Virus record (IMG/VR): IMGVR_UViG_3300027749_000040
Coordinates: 110,471-174,470 of that record
Source: a virus
Length of the DNA stretch: 64,000 nucleotides
Reading direction: 5' to 3' (one strand)
Under the pieces are notes generated by a model. It was not told the DNA's origin and searched no databases. It was given only the letters and a program-made list of their open reading frames with translations. Made by a program: the position numbers and the translations under genes. Of this stretch, positions 1 through 64,000 are shown piece after piece (positions within the stretch are counted from its first letter, which is position 1; the number at the start of each line of letters is the position of its first letter).

Positions 1-1
1 A

Positions 2-262
2 CCTCATGTCGTTGACACCAAACAATTGAAGTTTGTAAAACAGCTATCAGTCAACACTAAACGCTACAAGCGCAAAGAATATTGGTTTAGTGACAGGTCT
101 AATAATCTAGTGAACATTAATATAGATACTAGTAATCCATTGATTTCATTGATGGATATGACAGTGAATAAAAATGACATTACTATTAAAGGCAAATTTA
201 AAAAATGTTCACGTGATGGTAATGAGTTTATAAAAACTGATAACAAGTTTACATTTGTGTAA
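2..262 (+). CDS. 3' end of a hypothetical protein, truncated by the window edge
   Basis: Frame is open from position 2 (PHVVDTKQLKFVKQ...) to TAA at 260-262; the track's TTG start at 26 is probably internal. Confidence 0.6.
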   Translation, partial: PHVVDTKQLKFVKQLSVNTKRYKRKEYWFSDRSNNLVNINIDTSNPLISLMDMTVNKNDITIKGKFKKCSRDGNEFIKTDNKFTFV

Positions 263-265
263 ATA
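259..265 (+). promoter_or_regulatory. T4-late-type promoter candidate (GTAAATA)
   Basis: TAAATA core 6 nt before ATG 272, no SD. Confidence 0.4.
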
Positions 266-271
266 TGATTA

Positions 272-1297
272 ATGGATCAATATCAATTAGTCTCACGCTG
301 GATACAAGGCAAGATACCCGGTAAAATACTACCCTGGCAGATAGACTTAGACACTACTAATATCTGCAATCAAGCCTGCTATTACTGTAACACCGAGCAA
401 TTCAGAAATGATATGCCGGTTTACCAGTCTGTGGAACAATATATTAAATTAATTGACAGACTACACAACTGGCGTAAGTATGACAGTAATGTCATAGGAA
501 CATTAAGTAATGTGATCTTTAGTGGTGGAGGGGAACCCACATTACTTCCTGGATATGAAGATTTATTAGAAGACGTAATTGATAAAGGTTATGTTGCCGC
601 AATGAATACTAACGGCACAAAACTACACAAGATACTGACAATTGATACAGATAAACTAAAGCAAATGGCTTATATAGGTTTAGATATTGACAGCGGGAAT
701 CCTGATACATATGAGTTAATACGCAAAAGCAAAATGTCGGATAGTCCCTTCAATAGAGTCAAAGAGACAGCAAAAGAATTAGGTAGTAAAGGTGTTCCGT
801 TAGATATAAAAGCATTACTCATGCCTGAGAATACAAGCCAATTAGAAATTAACAGTATATTTGAATATGCAAGAGATGTAAAAGCACGTGCAGTCCATTT
901 ACGCCCAATGGTATTGAATGGGCATAGTTTCATTATGAATGATGAAGTCAATACTAGAATAAAAATTGCAAGTGAGTTTTATAAAATCAATGCAGACATA
1001 TCACTTGGGAGATATGACACAAGAACATATACACGATGCCATCAGATGTTTTTGTTTCCTAATTTCTGTGCCGATGGTAACATTTATCTATGCTGTGAGT
1101 ATAAAGGCAGAGAAGATACTAAACTAGGATCTTGGATCGATGATGACTTTAGAGATATATGGTGTAGTGATAAACACAAAGAAATTTACGATAATTTTAT
1201 AACAAGTTTCTGTAAACCATGCAGACCCAATTCAACTAATAATAAAATACAAAATTCTATTAATGATTATAGTCAGGTTATTAAGGGATTTATTTAA
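272..1297 (+). CDS. Radical SAM protein with C-terminal SPASM/twitch domain
   Basis: CNQACYYC (CxxxCxxC), SGGGEP, NTNG; C-terminal C...ADGNIYLCC...CKPC. Confidence 0.9.
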   Translation: MDQYQLVSRWIQGKIPGKILPWQIDLDTTNICNQACYYCNTEQFRNDMPVYQSVEQYIKLIDRLHNWRKYDSNVIGTLSNVIFSGGGEPTLLPGYEDLLEDVIDKGYVAAMNTNGTKLHKILTIDTDKLKQMAYIGLDIDSGNPDTYELIRKSKMSDSPFNRVKETAKELGSKGVPLDIKALLMPENTSQLEINSIFEYARDVKARAVHLRPMVLNGHSFIMNDEVNTRIKIASEFYKINADISLGRYDTRTYTRCHQMFLFPNFCADGNIYLCCEYKGREDTKLGSWIDDDFRDIWCSDKHKEIYDNFITSFCKPCRPNSTNNKIQNSINDYSQVIKGFI

Positions 1298-2604
1298 ATA
1301 GATTTGTCTTTATCCTGCACAAACGTTGCATAATCTCTTAACCTATGCCAAAAGTTTTTACGCATATTATCAGGATATTGAGAAGTTAGTAAATCATGAT
1401 TATGATTAGTTATAATCATTGATTTATAGAAAAACTGTTTCTTTCTAGTATTATCCCAATTATGTATATCTTTGCAAATTTCTACTATTTTTAATAATCG
1501 TTCAGTTGGATCTTCAATATCATCATATGATTCATCCCAAAAATCACTGAATGTTTTATACCCCATATTTTTTAAATTTTCTAATGTTTTATGTGGTCCT
1601 ACTAAAATAAAGGGGTGTCGATGGACCATTGGTTTAAATATTTTTTCTGTATTAAAAATATCGTTATTTTGAAAATTGGTTTCAGTGACTATACTAATTA
1701 AACTACTTTGATAATACGGATCTATTGCACCATATAAACCAGCCATTTCAGATGCACCGACAAATTCATCTATTTGTAGTGGCAACGTTGCTTGTATAGT
1801 ATCTATATATTCCTCAGTTAATTCAAATTTAGCAATCAAATTACGATCAATTGCTTGTCTCCAAACATGATCATCATATCCTTCCCCTATAGGGAAATTA
1901 GATTTAAGACTCATTGTATAGTAAGTATCCTCTATTAACTTATTAATATGCCATAATATGAATAAGTTAATACGATGCCAACGATGCGCCCTGTTTATGC
2001 ATAAAAATGTTTTTTCTATTTTAGTAAAATCTATATTTTTTGTAAGTATGTCACGGGTAAGATTTTTATGTTCTGCCATTAATCTACTACACAACCATTC
2101 GAAATATTCTAAACAAGATATATTCATCCCTCGTTCAATTTGCTTTTTAAAACAATAATCTTTATAATATTTTTCACCGTTTACATTACCTGTTTGTAAT
2201 ATTACTTTTCTTAAAGGAATATCTTTTGTTTTTAAATATGCATGTATAGTGTCTAAAATATAATCATCTAATATAGATTCATTCCCCAAATTAAGAAATA
2301 AAAATCCATTTCTGCCTCTTATGCCATTAAATGTATGAATAGACATATTAGTTGTAGCTAATAAATCTACTTCCGGATGATTAATCCAATCATCAGGATT
2401 TAACCCAAGTGTAATTGGATATATAAAATAATCCATTTCTTTTAATAATACCGACGGTTTACATTCAAATCCACTAAGCTTATTAAAAAATTCAAATGTA
2501 CCGTTATCTCTGATTAATTCAGATAATGATTGATTAAAATTTTGATTATTAACTAATGGATAGTTGATTGCAAAATAATCAAAGGCTACTGTTATTCTAC
2601 TCAT
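1294..2604 (-). CDS. Putative glycosyltransferase-like protein (GT-B/GT10-like C-terminus)
   Basis: 436 aa; FLCINRAHRWHR and IVTET...NTEKIFKPMVHRHPFILVG...GYKTFSDFWDESYD resemble the TEK..KP nucleotide-sugar-binding region of GT10-like proteins. Function inferred. Confidence 0.55.
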   Translation of the reverse strand: MSRITVAFDYFAINYPLVNNQNFNQSLSELIRDNGTFEFFNKLSGFECKPSVLLKEMDYFIYPITLGLNPDDWINHPEVDLLATTNMSIHTFNGIRGRNGFLFLNLGNESILDDYILDTIHAYLKTKDIPLRKVILQTGNVNGEKYYKDYCFKKQIERGMNISCLEYFEWLCSRLMAEHKNLTRDILTKNIDFTKIEKTFLCINRAHRWHRINLFILWHINKLIEDTYYTMSLKSNFPIGEGYDDHVWRQAIDRNLIAKFELTEEYIDTIQATLPLQIDEFVGASEMAGLYGAIDPYYQSSLISIVTETNFQNNDIFNTEKIFKPMVHRHPFILVGPHKTLENLKNMGYKTFSDFWDESYDDIEDPTERLLKIVEICKDIHNWDNTRKKQFFYKSMIITNHNHDLLTSQYPDNMRKNFWHRLRDYATFVQDKDKSI

Positions 2605-2610
2605 AGATGA

Positions 2611-2618
2611 TATTTATG
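2611..2618 (-). promoter_or_regulatory. T4-late-type promoter (CATAAATA)
   Basis: Minus strand reads CATAAATA-tcatct-ATG(2604). Confidence 0.55.
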
Positions 2619-2632
2619 AGTGGTGGTCAAGG

Positions 2633-2661
2633 TTGACAATAATTGGACCCTGTGATACAAT
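2633..2661 (+). promoter_or_regulatory. sigma70-type early promoter P1
   Basis: TTGACA-N17-TACAAT with TGn extended -10. Confidence 0.85.
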
Positions 2662-2691
2662 AGATGCTTATTCAGTCAAAAGGAGTTGTTC

Positions 2692-2904
2692 ATGGGTTAC
2701 AAAGTTGTTGCAGACAAATATCAGATGGATCAAATGCGTACCAAATATGGTCCTCGCAACGGTCTTGAAGGTCCGTTCAATTTCTCCGGTCGAGTGTTGT
2801 ATTATGACAACAAAGAAGGTTCCTACTATGATCCTACTACCGACTTCTATGTTGAACAAAGTGAAATGGACCTAATTCATGCTCAATTAATTGCCAAAAT
2901 TTGA
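2692..2904 (+). CDS. Small hypothetical early protein
   Basis: SD AGGAG 2681-2685, ATG 2692; directly after P1. Confidence 0.8.
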   Translation: MGYKVVADKYQMDQMRTKYGPRNGLEGPFNFSGRVLYYDNKEGSYYDPTTDFYVEQSEMDLIHAQLIAKI

Positions 2905-2929
2905 CAATAAATGGGCTTTCTGCTATAAT
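2901..2929 (+). promoter_or_regulatory. sigma70-type early promoter P2
   Basis: Consensus TTGACA-N17-TATAAT with TGn; the -35 box contains the upstream TGA stop. Confidence 0.9.
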
Positions 2930-2962
2930 AGAATCTTAGACAGTAAAGAAAAGGATTACGAC

Positions 2963-3337
2963 ATGACTACAGAATTCAAATCTTGGGATGAGTTGACAGT
3001 GTTGGAACAGGCTCATGCTACATATTGGGACATGTACAAGGATGCTTACGGAGTTCGTCCCCGTGGTATCGATACCTCAACTTGGACTCTTGCAGAGTTT
3101 GAAGCTGAGTTTGTAGTCCTCGGTCAAGCTATTGAAGCTGAAGAAAAGGTCCGCAAAGAGGCACAAGCCCGCGCTATTGTGGAGTTTGAAAGCCGTGTTA
3201 CAAATCTCATGCACAACGGTACTAGCCGTGAGCGTGTTATTGCATGGTTGATGGATGCTGAAAGTGCTAACGGAGATTTTGAGTACTTTTGTTATACACA
3301 GGGCTTGCCCTATCAATATTTTCGCAAGGTAGCATAA
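2963..3337 (+). CDS. Hypothetical early protein
   Basis: SD AAAGGA then ATG 2963 (MTTEFKSWDEL); YWDMYKDAYGVRPRG motif; coiled-coil middle. Confidence 0.8.
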   Translation: MTTEFKSWDELTVLEQAHATYWDMYKDAYGVRPRGIDTSTWTLAEFEAEFVVLGQAIEAEEKVRKEAQARAIVEFESRVTNLMHNGTSRERVIAWLMDAESANGDFEYFCYTQGLPYQYFRKVA

Positions 3338-3338
3338 T

Positions 3339-3367
3339 TTGACAATAAATGGGTATTGTGCTATAAT
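3339..3367 (+). promoter_or_regulatory. sigma70-type early promoter P3
   Basis: Consensus TTGACA-N17-TATAAT with TGn. Confidence 0.9.
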
Positions 3368-3398
3368 AGAGTCTTATTCAGTCAAGTAAAGGAAACAA

Positions 3399-4403
3399 AT
3401 GACAAGCATCGTTCGCATTACTAGTGGTTCTTATCGCAATGAAACAATCAAAGGTGAAGTTTTCACACTGGTTAAAGGTTATCAACTTGGAAATAAAGGT
3501 GGTTTTGTGACAGTAAAAAATGAAGGTCAGTTCCCAGGGCGCGGCCCTCAGGTTCGTGTAAACGTTGACAATCAATCAATGATTGAATTTGTGTCAGGTC
3601 GTGATAGTGTCAAAGCAGAGACACCTAAAGAAACTGAAACAGAAGCAATGGACCGTATTGCATCACGTTTTGCAGTGCTTGATGAAATGTCTAAGGCATG
3701 TATCAGTGGTGAAATTCGTGCTATGATTGTGACAGGTCCTGCAGGTATTGGTAAGTCACACGGTGTGAACATTCAAATGGAAAAAGCAAGTATGTTTGAC
3801 AGACTTGCTAGCAAAAAGGTTCGCTTTGAAGTTGTCAAAGGTGCAATGTCAGGTATTGGCTTGTTTGCTAAGTTGTACAAATTTAGTGATGCTAAAAATG
3901 TATTGGTATTTGATGATTGTGATATCTGGGAAGATCAGGATGCATTGAACGTACTAAAAGGTGCATTGGATTCAGGCAAGACACGTAGAATTTCGTGGAA
4001 CAAAGATTCACGTATTTTGCGTGAAGAAGGTATCCCTAATAGTTTCAACTTCAACGGTTCTGTAATTTTCATTACAAACAAATCGTTTGATGCAAAGAAA
4101 GCCGGCAAAATGCAACCTCACTTGGATGCATTGCAAAGTCGTTGTCACTTTTTGGACCTGACAGTTGACAGTGAGCGTGACAAAATGTTGCGTATCAAGC
4201 AAGTGCATCGGGATGCTGATGGTGGTTTGTTTGCTGAATATGATTTCACGCAAGAACAGACAGACGAAATTATGTCGTTCATCTGGGACAATCACAATAA
4301 ATTGCGTGAAGTGTCCTTGCGTATGTGTTTGAAAGTTGCAGACTTGGTTAAGATTAGTGCTAACTGGCGCGAACTTGCTAAAGCAACTTGTATGAAAGGT
4401 TAA
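3399..4403 (+). CDS. AAA-family P-loop ATPase
   Basis: Walker A GPAGIGKS, Walker B VLVFDDCD, sensor-1 IFITN, ALQSRC arginine finger; SD AAAGGA. Confidence 0.85.
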   Translation: MTSIVRITSGSYRNETIKGEVFTLVKGYQLGNKGGFVTVKNEGQFPGRGPQVRVNVDNQSMIEFVSGRDSVKAETPKETETEAMDRIASRFAVLDEMSKACISGEIRAMIVTGPAGIGKSHGVNIQMEKASMFDRLASKKVRFEVVKGAMSGIGLFAKLYKFSDAKNVLVFDDCDIWEDQDALNVLKGALDSGKTRRISWNKDSRILREEGIPNSFNFNGSVIFITNKSFDAKKAGKMQPHLDALQSRCHFLDLTVDSERDKMLRIKQVHRDADGGLFAEYDFTQEQTDEIMSFIWDNHNKLREVSLRMCLKVADLVKISANWRELAKATCMKG

Positions 4404-4474
4404 CCCCTGCAGTGTGCGTAGAGGCAGTGTCAATAAGCCCTCTTCGATAAGTTTTTTCATAGGCTCTTTCTTTC

Positions 4475-4499
4475 GGGGAACTTAGGTTCCCCTTTTTTT
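4475..4499 (+). terminator. Rho-independent terminator
   Basis: GGGGAAC-TTAG-GTTCCCC followed by T7. Confidence 0.9.
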
Positions 4500-4509
4500 G
4501 CCTATTAAT

Positions 4510-4538
4510 TTGCTTTTTGTCTAGTGTCCTGTTATACT
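4510..4538 (+). promoter_or_regulatory. sigma70-type promoter, probably leaderless
   Basis: TTGCTT-N17-TATACT with TGn; ATG 5 nt downstream. Confidence 0.65.
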
Positions 4539-4543
4539 TAAAG

Positions 4544-5551
4544 ATGGACTTTAAAACACTACACGAGGTTGCCACTTGGATGCTTAGTAATATTCGATTG
4601 AGTAGATATGATGACCAGTTTGTAAATAATCTTACCCTTTATATTACTCAACACAATCGGATTACTAGTAATCAGGACCTTTTGTTCAGGAAGGTGGCAC
4701 GTAAATATAAACGACAATTCTCTCAATTAAAAATTGAAGTAGAAGAAATATTAAACCGAGCCTGGGATGTTCCTTTAGTAGAAAGTATTGCTGAATATAC
4801 CGGAGCTACAATCAAAATAGAGAATGACAAACTAATTCTACGTTCTCCCTTTAACAGAAACTTTTTAACAGCACTTAAAAAGAATCCTATATACACACTG
4901 CAATGGATTAAAGATAAACGGCAATATGAAGCAGAGTATAGTCACACTAATTTAAAAGAGTTATTGTATCTAACTGCGGATCATTATCCTATATTGAGTT
5001 ACTGCGAAACAGTTGCTCAAATTGTAGATAGTCTTAGCACATATGAGAATATTAAATACTGGGTTCCTACTTTAGTTTATAAGGGGCATTACTATATTGC
5101 CGCAATGAACGAGCATTTATATGGGGCAATCAAAGACATTCTCATAACAGATGATTTAAAAACAATAGCAACATTAGTTAAATATGGAGTTATGATCGAC
5201 CAATCAGTTAAGGATCATTTTTCAAAAACAGAAAACCCTGTTAAAATAATGCTTGCTATGAATTTTCAAATGGAAATAGAAATGAAAGATGCTTTAATAA
5301 CCATTAAATGGTTAGAAGAATTTGGATGTGATGCTATCAGTGAACCCAAATCATTTGTAACTAATTCTAAATTAGATATACATAATACCTCTATTAAATT
5401 TTGTAAGAATCCTAAAGACTTGAAAGATTATAATAATCCTGTTATAGTGTATCAACGAGGTCACTTTTCATTAGTAAATGAAAAGCCAATGAAATTGTTT
5501 AAAGTAATTAAATTTGTAAACTCGGAACCAATAGATTTAGGGCCTAAATGA
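4544..5551 (+). CDS. Hypothetical protein upstream of the helicase
   Basis: Long ORF; start moved to ATG 4544; overlaps the helicase start (ATGA). Confidence 0.75.
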   Translation: MDFKTLHEVATWMLSNIRLSRYDDQFVNNLTLYITQHNRITSNQDLLFRKVARKYKRQFSQLKIEVEEILNRAWDVPLVESIAEYTGATIKIENDKLILRSPFNRNFLTALKKNPIYTLQWIKDKRQYEAEYSHTNLKELLYLTADHYPILSYCETVAQIVDSLSTYENIKYWVPTLVYKGHYYIAAMNEHLYGAIKDILITDDLKTIATLVKYGVMIDQSVKDHFSKTENPVKIMLAMNFQMEIEMKDALITIKWLEEFGCDAISEPKSFVTNSKLDIHNTSIKFCKNPKDLKDYNNPVIVYQRGHFSLVNEKPMKLFKVIKFVNSEPIDLGPK

Positions 5552-7026
5552 AAGAATGTAAATTAATAATAAAAGATGAAGTCAATGTAAAGATTGAAGG
5601 TCTTGAACTTGGTGATCGCAAAACACTAATGAAGATGTTTGAGTTTGAAGTTCCGGGCGCAAGGTATCTTCCTGCAGTAAGGTTGGGTAGATGGAATGGC
5701 AAAAGCAGTTACTTTGCCTTAGGTGGTAGCACATATATTAACTTGCTCCCAGAAATTCTTCCATTACTTGACCAAGCAGGTTATGATATTGAACTAGAAG
5801 ATTCTAGAGACTATCAAACAGTATTCAGTTTCACTGAAGTGTCCGAGGCTACATTCAAACATAAGAACTGGCCTAAGGGTCATCCAATGGAGGGTCAGCC
5901 TGTTATATTGCGTGACTATCAGATTGAGATTATCAACAACTATTTAAAAAACCTACAATCATTGCAAGAGATTGCAACTGGTGCAGGTAAGACACTAATC
6001 ACAGCCGCACTATCAAATTGTATAGAACAATATGGCCGTAGTATTGTTATTGTTCCCAATACAAGTCTTGTTACTCAGACTGAGAAAGACTACATCAACT
6101 TAGGTCTAGATGTAGGTGTATATTACGGTGGACGAAAAGAGTACGACAAAACACATACAATTTGCACATGGCAAAGTCTAGGTAACATGTTGAAGAACAC
6201 TAAAGCAGGTGAAGCGGAAGTGCCATTTCAAGACTTTATTGAAGGTGTTGTATGTGTTATTGTTGATGAAGTACACCAAGCTAAAGCTGATGTTCTTAAA
6301 TCATTATTGACAGGTGTGATGAGTCAGATTCCAATTCGTTGGGGATTGACTGGAACTATCCCTAAAGCTAAACATGAATCAATGTCATTGACTGTAAGCT
6401 TGGGTCCAGTTATCAATCAATTGGCAGCAAGTACATTACAAGAGATGGGTGTGTTATCACAATGTCATGTGAACATTGTTCAGCTACAAGATGGTATGGA
6501 ATTTACAAACTATCAGAGCGAACTTAAATTCTTAACCAGTGACGATAAACGAATGCAAAAAATTGCTGAATTGTCCAGTGTTGTTAAGAATAGCGGTAAC
6601 ACACTTATACTAGTTGACAGGATCGAAGCAGGACAACTATTACATTTGAAATTAGAAGAACTAGGTGTATCGGAAGATAACGTAGTGTTTGTATCAGGCG
6701 GTACTAAAGGCACAACAAGAACCGAGCACTACGATGACATTGCTACTGCTACTAACAAGATTATCATTGCTACATATGGTGTTGCCGCAGTTGGTATCAA
6801 CATTCCTCGTATCTTTAATGTTATGCTATTAGAACCGGGTAAGAGTTTCGTTCGTGTTATTCAAAGTATCGGTCGTGGTATTCGTAAAGCAGAAGACAAA
6901 GACTTTGTACAGATTTGGGATATTACTAGTTCATGTAAATTTGCTAAAAGGCATTTGACTCAGCGTAAAGCATTTTATAAAGAGGCTTCATACCCGTTTG
7001 ATGTTGAAAAATTGAAATATAAATGA
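5548..7026 (+). CDS. uvsW: UvsW-like superfamily 2 DNA helicase
   Basis: LRDYQ, ATGAGKT, DEVH, GLTGT, motif VI IQSIGRGIR. Confidence 0.85.
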   Translation: MKECKLIIKDEVNVKIEGLELGDRKTLMKMFEFEVPGARYLPAVRLGRWNGKSSYFALGGSTYINLLPEILPLLDQAGYDIELEDSRDYQTVFSFTEVSEATFKHKNWPKGHPMEGQPVILRDYQIEIINNYLKNLQSLQEIATGAGKTLITAALSNCIEQYGRSIVIVPNTSLVTQTEKDYINLGLDVGVYYGGRKEYDKTHTICTWQSLGNMLKNTKAGEAEVPFQDFIEGVVCVIVDEVHQAKADVLKSLLTGVMSQIPIRWGLTGTIPKAKHESMSLTVSLGPVINQLAASTLQEMGVLSQCHVNIVQLQDGMEFTNYQSELKFLTSDDKRMQKIAELSSVVKNSGNTLILVDRIEAGQLLHLKLEELGVSEDNVVFVSGGTKGTTRTEHYDDIATATNKIIIATYGVAAVGINIPRIFNVMLLEPGKSFVRVIQSIGRGIRKAEDKDFVQIWDITSSCKFAKRHLTQRKAFYKEASYPFDVEKLKYK

Positions 7027-7032
7027 TACAAT
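7004..7032 (+). promoter_or_regulatory. sigma70-type promoter, probably leaderless
   Basis: TTGAAA-N17-TACAAT with TGn; ATG 7039 is 6 nt downstream. Confidence 0.6.
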
Positions 7033-7038
7033 AACAAA

Positions 7039-7539
7039 ATGCGTATATTAACACTAGACAACGAATTCTATAACTTAGAAACACTCCCCGAAGAAATTGA
7101 TGACTTGAGGTTTGCTATCTTAGACAATAGCAATCCAAGCAATGTAGATTATCATTACATCCCATTAATCTTTTTAGAAAGTTTCAATAGCCCTGCACTT
7201 GTATTAAAAATAGGTAACAGTACAATTAAGATGCCTATTGATTGGCAAATATTAATTGGAGAACAAGAACACGGTGACTTAGAAACATTACCATTAACAA
7301 GTATCAATGACAGGGGATTCAATTCATTTGAGTTCAATCCATTGACTAGCTTTAGTCCCACATTCTTGCCTATTGAGATTGTAGACATTTATCATGATGT
7401 AACATGGTATGCCCCTCGATTAAAGAACGGTCAATTCTTGTGTGTACCATTAGAAGATGGTCCTAAACCTAGATGTGTTTATTTTGTAAAAGAAATTAGT
7501 CGTAATTGTGAAATTGTAGATTATAGTCAGGCGTTTTAA
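7039..7539 (+). CDS. Hypothetical protein, possible degenerate Hint-fold domain
   Basis: 166-aa ORF with a beta-rich pattern resembling intein blocks but lacking catalytic residues. Confidence 0.6.
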   Translation: MRILTLDNEFYNLETLPEEIDDLRFAILDNSNPSNVDYHYIPLIFLESFNSPALVLKIGNSTIKMPIDWQILIGEQEHGDLETLPLTSINDRGFNSFEFNPLTSFSPTFLPIEIVDIYHDVTWYAPRLKNGQFLCVPLEDGPKPRCVYFVKEISRNCEIVDYSQAF

Positions 7540-7540
7540 T

Positions 7541-7936
7541 ATGTTAGATTGTTTAATTTTAGGCGATAGTATCGCGGTTGGTATAGCACAATATCGCCCT
7601 GAATGTCAAGTCATTGCTAAGGTAGGCATCAATAGTAAAAATTGGGTGAATAAAAACATCACCAAAGAATTGTCAGCAGACACAGTAATCATTAGTTTAG
7701 GTAGTAACGATTATAAAAAGATAAACACATTAAAAGAATTGTTTACAGTTCGTCAAGTGGTTAGTGCTAAACGTGTATACTGGATTGTCCCTGCTATTAA
7801 ACCTGAGATACAAGAAATGGTTGACATTGTAGCAGACAAATTTGAGGATAAAGTTATACACATTAACAAAGTATCCAGCGACGGAGTACATCCAACAACT
7901 GCTGAATACAAAAGAATGGCCGGGGCAACAAAGTGA
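7541..7936 (+). CDS. SGNH/GDSL hydrolase
   Basis: Blocks GDSI, G, LGSND and DGVHP. Confidence 0.85.
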   Translation: MLDCLILGDSIAVGIAQYRPECQVIAKVGINSKNWVNKNITKELSADTVIISLGSNDYKKINTLKELFTVRQVVSAKRVYWIVPAIKPEIQEMVDIVADKFEDKVIHINKVSSDGVHPTTAEYKRMAGATK

Positions 7937-8538
7937 TGGCAACTAAAAAAGCTAAAGCAACTATCCCTGCAGATGAAAAACTAGAGAACCAAGACTTTCC
8001 GTTGTTTGATGCACTATTAGCACTAGACAAAAAAGACTATGGTTACTATGACAGACTTTCAGAAGCACAACAAAAGAAGTTTGTACCCTTCATGCTTATC
8101 AAGTATCTAAGTTATATCAAGGGTTCAGGTGAGATTGCAGGATATTATTTGCGTAGTACAGATTATCATGCAAATAAATATTTCTTCAATGAAAATATAA
8201 TGAAGAATCCTAAACTACAATGGTTAATGTTATGTGCAGCCAGCCCGGGATTAGGAAAACATTTCCATCCCTGGATGCCTCAAATCAAAGAGAAGGTTAG
8301 TAGTCTAAAAGAAAATGCTGTATTGAAAGATGTGAAAGACTATTACACTAAGGTCTATCCCAAAGCAGACGGTGGTACAATCACAGAGATATCAAAAGTA
8401 TTTGTAGTAGAACAAAAGAAGAAGGTACATCTGGCAAGTGTATATCCAGACATGAAAATAGCAGACATTGAAGTGTTAAGTCAAACGGTAACAGATGAAG
8501 AAATTGAACAGTATGAAAGAGATAGAGGCAATCGGTAA
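7936..8538 (+). CDS. Clamp loader small subunit (T4 gp62-like)
   Basis: KKFVPFMLIKYLS...ANKY...KLQWLML...KHFHPW pattern resembles the gp62 family. Confidence 0.6.
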   Translation: MATKKAKATIPADEKLENQDFPLFDALLALDKKDYGYYDRLSEAQQKKFVPFMLIKYLSYIKGSGEIAGYYLRSTDYHANKYFFNENIMKNPKLQWLMLCAASPGLGKHFHPWMPQIKEKVSSLKENAVLKDVKDYYTKVYPKADGGTITEISKVFVVEQKKKVHLASVYPDMKIADIEVLSQTVTDEEIEQYERDRGNR

Positions 8539-9214
8539 GCTTAAATTTAAGTGTGAATTTTGCACAGGTGAGTATTTGCGTGAATCTACGTTACTCACCC
8601 ACATGTGTGAATCTAAGCGCAGGTGGATGAATAAGGACTTGCAAGGTAATCGCATTGCATATCAAGCCTTCGTTCAGTTTTATAAAAAGAATAGTTCAAG
8701 TAAAAAGACAAAGACTTACGAAGAATTTATTAAAAGTCCATACTATACAGCATTTGTAAAGTTCGGCAATCATTGCGTAGATATTAATGCATTAAATGTT
8801 AGCAGATATGCTGATTGGTTAGTTAAAAGTCAAATTAGAATTGACACATGGTGTACTGACACAAACTACACTAACTATCTACTTGAGTATATTCGTACAG
8901 AAGATCCATTAGATGCTATTCATCGTAGTATTGAAACAACAATGTCATTGGCAGAAATTGAAAAGATTCAAAGCAGAGATTATTTGCGTTATGGTAATGT
9001 CAATAGAATCTGTTTAGAGATTACTAGAGGCAGAATCAGTCCCTGGATGTTGTTTCATAGTGAGAGTGGTGTAAAGTTTGTAGAATCACTGGAACACGGC
9101 CATGTTAAAATGGTGTTTGATTATATTGATCCTGAGAAGTGGGCACTAAAGTTTCATCGTGAGCCGGAGAATGTAAAACAAGTTAAGGAATTACTAAATG
9201 CCGGCGGGTACTAG
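8513..9214 (+). CDS. Hypothetical protein with N-terminal zinc finger
   Basis: CEFC-x12-HMC; start uncertain (8495 or 8513). Confidence 0.7.
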   Translation: MKEIEAIGKLKFKCEFCTGEYLRESTLLTHMCESKRRWMNKDLQGNRIAYQAFVQFYKKNSSSKKTKTYEEFIKSPYYTAFVKFGNHCVDINALNVSRYADWLVKSQIRIDTWCTDTNYTNYLLEYIRTEDPLDAIHRSIETTMSLAEIEKIQSRDYLRYGNVNRICLEITRGRISPWMLFHSESGVKFVESLEHGHVKMVFDYIDPEKWALKFHREPENVKQVKELLNAGGY

Positions 9215-9395
9215 GGTTCGTATACCTTGGCAGAAGGGTAATACTATTAATAATTGGGATGAAACTTGTATCTGGGCAATGGAACAATTTGGTTTACCGG
9301 GTGATAAATTTACTACACATGCTACTGAGGACTATATGGACTTTTATTTTGATAATGAACATGATGCTATTCATTTTAGTTTGAGGTGGTTATGA
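9198..9395 (+). CDS. Small protein, FxxExDAxxFxLxW family
   Basis: C-terminus DFYFDNEHDAIHFSLRWL; SD AAGGA. Confidence 0.7.
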   Translation: MPAGTRVRIPWQKGNTINNWDETCIWAMEQFGLPGDKFTTHATEDYMDFYFDNEHDAIHFSLRWL

Positions 9396-10066
9396 TAAAT
9401 TTTATACCAGTACCAATCAACGAACACGATCTAATATTAGGTAAAGACTTTAATAAGAAGTTTGCCAAAGAAATGGATCCTTACTACACGCCTTTTAGAG
9501 TAAAGAATCGAGACATACAACTTGCCAAAGAAACTTGGGAGTACGGTGTCACTGATAGTATTCAAGGTGCATCATGGAAGGGTGCAGGTAAAAATGTTGT
9601 AGATGTTGAATCACCTATTGCTGACTTTGATGTTAAAGGCATTAGTATTGGCAATATCAATAAAGGATTAACCACAGAAGCTAGCTTCTTACAAAATATT
9701 CAAGCAAAAAATGCTAGTTTATTTTCTAGTCTATTTGATAGTAAAGACTATATTGGATTGAAGACTATGTTTGTTGATCCGTATATGGCTAAAATTTTCA
9801 ACACAAATAATCTGCATCTACTTACTGTCATACGTGAAAAGAAGACAAAAAAAGTATACTACTGTTTGTTCAAAGTAGAGCCTACTACCTTATCACCAAC
9901 TGAGTTTATAACAAAAATGGCTCCTATTGGTAAATGTGGTGTGACTGTTCCTATGATTGCTCCTGCATATGGAAGAACATATCTATACAGTAACAAACGC
10001 AGGTTAGAAATTAAATTGAAAGGTTCAGGCTTGCGTGATTTCCTAGTTTATTCACATAATTACTAA
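9392..10066 (+). CDS. Hypothetical protein, possible PD-(D/E)xK restriction-like endonuclease
   Basis: E(TWE)...VVD-x7-FDVK arrangement; SD GAGGTGG. Confidence 0.5.
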   Translation: MINFIPVPINEHDLILGKDFNKKFAKEMDPYYTPFRVKNRDIQLAKETWEYGVTDSIQGASWKGAGKNVVDVESPIADFDVKGISIGNINKGLTTEASFLQNIQAKNASLFSSLFDSKDYIGLKTMFVDPYMAKIFNTNNLHLLTVIREKKTKKVYYCLFKVEPTTLSPTEFITKMAPIGKCGVTVPMIAPAYGRTYLYSNKRRLEIKLKGSGLRDFLVYSHNY

Positions 10067-10073
10067 GGTGGCA

Positions 10074-10310
10074 ATGAGAGTTCAAAACTATAACGAAAAG
10101 CTTGGGTGGGAAGAAACTGATTCGGGTTGGTATGAACATGAGATACGTGTGCGAATGGATTTTCCCGCATCATACGATGAAGTATTGGAATGGCTGTATA
10201 ATAGAATAGATAACTGTGAACGCCATGCTAGGTGGCGAATCACTAGAGGGCTCATACAACTTAAATTTAGGTATGAGCGTGATGTAATATTATGTAAGTT
10301 GAGTTTTTAA
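10074..10310 (+). CDS. Small protein, FxxExD family
   Basis: C-terminus LKFRYERDVILCKLSF. Confidence 0.7.
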   Translation: MRVQNYNEKLGWEETDSGWYEHEIRVRMDFPASYDEVLEWLYNRIDNCERHARWRITRGLIQLKFRYERDVILCKLSF

Positions 10311-10558
10311 TGAACCTTGAACACGAAATGATGGAAAAATTATCAAGTGATATGGCTAGAGAAATGGACTATGATATCATAGTTGACATGCTAGAGTATA
10401 TTAGAGTAGAACTACCACCATTTGATAGTCGTTATCATGCTGTTGACATTGTTGATTGGTGCACTGATAACTGTACAGGTAATTTTAGAAACTATGGTGT
10501 TAAATTTGCTTTTGAAAAAGCCCAAGATGCTGAATGGTTTATATTGAGGTGGAAGTAA
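10310..10558 (+). CDS. Small protein, FxxExDAxxFxLxW family
   Basis: WCTDNC...FAFEKAQDAEWFILRWK; TAATG coupling. Confidence 0.75.
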   Translation: MNLEHEMMEKLSSDMAREMDYDIIVDMLEYIRVELPPFDSRYHAVDIVDWCTDNCTGNFRNYGVKFAFEKAQDAEWFILRWK

Positions 10559-10830
10559 TGGCAACGATACCGCATCTACAAGATTATGATGACGATGATC
10601 CTAAATTAAATTTTCGTAAAAGACGTTGGGATTATTGGGCGGCATTAAAGAAAGTTCGTGTTGAATATATGATAGATGCTAAGAATGGACAGTTTGATGC
10701 GTTTGATTTTGAAGATTACATTGAAGAAAAATATGGCATTAAGATGCTGATAGTCAATGGCAATATCACAGATGGATATAAAATTATGGACGAAAAGAAA
10801 TACATTGTGTTTCTACTGAAATTTCAATGA
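10558..10830 (+). CDS. Small hypothetical protein
   Basis: TAATG coupling, SD GAGGTGG; C-terminus IMDEKKYIVFLLKFQ. Confidence 0.7.
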   Translation: MATIPHLQDYDDDDPKLNFRKRRWDYWAALKKVRVEYMIDAKNGQFDAFDFEDYIEEKYGIKMLIVNGNITDGYKIMDEKKYIVFLLKFQ

Positions 10831-11177
10831 ACAACTCACCCTTCATCATAAACGATTTACCAAACAACAATTGGTCAGTAGAATGGCCTACATTTAAAAA
10901 CATCAAAGATAGTGTAGCTAACATAAAATTGTTAGATATATTATTTGGTGAAGTAAAATGTAACCAGGCAGGATTAGCAATAATGCTTAATAGTGGTGAG
11001 TATGATACATTATGGATTGATGACATAGAGTATTATCAGGACACTAGACATGAATATGGTAATTATTTGGAACAGATGTATGAGATTAGAGGAGCAGTCT
11101 TCCACAAAGAAAGTGAAGCAAGAAAATTTCAAGACATACTAGAAAAAAAATACGTATGGAAAATATTAAAGGCATAA
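10827..11177 (+). CDS. Hypothetical protein
   Basis: ATGA overlap; 116 aa. Confidence 0.7.
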   Translation: MNNSPFIINDLPNNNWSVEWPTFKNIKDSVANIKLLDILFGEVKCNQAGLAIMLNSGEYDTLWIDDIEYYQDTRHEYGNYLEQMYEIRGAVFHKESEARKFQDILEKKYVWKILKA

Positions 11178-11178
11178 C

Positions 11179-11727
11179 ATGGATGTAATGATTGACATTG
11201 AATCACTAGACACAACACCAGACTGTGTGATTCTAACTATTGGTGCAGTATTATTTGACCCACGTGGTCATGGCATTATTGATAAAATTGAGATTCGTCC
11301 TACGATTGAGGATCAAACAGAGATTTACAATCGCAGTATCAATGATGCAACAATGGAATGGTGGGGCAAACAAAGTCCAGAAGCAATTGAAGAAGCTATG
11401 GGCGACAGAGACCGTGTGTCATACGAAAATGCAATGAATCAATTATACAAATTCTGCTGGAATCGTAGTAAGTGTGCATGGAGTAACGGTGCAAGTTTTG
11501 ATGTAGTAGTTATGGATCATGCTTGGAAACAATTTGATAAAAACACACCGTGGAACTTTTGGGACATTAGAGACACAAGAACATTGTATGATATTGCCGG
11601 CGTAAAATTAAAAGATGGTGGACATGTTACGACACACAAAGCTGTAGAAGATGCCGAAAGACAAGCAATTGTTGTGCAACAAGCGTATACTAAGTTAATT
11701 AAAGTAGGATTAATGGAGACAAAATGA
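11179..11727 (+). CDS. DEDDh 3'-5' exonuclease (Rv2179c/exonuclease VIII-like)
   Basis: MIDIES (Exo I), WSNGASFD (Exo II), RDTRT, HKAVEDA (Exo III). Confidence 0.85.
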   Translation: MDVMIDIESLDTTPDCVILTIGAVLFDPRGHGIIDKIEIRPTIEDQTEIYNRSINDATMEWWGKQSPEAIEEAMGDRDRVSYENAMNQLYKFCWNRSKCAWSNGASFDVVVMDHAWKQFDKNTPWNFWDIRDTRTLYDIAGVKLKDGGHVTTHKAVEDAERQAIVVQQAYTKLIKVGLMETK

Positions 11728-12488
11728 CAATAGGTATATTTGGAGATAGTTTTGCAGTAGTTGATAACCACAAAAATCGAAGTTGGACAGGCCTATTAGC
11801 AGAGATATTAGACGAAGGATATGTATGCTACGGTGAACCATCTACTTCTATATGGTGGTCATATGAACTTTTTTTAAAACATTATAAAAAATATGACAAG
11901 ATAGTTTTTACATACTCACATTATAGTAGGTGGAGTTATTTGCCTGAACACCTTACTAAACTATCTCTTATTAGACCTAAAGGTCATGTCGGGGGTTTTG
12001 ATTCGCACGGTGATGACTCACTAAAAAAATATGTTGATATATTACTTGAAGCTCATCCTATATTGTATTCTGAGGAGTTACAATTATTTACATATCAAAA
12101 TATCTTCAATAGTGTAAACAAATTGTGCAAAGATACAAATATAAAATTGATTAACTTAATGCCTTTTGAGCAAAGTTATGTAGATTTTCCAACAAATAAT
12201 AAATTAGTAGATTTATATATAGATATATCGGAAGCATTCGGGCCGTGCTTAACTGGTTTAGCAGATGTAAGTTTTGGTGAATTATTGGATCAACGCGGTT
12301 TAGTACATAAAGATAGTTTTAAAGGAAAAGTTTTTGATAAACGAGCATCACACCTATCATTGGATAATAATAAAGTTCTGGCATCAATTATATCAGAGAT
12401 ATTTAATTCCGAGCAAACAAGACCAAAATTGATACAGTTACAAAAAGACAATAGATTTTTTAAAGGAACATTCTTTAATGAGAATTGA
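11724..12488 (+). CDS. SGNH-like hypothetical protein
   Basis: N-terminal IGIFGDSF...SW, C-terminal SHLS..NN..LA; AT-rich. Confidence 0.55.
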   Translation: MTIGIFGDSFAVVDNHKNRSWTGLLAEILDEGYVCYGEPSTSIWWSYELFLKHYKKYDKIVFTYSHYSRWSYLPEHLTKLSLIRPKGHVGGFDSHGDDSLKKYVDILLEAHPILYSEELQLFTYQNIFNSVNKLCKDTNIKLINLMPFEQSYVDFPTNNKLVDLYIDISEAFGPCLTGLADVSFGELLDQRGLVHKDSFKGKVFDKRASHLSLDNNKVLASIISEIFNSEQTRPKLIQLQKDNRFFKGTFFNEN

Positions 12489-13059
12489 TTCAGACATTGA
12501 CATAGATTTTGGAGATAGAGATAAACTACTGTCTCTAATCAAACATACACCTGCATCAATGCGTAATATCACTCCTATTCGTAGACACAATACTGGTGTC
12601 TACATAACAGATATCCCATATGATCCTGTTAATAATATGTCAGCACTACATTATGAAGACGCAGAAAAACGTGGATATTTCAAACTAGACTTGTTGAATG
12701 TGCATGTGTATTCACAGGTTCGTGATGAAACACATTTAGTTGAATTGATGTATGAACCAAATTGGTCTAAACTAAATGATAGAGTATTTGTTGAGAAATT
12801 AATTCACCTATCAAATCACTATCAAAGTATTCAGAAGATGACTGAGCCAATTGATAGTATCCCTAGATTAGCAATGTTTTTAGCATTGATTCGTCCTGCT
12901 AAAAAGCATTTAATTGGTAAGAGTTGGAAAGAAGTGAGTCAAACTATATGGGACCGTGAGAATGACGGATATAGTTTCAAAAAGAGTCATGCTATAGCTT
13001 ATGCACAGTTAGTCGTTGTACATATGAATTTACTTACAACATCCGTTTCACAAGCGTAA
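12478..13059 (+). CDS. dnaE: Miniature DNA polymerase III alpha (DnaE) C-half: catalytic palm plus fingers remnants
   Basis: SDIDIDF (=PDFDVDF), RHNTGVYI (=KHAGGVVI), GYFKLDLL (=GLVKFDFL), LALIRPA (=VALFRPG), GYSFKKSHAIAYA (=GYGFNKSHSAAYA). Confidence 0.85.
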   Translation: MRIDSDIDIDFGDRDKLLSLIKHTPASMRNITPIRRHNTGVYITDIPYDPVNNMSALHYEDAEKRGYFKLDLLNVHVYSQVRDETHLVELMYEPNWSKLNDRVFVEKLIHLSNHYQSIQKMTEPIDSIPRLAMFLALIRPAKKHLIGKSWKEVSQTIWDRENDGYSFKKSHAIAYAQLVVVHMNLLTTSVSQA

Positions 13060-13414
13060 TACTACGGCGTTTTGTCCTACGTTTGTGTAGTTCATTTATG
13101 CTACAAGCAGGGCCATGCACGATAGTTAGACTTTTATTGTGAAAAGTTCGTATATATGGCTTGAATATGATCCATTCATCTTTAAGGAATAAATTAATAG
13201 GAATCAATCTGTTAGATTCCCACCACCATATATCACCTAATTCTAAGAATTTCTCTTTAGCCATTGGGTCGATTATAGCACCATAATCGTAAATAGTAGT
13301 GACAACATCATCTCTATTCTGTACAATCCCCACATAATCTTGATTAGCGTAGGAGCACACGGTGATGAAGGGGTGGTTTTCTGTTAGTTTTGTGAAAAAT
13401 TCGTTAGGTAACAT
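13034..13414 (-). CDS. Hypothetical protein
   Basis: ATG 13414 (MLPNEFF) downstream of a minus-strand GATAAATA; basic C-terminus. Confidence 0.7.
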   Translation of the reverse strand: MLPNEFFTKLTENHPFITVCSYANQDYVGIVQNRDDVVTTIYDYGAIIDPMAKEKFLELGDIWWWESNRLIPINLFLKDEWIIFKPYIRTFHNKSLTIVHGPACSINELHKRRTKRRSITLVKRML

Positions 13415-13434
13415 TGTTGTTCTTATGACCGAAA

Positions 13435-13475
13435 TATTTATCATCGGGTAGCCTGGCAATATATTTTGATAAATA
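13435..13475. promoter_or_regulatory. Divergent pair of T4-late-type promoters
   Basis: GATAAATA on minus (13435-13442) and on plus (13468-13475, 5 nt before ATG 13481). Confidence 0.7.
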
Positions 13476-13480
13476 CGATT

Positions 13481-14269
13481 ATGTACTCAACTCAAGTATT
13501 CGTTTATACCCAACGACAAATCGTTATTCTTTTATCAGGAAATTCCCCTAGGAGTTATATGCCCCAGTATGCAAAGCCACTCACTCTACACAAAGGTGTA
13601 GATAATCAAATTCAATTTCAGTTCTTAAATCAAGAACAAAAACCCGTCAATATCACAGGAAAAGAAATATCTTGTAGAATTTTAAATTCTACCGGTGTCA
13701 CAGTTCTTATTAGAAAAGCACTTACTATTCAATTAGGTGCAACCGGTATTGCCGCATTGATGTTAAATCCCGGAGAGCTAGAAGAAATTGAGGCACAAAA
13801 ATGTTATTATACATTAGAAATTCCAGTAGGCACATTTGATTACCCTGTATTTGTAGACCAAAATGCAGGTGGCCGGGGTGATATGAATATTGTTAATAGT
13901 ATATTACCTAGCTTTGTTCCTAGCAATGAAATAACTATTCCTACTGGACAAGGTTATCCTAATCCAGATTGGTATTCAAATGACGGATCGTATGTACCTG
14001 ATTCTAATTCGGTTGTATATTATACCAGTGTTTATACCACAACTGATAATCCTAGATTAACACTACAAGCCACATATACCGACTTCTATGGTAATGTATT
14101 GATTGAAGGTTCTACTATTGGTAATACAGACTGGTATCCAATTAGTACAATATATAGTTATACTGAAACAACAGACACATTCCATTATAACATTAATGGA
14201 TTCCACCCATTCATTCGTATGGGGTTTGTGAGCAATGCGGGCGTAGTAACCAACATATTGGCAAGATAA
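13481..14269 (+). CDS. Putative virion structural protein (BppU-N-like N-terminus)
   Basis: LHKGVDNQIQFQFLNQEQKPVNITG pattern; beta-rich; late promoter. Confidence 0.55.
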   Translation: MYSTQVFVYTQRQIVILLSGNSPRSYMPQYAKPLTLHKGVDNQIQFQFLNQEQKPVNITGKEISCRILNSTGVTVLIRKALTIQLGATGIAALMLNPGELEEIEAQKCYYTLEIPVGTFDYPVFVDQNAGGRGDMNIVNSILPSFVPSNEITIPTGQGYPNPDWYSNDGSYVPDSNSVVYYTSVYTTTDNPRLTLQATYTDFYGNVLIEGSTIGNTDWYPISTIYSYTETTDTFHYNINGFHPFIRMGFVSNAGVVTNILAR

Positions 14270-14272
14270 GTA

Positions 14273-14301
14273 TTGACTGTGTGACAGATTTATGTTACAC
14301 T
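14273..14301 (+). promoter_or_regulatory. sigma70-type promoter, probably leaderless
   Basis: TTGACT-N17-TACACT with TGn; ATG 14308 is 6 nt downstream, no SD. Confidence 0.7.
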
Positions 14302-14307
14302 ATGTAG

Positions 14308-15288
14308 ATGTTCGATATTCTGTCTATAATTCCAGGCAAGAAAAAACTCACTCAAGGTGGATGGCACAGTTTCAATGCTGTATGTTGTAACCATCGCGGC
14401 CACAAAACTGATGCCAGAAGCCGAGGTGGTGTTCATTTTGATGGATCAATTAATTGGTTATACCATTGCTTTAATTGTGGGTTCAAGTGTGGGTTCACAC
14501 TTGGAAGAAGTTTAACAAAGAATACACGACAACTATTAACTTGGTGCGGAGTAGATGATACGCAGATTAGTAAGTGGAGTTTAGAAAGTTTACAACAAAA
14601 AGATATACTAGACTTTACTCAACCTAAAAAGAAAACTAAAATTAAGTTTGACGAACATAAGCTGCCTGACGATGCAGAACTACTTGACCAAAATAATCAA
14701 TCACACAAAATATATGTAGACTATCTAAAATCAAGAGGTATAAGTAGTAGTGAATATCCTTTCATGGTCACTCCCAACGAATCAAGTCGCATGGGAAATC
14801 GCATCATCATTCCCTATACATACAAAAACAAGATTGTTGGTCACACAAGTAGGTTCTTAGACAATAAGATTCCAAAATATATCAACGAACAACAACCTGG
14901 TTATGTATTTGGATATGATTTTCAACAACCCAATCAAAGTGTTTGTATACTAGTCGAGGGCATCTTTGATGCATTGAGTCTAGGTGCTTGTGCGTTAACT
15001 CATAACACGATTAACGATGACCAAGCAGAACTACTAGCACAACTTAACAGACAAATCATTTTTGTTCCCGACCGTGATAAAACAGGATTTGACTCCTGTG
15101 AGAGGGCTATTCAACTAGGCTATAGCGTCAGTATCCCACACTGGGACAAGGACGTAAAAGATGTTAATGATGCAATTGTCAAATATGGTAGACTACCTAC
15201 ACTACTCAGTATATTGCAGTCTGCTACAATGAGCAAAATTAAAATAGAAATGCAAAGGAAAAAAATTGGTAAACAAAACGGATTCTAA
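14308..15288 (+). CDS. DNA primase (T4 gp61-like)
   Basis: Zn-binding CC...HCFNCG; TOPRIM VEGIFDA, DRDKTG, KDVND. Confidence 0.88.
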   Translation: MFDILSIIPGKKKLTQGGWHSFNAVCCNHRGHKTDARSRGGVHFDGSINWLYHCFNCGFKCGFTLGRSLTKNTRQLLTWCGVDDTQISKWSLESLQQKDILDFTQPKKKTKIKFDEHKLPDDAELLDQNNQSHKIYVDYLKSRGISSSEYPFMVTPNESSRMGNRIIIPYTYKNKIVGHTSRFLDNKIPKYINEQQPGYVFGYDFQQPNQSVCILVEGIFDALSLGACALTHNTINDDQAELLAQLNRQIIFVPDRDKTGFDSCERAIQLGYSVSIPHWDKDVKDVNDAIVKYGRLPTLLSILQSATMSKIKIEMQRKKIGKQNGF

Positions 15289-16726
15289 AAAACAAATTGA
15301 CTATACCCCGGAAGTACAAAAGTACTTTTTACGAATGATGATGACTAACGCCGAATTATACACTCGGGTTATGAACATTATGAACAGCGAAAACTTTGAT
15401 AAGTCATTGAGACCTGCCGCAGAGTTATTTAAAGAACATACAAACAAATACAAAGTATTACCAGATCATACTCAAGTTAAAGCAATGACTGGAATTGATA
15501 TAGAACCTATCCCAGAACTGAATGAAGGTCACAACGAATGGTTCTTTGATGCGTTTGAATCATTTACTAAACGGCAAGAACTAGAAAGAGCAATTCTTAA
15601 AGCCGCAGACTTACTTGAGAAAGGTGACTTTAGTCCTGTTGAAAAATTAATCAAAGATGCAGTACAAATTAGTTTACAACGAGACATGGGTACAGATTAC
15701 TTCTTTGATCCTAAAGGTCGTATTAACAAATACTTCAACGCAGGCGGACAAGTTAGCACAGGCTGGCCCCAGATGGATCGTATCTTATATGGTGGTATGA
15801 GTCGGGGTGAACTTAACATCTTTGCAGGTGGCTCAGGATCAGGTAAGTCATTAGTAATGATGAACTTGGCATTGAACTGGTTACAAGCAGGAATGAGCGG
15901 AGTCTACATCACACTTGAATTAAGTGAAGAACTAACAAGTTTGCGTACTGATGCTATGTTAACACAGATGGGTACTAAAGCAATTCGTAAAGACATTGAC
16001 ACTACCGATCTCAAGGTTAAGATGGTTGGTAAAAAAGCAGGAAAGTATCGTGTTAAAGGATTACCCGCTCAAAGTAATGTAAATGATATTCGTGCTTACT
16101 TAAAAGAAGTACAAATTCAAACAGGCATTAAAATTGATTTTGTAATGGTTGACTACTTAGATTTGGTTATGCCGGTCTCTGTTAAAGTTAATCCTAACGA
16201 TCAGTTCATTAAAGACAAATATGTTGCAGAAGAATTGCGTAACTTAGCTAAAGAGATGGGCGTGTTATTAGTAACTGCATCGCAGTTGAATCGTAGTGCA
16301 GTCGATGAGATTGAATTCGACCACAGTCACATTGCCGGTGGTATCAGTAAAATTAATACAGCAGATAATGTGTTTGGTATCTTTACAAGTCGCAGTATGC
16401 GTGAGCGTGGTAAGTATCAGATTCAATGTATGAAAAGTCGTAGTTCAACGGGTGTGGGTATGAAAATTGACTTAGAATATGACATTGAAACAATGCGTAT
16501 CAGTGATAGCGATCCTGACGGGTATGCGGATCAACAAGCAAAGTATAGACCTAGTCCTAGTCCAACCGACATTATGAATCAAGTGAGAGCACAATCTACG
16601 TTAGTTTCTACAGAACCTATTATTGACCAAGCTACAGGTGAAGTATTAGAACCCTTAAATAAAAAGGTCGCAGTAGACGTTCAGGGTTCTAAACTCAAAA
16701 ATTTACTCAACAGTTTGAAGAGGTAA
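15266..16726 (+). CDS. Replicative DnaB-like helicase (T4 gp41-like)
   Basis: GGSGSGKS, ITLELSE, VDYLD, TASQLNR, MKSR; TTG start with SD AAAGGA. Confidence 0.9.
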   Translation: MVNKTDSKKQIDYTPEVQKYFLRMMMTNAELYTRVMNIMNSENFDKSLRPAAELFKEHTNKYKVLPDHTQVKAMTGIDIEPIPELNEGHNEWFFDAFESFTKRQELERAILKAADLLEKGDFSPVEKLIKDAVQISLQRDMGTDYFFDPKGRINKYFNAGGQVSTGWPQMDRILYGGMSRGELNIFAGGSGSGKSLVMMNLALNWLQAGMSGVYITLELSEELTSLRTDAMLTQMGTKAIRKDIDTTDLKVKMVGKKAGKYRVKGLPAQSNVNDIRAYLKEVQIQTGIKIDFVMVDYLDLVMPVSVKVNPNDQFIKDKYVAEELRNLAKEMGVLLVTASQLNRSAVDEIEFDHSHIAGGISKINTADNVFGIFTSRSMRERGKYQIQCMKSRSSTGVGMKIDLEYDIETMRISDSDPDGYADQQAKYRPSPSPTDIMNQVRAQSTLVSTEPIIDQATGEVLEPLNKKVAVDVQGSKLKNLLNSLKR

Positions 16727-16728
16727 GA

Positions 16729-16735
16729 CTAAATA
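16729..16735 (+). promoter_or_regulatory. T4-late-type promoter (CTAAATA)
   Basis: 7 nt before ATG 16743. Confidence 0.55.
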
Positions 16736-16742
16736 CTATATC

Positions 16743-16997
16743 ATGCAAAAACAAACTCGCAGCCTGTTGGAAGAATTAGAGTCAATCGGTAATAACCGTG
16801 ACACCAGTCACATTATTGAGAGCCGAGGTCATAACATCATTACCAGTGCAATTAATTTACTAGAAATGATTAACAGGCATTATACGCCTGTTCAGGCTGA
16901 AATTTTAGAGCGTAAGCTACTAAGTGCTATAAAAAATAAAGACCAGAGTAAATTTGCAAAATCACTAAAAAAGAATAGCAACAATGAGCCTATCTGA
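16743..16997 (+). CDS. Hypothetical protein
   Basis: 84-aa helical ORF after a late promoter. Confidence 0.7.
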   Translation: MQKQTRSLLEELESIGNNRDTSHIIESRGHNIITSAINLLEMINRHYTPVQAEILERKLLSAIKNKDQSKFAKSLKKNSNNEPI

Positions 16998-18132
16998 GTC
17001 CCTGTCGATATTAAAGTCTAAAATTGATAAATTTTCCATTAAAGAGGCTAAGGGACATTTAGACCATCCTGAGGATTTAATATTTTTAGACGGCACTCAA
17101 GGTGCTAACCGTGCTGTTCAAGCAAGCGTAGACACAGTTAAAAATCCAGCAACAGTCACAATTAAGTGGGATGGATATCCTGCATTGATTTTTGGGCGTG
17201 GTACAAATGGCAAGTTCAGTATTATGGACAAACATATGTTCAATAAAAAAGACTTATCAGGTCGTCAAGTATTCAGCCCCGAACAATTTGTTGAATATGA
17301 TAGAGCCCGAGGAGTTGACCGTAGTGGATTACATCAATTAATTGCCGAAATTTGGCCAGGACTAGAAAAGTCAGATAGAAGCAAAGGTTATTACTGGGGA
17401 GACTTACTATTCAGTCAACCGTTGCAAGAACAAAACGGTATGTATAAGTTCAAAGCTAATCCCAATGGTATTGCATACACAGTTGAGGCAAACAGTGAAG
17501 TAGGACAGTTATTTAAAGGAAAACAAGCCGCTATTGTGGTACACCAGTTTATTCCTCCAAATGCCGCTACAACAGATGAAGCCACACCATTGGACGGTGG
17601 CATTGGTAGTTTGAAAAATAACAGTAATGTAGCTATTGTTCCTGCAAAAATGCCCATCACTCCTAAATTAAAGATAAGCAGTAAATTAGTTAACCAAGCA
17701 CAATCTGATATTAAAAAGTATGGTCCTGCTGTGGATCAATTGTTAAATACAGCTCCGCAAGCCGCAACAACATTTCGTGGATTGTTTACTACCTATATCA
17801 ATAAGAAAATTGTTGCAGGTGATTTGAATAATTTAGTAGATGGATTTATGGAATACTTTAATAGTCGTCCAATGACTGATGCTATGAAAACAAAGTTGAC
17901 TCAGCACCTAGAAGCTAATAAAGCAGGATTAGTTGGAGCATTCACTATATGGGTTAGTTTATATCAATTGAAAATGGCTATCGTAGACCAACTCAATAAA
18001 GCCGCAGAAGCAAGTCCTGTGAAGGGCTATCTAGATGACGGAACACAGACTCAAGAAGGTTTTGTCAGTAACGGACTCAAATTTGTAGATAGAATGGGCT
18101 TCAGCCGTCAGAATTTGGCTGGAAGAACCTAA
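16984..18132 (+). CDS. DUF6267-like protein, ATP-dependent ligase/nucleotidyltransferase-like
   Basis: GHLDHPED, TIKWDG (motif I KxDG), GDLLF, EGFV, LKFVDR..FSRQN. Confidence 0.6.
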   Translation: MSLSESLSILKSKIDKFSIKEAKGHLDHPEDLIFLDGTQGANRAVQASVDTVKNPATVTIKWDGYPALIFGRGTNGKFSIMDKHMFNKKDLSGRQVFSPEQFVEYDRARGVDRSGLHQLIAEIWPGLEKSDRSKGYYWGDLLFSQPLQEQNGMYKFKANPNGIAYTVEANSEVGQLFKGKQAAIVVHQFIPPNAATTDEATPLDGGIGSLKNNSNVAIVPAKMPITPKLKISSKLVNQAQSDIKKYGPAVDQLLNTAPQAATTFRGLFTTYINKKIVAGDLNNLVDGFMEYFNSRPMTDAMKTKLTQHLEANKAGLVGAFTIWVSLYQLKMAIVDQLNKAAEASPVKGYLDDGTQTQEGFVSNGLKFVDRMGFSRQNLAGRT

Positions 18133-18159
18133 CCAAAACCGACTTTTTTAATTGCTAGG

Positions 18160-18167
18160 CATAAATA
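18160..18167 (+). promoter_or_regulatory. T4-late-type promoter with 5' leader hairpin
   Basis: CATAAATA, then hairpin TGAATC-TATAT-GATTCA and SD AAAGGA. Confidence 0.7.
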
Positions 18168-18212
18168 AGTGTATGAATCTATATGATTCAAACATTTTAA
18201 AGGAAAATTATC

Positions 18213-18635
18213 ATGGCAGGTTTTACAAGAACACACGGCGATGCACAACCAGTATTCGCAATTGACGTACAAAATGGTCCAGTAGCTCCAGATACGGCAG
18301 CTAACGGCACGACTACTAATTTATATGGTCCAGCACTTGACTTCTTCGGTTTTGACTTAGGGGCCGCTCCAACAGCACAATTAGGTGTTGACGAGATGGT
18401 TGCACAAGTTATGGTTTCTATCGAACAATTAGCTACAGTTGCAATTTATGCAGTTCAAGCTACCGCAAACACAACAAACATGTCTGTTGCTGTTTATCCA
18501 GTAGGCGCATACACCGCGGCTGCACTACAAGCACAAACTCGTGCTTTAGGTACAGTTAACGGTTATGACCTAAGTGGTGCTGTTGTTACTAACGTTGGTT
18601 TCCGTTTAGCTTCTTCAGCTACAAGCGCAAGCTAA
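18213..18635 (+). CDS. Small Ala/Thr-rich putative virion protein
   Basis: Own late promoter, strong SD and own terminator; 140 aa. Confidence 0.6.
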   Translation: MAGFTRTHGDAQPVFAIDVQNGPVAPDTAANGTTTNLYGPALDFFGFDLGAAPTAQLGVDEMVAQVMVSIEQLATVAIYAVQATANTTNMSVAVYPVGAYTAAALQAQTRALGTVNGYDLSGAVVTNVGFRLASSATSAS

Positions 18636-18655
18636 TCAGAAGTTTAACTTCAAAG

Positions 18656-18685
18656 AAATCCGAGATTTATTCTCGGATTTTTTTT
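18656..18685 (+). terminator. Rho-independent terminator
   Basis: AAATCCGAGA-TTTAT-TCTCGGATTT followed by a T-tract. Confidence 0.88.
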
Positions 18686-18689
18686 GCCT

Positions 18690-18696
18690 CTAAATA
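18690..18696 (+). promoter_or_regulatory. T4-late-type promoter (CTAAATA)
   Basis: 5 nt before ATG 18702. Confidence 0.6.
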
Positions 18697-18701
18697 CACA
18701 T

Positions 18702-19157
18702 ATGAGTTTTAAAATAAGTTGCTATACATTATTTGATATCACGCAGACAGGTGTTATTAATCGTTCCAGACCCGGAACAGACGATGATCCTGAAGTATGG
18801 TTACATAGAAGAAACACGCAATGTAATTTTGATACAATAGTGCAAGCAGTATCATTGAGGTCACAGCCAGAGAATATTACTATTCCTGTGCTTAATAAAA
18901 TTAAGTTAAATGAATTTGATAGTTTTGGTTTTCTTTTTGAAGAAGATATTGAAATAAATTGCTGGACCTTTGATTTTACTGTTCAACATGCCAGTGTATA
19001 CCATGATGGAATAACTGATTTGGGTTCATTATATTCAGATTGTGACCAAGTTCCAATGATAAAGACAAGTAAAGCCTGGGATAAACTACCAGTATTTTTG
19101 GATAGTTCGGATGAACTTAGAAACATTTATTTTAAGGTGGTCGAAAATGATGAATGA
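18702..19157 (+). CDS. Hypothetical protein
   Basis: Start moved to ATG 18702 (MSFKISCYTLFDITQTG). Confidence 0.75.
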   Translation: MSFKISCYTLFDITQTGVINRSRPGTDDDPEVWLHRRNTQCNFDTIVQAVSLRSQPENITIPVLNKIKLNEFDSFGFLFEEDIEINCWTFDFTVQHASVYHDGITDLGSLYSDCDQVPMIKTSKAWDKLPVFLDSSDELRNIYFKVVENDE

Positions 19158-19632
19158 TATTGAACTAGAACGAAAATTTAACAGAATGATTTCTACAAAA
19201 GAAATCAATGAGTTGCAAGATGTTTCTATTTTTGAAATGACTAAGGATAATTATGTCGTATTCAAACAATACCGTATAAAGAAAAAGTCCAAAACAGACA
19301 TTGATGTTTGTTTGACAAACGGAGATTTGGTGCATTCTTTTTCTAGTATGCGTAATGCTATTTGTTGGTGCATTTTTGACAAACGTGGCAAATATGTTAT
19401 GGCTGATAGAATAATAACATTAGACAGGTGTATCTCTAATGAAGAGGTCCAAATGTCAATTCATAAAAACTTATTCAAAAAATCAAAAAAAACAGAGGAT
19501 AAATTAATATTCCTAGCAAAATTGAACGAGGACCAGTTTAGACGCAGTACAATGCATCGAGAATTAGAGAGTTATGTGGGACAGTCTGACTATTGGCAGA
19601 AGCATCAGTTTAAATTAAAAACCGCACATTAA
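19147..19632 (+). CDS. Hypothetical protein
   Basis: SD AAGGTGG, ATG 19147. Confidence 0.7.
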   Translation: MMNDIELERKFNRMISTKEINELQDVSIFEMTKDNYVVFKQYRIKKKSKTDIDVCLTNGDLVHSFSSMRNAICWCIFDKRGKYVMADRIITLDRCISNEEVQMSIHKNLFKKSKKTEDKLIFLAKLNEDQFRRSTMHRELESYVGQSDYWQKHQFKLKTAH

Positions 19633-19677
19633 AGCCAAAAGTGATAAATACTTTATATTAGTCTTGGGACCACAACT

Positions 19678-20400
19678 ATGAAATTAACAGATTTTGACAA
19701 ACAACCAGTATACAGTGCTCAAAGAGCATTAAAAGAGCATTATGGCACATCCATTGATGTTAGCAGAATGACTTATGCACAAGTGCGTAACATGCTTAGT
19801 AAAGTTCGCGGCTTGATGAGTGAATCTAAAGAATCAACCAAGTTCTATGAAAGTACTGCAAACAGTTCATACATGAAACTAGTTTTTATGGAACAAGCAT
19901 TGAGCAAGCAATTTGCTTACTTAAGCACACACCGCCCGCGTATCGTTGTCGAGAATGAGGAAGTAGAAAAGTCACAGACTATTCTAGCCGCACAAGATAT
20001 GGTTGACTCTATTCAGAAGATGGTTGAGCAAGTTAGTGATATGATTGTTAAAGAACTTCCTGCATTGGTTGACTCAGTTCAATCTGAAATTGGTGTTAAC
20101 GAGAGTTCTTCCTTCAGTCAACAAGCCACAGAAGCATTGACTTCATTACAAGCCGCATTGACACAAAGCCAAGGCACAATGAAAGACGCTGTAAATGGTA
20201 TTACTGGTCAAGGTGATATGGGTGCATTTGACGGCGCCGATGATATGAGTACTGATATCGGTGGTGATTTAGGTGGTGAAGAAGATTTCAACATGGATGC
20301 AACTGAAGAACTGCCGGACGGCGGCGAAGAAGAAGTTGACCTAAACATGGGTGACGAAGAACCAGAAGATTTAGGTTCTGTAGGCCGCGCCAAAAGATAA
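19678..20400 (+). CDS. Coiled-coil protein with acidic C-terminus, possible prohead/core component
   Basis: Late promoter GATAAATA 19643-19650; helical heptads; D/E-rich tail. Confidence 0.55.
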   Translation: MKLTDFDKQPVYSAQRALKEHYGTSIDVSRMTYAQVRNMLSKVRGLMSESKESTKFYESTANSSYMKLVFMEQALSKQFAYLSTHRPRIVVENEEVEKSQTILAAQDMVDSIQKMVEQVSDMIVKELPALVDSVQSEIGVNESSSFSQQATEALTSLQAALTQSQGTMKDAVNGITGQGDMGAFDGADDMSTDIGGDLGGEEDFNMDATEELPDGGEEEVDLNMGDEEPEDLGSVGRAKR

Positions 20401-20401
20401 T

Positions 20402-20722
20402 ATGAGACTCTTTGAGTTTGACACTAGTCCACTATTAGTTGGGTTGGTTGCAACGACCAGCCAACTAACCAGTGAAATCAATGCTGGTAAAGTTAAACCA
20501 AATTGGACCGTTCCAGAACTCTTGCAATATTATAGAGATAATGATATCATTATTGATAAGTCAGATTTGTACAACATGATTAAAAATCCTCCATTGAACA
20601 AATATATTACCAACATACAAGGTGATAGTATTGTGTTTAAAGGACAAACAGAAGGTGGCGAGCAAGCTCCCGATGAAAGCAAAAAAGTTGTACAACAAAT
20701 GGCCAAACAAGCAATGAAATAA
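20402..20722 (+). CDS. Hypothetical protein
   Basis: 106 aa, starts MRLFEF. Confidence 0.7.
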   Translation: MRLFEFDTSPLLVGLVATTSQLTSEINAGKVKPNWTVPELLQYYRDNDIIIDKSDLYNMIKNPPLNKYITNIQGDSIVFKGQTEGGEQAPDESKKVVQQMAKQAMK

Positions 20723-21580
20723 ATGAAAAAACTTATGGTATGTGGCTGTAGCTTCAGCGCAGTCAGCACTAAAGAAGAATATAACGGTACAGCGTGGAGC
20801 GAAATTCTAGTAGATAAATTAGGCTGGAACTTACAAAATATTGCTCGACAGGGTTGCAGTAACGGTGGTATTAGAATTCAAATTGATGAGGTACTCAGAC
20901 AAAAACCTGATTTTGCTATTATCACCCCTACCTCATATGACAGAATAGAAATTCCTAATTTTATTAAGGAAAAGACTAAACTTGATTTTAGTAAGTTGAC
21001 ACATATCTTGATGGATATGTTGTTGCGACCTGTAATATATGACACTTTTAAAAAAGATGATGGTAAGTCATATTACAAAGATGCAGGCTTAGATAATATA
21101 AATTATGGTAATAATTATTCTAGGTTGATAGTAGAAACCATACACTCATTGGCAGATAATCACCATCATCCATATAGACTTAATCAACCTGTCCTGCCTG
21201 AAGTGCAAACAGCATTAGAAATGTATATTAATTACATATATGATGGTTCTTGGAAAAGACAAATGGATGAATGGATTATACGAGATGGGCTAGTTCAATT
21301 ACAAGCAAATAATATACCATTTTTAATCAACACCGGTTACTCATTGTGGCCCCATATTAACTATATGAAAGAAGCATTAACTAATGTGATTGATGAGATA
21401 TATATATTGGATGATGATAAAAAAAATCCTTACAGCGTGTTTTGCATTATGCCCCCACCTGGCTCTACTCCAAAAGATCCATATGGCCCAAATGATCCCG
21501 GCTATCATACTAGCATAGAAGGTCAGCAATTTATAGCAGATGGATTTTATAATATTATCAAGAACCGTTGGGGCCTATAA
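20723..21580 (+). CDS. SGNH-like hypothetical protein
   Basis: MVCGCSFS, NIARQGCSN, DPGYHTS..GQ..IA. Confidence 0.6.
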   Translation: MKKLMVCGCSFSAVSTKEEYNGTAWSEILVDKLGWNLQNIARQGCSNGGIRIQIDEVLRQKPDFAIITPTSYDRIEIPNFIKEKTKLDFSKLTHILMDMLLRPVIYDTFKKDDGKSYYKDAGLDNINYGNNYSRLIVETIHSLADNHHHPYRLNQPVLPEVQTALEMYINYIYDGSWKRQMDEWIIRDGLVQLQANNIPFLINTGYSLWPHINYMKEALTNVIDEIYILDDDKKNPYSVFCIMPPPGSTPKDPYGPNDPGYHTSIEGQQFIADGFYNIIKNRWGL

Positions 21581-21583
21581 ATA
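21576..21583 (+). promoter_or_regulatory. T4 late promoter consensus TATAAATA
   Basis: Exact consensus 5 nt before ATG 21589. Confidence 0.7.
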
Positions 21584-21588
21584 CATCT

Positions 21589-21909
21589 ATGATAACACTG
21601 ACCGATAAAGCCGCAAAAAAGGTTAATCAAACCCTTACAAAACGAGGTACGGGCGTAGGTATAAGAATAGGTGTTAAAACAACAGGTTGTTCTGGTCTAG
21701 CATATGTACTTGAATATGTAGATAATCCAAATGAAACTGATATAAGAGTAGACTGTAGCGGATGTATCTTCTATGTCGATCCCAAAAGCATTCCATACGT
21801 ACAGGGCATGACTGTAGATTTTGTACGCAATGGATTAAATGAAGGTTTTGAATTTAATAATCCAAACGAGAGAGACCGTTGTGGATGCGGGGAAAGTTTC
21901 AGAGTATAA
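21589..21909 (+). CDS. iscA: Iron-sulfur cluster assembly accessory protein IscA (HesB family)
   Basis: MITLTDKAA...KTTGCSGLAY...NPNERDRCGCGESF. Confidence 0.95.
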   Translation: MITLTDKAAKKVNQTLTKRGTGVGIRIGVKTTGCSGLAYVLEYVDNPNETDIRVDCSGCIFYVDPKSIPYVQGMTVDFVRNGLNEGFEFNNPNERDRCGCGESFRV

Positions 21910-22797
21910 ATGTACCTTGCAACAGTGACTTGTAATAGAGATTTTCAGCAAATGTTATTACAAGCTGAAAGCATTCAACGATTTTTAAATCCATGCAAGC
22001 ATGTAATTATCATCAATGAATCGAATCCTGATTTAGATTTTTGGAATAGATGGTTAAAACCATATTATTCCCAGCATGAATTAGTAATTATTCCTAGAAT
22101 TGAATATGCATATCCATCTAGTTGCATAGGAACAAGAGATGTTTACGGGGAGGTCGATCAGATAAGTAATGGCTGGAGAACTCAACAACTACAAAAAATG
22201 CTATTGGCATATAAATTTGAAGACGATTATTTATTATTAGATTCTAAAAACTTTTTTATAAAACCAACAGACCTTGCTGAATGGGATAATTGTATAGGCA
22301 GCGGTAGTTTTTTAGGATTTGGTTCAATGCATAATTTTGTAGGAACTTATAAAAAATATACAGAATTATTTGAATATGAACTTGAATATTATATAGGGCC
22401 ACACACTCCCTTTAAAGTCAAACGAGAACCACTAGTATCAAAATGTAAACTAAGTGAATTGGGGTATCAATTATTTTATCCTGAATATAGTAGGAAGCCG
22501 GCTTCTGAGGGTATTTTTTATTCTTTTCTAGTACGTGATGAAATTACTCAACAGGTAGGAACACATTTTAAAAAAAATATAACTATATGGGGAGATGAAA
22601 AATCTACTCTTACTAAAAAATTATTTCAAATATTGATGGACAATGATATCAAAGTAGTTGGATTGCACAGAGAAATCTTATCAACTATGACTGAACAAGA
22701 TACAAAAATAGTAGAATTTTGGCTTAACTCAACTGGAAAAATAGGATTAGGCTTTACTAATAAAATATACCCTATGCCAAGAGACTCACACGTATAG
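21910..22797 (+). CDS. DUF6492-like putative nucleotide-sugar transferase
   Basis: GWRTQQLQKML...YLLLDSKNFFIKP. Confidence 0.55.
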   Translation: MYLATVTCNRDFQQMLLQAESIQRFLNPCKHVIIINESNPDLDFWNRWLKPYYSQHELVIIPRIEYAYPSSCIGTRDVYGEVDQISNGWRTQQLQKMLLAYKFEDDYLLLDSKNFFIKPTDLAEWDNCIGSGSFLGFGSMHNFVGTYKKYTELFEYELEYYIGPHTPFKVKREPLVSKCKLSELGYQLFYPEYSRKPASEGIFYSFLVRDEITQQVGTHFKKNITIWGDEKSTLTKKLFQILMDNDIKVVGLHREILSTMTEQDTKIVEFWLNSTGKIGLGFTNKIYPMPRDSHV

Positions 22798-22811
22798 TGC
22801 GCCCTTTAAGC

Positions 22812-22839
22812 TTTACAACTTATTATAATAGTGTACAAT
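22812..22839 (+). promoter_or_regulatory. sigma70-type promoter, probably leaderless
   Basis: TTTACA-N16-TACAAT; ATG 22846 is 6 nt downstream. Confidence 0.55.
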
Positions 22840-22845
22840 AATACA

Positions 22846-23532
22846 ATGTATATACCAAACAAATATAATTATGTCCCTTTACTTAGAGAAACAATCAACG
22901 GTTCTAGAAAATATGCTACACCGGATGGTGAAAAATTACCTAGTGTCACTACAATACTAGACTTCACTAAATCAGAAGAATCTAAACAAGCATTACAAAA
23001 CTGGCGCAAGCGTGTTGGCACTCAGAAAGCTCAAGAAATCACTACAGAAGCCGCAGGTCGCGGAACTCGTATGCACAAGTGGATCGAGGATTACATAAAA
23101 ACAGGAATTATCAATGAGCCCGGAAGTAATCCTTATAGCCAGCAGAGCCATAAAATGGCCCAATCAATCATTTCTCAGGGCCTTAGTAAATGCAATGAAT
23201 ATTGGGGAACGGAAGTTCCCCTCTATTATCCAAAAATTTACGCAGGTACTACAGACTTAGCAGGGGTGCATGATGGTAATGAAGCTATCATGGACCACAA
23301 GCAAACAAACAAACCAAAGAAACGTGAATGGATTGATGACTACTTTGTTCAATTAGCGGCTTATGCTAATGCTCACAATGAAGTACATGGTACTAAGATC
23401 CGTAAAGGGGTTATTTTTATGTGTGATCCTACTTGCTTATATCAGGAATTCATTATAGAAGGTAGTGAATTCGACAAATACACTGATATGTGGTTCAAAA
23501 GAGTTGAACAGTACTATACACAGTTCCTATAA
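22846..23532 (+). CDS. PD-(D/E)xK exonuclease (RecB/Cas4-like phage exonuclease)
   Basis: LPSVTTIL, GTRMH, E...YAGTTD, IMDHKQ, QLAAYA. Confidence 0.85.
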   Translation: MYIPNKYNYVPLLRETINGSRKYATPDGEKLPSVTTILDFTKSEESKQALQNWRKRVGTQKAQEITTEAAGRGTRMHKWIEDYIKTGIINEPGSNPYSQQSHKMAQSIISQGLSKCNEYWGTEVPLYYPKIYAGTTDLAGVHDGNEAIMDHKQTNKPKKREWIDDYFVQLAAYANAHNEVHGTKIRKGVIFMCDPTCLYQEFIIEGSEFDKYTDMWFKRVEQYYTQFL

Positions 23533-23540
23533 TAAAAATT

Positions 23541-23577
23541 GATAAATAAGTGTAAATCTGTAAAGAATTACACTTAT
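23541..23577 (+). promoter_or_regulatory. Late promoter overlapping a hairpin that covers the start codon
   Basis: GATAAATA 23541-23548; inverted repeat ATAAGTGTAA (23546-23555) / TTACACTTAT (23568-23577). Confidence 0.7.
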
Positions 23578-25831
23578 GGCAATCATTCAAATCTCGAAAA
23601 TTCAGCAACGATCAGGTAATCTGGTTGATTTGCCACAACTAGATGAAGCACAATTCGGTTGGGCAAGTGACGCCAAACGACTGTTCATCGGTAAAACCAC
23701 TCCTAATGAAAACATCGAAGTATTAACTTCTTATTCTAACATTAGTTTTAGTCAAATTGATGGATCAGATGGTGGTAATTTTAATATTTCAACTGCTACT
23801 AGCGGTCAAGTTTTGACATATGTTGGTACTACTAACACATGGGAAAATTGGCCCAGCACTGACATTCTGACTGCAAACGCTAACTTCAAACTTGATTTGG
23901 GTGACGTTGGCAACATTAAAATGGATGGCGGCGCAACCGGTTATGTGCTAGAAACTGATGGTGTGGGTAATGTATCTTGGACTAGCAAAGGCACACTACG
24001 GACTAGTATTGTAGCTTTATCAAATGCTACACCGGTGATTATGACAGTAGCGAATACCACACCATATACTAATGGTTTGGCAGTCACTATTAGTGGCGCA
24101 AACGCTACCAATGCAAATACTATTGTTAACGGTCAAACCTTTTATGTAAAGGTTGCAGTTGATTTCCCCACATCAGGTAATGCCGCACTGTATCAGACTC
24201 AAGATTTGGCAAATGCAAATGCAGTAGTAGGTACAACTTTAGGTACATATACTGCCAATTCAGGTATCGCTACCGCACTTATTAGCGGTGGGGGTGTATC
24301 TAATGCAGGTGGTTCTGTAAATACAATTCAATTTAATAATTCAGGTGTACTAGACGGTTCTGCTAATTTTACAATCACCGGTGGTAGTCTAGTTACATTA
24401 AATGGCAATTTTAGCGCAAGCAATATAGCAGGTGGAAATTTAGTAACTGCTAGTTTTGTAGCAGGTACCTTAATAACTTCCGCACAACCAAACATCACTT
24501 CAACTGGTACCTTAGCAGGTATTGTTGTTGCGGGTAACATTACTCCAAATGCAAACATTACATATAGTTTAGGAAATAACACAAACAGATTCCGTGATTT
24601 GTATCTAGCTAACAGTACAATATATATTGGTGCACAAACAATCAGTGCTAACACCTCATCAGTTATTATCTCGGGAAATCTTGTTGCTAATATAGTAGGT
24701 AATGTTTCTGGAAATACAACGACAGCAGGCACTGTAACAACGAATGCACAACCAAACATTACGAGTGTTGGTACATTAACATCTGTCTCAGTTTCTGGAA
24801 ATGCAAATATTGGAAATATTGGCACAGGTGGTTTAATTACTGCCACCGGCAATATTTCTGGTGCAAACATTAATGGTACTTTCTATGGTGCTGGTACAGG
24901 ATTGACAAGTATACCCGGCGCCAATGTGTCAGGTACTGTAGCAAATGCAACATATGCAATAACCGCCGGGACAGCATACAGTGTGGCTGCCGGCAATATA
25001 TCCGGAACAGTTAATTTAGCGAATTATGCGACAACAGCAAATGCTGTAGCAGGCGCTAATGTGTCAGGTACTGTAGCAAATGCAACTTACGCAACAAGTG
25101 CAGGAAGTGCAACAACAGCGGGTACTGTAACAACTAACAATCAACCAAATATTACTTCAGTTGGTACACTAACTTCTGTTTCAGTATCCGGTAATTCTAC
25201 TGCGGGTAATTTAATAACAGGTGGTGTTGTTAGTGCTACTGGCAATGCTAGCGTACTTGGCATTAAGACTGACAACTATTATTATGCTAATGGTGTAGCA
25301 ATCAGTTTTGACGGAGCATATAGCAATTCAAATGTTGCGGCATACTTGCCTACGTTTACTGGTACTGTGGGTGCAACCACATTAACAACTGGTGCTAATA
25401 CAACATTGGGGAACATTACTGGTAACTGGCAACTTACTGCGGGTTCACGATTGAATTCAACATATGCTGACTTGGCAGAATATTATGAGGCTGATGCTGA
25501 ATACAAACCGGGTACTGTGTTGGAGTTTGGTGGAGAAAAGGAAGTCACCATCGCTAAAGACGGTACTAATAAAGTAGCAGGCGTAGTATCAACTAACCCA
25601 GCATATGCTATGAATGCAAACTGTCAAGGTATTGCTGTAGCTATTGCACTACAAGGTCGTGTACCAACCAAAGTGTGTGGTACAATAAGTAAAGGTGACA
25701 TGTTAGTGTCAGGTGGTGATGGCTATGCTAGATCAAGTTCAGCACCATATATGGGAACAGTCATCGGTAAATCATTAGAAAACTTTGATGGTATAGAAGG
25801 TATCATTGAAGTAGCAGTCGGTAGATTATAA
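23576..25831 (+). CDS. Tail fibre/spike protein with C-terminal autocleaving chaperone (peptidase G2/IMC-like)
   Basis: N-terminal anchor IQQRSG...AQFGWASD..RLFIG; AQPNITSVGTL repeats; C-terminal TYADLAEYY...GVVST.P...GRVP.KV. Confidence 0.75.
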   Translation: MAIIQISKIQQRSGNLVDLPQLDEAQFGWASDAKRLFIGKTTPNENIEVLTSYSNISFSQIDGSDGGNFNISTATSGQVLTYVGTTNTWENWPSTDILTANANFKLDLGDVGNIKMDGGATGYVLETDGVGNVSWTSKGTLRTSIVALSNATPVIMTVANTTPYTNGLAVTISGANATNANTIVNGQTFYVKVAVDFPTSGNAALYQTQDLANANAVVGTTLGTYTANSGIATALISGGGVSNAGGSVNTIQFNNSGVLDGSANFTITGGSLVTLNGNFSASNIAGGNLVTASFVAGTLITSAQPNITSTGTLAGIVVAGNITPNANITYSLGNNTNRFRDLYLANSTIYIGAQTISANTSSVIISGNLVANIVGNVSGNTTTAGTVTTNAQPNITSVGTLTSVSVSGNANIGNIGTGGLITATGNISGANINGTFYGAGTGLTSIPGANVSGTVANATYAITAGTAYSVAAGNISGTVNLANYATTANAVAGANVSGTVANATYATSAGSATTAGTVTTNNQPNITSVGTLTSVSVSGNSTAGNLITGGVVSATGNASVLGIKTDNYYYANGVAISFDGAYSNSNVAAYLPTFTGTVGATTLTTGANTTLGNITGNWQLTAGSRLNSTYADLAEYYEADAEYKPGTVLEFGGEKEVTIAKDGTNKVAGVVSTNPAYAMNANCQGIAVAIALQGRVPTKVCGTISKGDMLVSGGDGYARSSSAPYMGTVIGKSLENFDGIEGIIEVAVGRL

Positions 25832-25859
25832 GAATAAATATAATATAGGAATATTTAAA

Positions 25860-26414
25860 ATGGCATCATATGTATATACACCAAGTTCAGCAGTAACAAC
25901 ATCAGCAATCATTGCTACCGATAAAGTACAAATTGCTACAACTGATACTGCAATTCAATACACAACTAGTTTCCCCAATGTAGCATTGACTGGAACAATT
26001 ACCTGTGCCACTAATACTACAACTGTTACGGGATCAGGTACATTATTCTTATCAGAACTTAACGTTGGTGCATGGATTGGAAACACAGCAGGTAGTACTG
26101 CGGGTATTGTAAAAGGAATTGCTAATAATACAAGCCTAACATTAACTGCTAATTCAGTTGTGGCAATTAGTAATGCAACAGCAAGATATAGTCCATACGG
26201 TGTACCATATACAATAGCAGATGCTAACAGTACCATTATTCCTAAAAATACTATTAGAAATAGTATTATTGTAGGTCAAGGAAATATCGTATCATTTCTT
26301 AAAAACGGCGCAGGCGTTGATCAGATAAGTATTACTGAACTAGGTGCACCTCACGCCAATACTGGTACTACTGGTGTCTTTGCTACACCAAATTTTGGCG
26401 GTCCTACAACTTAA
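25860..26414 (+). CDS. Thr/Ala-rich virion structural protein
   Basis: Late-type AATAAATA 25833-25840, SD AGGA; VTGSGTLF beta-repeat signature. Confidence 0.6.
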   Translation: MASYVYTPSSAVTTSAIIATDKVQIATTDTAIQYTTSFPNVALTGTITCATNTTTVTGSGTLFLSELNVGAWIGNTAGSTAGIVKGIANNTSLTLTANSVVAISNATARYSPYGVPYTIADANSTIIPKNTIRNSIIVGQGNIVSFLKNGAGVDQISITELGAPHANTGTTGVFATPNFGGPTT

Positions 26415-26428
26415 TTTTACTCTTTTTT

Positions 26429-26520
26429 GATAAATATAACATACACTCTCATTCTGAGAGTTTATGCAGTAACCCACTGCGTAGTGACTAGAACTCACTA
26501 ATTATTCAAAGGAAAAACAA
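26429..26520 (+). promoter_or_regulatory. Late promoter plus three-hairpin 5' leader
   Basis: GATAAATA; stems ACTCTCA/TGAGAGT, TATGCAGT/ACTGCGTA, TAGTGA/TCACTA; SD AAAGGA. Confidence 0.65.
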
Positions 26521-27891
26521 ATGGGACGTCCTCTAAAAATCGCAAAGGCTCAAGCAGTCTTAACAATCACAGCTACAACAGCGGCAACAGGTGCCGTTAC
26601 AGTATCTCAAAGTCTTACAACAGCTGGTATTATCGCAGGTATGCCATTCGTAATAGCATCCAATGTTGGTAATTTAGTTACTGCAACAACATACTACGTT
26701 TTAGTAGTTATTGACGCAAATAACTTTACAGTTTCCGCTACTGACCTAAGTGCAAATACAACACGCACAGCAGTTACATTGTCTGACACAACTGGTCAAT
26801 CAGTATCAGCTTCAGTTGGTGTGGTTGATGCATACTTCAACAACCCAGACGGTGGTGCAGGTTTCCCGTCAACTAATGCTAACACATATGGTGTAGTTGG
26901 TGGTAATACATCAATCGTTGGTTCACAGGTTCTACCACGTGTCGCTATCGGTATCTCTGGTACAGGTAACATTTACTCAAGCGATGCTAGTGCATTAGTA
27001 TATGGTGCTGGCACAGACTTTGCAAACACACTTTCATCTGGTTCTGCAATTCAAGCTGTTGACGCATATGGTACAACTACTAACTTAGGATTTGCTACAG
27101 CTACATTTGGTTATGTAGCAGTTGCAGTTGCTAATACAGTTGTTTCTGGAAACGTCATTGGTACAACGGGTAATGCATTGACATTGGCAGTTAATCAGCC
27201 AGTATCGTTCAGTGCTAACTTAGGTACATTAGTTACAGGTACAACATACTTTGTTAATTCAACTCCTAACGCAGCCGCATTCACTGTTTCTGCCTCATTA
27301 GGCGGTGCGCCAAAAGTTATGAGTGCCGCAACCGGCACACCAAATGCATTGCAAGATAGCATTACATTGGGAGCAAACGCATCAGCAACTATCACCGGTG
27401 TAGGTCAGAATTATGTTTATGCAAATGACGAAGCAGGTTTCATCTTGCGTCAAAAAGGTAAAACAAAGTATCTAGTACAAGGTGGTACAACTGGTTTAAT
27501 TGCACAATGTTTTACTGCAAATGTAGCTAATACAGCATTAACACCAAATACAATGAACATCTTGTCTACCGATGCAGCCTCTGGTACAGCATTTGTTTCA
27601 AGTATTAATGATTACAACAGTGAAATCTTCCCAACGCAAGTTGCAGCCGGCTCATTGTCAGTAGGTACATTGTATACAATTTACTCTAGTGGTACAACAG
27701 ATTGGTCAGTATGCGGTGCGGCATCTAATATGACAGGTGTTACATTCCTTGCTACAGCCGCAGGTACTGGTACAGGTACTGCTGTTGTTAATAGTGTTAA
27801 CCCTGATGTTATCGCTACATTCAATACTGCATATGCCGCTAATACATACGCAGGTCAACCTAACCCAATCGTAACTATTGCGAGTGCATGA
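26521..27891 (+). CDS. Virion structural protein (fibre/decoration-like)
   Basis: 456 aa, A/T/G-rich; two related G.LVT..TY(Y/F)V.......FTVS modules. Confidence 0.65.
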   Translation: MGRPLKIAKAQAVLTITATTAATGAVTVSQSLTTAGIIAGMPFVIASNVGNLVTATTYYVLVVIDANNFTVSATDLSANTTRTAVTLSDTTGQSVSASVGVVDAYFNNPDGGAGFPSTNANTYGVVGGNTSIVGSQVLPRVAIGISGTGNIYSSDASALVYGAGTDFANTLSSGSAIQAVDAYGTTTNLGFATATFGYVAVAVANTVVSGNVIGTTGNALTLAVNQPVSFSANLGTLVTGTTYFVNSTPNAAAFTVSASLGGAPKVMSAATGTPNALQDSITLGANASATITGVGQNYVYANDEAGFILRQKGKTKYLVQGGTTGLIAQCFTANVANTALTPNTMNILSTDAASGTAFVSSINDYNSEIFPTQVAAGSLSVGTLYTIYSSGTTDWSVCGAASNMTGVTFLATAAGTGTGTAVVNSVNPDVIATFNTAYAANTYAGQPNPIVTIASA

Positions 27892-28205
27892 TCATGACAA
27901 CAGGTAGAACTATTAAAATGCCAAAAACTGAAACCGATATAGCAGTTCTTCAAGTAGAAGTTCAAAACATAACCGATGATATTCGTGAGATAAAAACAGA
28001 TATCAAAGATATACACGTTGAAATGGTTAAAAACAACGATGATACTAGGGGGATGTTAAAGAGCATGAAAGACGCTAGTTCGACCGCACATCAGGCTATG
28101 TCTGACAAAATCACCGCATTAGAAAAATGGAGATGGATGATGATGGGCGCCGGAGTTGTAATAGGATCACTTGGGTTTGATACAATAGCAAAATTGCTAA
28201 AATAA
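27888..28205 (+). CDS. Coiled-coil protein with C-terminal TM helix (XhlA/holin-like)
   Basis: Heptad repeat followed by KWRWMMMGAGVVIGSLG. Confidence 0.5.
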   Translation: MIMTTGRTIKMPKTETDIAVLQVEVQNITDDIREIKTDIKDIHVEMVKNNDDTRGMLKSMKDASSTAHQAMSDKITALEKWRWMMMGAGVVIGSLGFDTIAKLLK

Positions 28206-28231
28206 AAAAAGAGACTTAGGTCTCTTTTTTT
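28204..28231. terminator. Bidirectional Rho-independent terminator
   Basis: A7-GAGAC-TTAG-GTCTC-T7 between convergent genes. Confidence 0.9.
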
Positions 28232-28632
28232 GTAAGTGCGTGTAGTTTCTTCTGAACAACGTCAAAGTTAACCGTGTTAAACAATCCCGGATGTAATGGT
28301 TTAGGATATTGCTTATTACCCACCCAAGCATAACCACAATGCTCGTCATTTAATATAGGGGTAAACTCATTCGTTACTTTACAAAAGAATGTATGATATG
28401 TAAAAGTTTTATTTACGAATTTTTGAATAGGTATTAATTTTGCATTATTTGGAAAGTAGTTTATTTCTTCTATACACTCACGCTGTAACCCTTCAAGTAG
28501 TGTTTCATCAACTTCTATCTTGCCACCGGGTATACCCCAGTTATCAGGGTTTTTACTATCATTTCTTAACAGATATAAGAAACGATCAGTAATTGTAGAA
28601 TAGAAAAAAACACCTGCAGAAATATTGCTCAT
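28216..28632 (-). CDS. Nudix hydrolase
   Basis: Nudix box GGKIEVDETLLEGLQRECIEEI; start ATG 28632, 5 nt after GATAAATC. Confidence 0.9.
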   Translation of the reverse strand: MSNISAGVFFYSTITDRFLYLLRNDSKNPDNWGIPGGKIEVDETLLEGLQRECIEEINYFPNNAKLIPIQKFVNKTFTYHTFFCKVTNEFTPILNDEHCGYAWVGNKQYPKPLHPGLFNTVNFDVVQKKLHALTKKET

Positions 28633-28651
28633 ACTATGATTTATCATAGTG

Positions 28652-30025
28652 TTAGATCACGATAGAATAATCACCTTGATCATACCAACCTTCATATGAT
28701 TTCATCCAAACACCGTCGGGGGTATAACGATATTGAATTGCAGTTGTTAGATTAGTTACATATTCAACTGTAGTGGATAATCGGCTATCAAAACTAACAT
28801 ACCATGAAGCAGAAGCACTATCATATTCTACAATATCATTTGCATGGGCAATTAACTCACCCCAGGCAATAGTAGGACTTCCTTCACTACCAACAGACTC
28901 AACCAACAGATATCTGACACCATTAATGGGCCCCGGTAACCCTGCGTTAGGTCCTGATATTAAAGGATTTACTACACTGTTGACAGGGCTTAATGTATTT
29001 TGCGGTAATGTATCAGTGTCAATATTATATATTAATAGTCTATCATCTGTTGGATCCGGAACAATTGTACCAACAATGTCGGTTGTCATATATGGATTTT
29101 GTAACCATATCTGGCTGATACCCGGTCTTATAGTCCCGTACACATTTAATAAACTTGTCCAATACAAACTAGTATCAGGTGGTGCAGGATAATTCAAATC
29201 TATATTACTTACAAAATTATTATTATCAGCCGGTAATAGTTGCAGTCTGTTACCCATCAACAATACTTTATAACCATATGGTGTAATCTTTTGACGAGTA
29301 CCTAATAATAAGTCATCGTCTTGTATATCTTGTAATGCTTTACCTTTGAAAATACTTGCAATAACTTTTTCAATAACACCAAGCTTTTTAAGTTTTGCCG
29401 CATTGCTTAACCAGATAGGCATGTAAAACTTCCATGACATAACATCAATGGGGTTTGCAGTACCTTGGGGTATTGTTCTACTACTAAAGGTTAAACCATC
29501 TTGATACACAACACTTAAACTAGTCCAATCAATAAAGTTGTCTGTTGATTGAATTTCCATAGATGGATTAAACAGTGTACCCAATTGTTCTATTAATTCT
29601 AATTTTTGCTGATAGTTAGTAGTCCAAAAATCTACAGTGACACGCAATGTATATGGAACAGGCATTAGTCTTTCAACTGTAAATGCTTGCCCCTGAACAC
29701 TTTCATATTGACCTGTTTCAGTATTAAATGTTCGTTGTCTAACATTAATTCTATCTACATAAGTAGGATCTTGTGTACGTCTTTGATCGTACTCTAGTCC
29801 ACTGATGTAATAAGTAATCAAAGGCGCACTTGGTAAATTGCTTGCACTATTGTTAGCAATTATTGTACTTGCTTGTCTACTACTGTCTCCGTACATTATA
29901 GGCACACGCACACGAATCTCATTTCCTGCAGGGTCTTTACCTTTGGTTACCTCCCAATAACTAAAGATTTTTGCAAATTGAATTAAAAATCTGCGTATCT
30001 GATTATCATAGAAAAAAGCGGCCAT
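28652..30025 (-). CDS. Tail terminator/sheath stabiliser (T4 gp15-like)
   Basis: FFYDNQIRRFLIQF..IFS, VPIMYG, VPYTL, LELIEQL..LFNP. Confidence 0.75.
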   Translation of the reverse strand: MAAFFYDNQIRRFLIQFAKIFSYWEVTKGKDPAGNEIRVRVPIMYGDSSRQASTIIANNSASNLPSAPLITYYISGLEYDQRRTQDPTYVDRINVRQRTFNTETGQYESVQGQAFTVERLMPVPYTLRVTVDFWTTNYQQKLELIEQLGTLFNPSMEIQSTDNFIDWTSLSVVYQDGLTFSSRTIPQGTANPIDVMSWKFYMPIWLSNAAKLKKLGVIEKVIASIFKGKALQDIQDDDLLLGTRQKITPYGYKVLLMGNRLQLLPADNNNFVSNIDLNYPAPPDTSLYWTSLLNVYGTIRPGISQIWLQNPYMTTDIVGTIVPDPTDDRLLIYNIDTDTLPQNTLSPVNSVVNPLISGPNAGLPGPINGVRYLLVESVGSEGSPTIAWGELIAHANDIVEYDSASASWYVSFDSRLSTTVEYVTNLTTAIQYRYTPDGVWMKSYEGWYDQGDYSIVI

Positions 30026-30035
30026 ATATTATTCT

Positions 30036-31805
30036 TTAGGGTTTGGGTGGTAGTGGGTCGGGTGCAATTGTCAATATAGTAGACAATGCTTGTTTCTGCG
30101 GAATTATTGTTCCCGACGTTGTTACAGTAACATTGCTGTTATTTATGAAGCTTGCTGTTTGTGTCTTATCGTCATCAATCAATCCAGTATCCGTACGAAC
30201 ATTCTCACTAATTCTAACCCATAGTTGACCATCCCATCGATATAGTAACTGCGGTAAGTAATCAATTCGTAAAAAGTAATCTCCTACTTGTGGATTTTGC
30301 GGGAAACTAATGCCTGCACCAGTTGGGAAGCCATTTGGAGCCTGTCCATCTCCTGCCATATAACCTGTTGTATAACCAAAACTTCTTGGACTGCCACGTG
30401 CAATGAATTGGAATCGAGGATCACAGTCAGCACGATAGTCCATTGTGTTAGGACCGTACGGTTCTGTACCTGTAAAGCCTGGCGCAACAGGATTTTGGTC
30501 AGCAGTAGCATATGTATTATCTGCGGTACCATATGGTCCAGTGATAGTCATCATACTATCAATAGTCAACATCATTTCTGCTTCAACCGAACCTGACCCA
30601 CTGTCTGTCATCGGCGCCGCAAAACGAATAGCAGACAACAACATTACTTGATTAGTAGGAGTAGGAGTAGGAGTAGGAGTATTTACCACATTACTTGGTA
30701 TGGGTGCAGATGGTATTCCGGGGAATGCTACATCTAATATATTAGATTTAATAAATGCTATTGTGGCTGCCGGTATGCGTAGATATGGGCTGTCATTCAC
30801 ATATGCAGTGCTTGTATAAATTTCTACTACAGGATTAGGAGCTCCGGAACCTGATGCACTAGTAACCACATTGACAGGTGGCGCAGGCTGATTATACTTT
30901 CCTGAAGGAACACCGTTTTCACTAAGTGCGCCGTATGTAGGTACAATATATAGATTGCTATTGTCATAACCAGATTTAGGTAATAAGCGTTTGGCTTCTT
31001 CAAGTGCGGCATTATTAATTGCAATATTCTGATTATATGTAGATAGAATATCTTTAAGATTCTGTTCCTCTGTTAATCGCCAATAATCACTATTGGGCGG
31101 ATTAGTACCCGCCGGCACATCAGCTATAGAAATATAATTTTTATCGCCATAACTGATAATATATCCTTCTGGATATGGTTTAGTTTTATCCCATAATCCA
31201 AGATAATTGTCTTGATTAATGGGCTCTTGTAATATCTGACTAAATTCCTCACTATCAACTAATGGTTCACATTTAATGCGCCATAGATGCGGGAACCAAG
31301 TCTGGCTAAATCCTTCACTCGCATAATTGCTATCAGTAATTTGCATGAATCGTTTTAATGCAACTGGGATAGTTTCTTTTAATGGATTGTAATCTAATAA
31401 ATGAGGCAATTCTAATACATCACCTACCATTAGTTTCCGACCGACAATATCAATCATATCGTTATAATGGACGGTTATGAATAATATATCATTGTTTAAG
31501 AATAAACCAAATTGACTTAAATCAAAATCTAAATTCTGTACATTATAGTGACCACGCAAACGATAAATGTTTGGGTCATATGTTCTATCTCTATTCTCTA
31601 AAAACAATAAATCCTGAATATTAGTAGGATTTAATGTTTCATATTGCGGTTGGGTATAATCAATACTAACACCCTGATCTGTAGGACCTAAATATTTATG
31701 AATATATAAGTCCGTGCCGCCAACCCGTAATTCTTCGGATATTGTTCTATCAAAGAAACGATAATCATTTTGTTTATTTGGACGGTATAGGGATAACTTT
31801 GGCAT
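30036..31805 (-). CDS. Neck protein (T4 gp14-like) with C-terminal extension
   Basis: GGTDLYIHKY, DLLFLENRDR.Y, LSQFGLFL, GDVLELP; adjacent to the gp15-like gene. Confidence 0.65.
   Translation of the reverse strand: MPKLSLYRPNKQNDYRFFDRTISEELRVGGTDLYIHKYLGPTDQGVSIDYTQPQYETLNPTNIQDLLFLENRDRTYDPNIYRLRGHYNVQNLDFDLSQFGLFLNNDILFITVHYNDMIDIVGRKLMVGDVLELPHLLDYNPLKETIPVALKRFMQITDSNYASEGFSQTWFPHLWRIKCEPLVDSEEFSQILQEPINQDNYLGLWDKTKPYPEGYIISYGDKNYISIADVPAGTNPPNSDYWRLTEEQNLKDILSTYNQNIAINNAALEEAKRLLPKSGYDNSNLYIVPTYGALSENGVPSGKYNQPAPPVNVVTSASGSGAPNPVVEIYTSTAYVNDSPYLRIPAATIAFIKSNILDVAFPGIPSAPIPSNVVNTPTPTPTPTNQVMLLSAIRFAAPMTDSGSGSVEAEMMLTIDSMMTITGPYGTADNTYATADQNPVAPGFTGTEPYGPNTMDYRADCDPRFQFIARGSPRSFGYTTGYMAGDGQAPNGFPTGAGISFPQNPQVGDYFLRIDYLPQLLYRWDGQLWVRISENVRTDTGLIDDDKTQTASFINNSNVTVTTSGTIIPQKQALSTILTIAPDPLPPKP
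30654..30681 (+). repeat. In-frame hexamer microsatellite (AGTAGG)x4+, encoding a TPTPTPTPT linker
   Basis: agtaggagtaggagtaggagtaggagta. Confidence 0.85.
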
Positions 31806-31810
31806 AATAG

Positions 31811-31818
31811 TATTTATC
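31811..31818 (-). promoter_or_regulatory. T4-late-type promoter, probably leaderless
   Basis: GATAAATA-ctatt-ATG(31805). Confidence 0.7.
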
Positions 31819-31845
31819 GCAATGTCCTACGCATGAATCCTAAGG

Positions 31846-31874
31846 TTGACAATAAATATGGCTTGTGTTATAAT
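31846..31874 (+). promoter_or_regulatory. sigma70-type early promoter P4
   Basis: TTGACA-N17-TATAAT with TGn; shares TTGACAATAAAT with P2 and P3. Confidence 0.9.
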
Positions 31875-31901
31875 AATTAAATCATAGTAAAGGAGTGCCT
31901 A

Positions 31902-33068
31902 ATGGCAACACGTAAGCGTAATTCAGAGGACCACAGTCTAGTTAAAGCATTAAATCCACGGGATGTAGATGTTCAATATTATGGAGATGAACCTCTATTT
32001 GTACTACAACCTGATGAGGATAAGCGTAGGGTAGCATTGATGCGTAGTTTTACTTGGTATAATCGTTTCTACGGTAAAAAAGATGCTAAAGAATTATTGA
32101 GCCAATATTTGGAATTTAATAATAGAACCGCTGATTCTAAGATTATGCGTAGGGTTCACGAAAATGAATTCTTAATGACATTGTGCTGGTTAGCCCGTAT
32201 GCAATTGCGCGGATTGTCATTAACCGAGCATGAAGAATTAACTCTCGAAAATGAAATCAATAGATTATTGAAATTAGTACATAAACCTGAGGAAGAAAAA
32301 GCCGTAGTTGAGGCCCCTGCACGACCCAACATTCAGGACATTCTAAAAGAAAAGGCACGTGATGCCGCAGGTGAACTTGAAGGTTTATTTGACGAATTCA
32401 TTACATCGGGCGCGCCCACAAAACATACATTACGTCCAATGGATGAGGTTGCCAAAAAGAATGTCATGCCACAACATATCAGTTTGTTAACTGAAGTGTG
32501 GAAAAAGAAACAAAATGAGTTTGAAGAATTACTCAAGGGTGAAGATAAACAATTAGTTGAGGGCTATACATATCTCAACAAAACACAAATTAAAAATGTA
32601 ATCAAATTTATTGAACAAGTACTCAATGATTTGAACAGTTACATTAGTGTTAAGAAAGCCGCTAAAGCTCCTAGGGCTCGTAAAGCTGTACCGGTAGAAA
32701 AAATTGTAGCTAAATTAAAGTATCTTAAGACATTCAAAGACACAGCCGCAAAACTTGATTTGATTAGTATCAGTCCTGTCAAGTTACAAGGTGCAAGTGA
32801 AGCTTGGATTTATGATAGTGCAAAGCGCAAGGTGCATCACTATATTGCCGATGAGTATTCAAAAGCATTTACCGTGAAGGGTAACACGTTGCTAGGGTTT
32901 GACTCTACAAAGAGTGAGGTTAAAACATTACGTAAACCCGCAGAACAACTTAAAGAACTTATGGGAAGCAAGCCGGCGGCACGTAAATTCTTCAATGATA
33001 TTAAAGCAGTAGCTACTACACCTAACGGTCGCTTTAATGAGAGTATGATTATTTTGAAAGCATTTTAA
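31902..33068 (+). CDS. Hypothetical early protein
   Basis: SD AAAGGAG; 388 aa with C-terminal KTLRKP...NGRFN motif. Confidence 0.8.
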   Translation: MATRKRNSEDHSLVKALNPRDVDVQYYGDEPLFVLQPDEDKRRVALMRSFTWYNRFYGKKDAKELLSQYLEFNNRTADSKIMRRVHENEFLMTLCWLARMQLRGLSLTEHEELTLENEINRLLKLVHKPEEEKAVVEAPARPNIQDILKEKARDAAGELEGLFDEFITSGAPTKHTLRPMDEVAKKNVMPQHISLLTEVWKKKQNEFEELLKGEDKQLVEGYTYLNKTQIKNVIKFIEQVLNDLNSYISVKKAAKAPRARKAVPVEKIVAKLKYLKTFKDTAAKLDLISISPVKLQGASEAWIYDSAKRKVHHYIADEYSKAFTVKGNTLLGFDSTKSEVKTLRKPAEQLKELMGSKPAARKFFNDIKAVATTPNGRFNESMIILKAF

Positions 33069-33505
33069 TGAAGAATATTGATTTAAACAAATACAAAGAT
33101 TTTGTAGAGGCTGTTACTAGCAAAGCAAGTAATGACTTGACTACATTCATGAACCGACTTGATGAAGTCGATGGGAACTTTAATTCAGCAACGGACACAC
33201 ATGGCCCTGATGTTAATCTACCACTATTACTAACAGCATGTCTTGGATTGGCAGCTGAAGCAGGTGAGTTCATTGAAGTGCCCAAAAAAATTATTTTTCA
33301 GGGTAAACCATTGACTGATGAAAATGTCTTTCACATGAAGCGTGAATTAGGTGATGTTATCTGGTACTGGATAAATGCATGTAGGGCATTGAATCTTGAC
33401 CCCAATGAAGTCATTGACGAAAATGTTCGTAAATTAGAAAGTCGCTATCCCGGTGGTAGTTTTGATGCTCATTACAGCGAGAATCGCCAAGCCGGAGATA
33501 TCTAA
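33068..33505 (+). CDS. mazG: MazG-like nucleotide pyrophosphohydrolase
   Basis: GLAAEAGEFIEVPKK..FQGK...RELGDVIWY...NVRKLESRY. Confidence 0.88.
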   Translation: MKNIDLNKYKDFVEAVTSKASNDLTTFMNRLDEVDGNFNSATDTHGPDVNLPLLLTACLGLAAEAGEFIEVPKKIIFQGKPLTDENVFHMKRELGDVIWYWINACRALNLDPNEVIDENVRKLESRYPGGSFDAHYSENRQAGDI

Positions 33506-33513
33506 TACAGTGT

Positions 33514-33542
33514 GTTACCTGATAAATACAATATCAGGTAAC
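33514..33542 (+). promoter_or_regulatory. Late promoter inside an SD-sequestering hairpin
   Basis: Perfect 11-bp inverted repeat GTTACCTGATA / TATCAGGTAAC; GATAAATA 33521-33528; AGGT in the 3' arm. Confidence 0.75.
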
Positions 33543-33546
33543 CAAT

Positions 33547-34347
33547 ATGACTATTCCAATTATAACGCCAAACATTCTTTCAACTCCCAATGGCATGACA
33601 CTATCGGAGTTGAAACAAGCTCTATTTAATAATTTACGATATCGTTTGGGTGACGGTATTATTGACTTAGAATTAGATCCGCAACACTACGAAGCGGCAT
33701 ATAACTATACAATTAAATTATATCGTCAAAGGGCGCAAAATTCCACCGCAGAAGCATACGTTTTAATGACTACCATTAAAAATGTTGACACATATACATT
33801 ACCACAAGAATTTATCAACGTTAGATGTTTGTACAGACGTACAGTTGGATTAGATACTGGACCTGGCTCTAGCAGTTTTGATCCATTTAGTAGTGCTATT
33901 CTAAACACTTACCTATTAAACTATAACAATGCAGGCGGTATGGCAACTTATGACTTTTATGCAGGTTATGTTGAATTAGCCGCACGTATGTTTGGTGGCT
34001 ATGTAGTATACACATTTGATCCTGTTACTAAAGTTTTGCGTATTGTGCGTGACCCTAAAGCATCGGGAGAACGTATCCTAGTTTGGGCAGATGTACAACG
34101 TACAGAAGAAGTATTGTTGCAAGACCCGGGCGCAGGTGTTTGGATCGGCGATTATATACTTGCCGTACTAAAGGGGATAATTGGTGAGGCACGTGAGAAG
34201 TTTGGAACGATTGCTGGCCCCGGTGGTGGAACAACATTGAATGGAACCGCTATGAAAGCAGAATCAAAAGCGGCACAAGAAGCCCTCATTGATGAATTGA
34301 AACGCTATGTAGATTATAGTCAACCATTGACATGGATTCAAGGTTAA
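33547..34347 (+). CDS. Neck protein (T4 gp13-like)
   Basis: RLGDGIIDLELD..HY; C-terminal GEAREKF..IAGPGGG.TLNG..MK.E. Confidence 0.75.
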   Translation: MTIPIITPNILSTPNGMTLSELKQALFNNLRYRLGDGIIDLELDPQHYEAAYNYTIKLYRQRAQNSTAEAYVLMTTIKNVDTYTLPQEFINVRCLYRRTVGLDTGPGSSSFDPFSSAILNTYLLNYNNAGGMATYDFYAGYVELAARMFGGYVVYTFDPVTKVLRIVRDPKASGERILVWADVQRTEEVLLQDPGAGVWIGDYILAVLKGIIGEAREKFGTIAGPGGGTTLNGTAMKAESKAAQEALIDELKRYVDYSQPLTWIQG

Positions 34348-34357
34348 CCTAAAACTC

Positions 34358-34411
34358 TTTACTTTACAACTCTCCTGTCATATACTATGTATCTGATAGG
34401 AGTTTTTCTTT
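34358..34411 (+). promoter_or_regulatory. sigma70 promoter overlapping a terminator-like hairpin that contains the SD
   Basis: TTTACT-N17-TATACT (34358-34386); stem CTCCTGTCA (34372-34380) / TGATAGGAG (34394-34402) followed by a T-tract. Confidence 0.65.
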
Positions 34412-34412
34412 T

Positions 34413-35045
34413 ATGATTATAGGTATCACCGGTTTCATTGGTTCGGGTAAAGACACGATTGCAGACTATCTCTGCACATTTCATGGATTCAAACGATTAA
34501 GTTTTGCAGCCAGTCTTAAAGATGCTGTATCAAGTGTCTTTGGTTGGAACAGAGAATATTTAGAAGGTTCTACTAAAGCTAGTAGAGAGTGGCGAGAACA
34601 AAAAGATGTGTGGTGGAGTGAACGACTTGGTATGGAAATTACCCCTCGTTGGATACTACAATACTGGGGAACTGAAGTTTGTCGTAACGGCTTTCACAGT
34701 GATATCTGGGTCGCTAGCGTAGAGAACAAATTACGCCAAGCCAGTGACAACATAGTCATCACTGATTGTCGTTTTGCTAATGAAGTTATTGCTATCAAAT
34801 CAGCAGGTGGCACTACAATGCGAGTTAGTCGAGGTCAACCACCTAATTGGTATGATGCCGCAGTTGAATTTAACAAGGGGTCAAACAACAATATGTACTG
34901 GGCCACTAGCAAAGCTAAACTAGATAGAAATCGTGTTCATGCAAGTGAGTATTCTAGTGTTGGATTAGACTACGACCACTATATTGACAATAATGGTACT
35001 ATTGATGAGTTACATAAACAAATAAACTCAGTGGTCAACTTCTAA
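34413..35045 (+). CDS. Deoxynucleoside monophosphate kinase (T4 gp1-like)
   Basis: GFIGSGKDT, FAASLKD, PRWILQYWGTE, ITDCRFANE, HASE. Confidence 0.88.
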   Translation: MIIGITGFIGSGKDTIADYLCTFHGFKRLSFAASLKDAVSSVFGWNREYLEGSTKASREWREQKDVWWSERLGMEITPRWILQYWGTEVCRNGFHSDIWVASVENKLRQASDNIVITDCRFANEVIAIKSAGGTTMRVSRGQPPNWYDAAVEFNKGSNNNMYWATSKAKLDRNRVHASEYSSVGLDYDHYIDNNGTIDELHKQINSVVNF

Positions 35046-35375
35046 ATCTCCCCTACGCCAAGTTATCTCTTTACGTTTAACAACTTCAATACAGCACAAA
35101 CAAACAGTTCGTAAATTAATAAGAGTAATATTCTCTAAATTACCATCAATGTGATATACTGTCATTTGTGATGGGAACAAACTTTTAAAACCACATAAAT
35201 CACATGTGATTTTTTTCTTATAACCACTTTTAGTCCAATTAGCTTTTCTAGGCTTTAACTTCTTTTTTTTCCTTCCACATTCATCACATCCACTGCGATA
35301 GTGTGTAACACCCTCACGGATATAATTTACTGCACAGTGATTCTTTCCGCATGTATTACATATAGGTCTTAACAT
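35028..35375 (-). CDS. Zinc-finger / degenerate HNH-like protein
   Basis: CNTC, CDEC, CDLC, VYHIDGNLEN...NLRTVCLCC; start ATG 35375, 4 nt after CTAAATA. Confidence 0.6.
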   Translation of the reverse strand: MLRPICNTCGKNHCAVNYIREGVTHYRSGCDECGRKKKKLKPRKANWTKSGYKKKITCDLCGFKSLFPSQMTVYHIDGNLENITLINLRTVCLCCIEVVKRKEITWRRGDLEVDH

Positions 35376-35432
35376 GATGTATTTAGCAAGAACCTTCGAA
35401 GGCACGGTAATACCGTCTTTTTTAAATTTTCT

Positions 35433-35440
35433 ACTAAATA
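35433..35440 (+). promoter_or_regulatory. T4-late-type promoter for the sheath gene
   Basis: ACTAAATA, about 50-nt leader, SD AAAGGA. Confidence 0.65.
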
Positions 35441-35494
35441 ATAGTATGCATTTTAGGTAGTAAACCTCATAATTTTACATAAAGGAAAAACAAA

Positions 35495-38400
35495 ATGGCA
35501 CTAGTATCCCCAGGCGTAGAAGTAACGATCACAGACCAAAGTCAATATCTTCCAGCCCCAACAAATTCAGTCCCGCTGGTTCTATTAGCAACTGCTCAAA
35601 ACAAAGCAAACGCTAGTGGTACAGGGGTTGCGGCAGCAACTACGGCTGCAAACGCTAATAAATTATATCAAGTAACAAGTCAACGTGACCTTGTAAACTT
35701 ATATGGTACTCCGTTCTTCTACACAACGACAAATGGCACACCTATTCAAGGTTATGAACTCAACGAATACGGTTTATTGGCTGCGTACTCATTATTGGGT
35801 GTAACTAATCGTTGCTACGTTTTACGTTGTGACATCGACCTAGCTAGCTTAGTTGGTCAAACAAGTCGCCCAACAGGCGCGCCTGATAACGGCACATACT
35901 GGTTAGACACTACTACTAGTACTTGGGGTATCTATGAATTTAATGCTACTACTGGTCAGTTTGAATTAGTAAATCCTATTGTTATTTCAGACTCAGCATC
36001 ATTGAGTGGTGGCGTGCCATTAAACAGTATTGGTAATATTGGAGATTATGCTGTTAACGCATTAGAATCCACGACTTCACCATCTAATCCTTCAGGAAAA
36101 ACTTTCTTTTATAAAACATCCAATAATATTTGGGGTACCGTAGGTGGCAGCACTTGGAGAAGTGATGTTCCTACTGTTCAAGGTTCTACATCTAACCCTA
36201 CATTGAGTGCTACAAGTAACTTTACAATGGATGTAAGCGGGCTTTATACTATTACTGTTAGCGTTACTGGTACAACTGTGGCAAATGTTGCAACTGCAAT
36301 TAACAACATTAATACTCCGGTTGTAACTGCTAGAGTGGTTAGCGGTAAATTACAAATTATATCAAATCAAATAGTTGCGCCAGGAGCAGTTGCTTATATT
36401 ACTCTTACTGACGGAAGTAACACTCCATTAGCATTATGTGGAATTACTCCAGGAACATATAATCAAGCTATTGTTGCGTATGGTACTTCTGCTCAAATGC
36501 CATTGTGGTCTAGTTCGCAAACCACTCCAAGACCAACTGGTTCTGTGTGGATAAAGATTGGAACTTCAGGTAACGGTTTGTACCCTAGCATATCTCAATG
36601 GAAAACTGCTACTGCAAGTTGGGTAGCAAAAAATGTAAGTCAAGCTAATTCTGACTGGGCAGTGACTGCACCACTCGACTCAACCGGCGGAGCCCTAATC
36701 CCAGCTGGTACAATTTATGGTCAATATAACTTCAATGGCACATTGTCATCTGCCCCTTATTATCTATGGGAAAGAATTTCTACAGGTGCAACAATAATAA
36801 CAGGTGATAACACAAGTCCTGTATTTAATAGTACGAATTGTGTTGGGGTAGGTCCATATACTTTGTATGTATCAGTTAGTGTTCCTGGAAGCACAAGCTT
36901 ATCAACTGGATATGTAGTAACTATTCCCAACGGTGCAAATGCTACGGGCTTTGTAACAGCATGGTCAGCATCCGGTGCACCATACACGATAGCCAGTGTA
37001 TCAGCAGACGGTGCAATAACGTTAACTCACACAGAAGGTGGTGAAATAATTTTAAGTGATGTTGTATCTAATGTCAGTAATGGAGTTATTGCAGAAGCAG
37101 GATTTACAATTGGAACAACTTCCGGCGTTAAATATGGTCCTAACAAAATATTTGGTTGGAGTAATGTAGCATGTACCGGTGGCAGTGGTACAGGAGCTAC
37201 CTTTAATATTAACTCAAGATTTGGTGCTTATTACTTAGGGGTGAGTAGTGGAATTTATACAGGTGGTACCGGGTACGCAGTGGGTAATATTATTACTATA
37301 TCGGGAACTGTTTTGAATGGCACCAGCCCTGCTAATGATTTACAATTGGTAGTTACTAAAATTGGGGGCGGAGGTACTGCTATTACCGGCGTATCTTATT
37401 ATTCAGGTGCATCTATTAATAGTTTTGATACTCAATTAAGTAACTGGGTAGAATTTACATATACAAGTAATGAGGGCGCGCCGGTCGCAGATCCTGCTAA
37501 CAACACAAATTGGTTCTACTCTGTTATTGATGAAGTAGATATCATGGTTCAAAAAGCTGGCACTTGGGTAGGATATCGCACAACAGCATATGATAGTAAC
37601 GGCCACCCATCAACAACCGGTAGCCCTGCAACTGACCCAAATGGTCCTATCATAGCGGCAACTGCGCCAACAGTTCAAAGTGATGGAACTGCATTGGTAT
37701 ATGGTGATTTATGGGTTGACACAGGCGATTTAGAATTATATCCAATCATTTATCGTTGGCAAGAGATTAGTGGGATCGATCAGTGGGTGTTATTAGACAC
37801 CACTGACCAAACAAGTCAAAACGGTGTTCTATTCCAAGATGCACGTTGGTCTAGTTCTGGTGCAATTAGCCCAGTTGATGATCCTATTCCAACAATCAAG
37901 TCGTTGTTATCAAGCAATTATGTTGATTTGGATGTACCAACAGCAACATTATATCCACAAGGTATGTTGTTGTTTAACACACGCCGATCTGGTTATAATG
38001 TAAAACAATTTAGAACAAACTATTTTACAAGTGCAAATTATCCTAATGCAGGTGCATATAATCCGGCTGCACCAACTAACGTTGATAACTTACCTGAATT
38101 CAGTTATACCTGGGTATCAGTAAGTGGGAACAACACTAAGGGCGTAGCATACATGGGTCGTAACGCACAACGTGCTATGGTTGTACAGGCATTACGTGCT
38201 TCTATTGACACTAACACTGCAATCCGTGACGAAGATAATTATTTCAATTTGATGGCTACTCCTAATTATCCAGAACTACAACCTAACATGGTTGTGTTAA
38301 ACAACGATAGAGGAGAGACAGGTTATATAATTGGTGATACTCCGTTGGGATTAGCTGATAGTGCAACTGACATTCAAGCTTGGGCTAACAATGATGCTGG

Positions 38401-39100
38401 CGCCGCAAGTACAGGAGAAGCTGGTTTAGTCACACGCAATACTTACTTGGGTCTATTCTATCCAAGCGGAATTACAAATGACTTAAGTGGAAATCAAGTA
38501 GTTGTACCGTCATCACATATGATGTTGCGTACATTCTTACGTAATGATACAGTGGCTTATCCTTGGTTAGCCCCAGCTGGTACTCGCCGTGGTAATATTG
38601 ACAATGCCTTGAACATTGGTTATTTGAATCGCACAACAGGTGAGTTTCAACCAATTAAGACACGTATTGGTATCCGTGATGTACTATACATTAACCAAAT
38701 TAACCCAATGGTATTCTTCACTGGCGTTGGCTTACTAAACTATGGTAACAAGAACAGCTATGATAGTTCAAGTGCATTAGATAGAATTAACGTTGCACGT
38801 TTGATTAACTATGTACGCCGTCAGTTGACTATTGCGGCTCGTCCGTTCGTATTCGAACCTAACGATCAATTAACACGCAATCAGATTGCAGGTGTTGTAC
38901 AAACATTGTTGGTTGATTTAGTTGCTAAACGTGGTCTATATGACTATTTGGTAATTTGTGACGACAGTAACAATACACCGGCTCGTATAGATAGAAGTGA
39001 ATTATGGATTGATGTTGCAATTGAACCAGTTAAGGCTGCTGAATTCATCTATATCCCGGTTCGTATTTTAAACACAGGTGAGATAGCAGGTAACGTATAA
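35495..39100 (+). CDS. Contractile tail sheath protein (T4 gp18-like), enlarged
   Basis: MALVSPGVEVTITDQS; PWLAPAGTRRG, RDVLY..QINP, DRINVARL, FEPND, CDDSNNTP..ID, IEPVKAAEFIYI. Confidence 0.95.
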   Translation: MALVSPGVEVTITDQSQYLPAPTNSVPLVLLATAQNKANASGTGVAAATTAANANKLYQVTSQRDLVNLYGTPFFYTTTNGTPIQGYELNEYGLLAAYSLLGVTNRCYVLRCDIDLASLVGQTSRPTGAPDNGTYWLDTTTSTWGIYEFNATTGQFELVNPIVISDSASLSGGVPLNSIGNIGDYAVNALESTTSPSNPSGKTFFYKTSNNIWGTVGGSTWRSDVPTVQGSTSNPTLSATSNFTMDVSGLYTITVSVTGTTVANVATAINNINTPVVTARVVSGKLQIISNQIVAPGAVAYITLTDGSNTPLALCGITPGTYNQAIVAYGTSAQMPLWSSSQTTPRPTGSVWIKIGTSGNGLYPSISQWKTATASWVAKNVSQANSDWAVTAPLDSTGGALIPAGTIYGQYNFNGTLSSAPYYLWERISTGATIITGDNTSPVFNSTNCVGVGPYTLYVSVSVPGSTSLSTGYVVTIPNGANATGFVTAWSASGAPYTIASVSADGAITLTHTEGGEIILSDVVSNVSNGVIAEAGFTIGTTSGVKYGPNKIFGWSNVACTGGSGTGATFNINSRFGAYYLGVSSGIYTGGTGYAVGNIITISGTVLNGTSPANDLQLVVTKIGGGGTAITGVSYYSGASINSFDTQLSNWVEFTYTSNEGAPVADPANNTNWFYSVIDEVDIMVQKAGTWVGYRTTAYDSNGHPSTTGSPATDPNGPIIAATAPTVQSDGTALVYGDLWVDTGDLELYPIIYRWQEISGIDQWVLLDTTDQTSQNGVLFQDARWSSSGAISPVDDPIPTIKSLLSSNYVDLDVPTATLYPQGMLLFNTRRSGYNVKQFRTNYFTSANYPNAGAYNPAAPTNVDNLPEFSYTWVSVSGNNTKGVAYMGRNAQRAMVVQALRASIDTNTAIRDEDNYFNLMATPNYPELQPNMVVLNNDRGETGYIIGDTPLGLADSATDIQAWANNDAGAASTGEAGLVTRNTYLGLFYPSGITNDLSGNQVVVPSSHMMLRTFLRNDTVAYPWLAPAGTRRGNIDNALNIGYLNRTTGEFQPIKTRIGIRDVLYINQINPMVFFTGVGLLNYGNKNSYDSSSALDRINVARLINYVRRQLTIAARPFVFEPNDQLTRNQIAGVVQTLLVDLVAKRGLYDYLVICDDSNNTPARIDRSELWIDVAIEPVKAAEFIYIPVRILNTGEIAGNV

Positions 39101-39101
39101 A

Positions 39102-39123
39102 TGATACCCCGAAAGGGGTATCA
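39102..39123 (+). terminator. GAAA-tetraloop hairpin after the sheath gene (terminator or 3' stabiliser)
   Basis: TGATACCCC-GAAA-GGGGTATCA; no U-tract; late promoter GATAAATA follows at 39132-39139. Confidence 0.6.
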
Positions 39124-39159
39124 ATATTAAAGATAAATAAGTATACAGGAGATTAAAAA

Positions 39160-39795
39160 ATGGCAACAGCCTCACAATCATTGTTCAACATGACCGTAGC
39201 TAGCGATAATGCCGGTGGTAACCAAGGCCTGTTGATGCCCAAATTACAATACCGTTTCAGAGTTAACTTTCTGAATTTTGGTGTTGGTCAAACTATTGAA
39301 TTAACTAAACAAGTTGTAGACATCACACGTCCTCAAGTTAGTTTTGGTGAAATTACAATACCAATTTACAATTCAACATTGTATCTTGCTGGTCGTCATG
39401 AATGGCAAGCATTAACAGTTAACGTTAGAGATGACGCACAGGGTCAAGTATCTAAGTTAGTTGGACAGCAATTACAGAAACAATTAGACTTTGTTGAGCA
39501 GGCATCTGCGGCAACTGGTCAAGACTATAAGTTCCAAACAAATATTGAAGTACTAGACGGTGGTAACGGTACAGCCGCACCAATAGTATTAGAAACTTGG
39601 GAATGCTATGGTTGCTTCTTGCAACAAGCAAACTATAATAACTTAAACTATGGTACAAACGAAGTAGTACAAATTGCTATGACAATCAGATATGATAATG
39701 CAGTTCAGTCACCATTAACTTCAGGTGTTGGTACAAACATCGGTCGTGTATTAGGTGGTTCAATCGTAACTGGTATCGGTTCTGGTCAAGCTTAA
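39160..39795 (+). CDS. Tail tube protein (T4 gp19-like)
   Basis: Follows the sheath; PKLQYRFRV, LAGRHEW..LTVNVRDD, WECYGCF, IRYDNA; SD AGGAG. Confidence 0.88.
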   Translation: MATASQSLFNMTVASDNAGGNQGLLMPKLQYRFRVNFLNFGVGQTIELTKQVVDITRPQVSFGEITIPIYNSTLYLAGRHEWQALTVNVRDDAQGQVSKLVGQQLQKQLDFVEQASAATGQDYKFQTNIEVLDGGNGTAAPIVLETWECYGCFLQQANYNNLNYGTNEVVQIAMTIRYDNAVQSPLTSGVGTNIGRVLGGSIVTGIGSGQA

Positions 39796-39800
39796 TAGTA
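39743..39800 (+). repeat. 58-bp direct repeat, copy 1 (3' end of the tube gene)
   Basis: gtcgtgtattaggtggttcaatcgtaactggtatcggttctggtcaagcttaatagta; 56/58 identical to 41054-41111. Confidence 0.95.
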
Positions 39801-39816
39801 ACATTTGAGTTATTAA

Positions 39817-41106
39817 ATGAGTGGATTTTTTCAAAATCTCTTAACAGATACTGCCAAAGGATTCTTCGGCAACGATTATGTAAGAGATTACACTCATGCC
39901 GCAAAAACATTTAGGACTAACTCTTACCAGTACGCTCCTAAATTAAAGTTCTTATTTCACGTATACTTTGAAATAAACCCTGCTGTCTATGCTAAAGGTA
40001 TAGCGCAGGGTGCCAATTTTGGCTTGACTGTAAAGACAATCGATTTACCTAAGTATACAATTGATACAGCTACATTAAATCAGTATAATAGAAAACGACT
40101 AGTTCAGACTAAAATTAAATATCAACCTATAAATATTGCATTTCATGATGATAGGGGTAACTTAGTAAATGACATGTGGTATAACTACTACACATATTAT
40201 TTTAAAGATGCAGATAAACCAGTTACATCTACTTCAGGTAGACAAACTACCAATGGTAACAATACTGGTTCAATAAATTTCAATAGAAGAAATTTATATG
40301 ATGGTGATATTTCCGGAGATGAAGACTGGGGTTACATTGGTGAAACTAGTCAACAATCAGGTACAACTAGTCAATCAAATCAAGGCATAAGTAAGATTCC
40401 ATTCTTTAAGAGTATTCAAATTTATGGAATAAATCAACATAATTTTATGCAATATACTTTAATTAATCCTGTTATTACTGCATTCAACCATGATACATAT
40501 GATTATGCCCAAGGCAATGGCACAATGGCAAACACAATGACTATTGATTATGAAACAGTAAAATATGCCGAAGGCGCTATTGACGGTCGTTCACCTAGTA
40601 ATATAGTTACTGGATTTGGTATAGAAACAAACTATGATAGAACACCTAGTCCTATCAACAGACTTGGTTCTAATTCTAGTATCTTGGGACAAGGTGGCTT
40701 AGTAGATGCCGCCGGCGGATTTATCAATGATTTATCAAATGGCAATATATTAGGTGCTATTCGTACAGCAGGCACAACATATAATACATTTAAAAATAAG
40801 AATTTAAAACAAGTAGCTGTGCAAGACTTGAATTCATTATTAGCAACAACAGTACAACAACAGTTGCCCGGAGCAGTAAGAACTAATACATACTATCCCG
40901 GTTATGGATCAAGCCCTAACAACACCGCAGGAGCACCTAATTTAGGATTAGGCGCGCCGGCGCAAATTATATCTACAGGTAATACTACCGGTACTGGTAT
41001 CAATAACAGTGTGCCGAACGCGGGTGTACAAACTACACCCGGGCAAAATATTAGTCGTGTATTAGGTGGCTCAATTGTAACTGGTATCGGTTCTGGTCAA
41101 GCTTAA
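39817..41106 (+). CDS. Baseplate/tail-tube initiator (gp48/gp54-like tube paralog)
   Basis: PKLKFLFHV, VKTIDLPK, YQPINIAFHDD, NPVITAF, MTIDYE parallel the tube motifs. Confidence 0.7.
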   Translation: MSGFFQNLLTDTAKGFFGNDYVRDYTHAAKTFRTNSYQYAPKLKFLFHVYFEINPAVYAKGIAQGANFGLTVKTIDLPKYTIDTATLNQYNRKRLVQTKIKYQPINIAFHDDRGNLVNDMWYNYYTYYFKDADKPVTSTSGRQTTNGNNTGSINFNRRNLYDGDISGDEDWGYIGETSQQSGTTSQSNQGISKIPFFKSIQIYGINQHNFMQYTLINPVITAFNHDTYDYAQGNGTMANTMTIDYETVKYAEGAIDGRSPSNIVTGFGIETNYDRTPSPINRLGSNSSILGQGGLVDAAGGFINDLSNGNILGAIRTAGTTYNTFKNKNLKQVAVQDLNSLLATTVQQQLPGAVRTNTYYPGYGSSPNNTAGAPNLGLGAPAQIISTGNTTGTGINNSVPNAGVQTTPGQNISRVLGGSIVTGIGSGQA

Positions 41107-41111
41107 TAGTA
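41054..41111 (+). repeat. 58-bp direct repeat, copy 2
   Basis: Same as 39743-39800 except two synonymous changes (GGT>GGC, ATC>ATT). Confidence 0.95.
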
Positions 41112-41134
41112 TAAATACTCTACGGAGATTTATA
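41110..41134 (+). promoter_or_regulatory. Late promoter TATAAATA forming the 5' arm of an SD-containing hairpin
   Basis: TATAAAT-a-CTC-TACG-GAG-ATTTATA; cUACGg tetraloop; ATG 41134. Confidence 0.7.
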
Positions 41135-41493
41135 TGGCACAAATTATCGATTCACGATCACAATTAGACCAAACAGTTAAAATTTTTGATGAATTCTATG
41201 GATTCAACTTAATTATCAATTCCAGCGAGTATGATATTGTATTTTCATACTTTAAAAGTACATGTGATTCAGTACAAATAGCAGGTAACTTTACAGTATA
41301 TTTGTTTAGAATATCGCAAGAAACACAAATCCCTGTACTAGAGTTATTAAGTTATATTCAAGGTAAAACACAACTTGAAACTAACACAGTCATTGCTTAT
41401 TATTTAAACAGTTTTAAAAGTAAAACTGCAATCTATGGTTTTGGTACTGTGCCCCAACCCAATGAATCAGTTGCTAGAAACATTGTATTGTAA
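41134..41493 (+). CDS. Hypothetical protein (virion gene cluster)
   Basis: 119 aa; late promoter and GGAG. Confidence 0.75.
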   Translation: MAQIIDSRSQLDQTVKIFDEFYGFNLIINSSEYDIVFSYFKSTCDSVQIAGNFTVYLFRISQETQIPVLELLSYIQGKTQLETNTVIAYYLNSFKSKTAIYGFGTVPQPNESVARNIVL

Positions 41494-41930
41494 TGGCAAA
41501 GTATGCACAGGGGTCGTTTACTCCTAAAAATCCTCAAAAATATGTAGGTAAACATACTCCTAGATATCGTAGTGGTTGGGAACTTACATTTATGAATTTC
41601 TGTGATAACAACAACAGTGTGTTGTATTGGGCTAGTGAAGCAATAAGTATACCATATCGTAATCCTTTTACAGGACAAGCAAAGAATTACATACCTGACT
41701 TTTTTGTAGTTTATCAAAACAAGTTTGGCAAGCAAATAGCAGAAGTAGTTGAGATTAAGCCTAAGAAACAAAGCATCATTGAGAGTAAAGTTGCCAATGC
41801 CAAAGACAAAATGGTAGTAGCAATAAATCATGCTAAGTGGCATTCTGCAATGGCATATTGTAAAAGTCAGGGCTATACCTTTAGGGTAATAACTGAAGAT
41901 GACCTTTTCTACAACGGTAAAAGAAAGTAA
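41493..41930 (+). CDS. Head completion nuclease (T4 gp4-like, TnsA-type)
   Basis: PKNPQKY.G, YRSGWE, WASE...IPY, YIPDF, VEIKP, NHAKW, VITE. Confidence 0.88.
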   Translation: MAKYAQGSFTPKNPQKYVGKHTPRYRSGWELTFMNFCDNNNSVLYWASEAISIPYRNPFTGQAKNYIPDFFVVYQNKFGKQIAEVVEIKPKKQSIIESKVANAKDKMVVAINHAKWHSAMAYCKSQGYTFRVITEDDLFYNGKRK

Positions 41931-41942
41931 ATAAATACTTTT

Positions 41943-42425
41943 ATGACAAAAAAATTGCAAGAACTTTTTGATCTTCCTGAAAACAATGATAGAGGATTGA
42001 CTCTTTCCATGCCAGAAAATGCTGAAGAAATAACCAGTGAAGCACTTAATACATTAGAGAAGATTGAGAACGCATTACCCCAGGTAAGAGGATTAGAGGT
42101 GGCTGATAATGAGATGGATGAATTAGCAAGTATGGCTACCTCAAGCTACAAAGACTTAATGGATTTGGGTATGCAAGTTGACAGTCGTTTTGCTAGTGAA
42201 ATATTCAATAGTGCGGGAACAATGTTAGGCCATGCTATTACAGCTAAAACAGCAAAGATTAATAAAAAATTAAAAATGCTTGATTTACAGCTTAAAAAAG
42301 CTGGTCTAGATCAAAAAATTGCTGGAAAAACTGAAGAAATTGAAGCTACTCCGTTAGGCGAGGGCAAGAGTCTAGACCGCAATGAACTGCTTAAGATGTT
42401 GGCTGCTAAAACAGACGATAAATGA
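41943..42425 (+). CDS. Possible terminase small subunit (gp16-like)
   Basis: Helical 160 aa with DSRFASEIF...KLKMLDLQLKK pattern; ATAAATA 5 nt upstream. Confidence 0.45.
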   Translation: MTKKLQELFDLPENNDRGLTLSMPENAEEITSEALNTLEKIENALPQVRGLEVADNEMDELASMATSSYKDLMDLGMQVDSRFASEIFNSAGTMLGHAITAKTAKINKKLKMLDLQLKKAGLDQKIAGKTEEIEATPLGEGKSLDRNELLKMLAAKTDDK

Positions 42426-42450
42426 TAAATACTGAATATAGGAATAAGAA

Positions 42451-43074
42451 ATGAAGAGCCTTAAACATTACATTGTAGAGAGTGTTCACACTTACAACTA
42501 CACTATTAAAATTGCCGGAGAGGTCGACAAGAACTTCCTTGAGTTGTTTAAATATAACTTGAATAAATTTGACCCAGTTAAAATTAGTGAACCTACTAGC
42601 ACGCCAATACAGAAATCACCATTTGGATTTCCTAATTTGAGTAATCAAAGTGTTACAATTTTAAAAGCAGAATTTCGCTATCCAGCGACTGAGCCAATGA
42701 TTCAGCAGATTGCTCAATTGTTAGGTTATCAAGTTGATATGGTTCGTGTTGTTGGTACTGATTTTGATGATAGCATTGATAATGAACAGGTAGGCTATGC
42801 TAATGAAATGGATCACAATCCATTACTATTACACCCTGAATTAGAAGAACAACCGGGTGCTAAAGAAGCAAGTAAAAATTATAGCGATTCATATTTGAAG
42901 TCTATACAGTCACAAGCAAAAAATTCTAAAATTGATATACCTTATGCAGGTAAACAAACTCCTGATGCGTTTGATCCGTTCAAGCCATACTTGGATAATG
43001 ATCCAAGAGGAATTAAAAGCCCAATGAGCACAATCAAGCGACCTGCAAAGCCTGCAACTGGCGCAAGTAAATAA
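42451..43074 (+). CDS. Putative internal head protein
   Basis: N-terminus MKSLKHYIVE-S resembles the T4 capsid-targeting sequence; GATAAATA 42424-42431. Confidence 0.5.
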   Translation: MKSLKHYIVESVHTYNYTIKIAGEVDKNFLELFKYNLNKFDPVKISEPTSTPIQKSPFGFPNLSNQSVTILKAEFRYPATEPMIQQIAQLLGYQVDMVRVVGTDFDDSIDNEQVGYANEMDHNPLLLHPELEEQPGAKEASKNYSDSYLKSIQSQAKNSKIDIPYAGKQTPDAFDPFKPYLDNDPRGIKSPMSTIKRPAKPATGASK

Positions 43075-43089
43075 TTAAAGGAACATAAA

Positions 43090-45567
43090 ATGGATTTCAA
43101 AAGTTTAATATCACAACTAGACCAGTTGAACGAAGCAGAAGGTACAACAGTACACAAAGGTACTTATGGTACAAGTTACGGCAAAGAAGATGTTCGTGAC
43201 CAGTATGGTCACAAAATTGGCAAAATCAATAAAGACGCAGAAGAAAAGAAAGATGCACCAAAAAAAGGGCGCGGCCGTCCTAAGAAAGGTGCTGATGAGA
43301 CAGGTAAAGTTAAGAACTATGACTTCAGTGCATTTGGTGTTAACCAAGGCAAAGATGTTAAGCTACCAAAACACGACAAAAAGAAAACTACTAAACACAG
43401 TTTGAAAGAATATTTAGACCAATTAGAAATTGCATTGAATGAAGCTGACCAGATTCAAATTAAACCAGCAAGTCAAATGCCTAAGAAACCTGGACAGCCA
43501 GGACAACCTGGTCAAACAACACAACCCGGTCAGCCACAGCAAGTAGCAGGTCAGCCACAGAAGCAAACGCAAGTTATTGCTCAAGGTGATAAGACATTAG
43601 GTACAGTTGACAATCCACAATTAGCTAATCAGATTAAACAATCTATTGGCAAGGGTGAAATGACACTAATGCCTGACCAAGAAATGGCAGAAGGCGATAT
43701 CGGTAAGCACAACAATGCTACTACGGGCTTTGATGCACTAGTTCGTAAACTAACACCTAAGTACGGTAAAGAAGCCGCAACAAGAATTGCTGGTTCACAA
43801 ATGAAAAAAATTAAAGAAGCTGAAATGCCAACACATGATGGTGACATGGGCGCAGGATTAGGTGCTGGTCGTAGTCAGCAATTTGAAGCTAAAGACTTAC
43901 CGGGCAAACAAGATAAATTAGATGTAGCAGAACCAAAAGGTAAGCTAGATGCTAAAGATTTCAAAGAATTGTCTAAGAAAAAGAAAGTGAAAGAAGGTAT
44001 GAATACAAGATTAAAAGCCGCACGTCACACAGGTAAGGCACATGCTCTTGGTAAACAAGGGTACAATTGTTCATATGACGATATGGAAGAATCAAGACAC
44101 TATCATGAAGGCTACAAAGAAGGTCTAGATGAATGCTATGGTCAAATGCCAATTCAAGGTTATGTTGGTGAGACAAATCCACCAGCAACATTACCTGGCA
44201 TGGCAGATCAAGCTATGCGTGAGCCTGCTATGGAAGACGATATGTATGAAATGGATAAAACTTCTTACATGAAGCAACAGGCTATCAAAACTCCAGGAGA
44301 TACATTCAAAGCTTTTGGTCAAACTTTTAAAGATAAAGAAGTATTAGAAAGTCCATTTGCTTTTGAAGCATGGGATAAAGAATTAAATGCATTGCTAGAA
44401 TCTAAAGCAGATGTTGCTGAAGGTATGACTGTTTCTATCAGCAAAGGTCAACAAGGTGCACCTGATTCAGTAAGTGTGTCAGCACAAGACGGTGAAGCTG
44501 ACCAATTGTTAGGTATAATCAAATCAGCAGGCTTAGGCTTGTTTGGTGGCGATGACAACGGCGGCTACGGTGCCCCACAAGGCGGACAACCACAACACGG
44601 TGGTTTAGATGTTGTTGGTGACCATGATGGTATGATGGCATTGATTAAGAAAGTTGCAGGCGGTGAAGCTGGTAACGGAGACTATGCTGATGAAGTAGGT
44701 AGTGAAGAACATGGTCATGCTCATGAAGAAGGTTGTAATGAATGTGGTATGGCGTATGAGTCATGTGGATGTGATGATAAAGAAATGGTTGATGAAGTTG
44801 AATCAGAAGATCAAATGACTTATCAAATGGCTGAAGACAATCCACCGGATAGTGGCGCTGATAATACAAATGCGGAAATTGCAGATACTACACAAACTAA
44901 TCAAGCGGCCGCTGAATATAATCCAAAGGATGATGTTGATGAAGGCGCAGGCGGACCAGAAGCTAGTGAAGAACCAGAAGAGCCTATCGTTTCTGAAGCT
45001 GAAGATGAAACAGGTGAAGAAGCCGGTAAAGAAAAAATGACTGAAGGTAAATGTAAAAAATGTGATTGCGACCCTTGTAAATGTGACACCGTGTCAGAAT
45101 CAAGTTTCTTTAGTCTTTACAAAAAGCTAGCAATGTTATCTGAAGAATCAACTAGCGAAAAAGATGACAAAGCTGAAAAAGCCGCTAAGAAAGTCGCCAA
45201 AGATATCGAATATGACGAAGGTCATAAAGGTAAAGATGATGACAAAGCTGAAGAAGCTGGCAAAAAAGTCAAAAAAGACATTGAGTACGATGACAAGAAA
45301 GACAAGAAAAAGATAGACGAGTGGGCAAATGATGCGGGTCCAGGTAAATCTGCTTCTGATACGGCATTTGAAACTGATATTGATTTTATGATGAATGTTA
45401 TCAGTGGAGGTTTAAACAAGCGTAAGCAAACTGGTCAAACAACTATTCCTGTTATTGCAAGCCAATTGGGTAGACAAGTTGCTCGTAAAACAACAGATAT
45501 TAACGAATCGGTTGAATATTCAAGTGATGCAGTTGCACAATGGAAAAAATTAGCTGGACTTAAATAA
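43090..45567 (+). CDS. Large acidic low-complexity protein, putative prohead core/internal protein
   Basis: 825 aa; AT-hook KKGRGRPKK, QPG repeats, many (L/I/V/M)xE sites, C-terminal WKKLAGLK. Confidence 0.6.
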   Translation: MDFKSLISQLDQLNEAEGTTVHKGTYGTSYGKEDVRDQYGHKIGKINKDAEEKKDAPKKGRGRPKKGADETGKVKNYDFSAFGVNQGKDVKLPKHDKKKTTKHSLKEYLDQLEIALNEADQIQIKPASQMPKKPGQPGQPGQTTQPGQPQQVAGQPQKQTQVIAQGDKTLGTVDNPQLANQIKQSIGKGEMTLMPDQEMAEGDIGKHNNATTGFDALVRKLTPKYGKEAATRIAGSQMKKIKEAEMPTHDGDMGAGLGAGRSQQFEAKDLPGKQDKLDVAEPKGKLDAKDFKELSKKKKVKEGMNTRLKAARHTGKAHALGKQGYNCSYDDMEESRHYHEGYKEGLDECYGQMPIQGYVGETNPPATLPGMADQAMREPAMEDDMYEMDKTSYMKQQAIKTPGDTFKAFGQTFKDKEVLESPFAFEAWDKELNALLESKADVAEGMTVSISKGQQGAPDSVSVSAQDGEADQLLGIIKSAGLGLFGGDDNGGYGAPQGGQPQHGGLDVVGDHDGMMALIKKVAGGEAGNGDYADEVGSEEHGHAHEEGCNECGMAYESCGCDDKEMVDEVESEDQMTYQMAEDNPPDSGADNTNAEIADTTQTNQAAAEYNPKDDVDEGAGGPEASEEPEEPIVSEAEDETGEEAGKEKMTEGKCKKCDCDPCKCDTVSESSFFSLYKKLAMLSEESTSEKDDKAEKAAKKVAKDIEYDEGHKGKDDDKAEEAGKKVKKDIEYDDKKDKKKIDEWANDAGPGKSASDTAFETDIDFMMNVISGGLNKRKQTGQTTIPVIASQLGRQVARKTTDINESVEYSSDAVAQWKKLAGLK

Positions 45568-45584
45568 TTAGTTCTGCACAAAAG

Positions 45585-45611
45585 TACCCGGCAATAGTCG
45601 GGTATTTTTTT
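45585..45611 (+). terminator. Rho-independent terminator
   Basis: TACCCGGC-AATA-GTCGGGTA followed by T7. Confidence 0.88.
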
Positions 45612-45661
45612 GGCTATGTGTTTATATTAAAACGATAAATACTAAATAAGGTAGAATAGAT

Positions 45662-48600
45662 ATGAGCCAAAAAAATATTGACTTCGGGGCGTTTCCTGAT
45701 GATCCATCAGCAGATGCGATAAGATCCGCATTCCAAAAAGTACAAGATAACTTTGATGAAGTATATAGTGGTCTTACTAGTGCGTCTGTAAATTCAGTTA
45801 ATAGATCCCAAGGTGCCGGCATCACTGTTAATAGCCCTACCGGAAATGTAGTAGTAAGTGCAAACATTGCAAATGTCACAGTCCAATCACCTAATTTAAT
45901 ATTCGGCACTAGTTTATCAGTCTTAGCTAGTTCTGCGGTTTACACCTCATCTACTCAAGTACTGTATGTGGTTGTCCCCAATACATTCTCTATTGGAAAT
46001 ATAGTACTATCGGGCGACGCAAATGTAGGTGGTAATTTATCAGTAGGTGGAAATGTTAGTTTAGGAAATGTAGTAGCAGCCAATTACTTTATTGGATCAG
46101 GTAATAATTTAAGTAATATCCAAGGTGCTAATGTTACGGGAACAGTCGCTCTTGCAACAACTGCGGGCACAGTGTCAACAAATGCTCAACCAAATATTAC
46201 AAGTGTAGGCACATTAACATCTGTTAGTGTTTCCGGTAATTTAACCTCAGGTAATGCTAATTTGGGAAATGCAGTAACAGCTAATTACTTCATTGGATCA
46301 GGTAACAATTTAAGCAATATTCAAGCCGCAAATATAACTGGCACTGCCGCAAACTCAAACTATGCCGCATACGCCGGCGATGTGGTGAATGCATCACAAT
46401 CAAATATAACTAGTGTTGGCACATTGACAGGCATATCTGTATCAGGTAATGCAAACATAGGTAACATTGGCACAAGTATAATAACAGCAATCGGTAATAT
46501 CACCGGTGCTAATTTAGTAACAGGTGGATTGTTATCTGTTACGGGTAATGCAAACATAGGTAACATTGGCACAAGTATAATAACAGCAATCGGTAATATC
46601 ACCGGTGCTAATTTAGTAACAGGTGGATTGTTATCTGTTACGGGTAATGCAAATGTTGGCAATGTTGGTACTACGGGTTTATATGCAACAACATTAAGTG
46701 CAACGGGTAATGCAAATGTTGGTAACATTGGTGCAATAGACGTAGTAGCAACAACACTAGCTGGTTCTTTAACAACAAACGCACAGCCAAATGTTACAAG
46801 TACGGGTACACTAACATCTATTTCTGTGTCAGGTAATGCAAACATAGGTAATATTGGCACAAGTATAATTACTGCAACCGGGAACATTACCGGTGCTAAC
46901 TTAATAACAGGTGGGTTGCTATCTGTTATCGGTAATGCTACATTAGGTAATGTATCTGTTACGGGTAATTTAACAGCCGGTAATATTGTAGTTGATAGTA
47001 TCGTTAATGGCAATAGTAATGTTGATATTACTAACTCAAACGGTAATATTACAATGGGCGTTAATGGTAATGCCGATGTGTTTATTGCTACTGGCAGTGG
47101 AGTCATTGTCAATGGCACATTAAACGCAAGTACTAATATAACAACACCGCAATTAATTTCAAACATAGCAACAGGCACTGCTCCATTCATAGTGTCATCT
47201 ACTACACAAGTTGCTAATTTAAGTGTAGCCACTAGTGGTAGTGCAAATACTGCAGGTACTGTAACAACGAATTCTCAACCAAACATTACAAGTATTGGTA
47301 ATTTATCTAGTTTAACAAGTAATGGCATAATTGATTTTACCAATTCAACAAATGTGTCATTGGGAAGTAATACCATTGTTCATATCACCGGTGGAACGAA
47401 CGGTCAAGTACTTGCAACTGATGGTTCAGGGAACCTTAACTGGACAACATATATTGGTTCACCTATTGCAGGAAATACCACAGAAGTACAATTTAAAGAT
47501 ACTAGTGGTAACTTGGGTGCAAGTGCTAATTTTACATTTAACAAAACAACTAATACACTATCAGCAACGAATATTACTGGTACTACAGTAAGTCTAACTG
47601 GTAATGCTAATGTAGGCAATTTAGGTACAGGTAATATAGTTGCTTCCGGAGATGTCAACGGTGGTAATTTAGGTACCGGAGGAAATATCACTGCATCGGG
47701 TAACATTACCGGTGCATATATTTTAGGTAACGGTAGTCAGTTATCGGGTTTGCCAAGTGGTACAGGTGTTGCTAACGGTACATCTAGTGTAACTGTTCCT
47801 ACTACTAATGGTAATGTTGTCATTGCTTCCGCAGGAAATACTGTAGCAAATATTACAGGTACAGGTATAAATGTCGCAGGTACACTAAGTGCTAGTGGTA
47901 ATGCCAACGTAGCTAATATTGGCGCGACAAATGGCGTCTTCACTAATGTAAGTGGTAATGGATCAGCACTAACATCAATAACTGGTGGTAATGTAACCGG
48001 TGCAGTTTCATTTGCTACAACAGCTAATGCGGTAGCAGGAGCTAATGTAAGTGGTACAGTGTCAAGTGCAAATACTGCAGGTACTGTTACAACAAATGCT
48101 CAACCAAACATTACAAGTACAGGTACATTAACTTCTCTATCTGTATCAGGTAATGCCAATGTAGGTAACATTGGTGCAACTAACGGTGTGTTCACGAATA
48201 TTTCGGGTAACGGTTCATCATTAACTTCATTAACTGGTGCAAGTATTACCGGACAAGTTTCTTACGCTAACATTGCTAACTCAGTAGCATTAGTAAATGT
48301 GTCAGGCGCAGGTAATATTGCATCTATTAACATAAATGGCAATGCATCACAGATATTATATGGTAATGGCGTATTTGCGGCATCACCTGTAACTTATGAC
48401 AATAGCAATGTAGCAACATTCCTTGCTAGTTATGGCAGTAACACAATCACTACAACAGGTAATGTTTCAGTTGGTAATATTATTGGTAATGGACAAGCGT
48501 TAACAGGTATTGCTGGTGCAAATGTTACAGGTCAAGTAGGTAATTCGTTAATATCTAGTACAGTATATACTAATGCTCAACCAAACATTACAAGCTTAGG

Positions 48601-49894
48601 AACATTAACAAGTTTAAGTTCAATCGGAAACATTAATAGTGCTAACATTACCGGTAATCATTATGGTGCGGGTAATAACTTATCAAATATACAAGGTGCC
48701 AACGTAACGGGTGCAGTATCTAGTGCAAATACTGCAGGTACTGTCACAACAAATGCACAACCAAACATTACAAGTTTAGGAACACTAAGTTCACTAAGTG
48801 TCACTGGTAATGTGACTGGTGGTAACTTAACAACTGGTGGATTGATTACTGCTACAGGTAACGCTAACGTAGGTAACTTAGGTACCGCACAATTAATAGC
48901 TACAGGTAATGTAGCACTGAGTGGAGCAAATGTAAGTTTAGGTGCTGTTGCTAATTTAAAGATTACAGGTGGCACTGCAAACTACTTCTTACAAACTGAT
49001 GGATCAGGTAATTTAACTTGGGCAACATCTAGTTCAACTGTTGCAGGGGCATTTACTTATACACAAGTAACTCCGACAACAACTTGGGTAATCAATCACA
49101 ATTTAGGTTATCAATATGTTAACATTCAAGTTGTTGACAGTACTGGTAATAGTTTTACAGGTAGATATAATTATCCAACTGTTACATTCAATAACACAAC
49201 TCATTGTACTGTAATATTTGATAGCGCACAAGCAGGTTATGCCGCTGTATCTTCAGGTGGTGGTAATGTTGGCCCAGCTGGCCCGGCAGCCACTATCGGT
49301 GGCTCAAATACACAAGTTCAATATAATAATGCAGGTGTATTAGGTGGTTCATCTGCATTCACATTTAATAATTCAAGTAACTTAGTATCAATGACTTCAT
49401 TGAGCATTAGTGCTAATGCTAATATTGGTAACATTGGTACAGGCGGTGTGATTACCGCAACTGGTAACATTACTGGTGGTAATATCAGTGGTACATTATT
49501 AACAGGTACTCTGGCAACAGCAAGTCAACCCAATGTTACTGCTGTAGGAACACTAGCATCATTGAGTGTAAGTGGTAATGCTAACGTAGGTAATATAGGT
49601 GCAACAAACATTGTTGGTACAATATCTACTGCATCACAGACTAATATAACTGCTGTAGGAACACTAGCATCATTGAGTGTAAGTGGTAATGCTAACGTAG
49701 GTAATATAGGTGCAACTACCGGTGTATATACTACATTAACTGCAACCGGAAATGTAACAGCCGGTAATGTTTCCGTAGGAACAGGTACTCTAACAGTGGG
49801 TACAGTAACTACTGGCTCAAACACAACAGCAGGCACCATGACTGGTAACTTTACATTAAGTGCAGGGTCAAGATTAGCAGCCACTTACTCATAA
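45662..49894 (+). CDS. Long tail fibre-like protein (1410 aa)
   Basis: N-terminal D.IRSAFQKVQDNFDEVY anchor; about nine Q(P/S/T)N(I/V)T..G.L repeats; late promoters at 45634-45648. Confidence 0.8.
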   Translation: MSQKNIDFGAFPDDPSADAIRSAFQKVQDNFDEVYSGLTSASVNSVNRSQGAGITVNSPTGNVVVSANIANVTVQSPNLIFGTSLSVLASSAVYTSSTQVLYVVVPNTFSIGNIVLSGDANVGGNLSVGGNVSLGNVVAANYFIGSGNNLSNIQGANVTGTVALATTAGTVSTNAQPNITSVGTLTSVSVSGNLTSGNANLGNAVTANYFIGSGNNLSNIQAANITGTAANSNYAAYAGDVVNASQSNITSVGTLTGISVSGNANIGNIGTSIITAIGNITGANLVTGGLLSVTGNANIGNIGTSIITAIGNITGANLVTGGLLSVTGNANVGNVGTTGLYATTLSATGNANVGNIGAIDVVATTLAGSLTTNAQPNVTSTGTLTSISVSGNANIGNIGTSIITATGNITGANLITGGLLSVIGNATLGNVSVTGNLTAGNIVVDSIVNGNSNVDITNSNGNITMGVNGNADVFIATGSGVIVNGTLNASTNITTPQLISNIATGTAPFIVSSTTQVANLSVATSGSANTAGTVTTNSQPNITSIGNLSSLTSNGIIDFTNSTNVSLGSNTIVHITGGTNGQVLATDGSGNLNWTTYIGSPIAGNTTEVQFKDTSGNLGASANFTFNKTTNTLSATNITGTTVSLTGNANVGNLGTGNIVASGDVNGGNLGTGGNITASGNITGAYILGNGSQLSGLPSGTGVANGTSSVTVPTTNGNVVIASAGNTVANITGTGINVAGTLSASGNANVANIGATNGVFTNVSGNGSALTSITGGNVTGAVSFATTANAVAGANVSGTVSSANTAGTVTTNAQPNITSTGTLTSLSVSGNANVGNIGATNGVFTNISGNGSSLTSLTGASITGQVSYANIANSVALVNVSGAGNIASININGNASQILYGNGVFAASPVTYDNSNVATFLASYGSNTITTTGNVSVGNIIGNGQALTGIAGANVTGQVGNSLISSTVYTNAQPNITSLGTLTSLSSIGNINSANITGNHYGAGNNLSNIQGANVTGAVSSANTAGTVTTNAQPNITSLGTLSSLSVTGNVTGGNLTTGGLITATGNANVGNLGTAQLIATGNVALSGANVSLGAVANLKITGGTANYFLQTDGSGNLTWATSSSTVAGAFTYTQVTPTTTWVINHNLGYQYVNIQVVDSTGNSFTGRYNYPTVTFNNTTHCTVIFDSAQAGYAAVSSGGGNVGPAGPAATIGGSNTQVQYNNAGVLGGSSAFTFNNSSNLVSMTSLSISANANIGNIGTGGVITATGNITGGNISGTLLTGTLATASQPNVTAVGTLASLSVSGNANVGNIGATNIVGTISTASQTNITAVGTLASLSVSGNANVGNIGATTGVYTTLTATGNVTAGNVSVGTGTLTVGTVTTGSNTTAGTMTGNFTLSAGSRLAATYS
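46445..46653 (+). repeat. Perfect 99-bp (33-aa) tandem duplication within the fibre gene
   Basis: Unit 46445-46543 repeated at 46544-46642; diverged third copy near 46832-46930. Confidence 0.9.
49538..49716 (+). repeat. 68-bp exact repeat with 111-bp period within the fibre gene
   Basis: 49538-49605 = 49649-49716. Confidence 0.85.
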
Positions 49895-49903
49895 GGAGAA
49901 CAA

Positions 49904-50527
49904 ATGATAACAATAGAATTATTACAGGCATTATGTCCAAAAACAAAACGATCTTTGTTAGAAGGTTATATTGAGCCGTTAAATACAGCCGCACAATATT
50001 ACGATATGTTTGATAATTTAAATCGTGTTGCAGGATTCTTAGCACAAATAGCACATGAGTCTGGTGGATTTACTGCTGTTAAAGAAAACTTAAACTACAG
50101 TGCTAAAGGATTGATGGGTACTTTTAAAAAATATTTTCCTACAGAAGAATTAGCAAAGCAGTACGAGCGTAAACCTGAAAAGATTGCCAATCGTGTTTAT
50201 GCTAATCGTATGAATAACGGTGATGAGTCTTCGGGTGATGGGTACCGTTTTTGTGGTCGAGGATTAATTCAATTAACAGGTCGAGCTAACTATACTAAAT
50301 TTGCTAATGATTTGGGTATGAGTATTGAAGATACAATTGCATATTTAGAGACACCAAACGGTGCTGTAGCAAGTGCGGGTTGGTTTTGGGACAATAACAA
50401 CTTAAATCAATATTGTGATCGTAATGATTTTGTTACATTGACTAAACGTATTAACGGCGGAACCATTGGATTAGCCGATAGAGAGCATCACTATCATTTA
50501 GCATTGAAATTATTAGGTACGCATTAA
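49904..50527 (+). CDS. Glycoside hydrolase family 19 lysozyme/endolysin
   Basis: FLAQIAHESGGF, ENLNYS, GRGLIQLTGRANY, TKRINGG..GL.DR; SD AAGGAG. Confidence 0.92.
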   Translation: MITIELLQALCPKTKRSLLEGYIEPLNTAAQYYDMFDNLNRVAGFLAQIAHESGGFTAVKENLNYSAKGLMGTFKKYFPTEELAKQYERKPEKIANRVYANRMNNGDESSGDGYRFCGRGLIQLTGRANYTKFANDLGMSIEDTIAYLETPNGAVASAGWFWDNNNLNQYCDRNDFVTLTKRINGGTIGLADREHHYHLALKLLGTH

Positions 50528-50528
50528 T

Positions 50529-53024
50529 ATGGCACAACCAATTTGGAATACTCCTGCAGGATCAATAGGTAGTTTTCCTGCGACATTAACATCACTATTT
50601 CAATTGAGTGCTAGTGCAGTGGCGCCGGCGACATCAGTTACATATGCGTTAATAAGTGGAACATTGCCTAGTGGCATTTTAATTGATATACATGGTTTAT
50701 TATCGGGTACACCAACAATCGTAGTATCAAATGTAACTTCAACTTTTACAGTACGTGTTACTGATAATTTAGGAAACTTGAGAGATAGAACTTTTAGTAT
50801 GACTATTACCGGTACTGCTATCCCTCAATTTCTCACACCCAACGGCAGTCTATTAACAACACAAGATAGTATATGGATACAATCTTCTATTGCGTACTCT
50901 AATCCAAAAACAGACAATCCTGTTATCATTCAAGTAAGAGAAGGCTCATTGCCCCCTGGTTTAGAAATTGATTTATTGGGAGTTATTCGGGGATATGCTA
51001 ATCCACCTATAGTTACTATTACGCAACCATCAGTTATTGCCAATGCTTCAGAAACCGTAAGTAGTAACAATACACTAGTAGTTTCTTCTACTGCCGGCTT
51101 TAGTGTTGGTCGCCCGGTTAATTTTACAGGAACAACCTTTGGTGGTGTCAATACTGGTATAACATATTATGTTAAATCAATATTGAATTCAACTACTTTT
51201 ACAATTACTGCTACACAAAACGGCCCCACGTATTTAATAAACAATGGCGCAGGTTTAATGACAGTAACTTTACCACCGGTGTCTACTGGTAATCCTACAA
51301 TTAGGACATATACATTTACGCTTGAATTGTCTAGCCCATTGGGTTCTGATTTGGGAAATTTTTCAATTACTGTAGTTAATCAAAATGTTCCTGTCAATCA
51401 AGGAGGACCAGGAAAACCCAATAATAGTAGAATTCCTGTACTTTACAATGCTAGACCACCTACATTTATCATAAATGATAACGATCCATACTATGGATAT
51501 TATATATTGCCGCCAGTAGCACCTACTCAATTTGCTAATATGGGTAGTTTTCAAAGCGGCGAATATTTTGCATTTAAAATGATAGGACATGATTTTGACA
51601 GTAACCCAATCAAATACATATATTCTAATTTACCTGCCGGATTAACAGGTGATGTGAACACTGGATGGATCACTGGCACACCTTCATTAGCGTCAACTGG
51701 AATTAGTAATTATAACTTTAGCGTAGGTGTTTATAAGTCTGATGCGCCGCAATATGCTAGCCCGTTTTATAATTTTAATTTTGCATTACAAAAGAATATT
51801 ACAGGTAACATTACTTGGATTACTGATAGTGCATTGGGTCAACTATATAACGGCAATATTAGTACACTCTTTGTAAGAGCAAGTAGTGATGTTGGTTTAA
51901 GTTACAGATTAACATCTGGAACGTTACCTCCTAACTTATCAATTGCAAGTAATGGAGAAATAATTGGAAGAGTAGCAGATCAACCAACTGACAAATATTT
52001 AGAACTAGGTGATATTTCAAATTATACCTTTACCATACAAGCCTATTCTACAATTTATCCCACAGTTATTTCTAGTAAAACCTTTACAATTAGTGTATTA
52101 CAAGAGTTTAATCAACCAACTGATACATTATATATAAAGGCTGCACCACCTATAAATGATAGATTGATATTGCGTGAGTTGTTGGGTAGCGATACAATTA
52201 TACCTACTGATACTTTGTATAGACCAGATGATCAATACTTTGGTAAAGCAACAAGTGTTATATATGAACATGCATATGGTATATATGCGAGTGACATACA
52301 ACAATACTTACAAGCAGTTACAAGAAATCATTATTGGAGAAATATTACTTTAGGGGAATTAAAAACTGCTGTAGCAAGAAATAGTGCAGGAGATATTATA
52401 TATGAAGTTGTATATAGTGAAGTGATTGACAACTTAGTTAATCCTCAAGGAGTGAGTATACAAAGTCAAATTCTTTGGCCAAGAGCAATAGATTTGGGAT
52501 TAGGCCCATGGTATACAAGTAATAATGAGATTTTTACTAGTTGGGAAGAATTATTAGGACAACAATATTATACTAGTTTAACCCCCGGTTATGCACAAGT
52601 TCTGTATCCAAACAGTTTATACAATATGCGTAATCGTGTAGCACAAGTTGTTGGACAAGAATATGATAGTAGATTGTTACCGCAGTGGATGACAAGCCAA
52701 CAAATAAATGGTAGCACATTGGGTTATATTCAAGCATGGGTAATTTGCTATACTAAACCGGGATATGCAGAGACAGTAAAGAACAATATTGAAACACTAT
52801 GGCTTGACCCAGTTGGTAATGTTTATACATTGAATTTAATTAATTTCCAAATTGATAGATTCAGTGTAGATAAGAGTGCTACTTATAATTATGATAATCA
52901 CACTGACCCGGCAGCTTGGACAGGTTTACCTAGTGCTACCCCAGCGCCAGATCCATTAGATAGTAGAGATTTCTATGTGTTATTTCCTAGACAAACAATT
53001 TTACCGAATCAAACACAATACTAA
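50529..53024 (+). CDS. Virion structural protein with tandem Ig-like (He_PIG-type) domains
   Basis: Repeated G.LP.GL......G.I.G.P modules. Confidence 0.75.
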   Translation: MAQPIWNTPAGSIGSFPATLTSLFQLSASAVAPATSVTYALISGTLPSGILIDIHGLLSGTPTIVVSNVTSTFTVRVTDNLGNLRDRTFSMTITGTAIPQFLTPNGSLLTTQDSIWIQSSIAYSNPKTDNPVIIQVREGSLPPGLEIDLLGVIRGYANPPIVTITQPSVIANASETVSSNNTLVVSSTAGFSVGRPVNFTGTTFGGVNTGITYYVKSILNSTTFTITATQNGPTYLINNGAGLMTVTLPPVSTGNPTIRTYTFTLELSSPLGSDLGNFSITVVNQNVPVNQGGPGKPNNSRIPVLYNARPPTFIINDNDPYYGYYILPPVAPTQFANMGSFQSGEYFAFKMIGHDFDSNPIKYIYSNLPAGLTGDVNTGWITGTPSLASTGISNYNFSVGVYKSDAPQYASPFYNFNFALQKNITGNITWITDSALGQLYNGNISTLFVRASSDVGLSYRLTSGTLPPNLSIASNGEIIGRVADQPTDKYLELGDISNYTFTIQAYSTIYPTVISSKTFTISVLQEFNQPTDTLYIKAAPPINDRLILRELLGSDTIIPTDTLYRPDDQYFGKATSVIYEHAYGIYASDIQQYLQAVTRNHYWRNITLGELKTAVARNSAGDIIYEVVYSEVIDNLVNPQGVSIQSQILWPRAIDLGLGPWYTSNNEIFTSWEELLGQQYYTSLTPGYAQVLYPNSLYNMRNRVAQVVGQEYDSRLLPQWMTSQQINGSTLGYIQAWVICYTKPGYAETVKNNIETLWLDPVGNVYTLNLINFQIDRFSVDKSATYNYDNHTDPAAWTGLPSATPAPDPLDSRDFYVLFPRQTILPNQTQY

Positions 53025-53046
53025 ATACTAGACGGAACAAATAATT

Positions 53047-55905
53047 ATGACAAGTGCAATCAATACAAACGGAATCAATGTAAACTATCCAGTACCGGGT
53101 ATCAATAATAGTTCACAGGGCTTTAGAGATAACTTTGCTGCCATCAAAACTGATTTGAATGTTGCGGCTACAGAGATTACAGATTTACAAAATAATGCTG
53201 TCTTAAAGCAAGCATTGACAGGAACCACATTAAATAATGACATGGCTAATACATTAATTAGCAATGCTGTTACTAGAGGATTTAGAGCAAGTACTTTTAA
53301 CTTAGGTAATGCTATTTCCGGCACTCTTATAATTAACGCAGGTTTGGGCGATGTGCAAACCGGTACTATCAATGGCAATACTACAATTCAATTTACAGGC
53401 TGGGCGCCAAGAGGTACTCAAAGTAATGTTGAAGTACAATTAAACATAGCTAATAACTTGGCAGTAATTGCTTTGCCATCACAAGTTAATATTAATGGTA
53501 CATCGGGAATAGAAACAATTGAAAACTATGCCAATGTTAGCGGCATTCCCACACTAACCATACCATACGATGTTAATCGATTAGATTATCGTTTCAGTAC
53601 ATTAGATTGCGGTGACTCAATTACAATTGAACCATATAATCAACCAAGACAAAGCACACAGTTAAAGCAACGTACACCTAGTCCAGTTGGCGAACAAGGT
53701 GATGTAGTAGGTACATTCTCTATGGATCCTGCAACATCAATTGCATTTGCTACATGCACTGCAACTAATGGCACGTATGATTTTATTACATGTGATAGCA
53801 CATTAGGCTTCTATTTAGATATGCCAGTCGTATTCACTGGTATAACATTTGGTGGTATATTAGGTGGTGGTACATATTATGTACGCTCTATTCTAAGTTC
53901 AACTACATTTACAATTTCAACTATGCCTGGCACATATGCTGGCCCGAGCCAATTAACTAATTTAATAACTGCTACTGGAACAATGTATGTTTCTCCTATC
54001 AGTTATTTGTATGCAAGTACTGGTGCGTATGACGGAACTGTTATGAACAAGTATGCATCAAATACTAATGAAGTAATAACTACCGTAACCGGAACAAATA
54101 CATCTAGTTCAGGTAACACAATTACTGTTTCAAGTACTAGTGGATTTGTTGTTGGTTATCCTGTTGCATTTTCTGGCACTTTATCTAATACTTCAGCAAC
54201 ACAAACTTACTTAACTGCAAATACAATAACTGTTTCAACTACTGCAAACATGATTGTGGGTGGACGCATTGCATTTGCGGCTACTTCGGGCGCTGTGTTT
54301 GGTGGTCTTGTACCATCAACAGCATATTACATTACCAATGTATATCCTGGAAATTCAAACATCACAGTAAGTACAACATTTGGTGGAAATAATATTTCAT
54401 TGTCAAATGATACTGGTTTATGTAGTGTAGATTACAATGGTATCATGGGAGGATTAACTCCTAGCACTGATTACTATGTTCAGAGCATTGCAAATGGCAC
54501 TGCATTCACTGTTTGTGCAAACAATCCCGGGGGTGCACCTGTAGCTTTGATAAGTGAAAACGGATCTATGAATGTAACTACTGTAACTGATTATACAGTT
54601 ACATTAACTAGTAGTACAGGCAACATTACAAATAATTCACCTATCACATTCTCTGGCAATGTATTTGGTGGAGTTACAACGAACACAATATATTATGTAG
54701 CTAACATTACAAATGGTACTGACATTTCGTTATCATCTACACTGTACAATGGTTTATCAGGACAAAAGTTGCCATTAACAACTGCCAATGGAAACATGAC
54801 AGTAGAAATAACAGCTGGTACAGAAATATGGAAATCGGTACCGTTAAAGCCTTTTGGTAGTGCTGAAGATGGCTCTGCTATTAGTGGCGATTTGGTTGTA
54901 TACGGAAATGCCAATGTATTTGGTACTACTACAGTAGCTACAATAAATGCCGGTACTGTAACAGGAAACATAGCGGCTACCAATATCACAGTAAGCAATG
55001 TTGCTAGTTTTGCTAACTCGCAGATAAAAATTACAGGCGGTGGTAGTGGACAGTTTTTACAAACTGATGGCACTGGTAATTTAGCATGGTCTGCTGGAAC
55101 TGTTTCATCAAATGCGGCACCGGGCGGCATTAATACTTATGTTCAATTCAATGATGCAGGAACATTGAATGGTGTTGCAGGATTCACATTTGACAAATCT
55201 ACTAATAGTATTGCTGTCACAGGAAATTTAAGTGCAACTGGTAATACAACAGTTGGCAACTTAACAACTGCTGGAAACATTGTAGCAAATAACTATACTA
55301 CTACAGCGGGTAGTGTAACTGCACCGTTATATAAAAATGGTACAAGTAATATTGCTATTACTAGTGGTGGCAATATAACAATGTATGTTGCAGGTAATGC
55401 AACTGCTAGATTGACTGCAACATCCACAGGTGCAAATATTACAGGTACATTGAGTACTAGTGGTAATGCAATAGTAGGTAACATCAGTACAACAAACGGT
55501 GTATTTGCCGGAGCGTTATCTGGTATTACTACAATAACAGCAAATGGTAATGTATCTGCTTCTAATTTGATATCTAGCACCTACATAGTATCCGGCGTAA
55601 CTAATAGTATTACTGCAAATGGTACAGTTCAAGGCAATGCTACAGTATTAGCAAATGGATTTAACGTAGTAAGTACGGTGTCTAGTAGTAATTATGGTGT
55701 TAAACTTCCAGCGCCAATCAGTGCAAATTCTACAGTTGGTATGCGTGTTCTGGTTAGAAACGACGGTGCTGTTCCATTGTATGTTTATCCTCCTACTGGT
55801 GCACAGATTAATAGTTTGGGTGCCAATATTGCATATCAGCAGAACGCAACATCTACTAACGAGTTTTTCTGTACAGGAAACTTAGTGTGGTATAGTTTGA
55901 ATTGA
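53047..55905 (+). CDS. Large virion fibre/baseplate-associated protein
   Basis: N-terminal SQGFRDNFAAIK coiled coil; repeated FGG.....YY(V/I)......(F/I)T(V/I)S modules; ACTAAATA 53020-53027. Confidence 0.7.
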   Translation: MTSAINTNGINVNYPVPGINNSSQGFRDNFAAIKTDLNVAATEITDLQNNAVLKQALTGTTLNNDMANTLISNAVTRGFRASTFNLGNAISGTLIINAGLGDVQTGTINGNTTIQFTGWAPRGTQSNVEVQLNIANNLAVIALPSQVNINGTSGIETIENYANVSGIPTLTIPYDVNRLDYRFSTLDCGDSITIEPYNQPRQSTQLKQRTPSPVGEQGDVVGTFSMDPATSIAFATCTATNGTYDFITCDSTLGFYLDMPVVFTGITFGGILGGGTYYVRSILSSTTFTISTMPGTYAGPSQLTNLITATGTMYVSPISYLYASTGAYDGTVMNKYASNTNEVITTVTGTNTSSSGNTITVSSTSGFVVGYPVAFSGTLSNTSATQTYLTANTITVSTTANMIVGGRIAFAATSGAVFGGLVPSTAYYITNVYPGNSNITVSTTFGGNNISLSNDTGLCSVDYNGIMGGLTPSTDYYVQSIANGTAFTVCANNPGGAPVALISENGSMNVTTVTDYTVTLTSSTGNITNNSPITFSGNVFGGVTTNTIYYVANITNGTDISLSSTLYNGLSGQKLPLTTANGNMTVEITAGTEIWKSVPLKPFGSAEDGSAISGDLVVYGNANVFGTTTVATINAGTVTGNIAATNITVSNVASFANSQIKITGGGSGQFLQTDGTGNLAWSAGTVSSNAAPGGINTYVQFNDAGTLNGVAGFTFDKSTNSIAVTGNLSATGNTTVGNLTTAGNIVANNYTTTAGSVTAPLYKNGTSNIAITSGGNITMYVAGNATARLTATSTGANITGTLSTSGNAIVGNISTTNGVFAGALSGITTITANGNVSASNLISSTYIVSGVTNSITANGTVQGNATVLANGFNVVSTVSSSNYGVKLPAPISANSTVGMRVLVRNDGAVPLYVYPPTGAQINSLGANIAYQQNATSTNEFFCTGNLVWYSLN

Positions 55906-55917
55906 TAAATAACTTGG

Positions 55918-56166
55918 ATGCAACATCCTTTTATCAATGACCTATCTGACAAGTCTATGGAAGACTTGTCTAACACAATCTCAGAGTTAACTAAAAAGTT
56001 AACCTTTGCTTATCGTATGCAAAATGGGCAAATGATCCATCAACTTCAAATGGTACTTGAAAGCTATCGTACTGAGTATAGCAAACAAATGGATGAGATG
56101 TTTAAGAAGCAAAACATCAAATCAAACATCAGTGTGCAAAAAGAGGGCGAAATCAGATCCAAATGA
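55918..56166 (+). CDS. Hypothetical coiled-coil protein
   Basis: 82 aa; GATAAATA 55904-55911 lies 6 nt upstream. Confidence 0.7.
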   Translation: MQHPFINDLSDKSMEDLSNTISELTKKLTFAYRMQNGQMIHQLQMVLESYRTEYSKQMDEMFKKQNIKSNISVQKEGEIRSK

Positions 56167-56167
56167 T

Positions 56168-56196
56168 TTGACTTCCCTTGTTAAATAGTGTATCAT
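56168..56196 (+). promoter_or_regulatory. sigma70-type promoter, probably leaderless
   Basis: TTGACT-N17-TATCAT; ATG 56203 is 6 nt downstream. Confidence 0.7.
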
Positions 56197-56202
56197 TACA
56201 CA

Positions 56203-56709
56203 ATGCGAACTGATATCTATGGTCAACAAATCTACAATGAAATGGAACTATGTCTGCTATATTTGCAGGATCCTACACGTATCATTAAACGTGCATTGGT
56301 AGAGAATGAAATCAAATTTGACGAAGTACTTCAATTAGAAAATACTCCTGAACTTATTCAATACAATAGGTTAGACATGACAATAGAACAGTTTGACAAT
56401 CAAATGCAATCAAACTGGTTAATGCCTGAACAATACAAAACGATGGACATTGCACAATATGTGTTGAATCAATGTCAGGGAGAAGCAGAATTACAACGAG
56501 CAGGAGAAGAATTAATACTGTTCCAAGAACGAGATATGTTTGTGTTATTGCGTTATTTAAAATATCTAGTTGACACTATGCGTGAAAATAATATACTATG
56601 GGGTGTCGGTAGAGGGTCAAGTGTAGCAAGTTTTGTATTGTTTTTGCTTGGAATTCACCGCATAAATAGTTGTTACTATGACTTATCTATAGATGAGTTT
56701 TTAAAATAA
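56203..56709 (+). CDS. dnaE: Miniature DNA polymerase III alpha (DnaE) N-half: first part of the palm
   Basis: QRAGEELILF...LVDTMRENNILWGVGRGSSVASFVLFLLGIHRINSCYYDLSIDEFLK aligns without gaps to DnaE ERLETEL...GPGRGSGAGSLVAYALKIT.LDP...LLFERFL. Confidence 0.85.
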   Translation: MRTDIYGQQIYNEMELCLLYLQDPTRIIKRALVENEIKFDEVLQLENTPELIQYNRLDMTIEQFDNQMQSNWLMPEQYKTMDIAQYVLNQCQGEAELQRAGEELILFQERDMFVLLRYLKYLVDTMRENNILWGVGRGSSVASFVLFLLGIHRINSCYYDLSIDEFLK

Positions 56710-56719
56710 GGAAAATATT

Positions 56720-57079
56720 ATGAAAAGTTACAGATCAGCAATGGGAAAGAATGTAGATATGGGTGCTCTATTAGCCAAAAATGAAAATACTAGGGCAGTA
56801 GGCAACATGAAAGTGAATGCACGTGGAGACACAATTGATTCACTAGGCAGGGTTACCAGACCAGTTACTGCAAAAGTAAATCAATCGTATGCTAATACAG
56901 TTGGAAATAAATCGGCAAATGCAGTGAGAAATAAACCAACACCTTCTACCCCCATAATATCTGATCCAGAAATTAAAGAAGAACTTACTACAGCAGAATT
57001 AGAATTAGAAGAATCATTTGAAGATGATTTAGAAATTGAAAAGATTAAAGCAGAAGAACTTAGCAAAGGTAAAAAATGA
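56720..57079 (+). CDS. Hypothetical protein
   Basis: SD AAGGA; AVGNMKVNARGD motif; acidic tail. Confidence 0.75.
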   Translation: MKSYRSAMGKNVDMGALLAKNENTRAVGNMKVNARGDTIDSLGRVTRPVTAKVNQSYANTVGNKSANAVRNKPTPSTPIISDPEIKEELTTAELELEESFEDDLEIEKIKAEELSKGKK

Positions 57080-57453
57080 GCGATTACTCAACGCCAGCGT
57101 TCAGTCCCACTAAAGTAGATAAACTAACATTTTTGCACAAAGATATTATTGTGTCAGAAATGAGTTTTGACCAGCGTATCACAGCAGGTGGTATTATTCT
57201 ATTAGACGATGACAAGAAAAGTTCTGGTATTCGCCCTCGTTGGGCAAAGATTTATGGGTTAGGACCCGATGTAGTAGATCCTGAACTACAGATTGGTAAA
57301 TACATTCTTATAAGTCACGGTCGTTGGACTCGTGGTATCACTGTAGAAACTCCATTGGGTGAAGAAACATTGCGTAAAGTTGACGTTAATGATATACTAC
57401 TGATATCAGATGAACCTATGGAAGATGAAACAATGAGTGATAAGGTGTATTAA
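57076..57453 (+). CDS. groES: Co-chaperonin GroES-like (functional analogue of T4 gp31)
   Basis: RITAGGIIL mobile loop, KIYGLGP, LQIGKYIL, NDILLI. Confidence 0.75.
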   Translation: MSDYSTPAFSPTKVDKLTFLHKDIIVSEMSFDQRITAGGIILLDDDKKSSGIRPRWAKIYGLGPDVVDPELQIGKYILISHGRWTRGITVETPLGEETLRKVDVNDILLISDEPMEDETMSDKVY

Positions 57454-58070
57454 TGCTTGAGGGTAGTAATAGAATAGTATTCATACATTTTTTACCGGGA
57501 AGTTTTGGATCTTTTCTATTACATTGTTTATCATATAGTAATAGTGTTTTCACACAAAACAAGAAGGATATTTTCTTTGATGAGTTTGGTGCCGCACATC
57601 ATAAAATAAAACAATGGTTTAATGATTTTCATTCAGGAACAAAAATAAACGAATGGTCTAACTTACCAACTGAAATGCAAAAAATATACCTTGAGAAAAA
57701 TTGGAATCCTCCCGAAGAGTTTTTCAATTCTAATTTGTACCACATTCATAGAACATGTCTACCTAAAAAAACTGAATTAATTAAACAGCATATCCCTGAA
57801 GCTAGACATATTAAAATAACTATACCTTTTAAATACAACCTTCTTGTAAGAGATATGTATATTAAAAAATGTAGGGTAGTACCCAATATAACTTACAGCT
57901 ATATTAAAAATAATGATATAATAGAAGGCGTGTATGATTTTGATATTAGTCACTTTGTAGAAGGTACATTCTTAAGTGAATTTGATAAACTATGTGAATG
58001 GTTAAACTTTGAAAAAACTGATGTATCAAGTCAATATGAAAAATTTAAACAAGTAAATGGATTTATATGA
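57453..58070 (+). CDS. Hypothetical protein, possible sulfotransferase-like P-loop fold
   Basis: N-terminal IHFLPGSFGSFL, C-terminal LCEWLN; AT-rich. Confidence 0.45.
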   Translation: MLEGSNRIVFIHFLPGSFGSFLLHCLSYSNSVFTQNKKDIFFDEFGAAHHKIKQWFNDFHSGTKINEWSNLPTEMQKIYLEKNWNPPEEFFNSNLYHIHRTCLPKKTELIKQHIPEARHIKITIPFKYNLLVRDMYIKKCRVVPNITYSYIKNNDIIEGVYDFDISHFVEGTFLSEFDKLCEWLNFEKTDVSSQYEKFKQVNGFI

Positions 58071-58351
58071 TAAACTGGATTAGACAAAAACTACACAACT
58101 TTATATTTCCACAAGACATTGCAGAGACAAGACCCTCAGCAAAGAACAGTCTTATTAGTCGAGGTAGATCACTTGACAGCAGAGGTATGAGCTTTACTAT
58201 TCACCAAGCTAATGGTGGTTATGTATTAGAGTATTCAACGTATAATGAAAAAACTGATAGGCACGATAATGCATTGCACATTATTAATTCTGATCAAGAC
58301 TTGGGTCAGGGTATCGCACACGTTATTACACTTGAAATGTTAAGAAAATGA
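58067..58351 (+). CDS. Hypothetical protein
   Basis: 94 aa; FTIHQANGGYVLE. Confidence 0.75.
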   Translation: MINWIRQKLHNFIFPQDIAETRPSAKNSLISRGRSLDSRGMSFTIHQANGGYVLEYSTYNEKTDRHDNALHIINSDQDLGQGIAHVITLEMLRK

Positions 58352-59274
58352 AAAATCAACTTTGGGTAGAAAAGTATCGTCCTAACTCTATCAGTGAATA
58401 TGTGTTTACTGATGGACGTGTCAAATCACAAGCAGAACAATGGGTCAAAGATGGTATTATCCCTCACTTGTTGTTCAGCGGTGACCCCGGTACAGGTAAA
58501 ACAACACTTGCTAAAGTATTAATCAAAGAACTTGGTGTGGAAGATTATGATGTAATGGTCATCAACGCAAGTCGTGAACGTCAAATTGAATTGGTTCGTG
58601 ACAAACTATTGTCATTTGCACAGACATTGCCTTTTGGTAAGTTCAAAGTTGTGTTGCTAGATGAAGCAGATTCATTGCCTCACTTGACACAAGCCGCACT
58701 GCGTACTGATATGGAAACATACTCAGACACAGTTCGATTCATTTTGACTTGTAACTATCCTGAGAAAATCATTCCAGCATTGCGTGAAAGTCGCTGTCAC
58801 AAGATTCATATTAGCAAGCCAGATCACACTGACTTTACAGCACGTGCGGCAACTGTGTTGTTGACTGAAAACATTGAATTTGATCTGGATATACTAGACA
58901 ACTATGTTCGTGCTTGCTATCCAGACTTGCGTAAAGTATTAAATCAACTACAAGTTAATTGTATTGATGGTAAACTACAGCCAGCACAAACAGGTGGTAC
59001 AGATGAAAATGAACTATTGCTTGAAGCAGTTCAATTGTTTAAAGCAGGTAAGATTCTTGATGGTCGTCAACAACTGATGCAGTATATCTCTATGTATCCA
59101 TCACATGTAGAAGATTGCTACAAGTGGATGTACCAAAACTTGGATCTGTGGGGCAAGGATCAAGAAAAGAAGGACGCAAGTATCATTATCATTCGTAATG
59201 GTCTAGCACAACTGCCACTAGTTGGGATAGCTGAGATTTCATTGGCAGCAACATTAGTAGAGTTAACAACTTAA
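58348..59274 (+). CDS. Clamp loader ATPase subunit (T4 gp44/RFC-like)
   Basis: LWVEKYRP, PHLLFSGDPGTGKTT, INAS, LLDEAD, FILTCNY, SRC. Confidence 0.92.
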   Translation: MKNQLWVEKYRPNSISEYVFTDGRVKSQAEQWVKDGIIPHLLFSGDPGTGKTTLAKVLIKELGVEDYDVMVINASRERQIELVRDKLLSFAQTLPFGKFKVVLLDEADSLPHLTQAALRTDMETYSDTVRFILTCNYPEKIIPALRESRCHKIHISKPDHTDFTARAATVLLTENIEFDLDILDNYVRACYPDLRKVLNQLQVNCIDGKLQPAQTGGTDENELLLEAVQLFKAGKILDGRQQLMQYISMYPSHVEDCYKWMYQNLDLWGKDQEKKDASIIIIRNGLAQLPLVGIAEISLAATLVELTT

Positions 59275-59284
59275 AGGAAAAAAA

Positions 59285-60361
59285 ATGATTAAAAATATAT
59301 TAATAGGATTATTGATTAGTATTGCATTAATAGCCAAGGCAGAAGATGCACCAACAACATTATCAAATTCAGGAACTATAAGCCCTTATAAGGCCGAACG
59401 TGGTGGAATATTTCTAGCACCGGATTTACTTCTTGTAATTCCGGGAAATACTAAACTTGATATAAGTACCCAGCCCTGGGTAGATTCTTCAAACAATACA
59501 ATTGATATTTCAAAGATGCCATACGTTAGTGGTACCAAGTATGCTAAAGACTATGCAAAAGAGGGAAGTGTATTCACTATAACCACTGATAAAAAATATC
59601 GTTACTTCAAAGGTAACGGATTACCATCAACAGTAATGGGAGAGTATCCTGTACAACAAGGAACTGAAGCATACAAGTATTATAGTGTTGCGCCCGGTGG
59701 ACATGATTTTAGAACAGGCATTCCTGGCTCAGACTATTCAAGTGCCGCGGCAATTGGCATTAGTCCTTATAGGTTAGTTGTTCAACTACCAAAACATCCA
59801 AAGCCCAGTGCTACTCCAAATCCAATTGCTTCATTACCAATTGGTGTAACATTAACCGGTACTGTGTGGCATTTTGAACTAGCAAACGCCAGTGGTACCG
59901 CATGGTACAATCCAACTTCATTACTACCAATTGACCAATGCTGGGGACATCCTTATGCTCAACAATATCACTTGCATGGTTACTCATGGAAGTGTTTTCC
60001 TAATCAGGGAACAGAAGGACATTCACCATTGTTCGGTTATGCATTTGATGGATTTGGTATCTATGGCCCAAGAGGTGATGATGGCAAAATGGTTACCAAC
60101 GAACAACTAGATGAATGTCACGGACATACTCATTCAGTACTATGGGATGGTAAAATGAAAAAAATCTATCACTATCACTTGAACAATGAATATCCATATA
60201 GTGTTGGTTGTTTTAAAGGTAAAGTTAACTATGCCGAAGCATTAGGTTCAACTGACATGAAGTCACATGGTAAAATGGTTCATGGCACCCCGGGGCATAA
60301 ACATACAGGAGATGCAAGTGTCCCGGATATTATGATTATTCCAAGAAAACCATTCCAATGA
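59285..60361 (+). CDS. Secreted YHYH-domain protein
   Basis: Signal peptide MIKNILIGLLISIALIAKA; DQCWGHP...YHLHG, GYAFDGFGIYG, LDECHGH, YHYH, YPYSVGCF. Confidence 0.8.
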   Translation: MIKNILIGLLISIALIAKAEDAPTTLSNSGTISPYKAERGGIFLAPDLLLVIPGNTKLDISTQPWVDSSNNTIDISKMPYVSGTKYAKDYAKEGSVFTITTDKKYRYFKGNGLPSTVMGEYPVQQGTEAYKYYSVAPGGHDFRTGIPGSDYSSAAAIGISPYRLVVQLPKHPKPSATPNPIASLPIGVTLTGTVWHFELANASGTAWYNPTSLLPIDQCWGHPYAQQYHLHGYSWKCFPNQGTEGHSPLFGYAFDGFGIYGPRGDDGKMVTNEQLDECHGHTHSVLWDGKMKKIYHYHLNNEYPYSVGCFKGKVNYAEALGSTDMKSHGKMVHGTPGHKHTGDASVPDIMIIPRKPFQ

Positions 60362-60624
60362 GATATCTGTTAATTACTTTTATGCGAAAGCCCGGCGGGC
60401 AAATTGACGAAGCAGTCACTGTAAGCAAAAATATAAAACCCGCAGATTTGCAAACATGCAATGTTATTATTGATTATGCTGATAAAAAAGTAGAGAAATG
60501 TGTAATTGAAGGCAAATTTGTTGATACTGACTTTGATCGCATGGATGCATATTACAAGCAAATATATCCTAATCTAATTGCACAATTAGAAAAAGAAGCA
60601 GTCATCTCAAAAAATGAAAAATAA
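60358..60624 (+). CDS. Hypothetical protein
   Basis: 88 aa; ATGA overlap. Confidence 0.7.
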   Translation: MRYLLITFMRKPGGQIDEAVTVSKNIKPADLQTCNVIIDYADKKVEKCVIEGKFVDTDFDRMDAYYKQIYPNLIAQLEKEAVISKNEK

Positions 60625-61526
60625 TGCAGTTTGTAATTAACTTCACAAATGATATATCAATGATATATCATTTGGTTGATGAAGAAATAGCCCAGCAATG
60701 GGCTAACCTTATTGTTAAACGCAACTCTACTGAACTATGTAAAATAAATCATTATACTGGTTATGGGAGTGAAGAATTAATTAATAGTAGAATTCAACGG
60801 TTATATGATCTTGCTGATAAAATAACTCAATATGATGATACTCGTATCATAAAACAAGAAATCAATAGAGATACATGGAAAGTTGCACTTCATACAATGC
60901 ATGTACATTTTCCTGAAATGAAAAATGATCCCAAGTATCAAGAAGCATGGCCGTTGTTGACTGAGTACAACGATATCATACATTGGTTGGAATCTGTATT
61001 ATTGCAAGTTTGGGAAAAAAATATAGGATCTAGTTTGTTTAGAGTAGCATTAGACTTTAATAAAACAGTGTTTGAGTTCTACGATCTTCCTGAAAGTTCA
61101 TATAAATTGTTTACTCCCCTTACTCAATTTGGTGATTTGTCATTACATTACACACATGTAGGTAAAAATGCTATAGAACTATTTACGGTAGACGATTTTG
61201 AATGTCCACCAGAACAATTTATACCACAACGAACATTTAATGCTAGTTGTAGGATGACGCTAAGAGATAATTTATTTGAATCAGTTAAACAAAAAACAGA
61301 ATACATCAGTAGATGGAACAAGTTTTATAAAGATCGCGGTGGGATAGAATTTTGGAAACTAGATATCAACGATCCAAAGTTAGCACTTGGCTTTTGTAAA
61401 ATAGGCAGTATGTCTGCAATCAATATTGCAGGGGAAGAAATAAATATTCCCAAAACACAAAACGAAATAGACTTGTTCAGAGAACAAATAGTTAACTCAA
61501 CTGTGATAGATTGGGAAATAAAATAA
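60624..61526 (+). CDS. Hypothetical protein
   Basis: 300 aa; LHTMHVHF, YNDIIHWLE, LHYTHVGK motifs. Confidence 0.7.
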   Translation: MQFVINFTNDISMIYHLVDEEIAQQWANLIVKRNSTELCKINHYTGYGSEELINSRIQRLYDLADKITQYDDTRIIKQEINRDTWKVALHTMHVHFPEMKNDPKYQEAWPLLTEYNDIIHWLESVLLQVWEKNIGSSLFRVALDFNKTVFEFYDLPESSYKLFTPLTQFGDLSLHYTHVGKNAIELFTVDDFECPPEQFIPQRTFNASCRMTLRDNLFESVKQKTEYISRWNKFYKDRGGIEFWKLDINDPKLALGFCKIGSMSAINIAGEEINIPKTQNEIDLFREQIVNSTVIDWEIK

Positions 61527-61544
61527 GGGGCAAGGCCCCTTATT
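61522..61544. terminator. Bidirectional terminator between convergent genes
   Basis: AATAAGGGGC-AAG-GCCCCTTATT. Confidence 0.75.
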
Positions 61545-61545
61545 C

Positions 61546-62331
61546 TTATGAATACATCTTGAGGATGTGTTCAATAATTTTGTGACGTTGTATATCACGC
61601 ATATCGAACTTGCAAGACGCTAAGCCTGGAATCACCCCCTTCCCACCATCTAGCCTACTTAGTAAGTCTAGGAGCCCATTCTCAGGCGTGCGTCTATCTG
61701 TTTGTTCTACATCACCAGTGATGACAATTTTACTACCAATACCGATACGTGTCATAATCATTTTTAACTGGCTTGGGGTGGCGTTTTGAGCCTCATCAAG
61801 AACTACCCAACTGTTTTTAAAGTTACGACCTCTACAGAACGCCAGTGGAGCTATCTCTACTATCTGTTCTTCTAGCATGTCAGCAATTTCTTTAGTTGAA
61901 TAATACTCACGTAATACATCTAGTAATGGTCGTGTCCATGGTTCCATCTTTTGATTGATGTCTCCTGGCAAAAACCCGTGCTTCTCGTCATCAACACCAA
62001 CCGCAGGTCTGGATAAAATGATTCTGTCACACTCACCGTTTCGCATTGCTTTAATTGCGGCTTGCATGGCAAGATACGTTTTCCCTGTCCCTGCAGGTCC
62101 CGAAACCACGACTATATCTGTCTTGTTGTCAAGTAATGCTAATATGTATTTTTCTTGATTTATGGATTTGGGGATGAGTTCTACGGGTCTGCGTACTCGT
62201 TGCTTCTGAGTTGCTTGTGTGAAATCGATAGTTTTAGATTCTTTTGTATAGAATGTATTTCCGTCTGTTTTTTTACTGTGTGAAAACCGTGTGTCTGTAC
62301 TTCTTAATGCGCTGGTTTTTCGTTTGCTCAA
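61546..62331 (-). CDS. phoH: PhoH-family ATPase
   Basis: GPAGTGKT, SRPAV, GFLPGD, RGRNF, LDEAQN, TGDVEQ.D, DIQRH; likely TTG start at 62331 after SD AAAGGAG. Confidence 0.95.
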   Translation of the reverse strand: MSKRKTSALRSTDTRFSHSKKTDGNTFYTKESKTIDFTQATQKQRVRRPVELIPKSINQEKYILALLDNKTDIVVVSGPAGTGKTYLAMQAAIKAMRNGECDRIILSRPAVGVDDEKHGFLPGDINQKMEPWTRPLLDVLREYYSTKEIADMLEEQIVEIAPLAFCRGRNFKNSWVVLDEAQNATPSQLKMIMTRIGIGSKIVITGDVEQTDRRTPENGLLDLLSRLDGGKGVIPGLASCKFDMRDIQRHKIIEHILKMYS

Positions 62332-62499
62332 GTTAGTTCTCCTTTGTAGAGCGTGAGTGCTCATAACACTCATCTTTATTTAAGGTCAATAGTTAGACTC
62401 ATAGTAGCATACTTTTAACACATGCATAAATGATAAATATTAGGCTAACTCCAATGTGATTCAAAAGTTGTATTCAATCAAAAAAAGATAAATACAACT

Positions 62500-63108
62500 A
62501 TGATTAAAACCGCCGACAAATTCTTTGACGATGTTGATTATGTCAGCATTATTGACACTGTAAAGGGTATCTTTACCAGTGACGGGTCTATGGCCGTTCT
62601 ATTAGATTTTGAACGTGTGCTAGATGAGGCAGACCTGTACGCATTTCGCAACTGGGAACTAGGTGAATTAGTTCAAGGACCTGTTGTAAAACGCTATAGT
62701 GTAGGTTGCATGTTTATGTGGCCATACAAACTTATGCCCGACCCAAGAGCCGCTAAACGTTTATTAAACTTAGGATGCTCAATTAAGTGGAAAAAAACTA
62801 AAATTAAAGTTCCTGTTGAGGTAGATGATTATGATGACTTTGACCCCGGTTCGCGTTATCCAAAGATGAAACCAAAAGCTATTTGGTTAGTGTACATTGA
62901 GATGCCTAAAGAAATCATGGATGATATCCGTGAAGGTTCTATTGATTTGGCAGGACAGAATATTGACTTGAACGACCTAGATGAAGCATATGATGATGAT
63001 ATGGATTCAGAAGATAGCGATGGTAGTGAAGATGGTGGTCAAAACGAACAACAAGAACCAGGTATGGCAGGCAATATAGGTACCGAAGAACAACAACCGG
63101 CAATGTAA
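62500..63108 (+). CDS. Hypothetical protein with acidic tail
   Basis: GATAAATA 62487-62494, 5 nt before ATG. Confidence 0.75.
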   Translation: MIKTADKFFDDVDYVSIIDTVKGIFTSDGSMAVLLDFERVLDEADLYAFRNWELGELVQGPVVKRYSVGCMFMWPYKLMPDPRAAKRLLNLGCSIKWKKTKIKVPVEVDDYDDFDPGSRYPKMKPKAIWLVYIEMPKEIMDDIREGSIDLAGQNIDLNDLDEAYDDDMDSEDSDGSEDGGQNEQQEPGMAGNIGTEEQQPAM

Positions 63109-63110
63109 TT

Positions 63111-63662
63111 ATGAATAAAATACTTAACGAAGGCTTAGATTATCATGACTTAGAAGGTATTGTTCTTCCTAGATTAACAGTAGATGAGTATGCCGCACAA
63201 ATGGGCAAAGACAGCGAGATTGTAACTTTAGCTTTTATTGTAAAAAACAAACAAGCAGGTGAAGACTTAAGTGACTGGTTTGAGCGTGGTTATGATTTTG
63301 TGTTAGATGCACAAGTCAGTGACGGTGAATTAACTACCGGCACATACTTAGTGTTTGTTGAAATGAATCGTAGAACTAGTGTACCTGAAAGAATTGTCAC
63401 ATTATTAGATGACTTAGAAACATTAACCGATATTCCATTAAAAGATTGGACAGTTATAGTTGATGATGAAGAATACGAACCTGATGCTGAGGTGTTGGAA
63501 CAAGTTATTACAATTTCACCTCATCAGTACCGCAAAGAAGTTGAGCCTGATGATGAAGAATTAAATGAAATGCGTGAACGTGCTGGGTTAGATGTTAAAG
63601 TGCTTCATGCTGACAAACAAGATGCTGATATTAAAGCATTTAAAGCAATGGCAGGACTATAA
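63111..63662 (+). CDS. Hypothetical protein, possibly head-associated
   Basis: Starts MNKILNE-G, ends FKAMAGL; internal MRERAGL. Confidence 0.7.
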   Translation: MNKILNEGLDYHDLEGIVLPRLTVDEYAAQMGKDSEIVTLAFIVKNKQAGEDLSDWFERGYDFVLDAQVSDGELTTGTYLVFVEMNRRTSVPERIVTLLDDLETLTDIPLKDWTVIVDDEEYEPDAEVLEQVITISPHQYRKEVEPDDEELNEMRERAGLDVKVLHADKQDADIKAFKAMAGL

Positions 63663-63665
63663 AAT

Positions 63666-64000
63666 ATGGAAACTATATTAGCAAAGAAATCAGGCCCACA
63701 GGATAATGCAATTGCACTTAATGATACACATCATGAAGTACTAGCGGCAGACCCTACAATATCAGCCTTCCCCAAAGGAAGTACATTCGGAGATAGTAAT
63801 GCAATCAACACATCATTTGGCGGGGCTACAGCATTTAGCACACCTTCAACAGGAGGATTCGGTGCAACCAATTCGTTTGGTTCATCAACAACAGCAGTTA
63901 CAAACAGTTTTGGATCAGCAGGATCTGTCCCCGCAACAACAGGAGCAATACAGATGGCACAACAAAATCAATCAGAATTATTAAAGAGCTCCGGTGGAGC
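63666..64000 (+). CDS. 5' part of an FG-repeat low-complexity protein, truncated by the window edge
   Basis: Not in the ORF track. SD AGGA, ATG 63666, open to the window end: METILAKKSG...STFGDS...TSFGGA...GGFGATNSFGSS...NSFGSAG. Confidence 0.7.
   Translation, partial: METILAKKSGPQDNAIALNDTHHEVLAADPTISAFPKGSTFGDSNAINTSFGGATAFSTPSTGGFGATNSFGSSTTAVTNSFGSAGSVPATTGAIQMAQQNQSELLKSSGG

Follow-up and report, generated by a model that had tools for sequence, protein, structure and literature searches.

Two open reading frames (ORFs) that resemble complementary parts of a family C DNA polymerase lie 43.7 kb apart in a 64,000-nucleotide stretch of viral DNA (positions 110,471 to 174,470 of IMG/VR record IMGVR_UViG_3300027749_000040; the whole stretch is referred to here as the window). 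An earlier note on this DNA took them for the two halves of one split enzyme and for an undescribed system, which raises the questions of whether the two genes do encode one polymerase and whether such an arrangement is new. The reading favored here, with a probability of roughly 0.8, is that their products are the two chains of the "minimal split DNA polymerase III alpha" known from T4-like jumbo phages (group 2.2), forming one palm without covalent joining and accessory to a family B replicase. The arrangement itself is already described, as set out in the last section.

Position and boundaries of the two genes

The C-half lies upstream of the N-half and on the same strand. Both are intact ORFs, at the positions first proposed for them:

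12478 to 13059, forward strand: C-half of the split polymerase, 193 aa
12478 to 12488, forward strand: 11-nt overlap of the C-half start, with its ATG, and the stop of the ORF at 11724-12488
56168 to 56196, forward strand: sigma-70-like promoter match, TTGACT-17-TATCAT, 10 of 12 consensus positions, with its end 6 nt upstream of the N-half ATG
56203 to 56709, forward strand: N-half of the split polymerase, 168 aa, ATG at 56203, stop at 56709, C-terminal end EFLK

The ATG at 56203 is the N-half start in public gene calls too (P0121); an in-frame GTG at 56188 is an alternative that would add five residues, for a product of 173 aa. At the C-half start, the overlap is compatible with translational coupling to the upstream ORF (254 aa), of which none of 80 related loci has a counterpart. 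The N-half had been credited with a promoter of its own. A match at 10 of 12 positions is indeed present, but it lies in a region that contains nine such matches where 4.4 are expected, and the putative promoter, a consensus match only, is a weak candidate.

Relationship to the Pol III alpha palm

The assignment of 56203-56709 to the part of the DnaE palm that runs through the GRGS motif is borne out by Pfam, by profile comparison with the PDB and by structural superposition. The N-half matches PF07733 (DNA_pol3_alpha) with an E-value of 6.9e-9, above the curated cut-off, and PHROG 11127 with 6.6e-39. Its family profile aligns residues 96-167 with E. coli alpha 321-392 (E 9e-4), the top matches in the PDB being solely Pol III alpha chains. 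In a VIA-align comparison of the predicted fold, residues 73-168 are superposed on E. coli alpha 278/280-393 (Z 9.3-10.5; 9.3-11.3 against DnaE). Residues from about 73 to 168 thus make up the opening section of the palm, which includes a GVGRGSS loop at 134-140 that is unchanged in the 55 N-halves compared. Residues 1-68 are a phage-specific N-terminal extension, extra relative to bacterial DnaE and without a structural match. All 11 aligned N-halves displayed, among them the copy from Pseudomonas phage MIJ3 (40% identity) and the N part of a fused homologue (P0300, below), end at or run through the EFLK/EFIK junction.

The C-half picks up the DnaE sequence after the end of the N-half, as had been claimed. 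It matches PHROG 11778 (E 7.6e-58), and its family profile again has solely Pol III alpha chains as top matches in the PDB (E 5.8e-5), in three collinear blocks corresponding to E. coli 399-418, 539-641 and 740-767. Residues 1-193 are superposed on E. coli alpha 397-784 (VIA-align, Z 7.0-8.2) and on Taq 458-841 (Z 9.5). By this correspondence D6 and D8 are the equivalents of E. coli D401 and D403, and K69 and D71 those of K553 and D555; R139-P140 belong to the "RPG" motif and K169-S170-H171 make up the "KSH" motif. D6, D8, K69, D71, R139 and P140 are all invariant across 75 C-halves that are only 29-56% identical to the window copy. The thumb and part of the fingers are reduced.

Family profiles were required for these matches: single-sequence phmmer searches of each half against PDB sequences returned no polymerase. 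The predicted folds of the two halves have pLDDT values of 94.9 and 90.3. Foldseek alone gave no match to them at E <= 1e-3 (E-values from 4e-3 to 0.1), and the usable Z-scores are those from VIA-align.

Placed end to end, the halves cover the palm but for some three residues, the N-half ending at about E. coli 393 and the C-half starting at about 397, which leaves no room for an intein. Pfam identified no Hint or intein domain, so the absence of an intein block stands as originally described. On the evidence of profiles and predicted folds, both genes are confirmed as halves of a stripped-down Pol III alpha core, cut three residues before the catalytic strand. No other copy of PF07733 is found in the contig. 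Neither PF02811 nor PF17657 occurs in the contig, which represents about 50% of a complete genome, or in a 359.6-kb relative whose completeness is rated at 100%, and neither half has a Pfam match to PHP or finger domains.

Compared with bacterial DnaE (E. coli 2HNH/5FKU, Taq 2HPI/3E0D), the pair has the same Pol-beta-like palm, the same catalytic triad (D401, D403, D555) and the GRGS, RPG and KSH motifs, and is collinear with E. coli residues from about 278 to 784. However, it amounts to some 361 aa in two chains rather than about 1160 aa in one. It lacks the PHP, beta-clamp-binding, OB and tau-binding domains, as well as most of the thumb (419-538 in E. coli) and some 100 fingers residues (642-739). 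Cyanobacterial DnaE, as in Synechocystis and Nostoc (DnaE-n and DnaE-c), is likewise a family C polymerase from two distant genes, but there it is full-length, split far C-terminal of the active site and rejoined by a split intein, whereas in the window the catalytic strand follows just after the cut and there is no intein.

Proposed activity and genomic setting

Homology, boundaries, conservation, co-occurrence and the existence of a fused homologue are shown by the present analysis; complex formation, catalytic activity and a biological role are inferred, along the following lines. The N-half would give the first palm strand, helices and the GRGS triphosphate-binding loop, and the C-half the DxD metal-ligand strand, the strand with the third aspartate, and shortened fingers with RPG and KSH. 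Most likely the two chains would associate without covalent joining into one Pol-beta-like nucleotidyltransferase palm of about 361 aa in total, with an active site composed from both. The enzyme would act alongside the family B replicase, most likely as a low-processivity DNA polymerase in repair, gap filling or some lagging-strand synthesis. Because most of the thumb and all of the clamp-binding parts are missing, template-directed, processive synthesis is not assured.

The loss of most of the thumb, about 100 fingers residues and all clamp-, DNA-duplex- and tau-binding domains, in phages that already have a complete family B replicase, would also suit a single two-chain enzyme of another kind: a Pol-beta-fold nucleotidyltransferase with some role other than template-directed DNA synthesis, such as terminal transfer, modification of primers or RNA 3' ends, nucleotide signaling or anti-defence. 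This is unlikely, however, given that the motifs kept (GRGS, DxD...D, RPG and KSH) are family C-specific and include elements of the fingers, and that strong structural matches are to DnaE and PolC only, the next unrelated chain having a Z-score of 3.5. Both genes are also within replication modules, the C-half in a conserved module with primase and DnaB helicase and the N-half adjoining the clamp loader.

The earlier note also implied a contrast with the family B polymerase, which does not hold: all five near-complete relatives tested have both enzymes, so the split polymerase is better regarded as an accessory than as a replacement of the replicase. No family B polymerase was found in the window's own 174-kb contig, which ends 7.8 kb past the N-half. 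In one relative (G006) the gene lies about 30 kb beyond the N-half, and the contig probably ends before reaching it.

In this clade a DEDD exonuclease is usually encoded immediately upstream of the C-half; in the window, where the exonuclease gene is at 11179-11727, the 254-aa ORF separates the two. The exonuclease was considered as a conserved partner throughout the family and rejected, as MIJ3 and GAP32 carry another gene directly upstream of the C-half. The adjacency is found only in this clade, where the 3'-5' exonuclease may act as a proofreader in trans.

Predicted association of the two chains

Prediction of the complex, which had been suggested as a check, gave a confident interface. 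The model of the pair has an ipSAE of 0.88, compared with 0.01 for the best control, the controls having failed; for calibration, 58 of 80 solved complexes and 2 of 110 mismatched pairs reach the ipSAE mark used. The runs have at least 97% of their contacts in common, and the partner pLDDT is at least 86. In the predicted interface, the GRGS loop of the N-half (residues 133-142) would contact residues 9-11 and 168-181 of the C-half. Single-chain Pol III alpha structures may have been remembered in the modeling, so what the score demonstrates is likeness rather than binding.

A natural fusion of the two halves also exists. P0300 (375 aa) consists of an N-half, a 9-aa linker (DNKEGIYNI) and a C-half in one ORF, in the same order as the palm and joined at the split point, with units 37-38% identical to the window halves. 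It comes from an ENA metagenome contig (locus L003, 2.4 kb, 25% G+C, one sample) and occupies the C-half locus of an AT-rich relative. Its place in the tree, within the stand-alone C-halves (SH-aLRT 90), suggests that the fusion is secondary. P0300 is the only fused form found. Scans for its relatives gave none in IMG/VR and, in metagenome contigs, only L174 and L175, both ordinary full-length DnaE genes. A word-index search for longer, and so possibly fused, relatives of the C-half found none, a weak negative because the search missed P0300 as well.

The two halves occur together in all ten long related IMG/VR contigs tested. They are always 35-130 kb apart, with the C-half upstream on the same strand in nine of the ten, as it is in the window and in PA5oct, where the distance is 43.6 kb. 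Genes that are never adjacent and belong to separate modules are what might be expected of two independent proteins, each recruited to its own function and found together as parts of a common core genome. That is very improbable, however. Neither half alone could complete a palm, so both would have had to acquire new functions; the residues for catalysis and NTP binding are invariant throughout, even though each chain carries only some of them; and an in-frame fusion at the split point, a confident complex model with failed controls, and co-occurrence in ten of ten contigs also argue against it.

Conservation in relatives

Absence of co-occurrence in relatives, or dN/dS near 1, had been named beforehand as evidence against a two-chain enzyme. 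Co-occurrence is complete in the contigs above, and dN/dS is far from 1. The median pairwise values are 0.22 (N-half) and 0.16 (C-half), those for the window against its closest relatives are 0.06 and 0.08, respectively, and the overall span is 0.06-0.27. Purifying selection thus acts on both halves. Both halves are found with unchanged boundaries in many other IMG/VR contigs, at least 586 for one and at least 597 for the other. In cultured phages the records matching the two halves number 93 and 96, with near-identical spread over phage names.

That the ORFs are decaying remnants of a former full-length phage or host DnaE gene, as short pieces that cover it in part and lie far apart might suggest, is scarcely credible when both are intact, selection has held dN/dS at these values, the boundaries recur in so many contigs and cultured phage records, and the active-site residues are invariant.

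Two chains of one minimal Pol III alpha remain the preferred reading. Judged from alignments and models together, the non-covalent assembly of about 360 aa proposed at the outset is most likely, with co-occurrence, purifying selection, invariant residues, the fused homologue and the complex model all pointing to it.

Relation to the split enzyme already described

A "minimal, split DNA polymerase III alpha" in group 2.2 jumbo phages, occurring next to a family B polymerase, was reported by Iyer, Anantharaman, Krishnan, Burroughs and Aravind (2021; Viruses 13:63, PMC7824862; section 3.4.1, Fig. 3b and section 3.5), in a description derived from sequence. PHROG 11127 and 11778 are both already annotated "DNA polymerase". 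The claim of an undescribed system is therefore not supported: the window pair is a further example, from an uncultured giant phage, of a described split enzyme, and contributes no new kind of system. A literature search found no experimental work, biochemical or genetic, on any member.

The resemblance is close. As in group 2.2, the NTP-binding (N-terminal) and the Mg- and template-binding (C-terminal) units are stand-alone proteins, encoded by distant genes without further Pol III domains, in a lineage whose relatives have a family B polymerase; neighboring gene order agrees with that in PA5oct/MIJ3 and in GAP32. The difference is one of lineage only, the window halves being at most 48% identical to any copy from a cultured phage.

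The enzyme class is of interest as a bacterial-type polymerase core at one third of the usual size, cut through the active site, beside a replicase of archaeo-eukaryotic type, and retained in thousands of metagenomic phage sequences. At slightly under even odds, the pair may function as a two-chain family C DNA polymerase. With about 361 aa it would then be the smallest member known, its active site common to separately encoded chains. If so, the single-chain P0300 would be a ready construct for biochemistry and for tests of ideas about the ancestral Pol III core. What is added here to the earlier description is modest: exact structural limits on E. coli alpha (278-393 and 397-784), invariant residues tabulated across a diverse alignment, signs of purifying selection in each half, a gene order (C-half upstream and never adjacent) observed in nine of the ten long contigs, in the window and in PA5oct, a predicted interface, and one natural fused homologue that could ease biochemical work.

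Relationship to DNA polymerase III alpha

With a probability of about 95%, the two polymerase genes of the window belong to the "minimal, split DNA polymerase III alpha" family of group 2.2 jumbo phages (Iyer et al., 2021; Viruses 13:63, PMC7824862). The earlier note had proposed an undescribed system, which is wrong, since the same enzyme is described there; the window pair adds another example of a kind already known from sequence. The underlying observation of two complementary DnaE halves is confirmed by profiles, folds, and boundaries, and both ORFs are present as named:

12478-13059, C-half (catalytic aspartates and reduced fingers), 193 aa
56203-56709, N-half (first palm part with GRGS loop), ATG to stop, 168 aa, start shared by public gene call P0121
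56168-56196, sigma-70-like match TTGACT-17-TATCAT, its end 6 nt upstream of the N-half start codon

The source contig, of which the window is the last 64 kb, has 174,470 bases (CheckV completeness ~50%). An alternative GTG start for the N-half is found at 56188, upstream of the ATG at 56203, and the C-half gene, from its ATG, shares its first 11 nt with the end of the preceding ORF. The N-half had been credited with its own promoter; the consensus-like match is there, but as evidence it is weak because the region has nine sigma-70-like matches where 4.4 are expected.

In Pfam, the N-half scores above the threshold of PF07733 (DNA_pol3_alpha): in the 173-aa form from the GTG start, residues 98-172 align with profile positions 20-94 (E 6.9e-9). 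The C-half has no Pfam match. Both match PHROGs annotated "DNA polymerase" (N-half, PHROG 11127, E 6.6e-39; C-half, PHROG 11778, E 7.6e-58). The profile alignments to DnaE that had been suggested place both halves with Pol III alpha. Searched against the PDB, a profile of 75 diverse C-halves (29-56% identity to the window) found Pol III alpha chains only (best E 5.8e-5), with three collinear blocks on E. coli alpha: 399-418 (the MPDFDVDF strand, weak when taken alone), 539-641 (covering K553, D555, and the RPG motif), and 740-767 (FNKSHSAAYAL). Residues 96-167 of the N-half profile matched E. coli 321-392 and Taq 380-454 (E 9e-4).

D6, D8, K69, D71, R139, and P140 are invariant in all 75 C-halves, and D10, H37, G40, K168, and H171 nearly so; G134-V-G-R-G-S-S140 is invariant across 55 N-halves. 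An EFLK/EFIK junction, the end of stand-alone N-halves, is common to all 11 N-half sequences displayed, including that of phage MIJ3 (40% identity) and the N part of the fused protein P0300, which runs on beyond it. Median pairwise Nei-Gojobori dN/dS values (near 1 had been named as grounds for rejection) are 0.22 (N-half) and 0.16 (C-half), and 0.06 and 0.08 between the window and its nearest relatives, all rough because dS is high.

Predicted folds

AlphaFold2 models both halves with confidence (pLDDT 90.3 for the N-half, 94.9 for the C-half), and the first 10-11 Foldseek matches for each are all family C polymerases, at weak E-values (4e-3 to 0.1). By VIA-align, N-half residues 73-168 superimpose on E. 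coli alpha 278/280-393, with 93-96 residues aligned at an rmsd of 2.6-2.8 A (Z 9.3-10.5), and on M. tuberculosis DnaE1 306-413 (Z 11.3), with no structural match found for residues 1-68. For C-half residues 1-193 the matching ranges are 397-784 in E. coli alpha (Z 7.0-8.2) and 458-841 in Taq (190 residues aligned, Z 9.5); the best-scoring unrelated chain has Z 3.5. As the N-half runs to E. coli 393 and the C-half begins at 397, they divide the catalytic core between them, ~3 residues apart, as had been claimed for the palm; this leaves no room for an intein, in keeping with the reported absence of one. The phage halves have no counterpart of some 100 residues of the E. coli alpha fingers (642-739) or of most of its thumb (419-538). 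A PHP or finger domain was found neither in the window's contig nor in a relative of 359.6 kb with a completeness rating of 100%.

Predicted association of the halves

A complex model run with family alignments supplied scored 0.88, against 0.01 for the best control; 58 of 80 solved complexes reach that mark, as do two of 110 mismatched pairs. At least 97% of contacts agree between runs, with partner pLDDT of at least 86. The predicted interface pairs N-half 65-73 with C-half 43-46 and 65-67, and the GRGS loop (N-half 133-142) with C-half 9-11 and 168-181, the latter as expected if two chains rebuild one palm. Because the halves belong to a domain solved as a single chain, this pass may reflect structures that the predictor had learned. 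The non-covalent two-chain enzyme proposed earlier thus has computational support, but a model alone does not show binding: it supports association without proving it. Overall, the two halves very probably form one enzyme.

Distribution and gene neighborhoods

In tblastn searches of cultured phage records, the N-half was found in 93 and the C-half in 96, all below 50% identity to the window, with nearly identical distributions by phage name (PA5oct/MIJ3, RaK2, 121Q/PBECO4, GAP32, CBB, Atu_ph07, SCTP-2, Phosso). Metagenome cluster representatives at E <= 1e-5 number at least ~8,000 per half, and matching IMG/VR stretches at least 586 and at least 597. The expected co-occurrence holds in all 10 long contigs tested: five of five picked via the C-half have the N-half, and five of five picked via the N-half have the C-half. 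In nine, the C-half gene is upstream on the same strand, 35-97 kb away (43.7 kb in the window, 43.6 kb in PA5oct). In the tenth (G010, IMGVR_UViG_3300032668_000004, 181 kb), the C-half is at the very start of the contig on the minus strand (366-929) and the N-half on the plus strand at ~129 kb, ~128 kb away; a rearrangement, or an artefact of assembly, could account for this.

Several neighbors of the two genes were compared across related loci:

11179-11727, +, stand-alone DEDD 3'-5' exonuclease (PF16473 Rv2179c-like, E 1.8e-33; PHROG 255)
11724-12488, +, 254-aa ORF starting MTIGIFGDSFA (GDSL/SGNH-like first block), between exonuclease and C-half, overlapping the C-half start
56720-57079, +, 119-aa protein with acidic tail, PHROG 14844 (function unknown), after the N-half
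57453-58070, +, 205-aa ORF between GroES-like gene and clamp loader, no family match

Among 80 loci, the C-half is followed by a small reverse-strand ORF (77), a 267-aa ORF (70), primase (59), and a DnaB-type helicase (42, a count limited by flank length), an order also found in MIJ3 and GAP32. The N-half is followed by the 119-aa ORF (80/80), a GroES/gp31-like co-chaperonin (79), and the clamp loader (69). The order is identical in MIJ3, with a small ORF at the equivalent place after the N-half; this tight linkage could reflect a functional tie between the 119-aa protein and the N-half. The module is otherwise conserved, but the 205-aa ORF occurs in only one of 80 loci and is a lineage-specific insertion. 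A 358-aa YHYH-domain protein (PF14240, E 2.3e-14; 59285-60361, +) is encoded between the clamp loader and PhoH.

Upstream, the exonuclease directly abuts the C-half in 47 of ~65 related IMG/VR loci with enough flank, and is not the gene immediately upstream in MIJ3 or GAP32; speculatively, it may be a clade-specific proofreading partner. The 254-aa ORF has no Pfam or PHROG match and looks like a recent insertion, since no homologue is found in the 80 related loci.

Family B polymerase and possible function

The suggested search for another polymerase found no family B gene in the window's ~50% complete contig, which ends 7.8 kb past the N-half, probably short of that gene: in the complete relative G006 it is ~30 kb beyond the N-half. 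A family B ORF (910-980 aa, or a split version) is present in five of five near-complete relatives tested. Iyer et al. (2021) describe an N-terminal NTP-binding unit and a C-terminal Mg- and template-binding unit, encoded at a distance from each other in phages that also have a family B polymerase, and suggest that the split enzyme cooperates with the latter, in one-strand synthesis or repair. No experimental follow-up was found in the literature, and a 2026 jumbo phage review does not mention the split enzyme. With modest confidence, it is predicted to be a template-directed DNA polymerase.

A natural fusion

Searched exhaustively, 1.84 billion representatives yielded 412 matches at E <= 1e-3. 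Among the best 150, every match but one is a stand-alone protein or a fragment, none longer than 233 aa; the exception, P0300 (375 aa), has both halves in a single ORF:

L003:1066-2193, P0300, single ORF on a 2.4-kb ENA contig, 25% G+C

Its N-half part (residues 36-180; 37% identity, E 9e-22) ends in KEFIK and runs on past the junction through a nine-residue linker to the C-half part (residues 190-371; 38% identity, E 3e-39), which aligns from C-half residue 5 onward. The reverse ORF directly downstream weakly matches (E 7e-4 to 9e-3) the conserved reverse ORF found after the C-half gene of numerous relatives, MIJ3 and GAP32 among them, which places P0300 at the position of the C-half gene in a genuine relative. 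Its C part clusters with stand-alone P0309 and P0311 in a quick maximum-likelihood tree (SH-aLRT 90, below the starred level), a hint that the fusion is secondary. Scans of IMG/VR and metagenome contigs for P0300 relatives gave no second fused form, nor did a word-index search for longer C-half relatives, which also missed P0300 itself.

Two other unusual cases were seen. P0328 (233 aa) is C-half-like for its first ~100 residues, followed by an unrelated tail, probably through a frameshift or chimerism in the gene call. On a metagenome contig (L174:4366-8382), the PHP domain of a DnaE-type polymerase has its own 382-aa ORF directly upstream of the 933-aa polymerase ORF, a split different in kind from that of the phage halves.

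Follow-up and report, generated by a model that had tools for sequence, protein, structure and literature searches.

The open reading frame at 12478–13059 (+ strand; 193 amino acids) of the 64-kb stretch of DNA analysed here (the window) encodes the C-terminal half of a minimal family-C (that is, DnaE-like) DNA polymerase that is specified by two genes. We consider it fairly probable that this half (C-half) is the metal-binding and template-binding piece of the enzyme, a degree of confidence that covers the favoured explanation as a whole (that is, a split enzyme, templated dNTP addition and an accessory role). The split and minimal nature of such polymerases has already been published on the basis of comparative genomics by Iyer, Anantharaman, Krishnan, Burroughs and Aravind (2021; Viruses 13:63), who described a split minimal Pol III alpha in group 2.2 (Rak2/PA5oct-like) jumbo phages, and the record examined here is a further member of that family.

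One polymerase encoded by two distant genes

The start ATG of the C-half gene lies in an 11-nt overlap with the stop of the upstream open reading frame, and an AGGA is found 11 nt upstream of it. Direct reading of the translation places DIDIDF at residues 6–11, HNTGVY at 37–42, KLDLL at 69–73, LALIRP at 135–140 and FKKSHAIAYA at 167–176, with 17 further residues before the terminus; the first-pass annotation had correctly described family-C motifs in the order seen in DnaE within a protein that ends soon after them, and its estimate of about 25 residues between DIDIDF and HNTGVY proves exact. The identification is based on a match to the 'DNA polymerase' family phrog_11778 (E 7.6e-58; residues 5–188 against profile positions 7–193 of 197), on homolog conservation and on a structural model, and identity to cultured members (PA5oct, Phosso, RaK2 and others) is 36–48%. 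A PDB search with a profile of 85 C-half homologs recovered Pol III alpha from E. coli, Thermus and M. tuberculosis (E 2e-5 to 4e-4); neither a Pfam search nor a single-sequence PDB search with the C-half returned a relevant match.

The N-terminal half of the same polymerase (N-half) is encoded at 56203–56709 (+ strand; 168 amino acids from the ATG) and was assigned through PF07733 (35.9–36.2 bits against a cut-off of 23.9), phrog_11127 (E 6.6e-39) and colinear profile alignment. Over its last ~95 residues it matches E. coli DnaE 279–393 (that is, the rigid N-terminal part of the palm, including the GRGS nucleotide-binding motif, which aligns to the R362–S364 region), and its first ~70 residues have no recognised fold. 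The initial suggestion that the C-half borrows its missing functions from neighbouring small open reading frames was right in that the GRGS half of the palm comes from another gene, but that gene lies 43.7 kb downstream. Similarly, the replacement of the Arg of ERFL (giving DEFL) and the lack of a PHP domain had been recognised at first pass, but the N-half concerned is a separate gene. The N-half terminates in DEFLK, and in all 80 IMG/VR relatives it ends with [DE]EF[LI]K followed by TAA, TAG or TGA; most of these relatives start at an ATG equivalent to 56203. A sigma-70-like promoter match (TTGACT-17-TATCAT; 56168–56196, + strand; 10 of 12 positions in a consensus scan with direct reading, and a pattern match only) ends 6 nt before this ATG, and such a putative promoter would argue against the GTG at 56188 as the start and would leave the mRNA with almost no leader.

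Together, the two halves tile E. coli DnaE at 393|396 and are colinear with 2HNH across the split in the profile alignment, the N-half ending at the equivalent of N393 and the C-half beginning at about R396 with no extra sequence between them. An intein-split DnaE was considered and set aside, as the halves abut at this point without additional residues; given that there is no intein at the junction, the halves must associate non-covalently. Their organism tallies in the phage collection are nearly identical (34 and 34 for Escherichia, 11 and 11 for Pseudomonas), and PA5oct carries them in the same order at a spacing of 43.6 kb. Rare natural single-chain fusions (P0183, P0274 and P0275; 375–376 amino acids) branch within the stand-alone C-halves in the tree. 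They remain colinear with DnaE through a junction that is bridged by a linker of only 10 residues, and they support the view that the two halves work as one enzyme. The fused form was modelled from an alignment (A8) of 3 fused proteins, 9 C-halves and 32 N-halves, alignments with more than about nine C-halves having been discarded because N-halves were stacked onto C-half columns; the model reached a pLDDT of 64.5 with the palm core below 50, and no statement on the interface between the halves rests on it. A 348.7-kb relative rated 100% complete has the N-half and apparently lacks the C-half, but its contig stops within dnaB, before reaching the C-half site a few kb further on, and it is therefore not an exception.

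Active-site residues and lost DnaE modules

An AlphaFold model of the C-half (pLDDT 95.1), when superposed as the first-pass annotation had proposed, fits only DnaE and PolC over its full length. VIA re-alignment matches residues 1–193 to 15 family-C polymerase entries (Z 6.1–9.6, with 8.4–9.6 for DnaE/PolC), the next unrelated chain reaching Z 3.5, and Foldseek ranks Pol III alpha structures first, with an E value of only about 0.01. The model spans E. coli DnaE 397–784 with 187 aligned residues, and about 200 residues have therefore been deleted within that span. Beyond the equivalent of residue ~784, at which the C-half ends in the model alignment, the ring and little fingers and the clamp-binding, OB and tau-binding regions are absent, in agreement with the initial reading that the clamp-binding and OB regions have been lost; the protein thus lacks the elements by which DnaE holds on to duplex DNA and to the clamp. 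Within the span, 26 residues separate D10 from H37 (105 between D405 and H511 in E. coli), the index finger has shrunk from about 110 to about 23 residues, and about 12 residues lead from P140 to residue 152 (about 100 in E. coli). The thumb had been thought to be missing; its helical body alone is gone, whereas the beta-hairpin at its base is retained with its His.

No match to PHP (PF02811) was obtained in either half, in the phage record (about half a genome) or in relatives that are 76–100% complete, nor did Pfam searches of this record and these relatives detect DNA_pol3_finger (PF17657) or HHH_6; separate open reading frames that would supply thumb, PHP or HHH_6 pieces were accordingly not found in this set. 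NCBIfam DnaE models give at most 54 bits, for the fused form, far under cut-offs of 434–1806.

In the profile alignment, D6, D8 and D10 of the C-half correspond to E. coli D401, D403 and D405; H37 is equivalent to H511, K69 and D71 to K553 and D555, R139–P140 to R639–P640 and H171 to H760. Among 85 diverse C-half homologs (30–56% identity), D6 and D8 are each present in 84 and D71 and K69 in all 85, and the three catalytic Asp residues reported at first pass are thus both present and conserved across homologs. R139–P140 is invariant (85/85), H171 (the steric gate) is found in 84/85, Tyr occupies the base-stacking position (E. coli Y754) in 61 homologs and Phe in 5, and GVGRGSS is invariant among N-halves. 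In the E. coli ternary complex, the residues conserved here contact the templating nucleotide (R639–P640), the base of the incoming dNTP and the dNTP sugar. Given this conservation of residues for templating-base contact, base stacking and ribonucleotide exclusion, templated dNTP synthesis is favoured over untemplated or signalling roles, and the sequence data point to template-directed dNTP incorporation as the probable reaction.

Binding of the triphosphate must nevertheless differ, and the substrate could differ too, because E. coli R390 (the Arg of ERFL) is replaced by an invariant Glu in N-halves and the alignment offers no equivalent of R709, K714 and K715 in the index finger; R390 lies within 4 Å of the dNTP in the ternary complex, and R390A causes a 27-fold loss of efficiency in the E. 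coli enzyme. The position of N757 is occupied by Lys. The loss of R390 and of the triphosphate-binding index-finger residues, the missing duplex-gripping parts and the capacity of the Pol-beta-like fold to support such chemistries in other families would suit a template-independent or non-DNA-polymerase nucleotidyltransferase (that is, tailing, priming, nucleotide signalling or DNA modification, as entertained at first pass). We regard these roles as very improbable, given that the templating-base contact R139–P140 is invariant, that the equivalents of Y754 and H760 are conserved, that only family-C polymerases score above Z 3.5 in the structural comparison and that PADLOC gave no match to defence or signalling families, a result still compatible with a convergent activity. 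That the gene is what remains of a captured dnaE, decayed or without catalytic function, is barely credible: its small size, its split state and the failure of Pfam to recognise the C-half would fit decay, but the catalytic residues are near-invariant across 412 clusters at 50% identity (thousands of sequences), the termini are precise and conserved and the open reading frames are intact in all loci examined.

The alignment and the fold match assign to the N-half the first palm strand and helices, with GRGS holding the incoming triphosphate, and to the C-half the strand bearing the metal-binding D6 and D8. The C-half also brings the short hairpin by which H37 touches the primer, the small palm with K69 and D71, the middle-finger loop whose R139–P140 sits on the templating base, and Y165...K169–S170–H171, which stacks on the incoming base and excludes ribonucleotides. 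Association of the halves without splicing may in this way create one Pol-beta-like active site for template-directed dNTP addition.

Relation to known family-C polymerases

The two-gene architecture and the split point are identical to those of the family of Iyer et al. (2021), whose members correspond to PHROGs 11778 and 11127 (PA5oct gp264/gp196 and RaK2 gp411), and no architectural difference was seen. Common to both are the C-half, convergent small open reading frame, structural protein, primase and DnaB, as well as the N-half, small open reading frame, GroES-like gene and clamp loader; the spacing of the halves (~44 kb) is that of PA5oct, and the copy described here comes from an uncultivated phage record. 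The member in Phosso is annotated as 'DnaE-like DNA polymerase III alpha'.

With DnaE and PolC (2HNH/5FKW, Thermus 3E0D and Geobacillus PolC 3F2B), the phage enzyme shares the Pol-beta-like palm with its GS motif and, in the same order and fold, the D401/D403/D555 triad, K553, H511, the RP loop and Y754...H760. However, it comprises 361 residues in two chains, as opposed to about 1160 in the single chain of bacterial DnaE, and in addition to the shortened index finger and the Glu in place of R390 it has none of the PHP, helical thumb, ring and little finger, clamp-binding, OB and tau-binding parts. Cyanobacterial DnaE is also split between two distant genes, the products of which are joined by a split intein; the phage polymerase resembles it in the distance between its genes and differs in having no intein.

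To the published family, the present analysis adds a residue-level map onto the E. coli ternary complex, natural single-chain fusions that provide a ready construct for biochemistry, and a recurrent link between the N-half and a small downstream protein. With at least 7,981 clusters at 90% identity (412 at 50%), the family counts among the most abundant polymerase-like proteins of environmental phages that are still uncharacterised, and its approximately 361 residues in two chains mark the lower size limit of the family-C polymerase fold. Its role, once shown, would account for the retention, by a whole group of giant phages, of a second polymerase core of bacterial type next to a T4-like one, and would reveal the DnaE parts on which templated synthesis depends.

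Genomic neighbours and candidate roles

A distance of 1.2 kb separates the C-half from primase and DnaB, which lie downstream of it in an order shared with Phosso, PA5oct, RaK2 and Atu_ph07, and the clamp loader is found 1.6 kb downstream of the N-half; these three replication genes are all within the window. Because synteny is maintained throughout the phage group, this proximity is weak functional evidence. Family-B polymerase open reading frames of 894–917 amino acids are present in four of five related records, and none was found in the half-complete phage record itself. Given that it has no helical thumb, closing index finger, ring and little fingers or clamp, OB and tau modules, the split polymerase should be distributive when alone; as its relatives also encode a complete family-B polymerase, it would probably have an accessory role of low processivity. 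The same reading was reached by Iyer et al. (2021), and the doubt raised at first pass that this is a processive replicase appears justified for the enzyme on its own. The polymerase most probably acts in the phage replisome beside the clamp-bound family-B polymerase, with short extension of primers from the adjacent primase–helicase, or the filling of short gaps, as candidate tasks. Our literature search for biochemical or genetic work on split or minimal DnaE members found none.

Directly downstream of the N-half, 10 nt after its stop, a gene at 56720–57079 (+ strand; phrog_14844) encodes a 119-aa protein that is a candidate third subunit or partner. It occupies this position in 80/80 IMG/VR loci, PA5oct gp196 (the N-half) is followed by gp195 with 39% identity to it over residues 5–58, and two metagenomic proteins (P0121 and P0122) carry it as an in-frame fusion with the N-half. 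A convergent 141-aa gene (phrog_11637) always abuts the C-half, both here and in the cultured relatives examined. No family or fold lead emerged for the 119-aa protein, ESM Atlas look-ups of both neighbours gave no functional lead, and neither showed a recognisable motif for binding DNA or the clamp.

These constant neighbours bear on the distinctly unlikely proposal that the enzyme is a true replicase for one strand, with processivity conferred by the clamp or by the 119-aa or 141-aa protein in place of the thumb and clamp-binding domains. The universality of the family in this phage group and its abundance would agree with such a function, as would the reported use of two polymerases at the fork by B. 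subtilis; however, neither small protein has a recognised motif of the kind required, and the group retains, with clamp and loader, a complete family-B polymerase of the T4-like type. The neighbours also bear on a quite unlikely holoenzyme of three parts (N-half, C-half and 119-aa protein), which would be the smallest templated family-C polymerase. The break point falls exactly at the hinge between the rigid palm (E. coli 271–393) and the part that moves on DNA binding, such that the phage could control polymerase activity by assembly, and Glu for R390 together with Lys for N757 would give nucleotide binding unlike that of all cellular DnaEs; if true, this would provide a model of a primordial or extremely reduced C-family polymerase.

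It is also possible, although unlikely, that the enzyme is dedicated to repair or damage tolerance outside the replisome, as a functional counterpart of DnaE2 or of gap-filling Pol X enzymes of very small size. This alternative, named by Iyer et al. (2021), would accord with a minimal enzyme devoid of processivity modules, with a reduced index finger that may indicate looser nucleotide selection, and with the stand-alone 3'-5' exonuclease and ligase-like DUF6267 gene in the same block. Nevertheless, partners specific to repair, for example genes of the ImuA/ImuB type, were not seen, PA5oct, Phosso, RaK2 and Atu_ph07 do not have the exonuclease as an adjacent gene, and sequence data cannot distinguish a repair function from the extension of primers or the filling of gaps at the fork. 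Upstream of the C-half, the Rv2179c-like exonuclease gene and a 254-aa open reading frame overlap end to end, an arrangement of the present lineage that was not seen in these four cultured phages.

A family-C polymerase encoded in two pieces

The 193-codon ORF at 12478–13059 (+ strand; hereafter the C-half) is intact, with its ATG overlapping the stop of an upstream 254-codon ORF by 11 nt and preceded, at a distance of 11 nt, by AGGA. Reading the ORF recovered all five DnaE-type motifs in the order listed by the first-pass annotation: DIDIDF (residues 6–11), HNTGVY (37–42), KLDLL (69–73), LALIRP (135–140) and FKKSHAIAYA (167–176). The protein has no Pfam family match and corresponds over its full length to phrog_11778 ('DNA polymerase'; E 7.6e-58) in a PHROGs search. 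Homologues were found by tblastn in 96 phage genomes (36–48% identity), nearly all from jumbo myoviruses (PA5oct-like, RaK2-like, Atu_ph07, Phosso, SCTP-2, CBB and GAP32), and the metagenomic family is very large, falling into 412 clusters at 50% identity and no fewer than 7981 at 90%. In Atu_ph07 (NC_042013), the annotated start of gp074 ('DNA polymerase', 164 aa, locus 3938–4516) lies downstream of the PDIDIDF motif; given that the open frame continues upstream and takes in the catalytic aspartates, the true start probably precedes the deposited one.

Pfam DNA_pol3_alpha, run against the 174-kb phage record (roughly half of a genome, closing with the 64-kb window), revealed a second polymerase piece at 56482–56709, within a gene for a 168-aa protein (the N-half; 56203–56709, + strand, from ATG) that matches phrog_11127 (E 6.6e-39) and, above the score cut-off, PF07733. 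A putative sigma-70-like promoter (TTGACT-17-TATCAT, by pattern match) ends 6 nt before this ATG; the GTG at 56188 chosen by the ORF finder falls inside the match, and most N-half relatives start at the equivalent ATG. Residues 1 to ~70 are conserved within the family and match nothing known.

Tallied by organism across the phage collection, the two halves give almost the same counts (for example Escherichia 34/34, Pseudomonas 11/11). PA5oct shares the order and orientation of the window genes, with the C-half (gp264) first and the N-half (gp196) 43.6 kb downstream; the spacing in the window is 43.7 kb. In three proteins from ENA and Logan assemblies (P0183, P0274 and P0275; 375–376 aa, 78–81% mutual identity), N-half, a 10-residue linker and C-half form one chain, and Pfam DNA_pol3_alpha spans the junction (residues 97–207 against profile positions 12–121). 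In a maximum-likelihood tree of C-halves (midpoint-rooted, no outgroup), this trio forms a terminal clade with support 1.0, nested among stand-alone C-halves (enclosing clades supported at 0.98, 0.91 and 0.96), such that the fusion looks secondary. A 348.7-kb relative rated 100% complete (G001, IMGVR_UViG_3300023174_000038) has an N-half and no C-half. We rejected it as an exception to pairing, given that the contig breaks off within dnaB, shortly before the C-half position would be reached (L086); the block from primase to C-half is thus missing, and the record falls short of full completeness despite its rating. Two further architectures, an N-half preceded by a ~190-aa N-terminal extension (P0123, 360 aa) and the first ~100 residues of a C-half joined to an unrelated C-terminal part (P0211, 233 aa), could be gene-calling or assembly artefacts.

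A profile of the fused proteins and N-halves is colinear with Escherichia coli DnaE 316–419 across the split. It aligns GVGRGSS of the N-half with the GS motif (R362-G363-S364), the N-half ending I-D-E-F-L-K with F-E-R390-F-L-N393, and DIDID of the C-half with D401, D403 and D405. As the N-half ends at the N393 equivalent and the C-half starts at about R396, the halves abut and leave no residues for an intein, and the reading as an intein-joined split was set aside. All N-half relatives in IMG/VR (80/80) terminate in [DE]EF[LI]K and then a stop codon (TAA, TAG or TGA), which marks a true terminus rather than a recoding site. In E. coli, palm residues 271–393 behave as a rigid unit and the part bearing D401/D403 moves upon DNA binding (10.64898/2026.06.29.735100); the phage split point is exactly the boundary between the two.

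Predicted fold and deleted domains

The AlphaFold2 model of the C-half, built from an alignment of 85 diverse homologues, is confident (mean pLDDT 95.1, pTM 0.88). Foldseek ranked ten Pol III alpha entries at the top with weak E values (0.012–0.28), and VIA re-alignment gave full-length matches to 15 family-C polymerase entries, with 183–190 of the 193 residues aligned in most (177 for 2HQA). VIA Z scores were 9.6 for both Thermus 3E0D (target 458–841) and Geobacillus PolC 3F2B (968–1299), 9.4 for Mycobacterium tuberculosis 5LEW (416–811) and 8.4 for E. coli 2HNH (397–784), compared with 3.5 for the next unrelated chain. The fused-protein model was poor (pLDDT 64.5, palm core below 50); its confident helices place residues 85–180 on E. 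coli 279–396 and 261–375 on 561–773.

Together the halves cover E. coli 279–784 with three excisions, and the earlier proposal that thumb, PHP, clamp-binding and OB regions are missing was borne out. Only 26 residues separate D10 from H37 (105 between E. coli D405 and H511), and here the model retains no more than one short helix plus a beta-hairpin (strands 24–28 and 35–42), that is, the thumb base with its His. The index finger is reduced to about 12 residues from P140 to residue 152 (about 100 in E. coli, 640–740), modelled as two short helices. Beyond the E. coli ~784 equivalent, the C-half has nothing: ring finger, little finger and the modules for clamp binding (HhH), OB and tau binding are all absent. 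Neither the phage record nor relatives rated 76–100% complete encode PHP, finger or HHH_6 domains.

Catalytic residues and proposed role

Among 85 homologues with 30–56% identity to the window C-half, the three catalytic aspartates are retained (D6 and D8 in 84 each, D71 in all 85), as first annotated, and so are D10 and H37 (83 each), K69 and R139-P140 (85 each), K169 as Lys or Arg (83) and H171 (84); GVGRGSS is invariant among N-halves. In the E. coli enzyme, D401, D403 and D555 provide the carboxylates of the active site, and H760, which does not vary in Pol III alpha, presumably acts as the steric gate that excludes ribonucleotides (PMC8485763). Ternary-complex contacts are taken from one 2026 preprint (10.64898/2026.06.29.735100), and residue roles overall from that preprint and one paper. 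In the complex, R362/G363/S364, D401/D403 and Y754/F756/N757/H760 lie <4 Å from the dNTP, with Y754 stacking on the incoming base; R639/P640/G641/G753 lie <4 Å from the templating nucleotide; K553 is salt-bridged to the primer 3′ phosphate (K553A is inactive); and H511 contacts primer position −2. The mini-enzyme retains these residues with identical spacing, apart from differences such as N757 to Lys (G164-Y165-S166-F167-K168-K169-S170-H171 for G753-Y754-G755-F756-N757-K758-S759-H760). Given the conserved templating, stacking, steric-gate and primer contacts, this is the pattern expected of a template-directed, deoxynucleotide-specific polymerase. The same template and dNTP contacts, together with the lack of PADLOC matches, argue against untemplated tailing, RNA priming and nucleotide signalling, roles of the kind suggested previously.

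Other contacts differ. R390 lies <4 Å from the dNTP, and R390A cuts efficiency 27-fold (10.64898/2026.06.29.735100); its equivalent in the mini-enzyme is Glu, invariant across the aligned N-half family, in agreement with the reported replacement of the ERFL Arg. Index-finger residues R709, K714 and K715 have no aligned counterpart. The Lys at the N757 position (78/85) and K142, just past the RP loop (77/85), may compensate.

Lacking a thumb, an index finger that closes and any clamp module, the split polymerase should make only short products, and extending primase products or filling short gaps would be its obvious tasks. A family-B polymerase ORF (894–917 aa) occurs in four of five related records. 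The most economical reading, already published, is that of an accessory polymerase beside a family-B replicase: Iyer et al. (2021, Viruses 13:63) described pieces that correspond to two subdomains, one binding NTP and the other Mg2+ and template, in the absence of any further Pol III domain and together with a family-B polymerase. The window pair has those architectural features of the family that were examined, although no family-B polymerase was found in its own, half-complete record. Unlike bacterial DnaE, it is not a single chain, lacks PHP, thumb, full fingers and C-terminal modules, and scores below NCBIfam cut-offs. As it shares the architecture of the family and lacks most defining DnaE features, we assign it, by sequence comparison, as an uncultivated member of this known family. 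GenBank labels members DNA polymerase or DnaE-like; our literature search turned up neither biochemical nor genetic work on any of them.

Gene neighbourhood

The C-half, a convergent 141-aa ORF, a structural protein, primase and DnaB follow one another in an order common to Phosso, PA5oct, RaK2 and Atu_ph07. The 141-aa ORF (phrog_11637, unknown function; 13034–13459, − strand) overlaps the C-half 3′ end by 26 nt and is likewise convergent in those four phages (36–46% identity); Pfam, PADLOC and Atlas gave no lead. Three ORFs overlap in series (by 4 and 11 nt), as if translationally coupled: an Rv2179c-like DEDD 3′–5′ exonuclease (11179–11727; PF16473, E 1.8e-33), the 254-aa ORF (11724–12488; no family match) and, last, the C-half. 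No such exonuclease was found within 4–6 kb upstream of the C-half in the same four phages. Just after DnaB, a 382-aa DUF6267 protein (16984–18132, + strand; E 1.2e-36) has a K-W-D-G stretch resembling the KxDG nucleotidyl-transfer motif of ligases and capping enzymes, and may be a ligase-like enzyme of the replication block. As gene order is conserved throughout the phage group, shared neighbourhoods by themselves say little about function.

On the 3′ side of the N-half, a 119-aa ORF (phrog_14844; 56720–57079, + strand) follows directly in PA5oct and in all IMG/VR loci (80/80), and is fused to it in frame in two metagenomic proteins (P0121 and P0122; 383 and 400 aa), which makes its product a candidate partner. 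In the window, the two are out of frame and separated by a TAA stop and 10 nt. Only the first ~55 residues of the 119-aa protein are conserved as far as PA5oct gp195, and its tail is acidic and lysine-rich. The N-half block is separated from the clamp loader (58348–59274) by a gene for a 125-aa GroES-like co-chaperonin (57076–57453, + strand; phrog_931; the PA5oct annotation is 'chaperonin').
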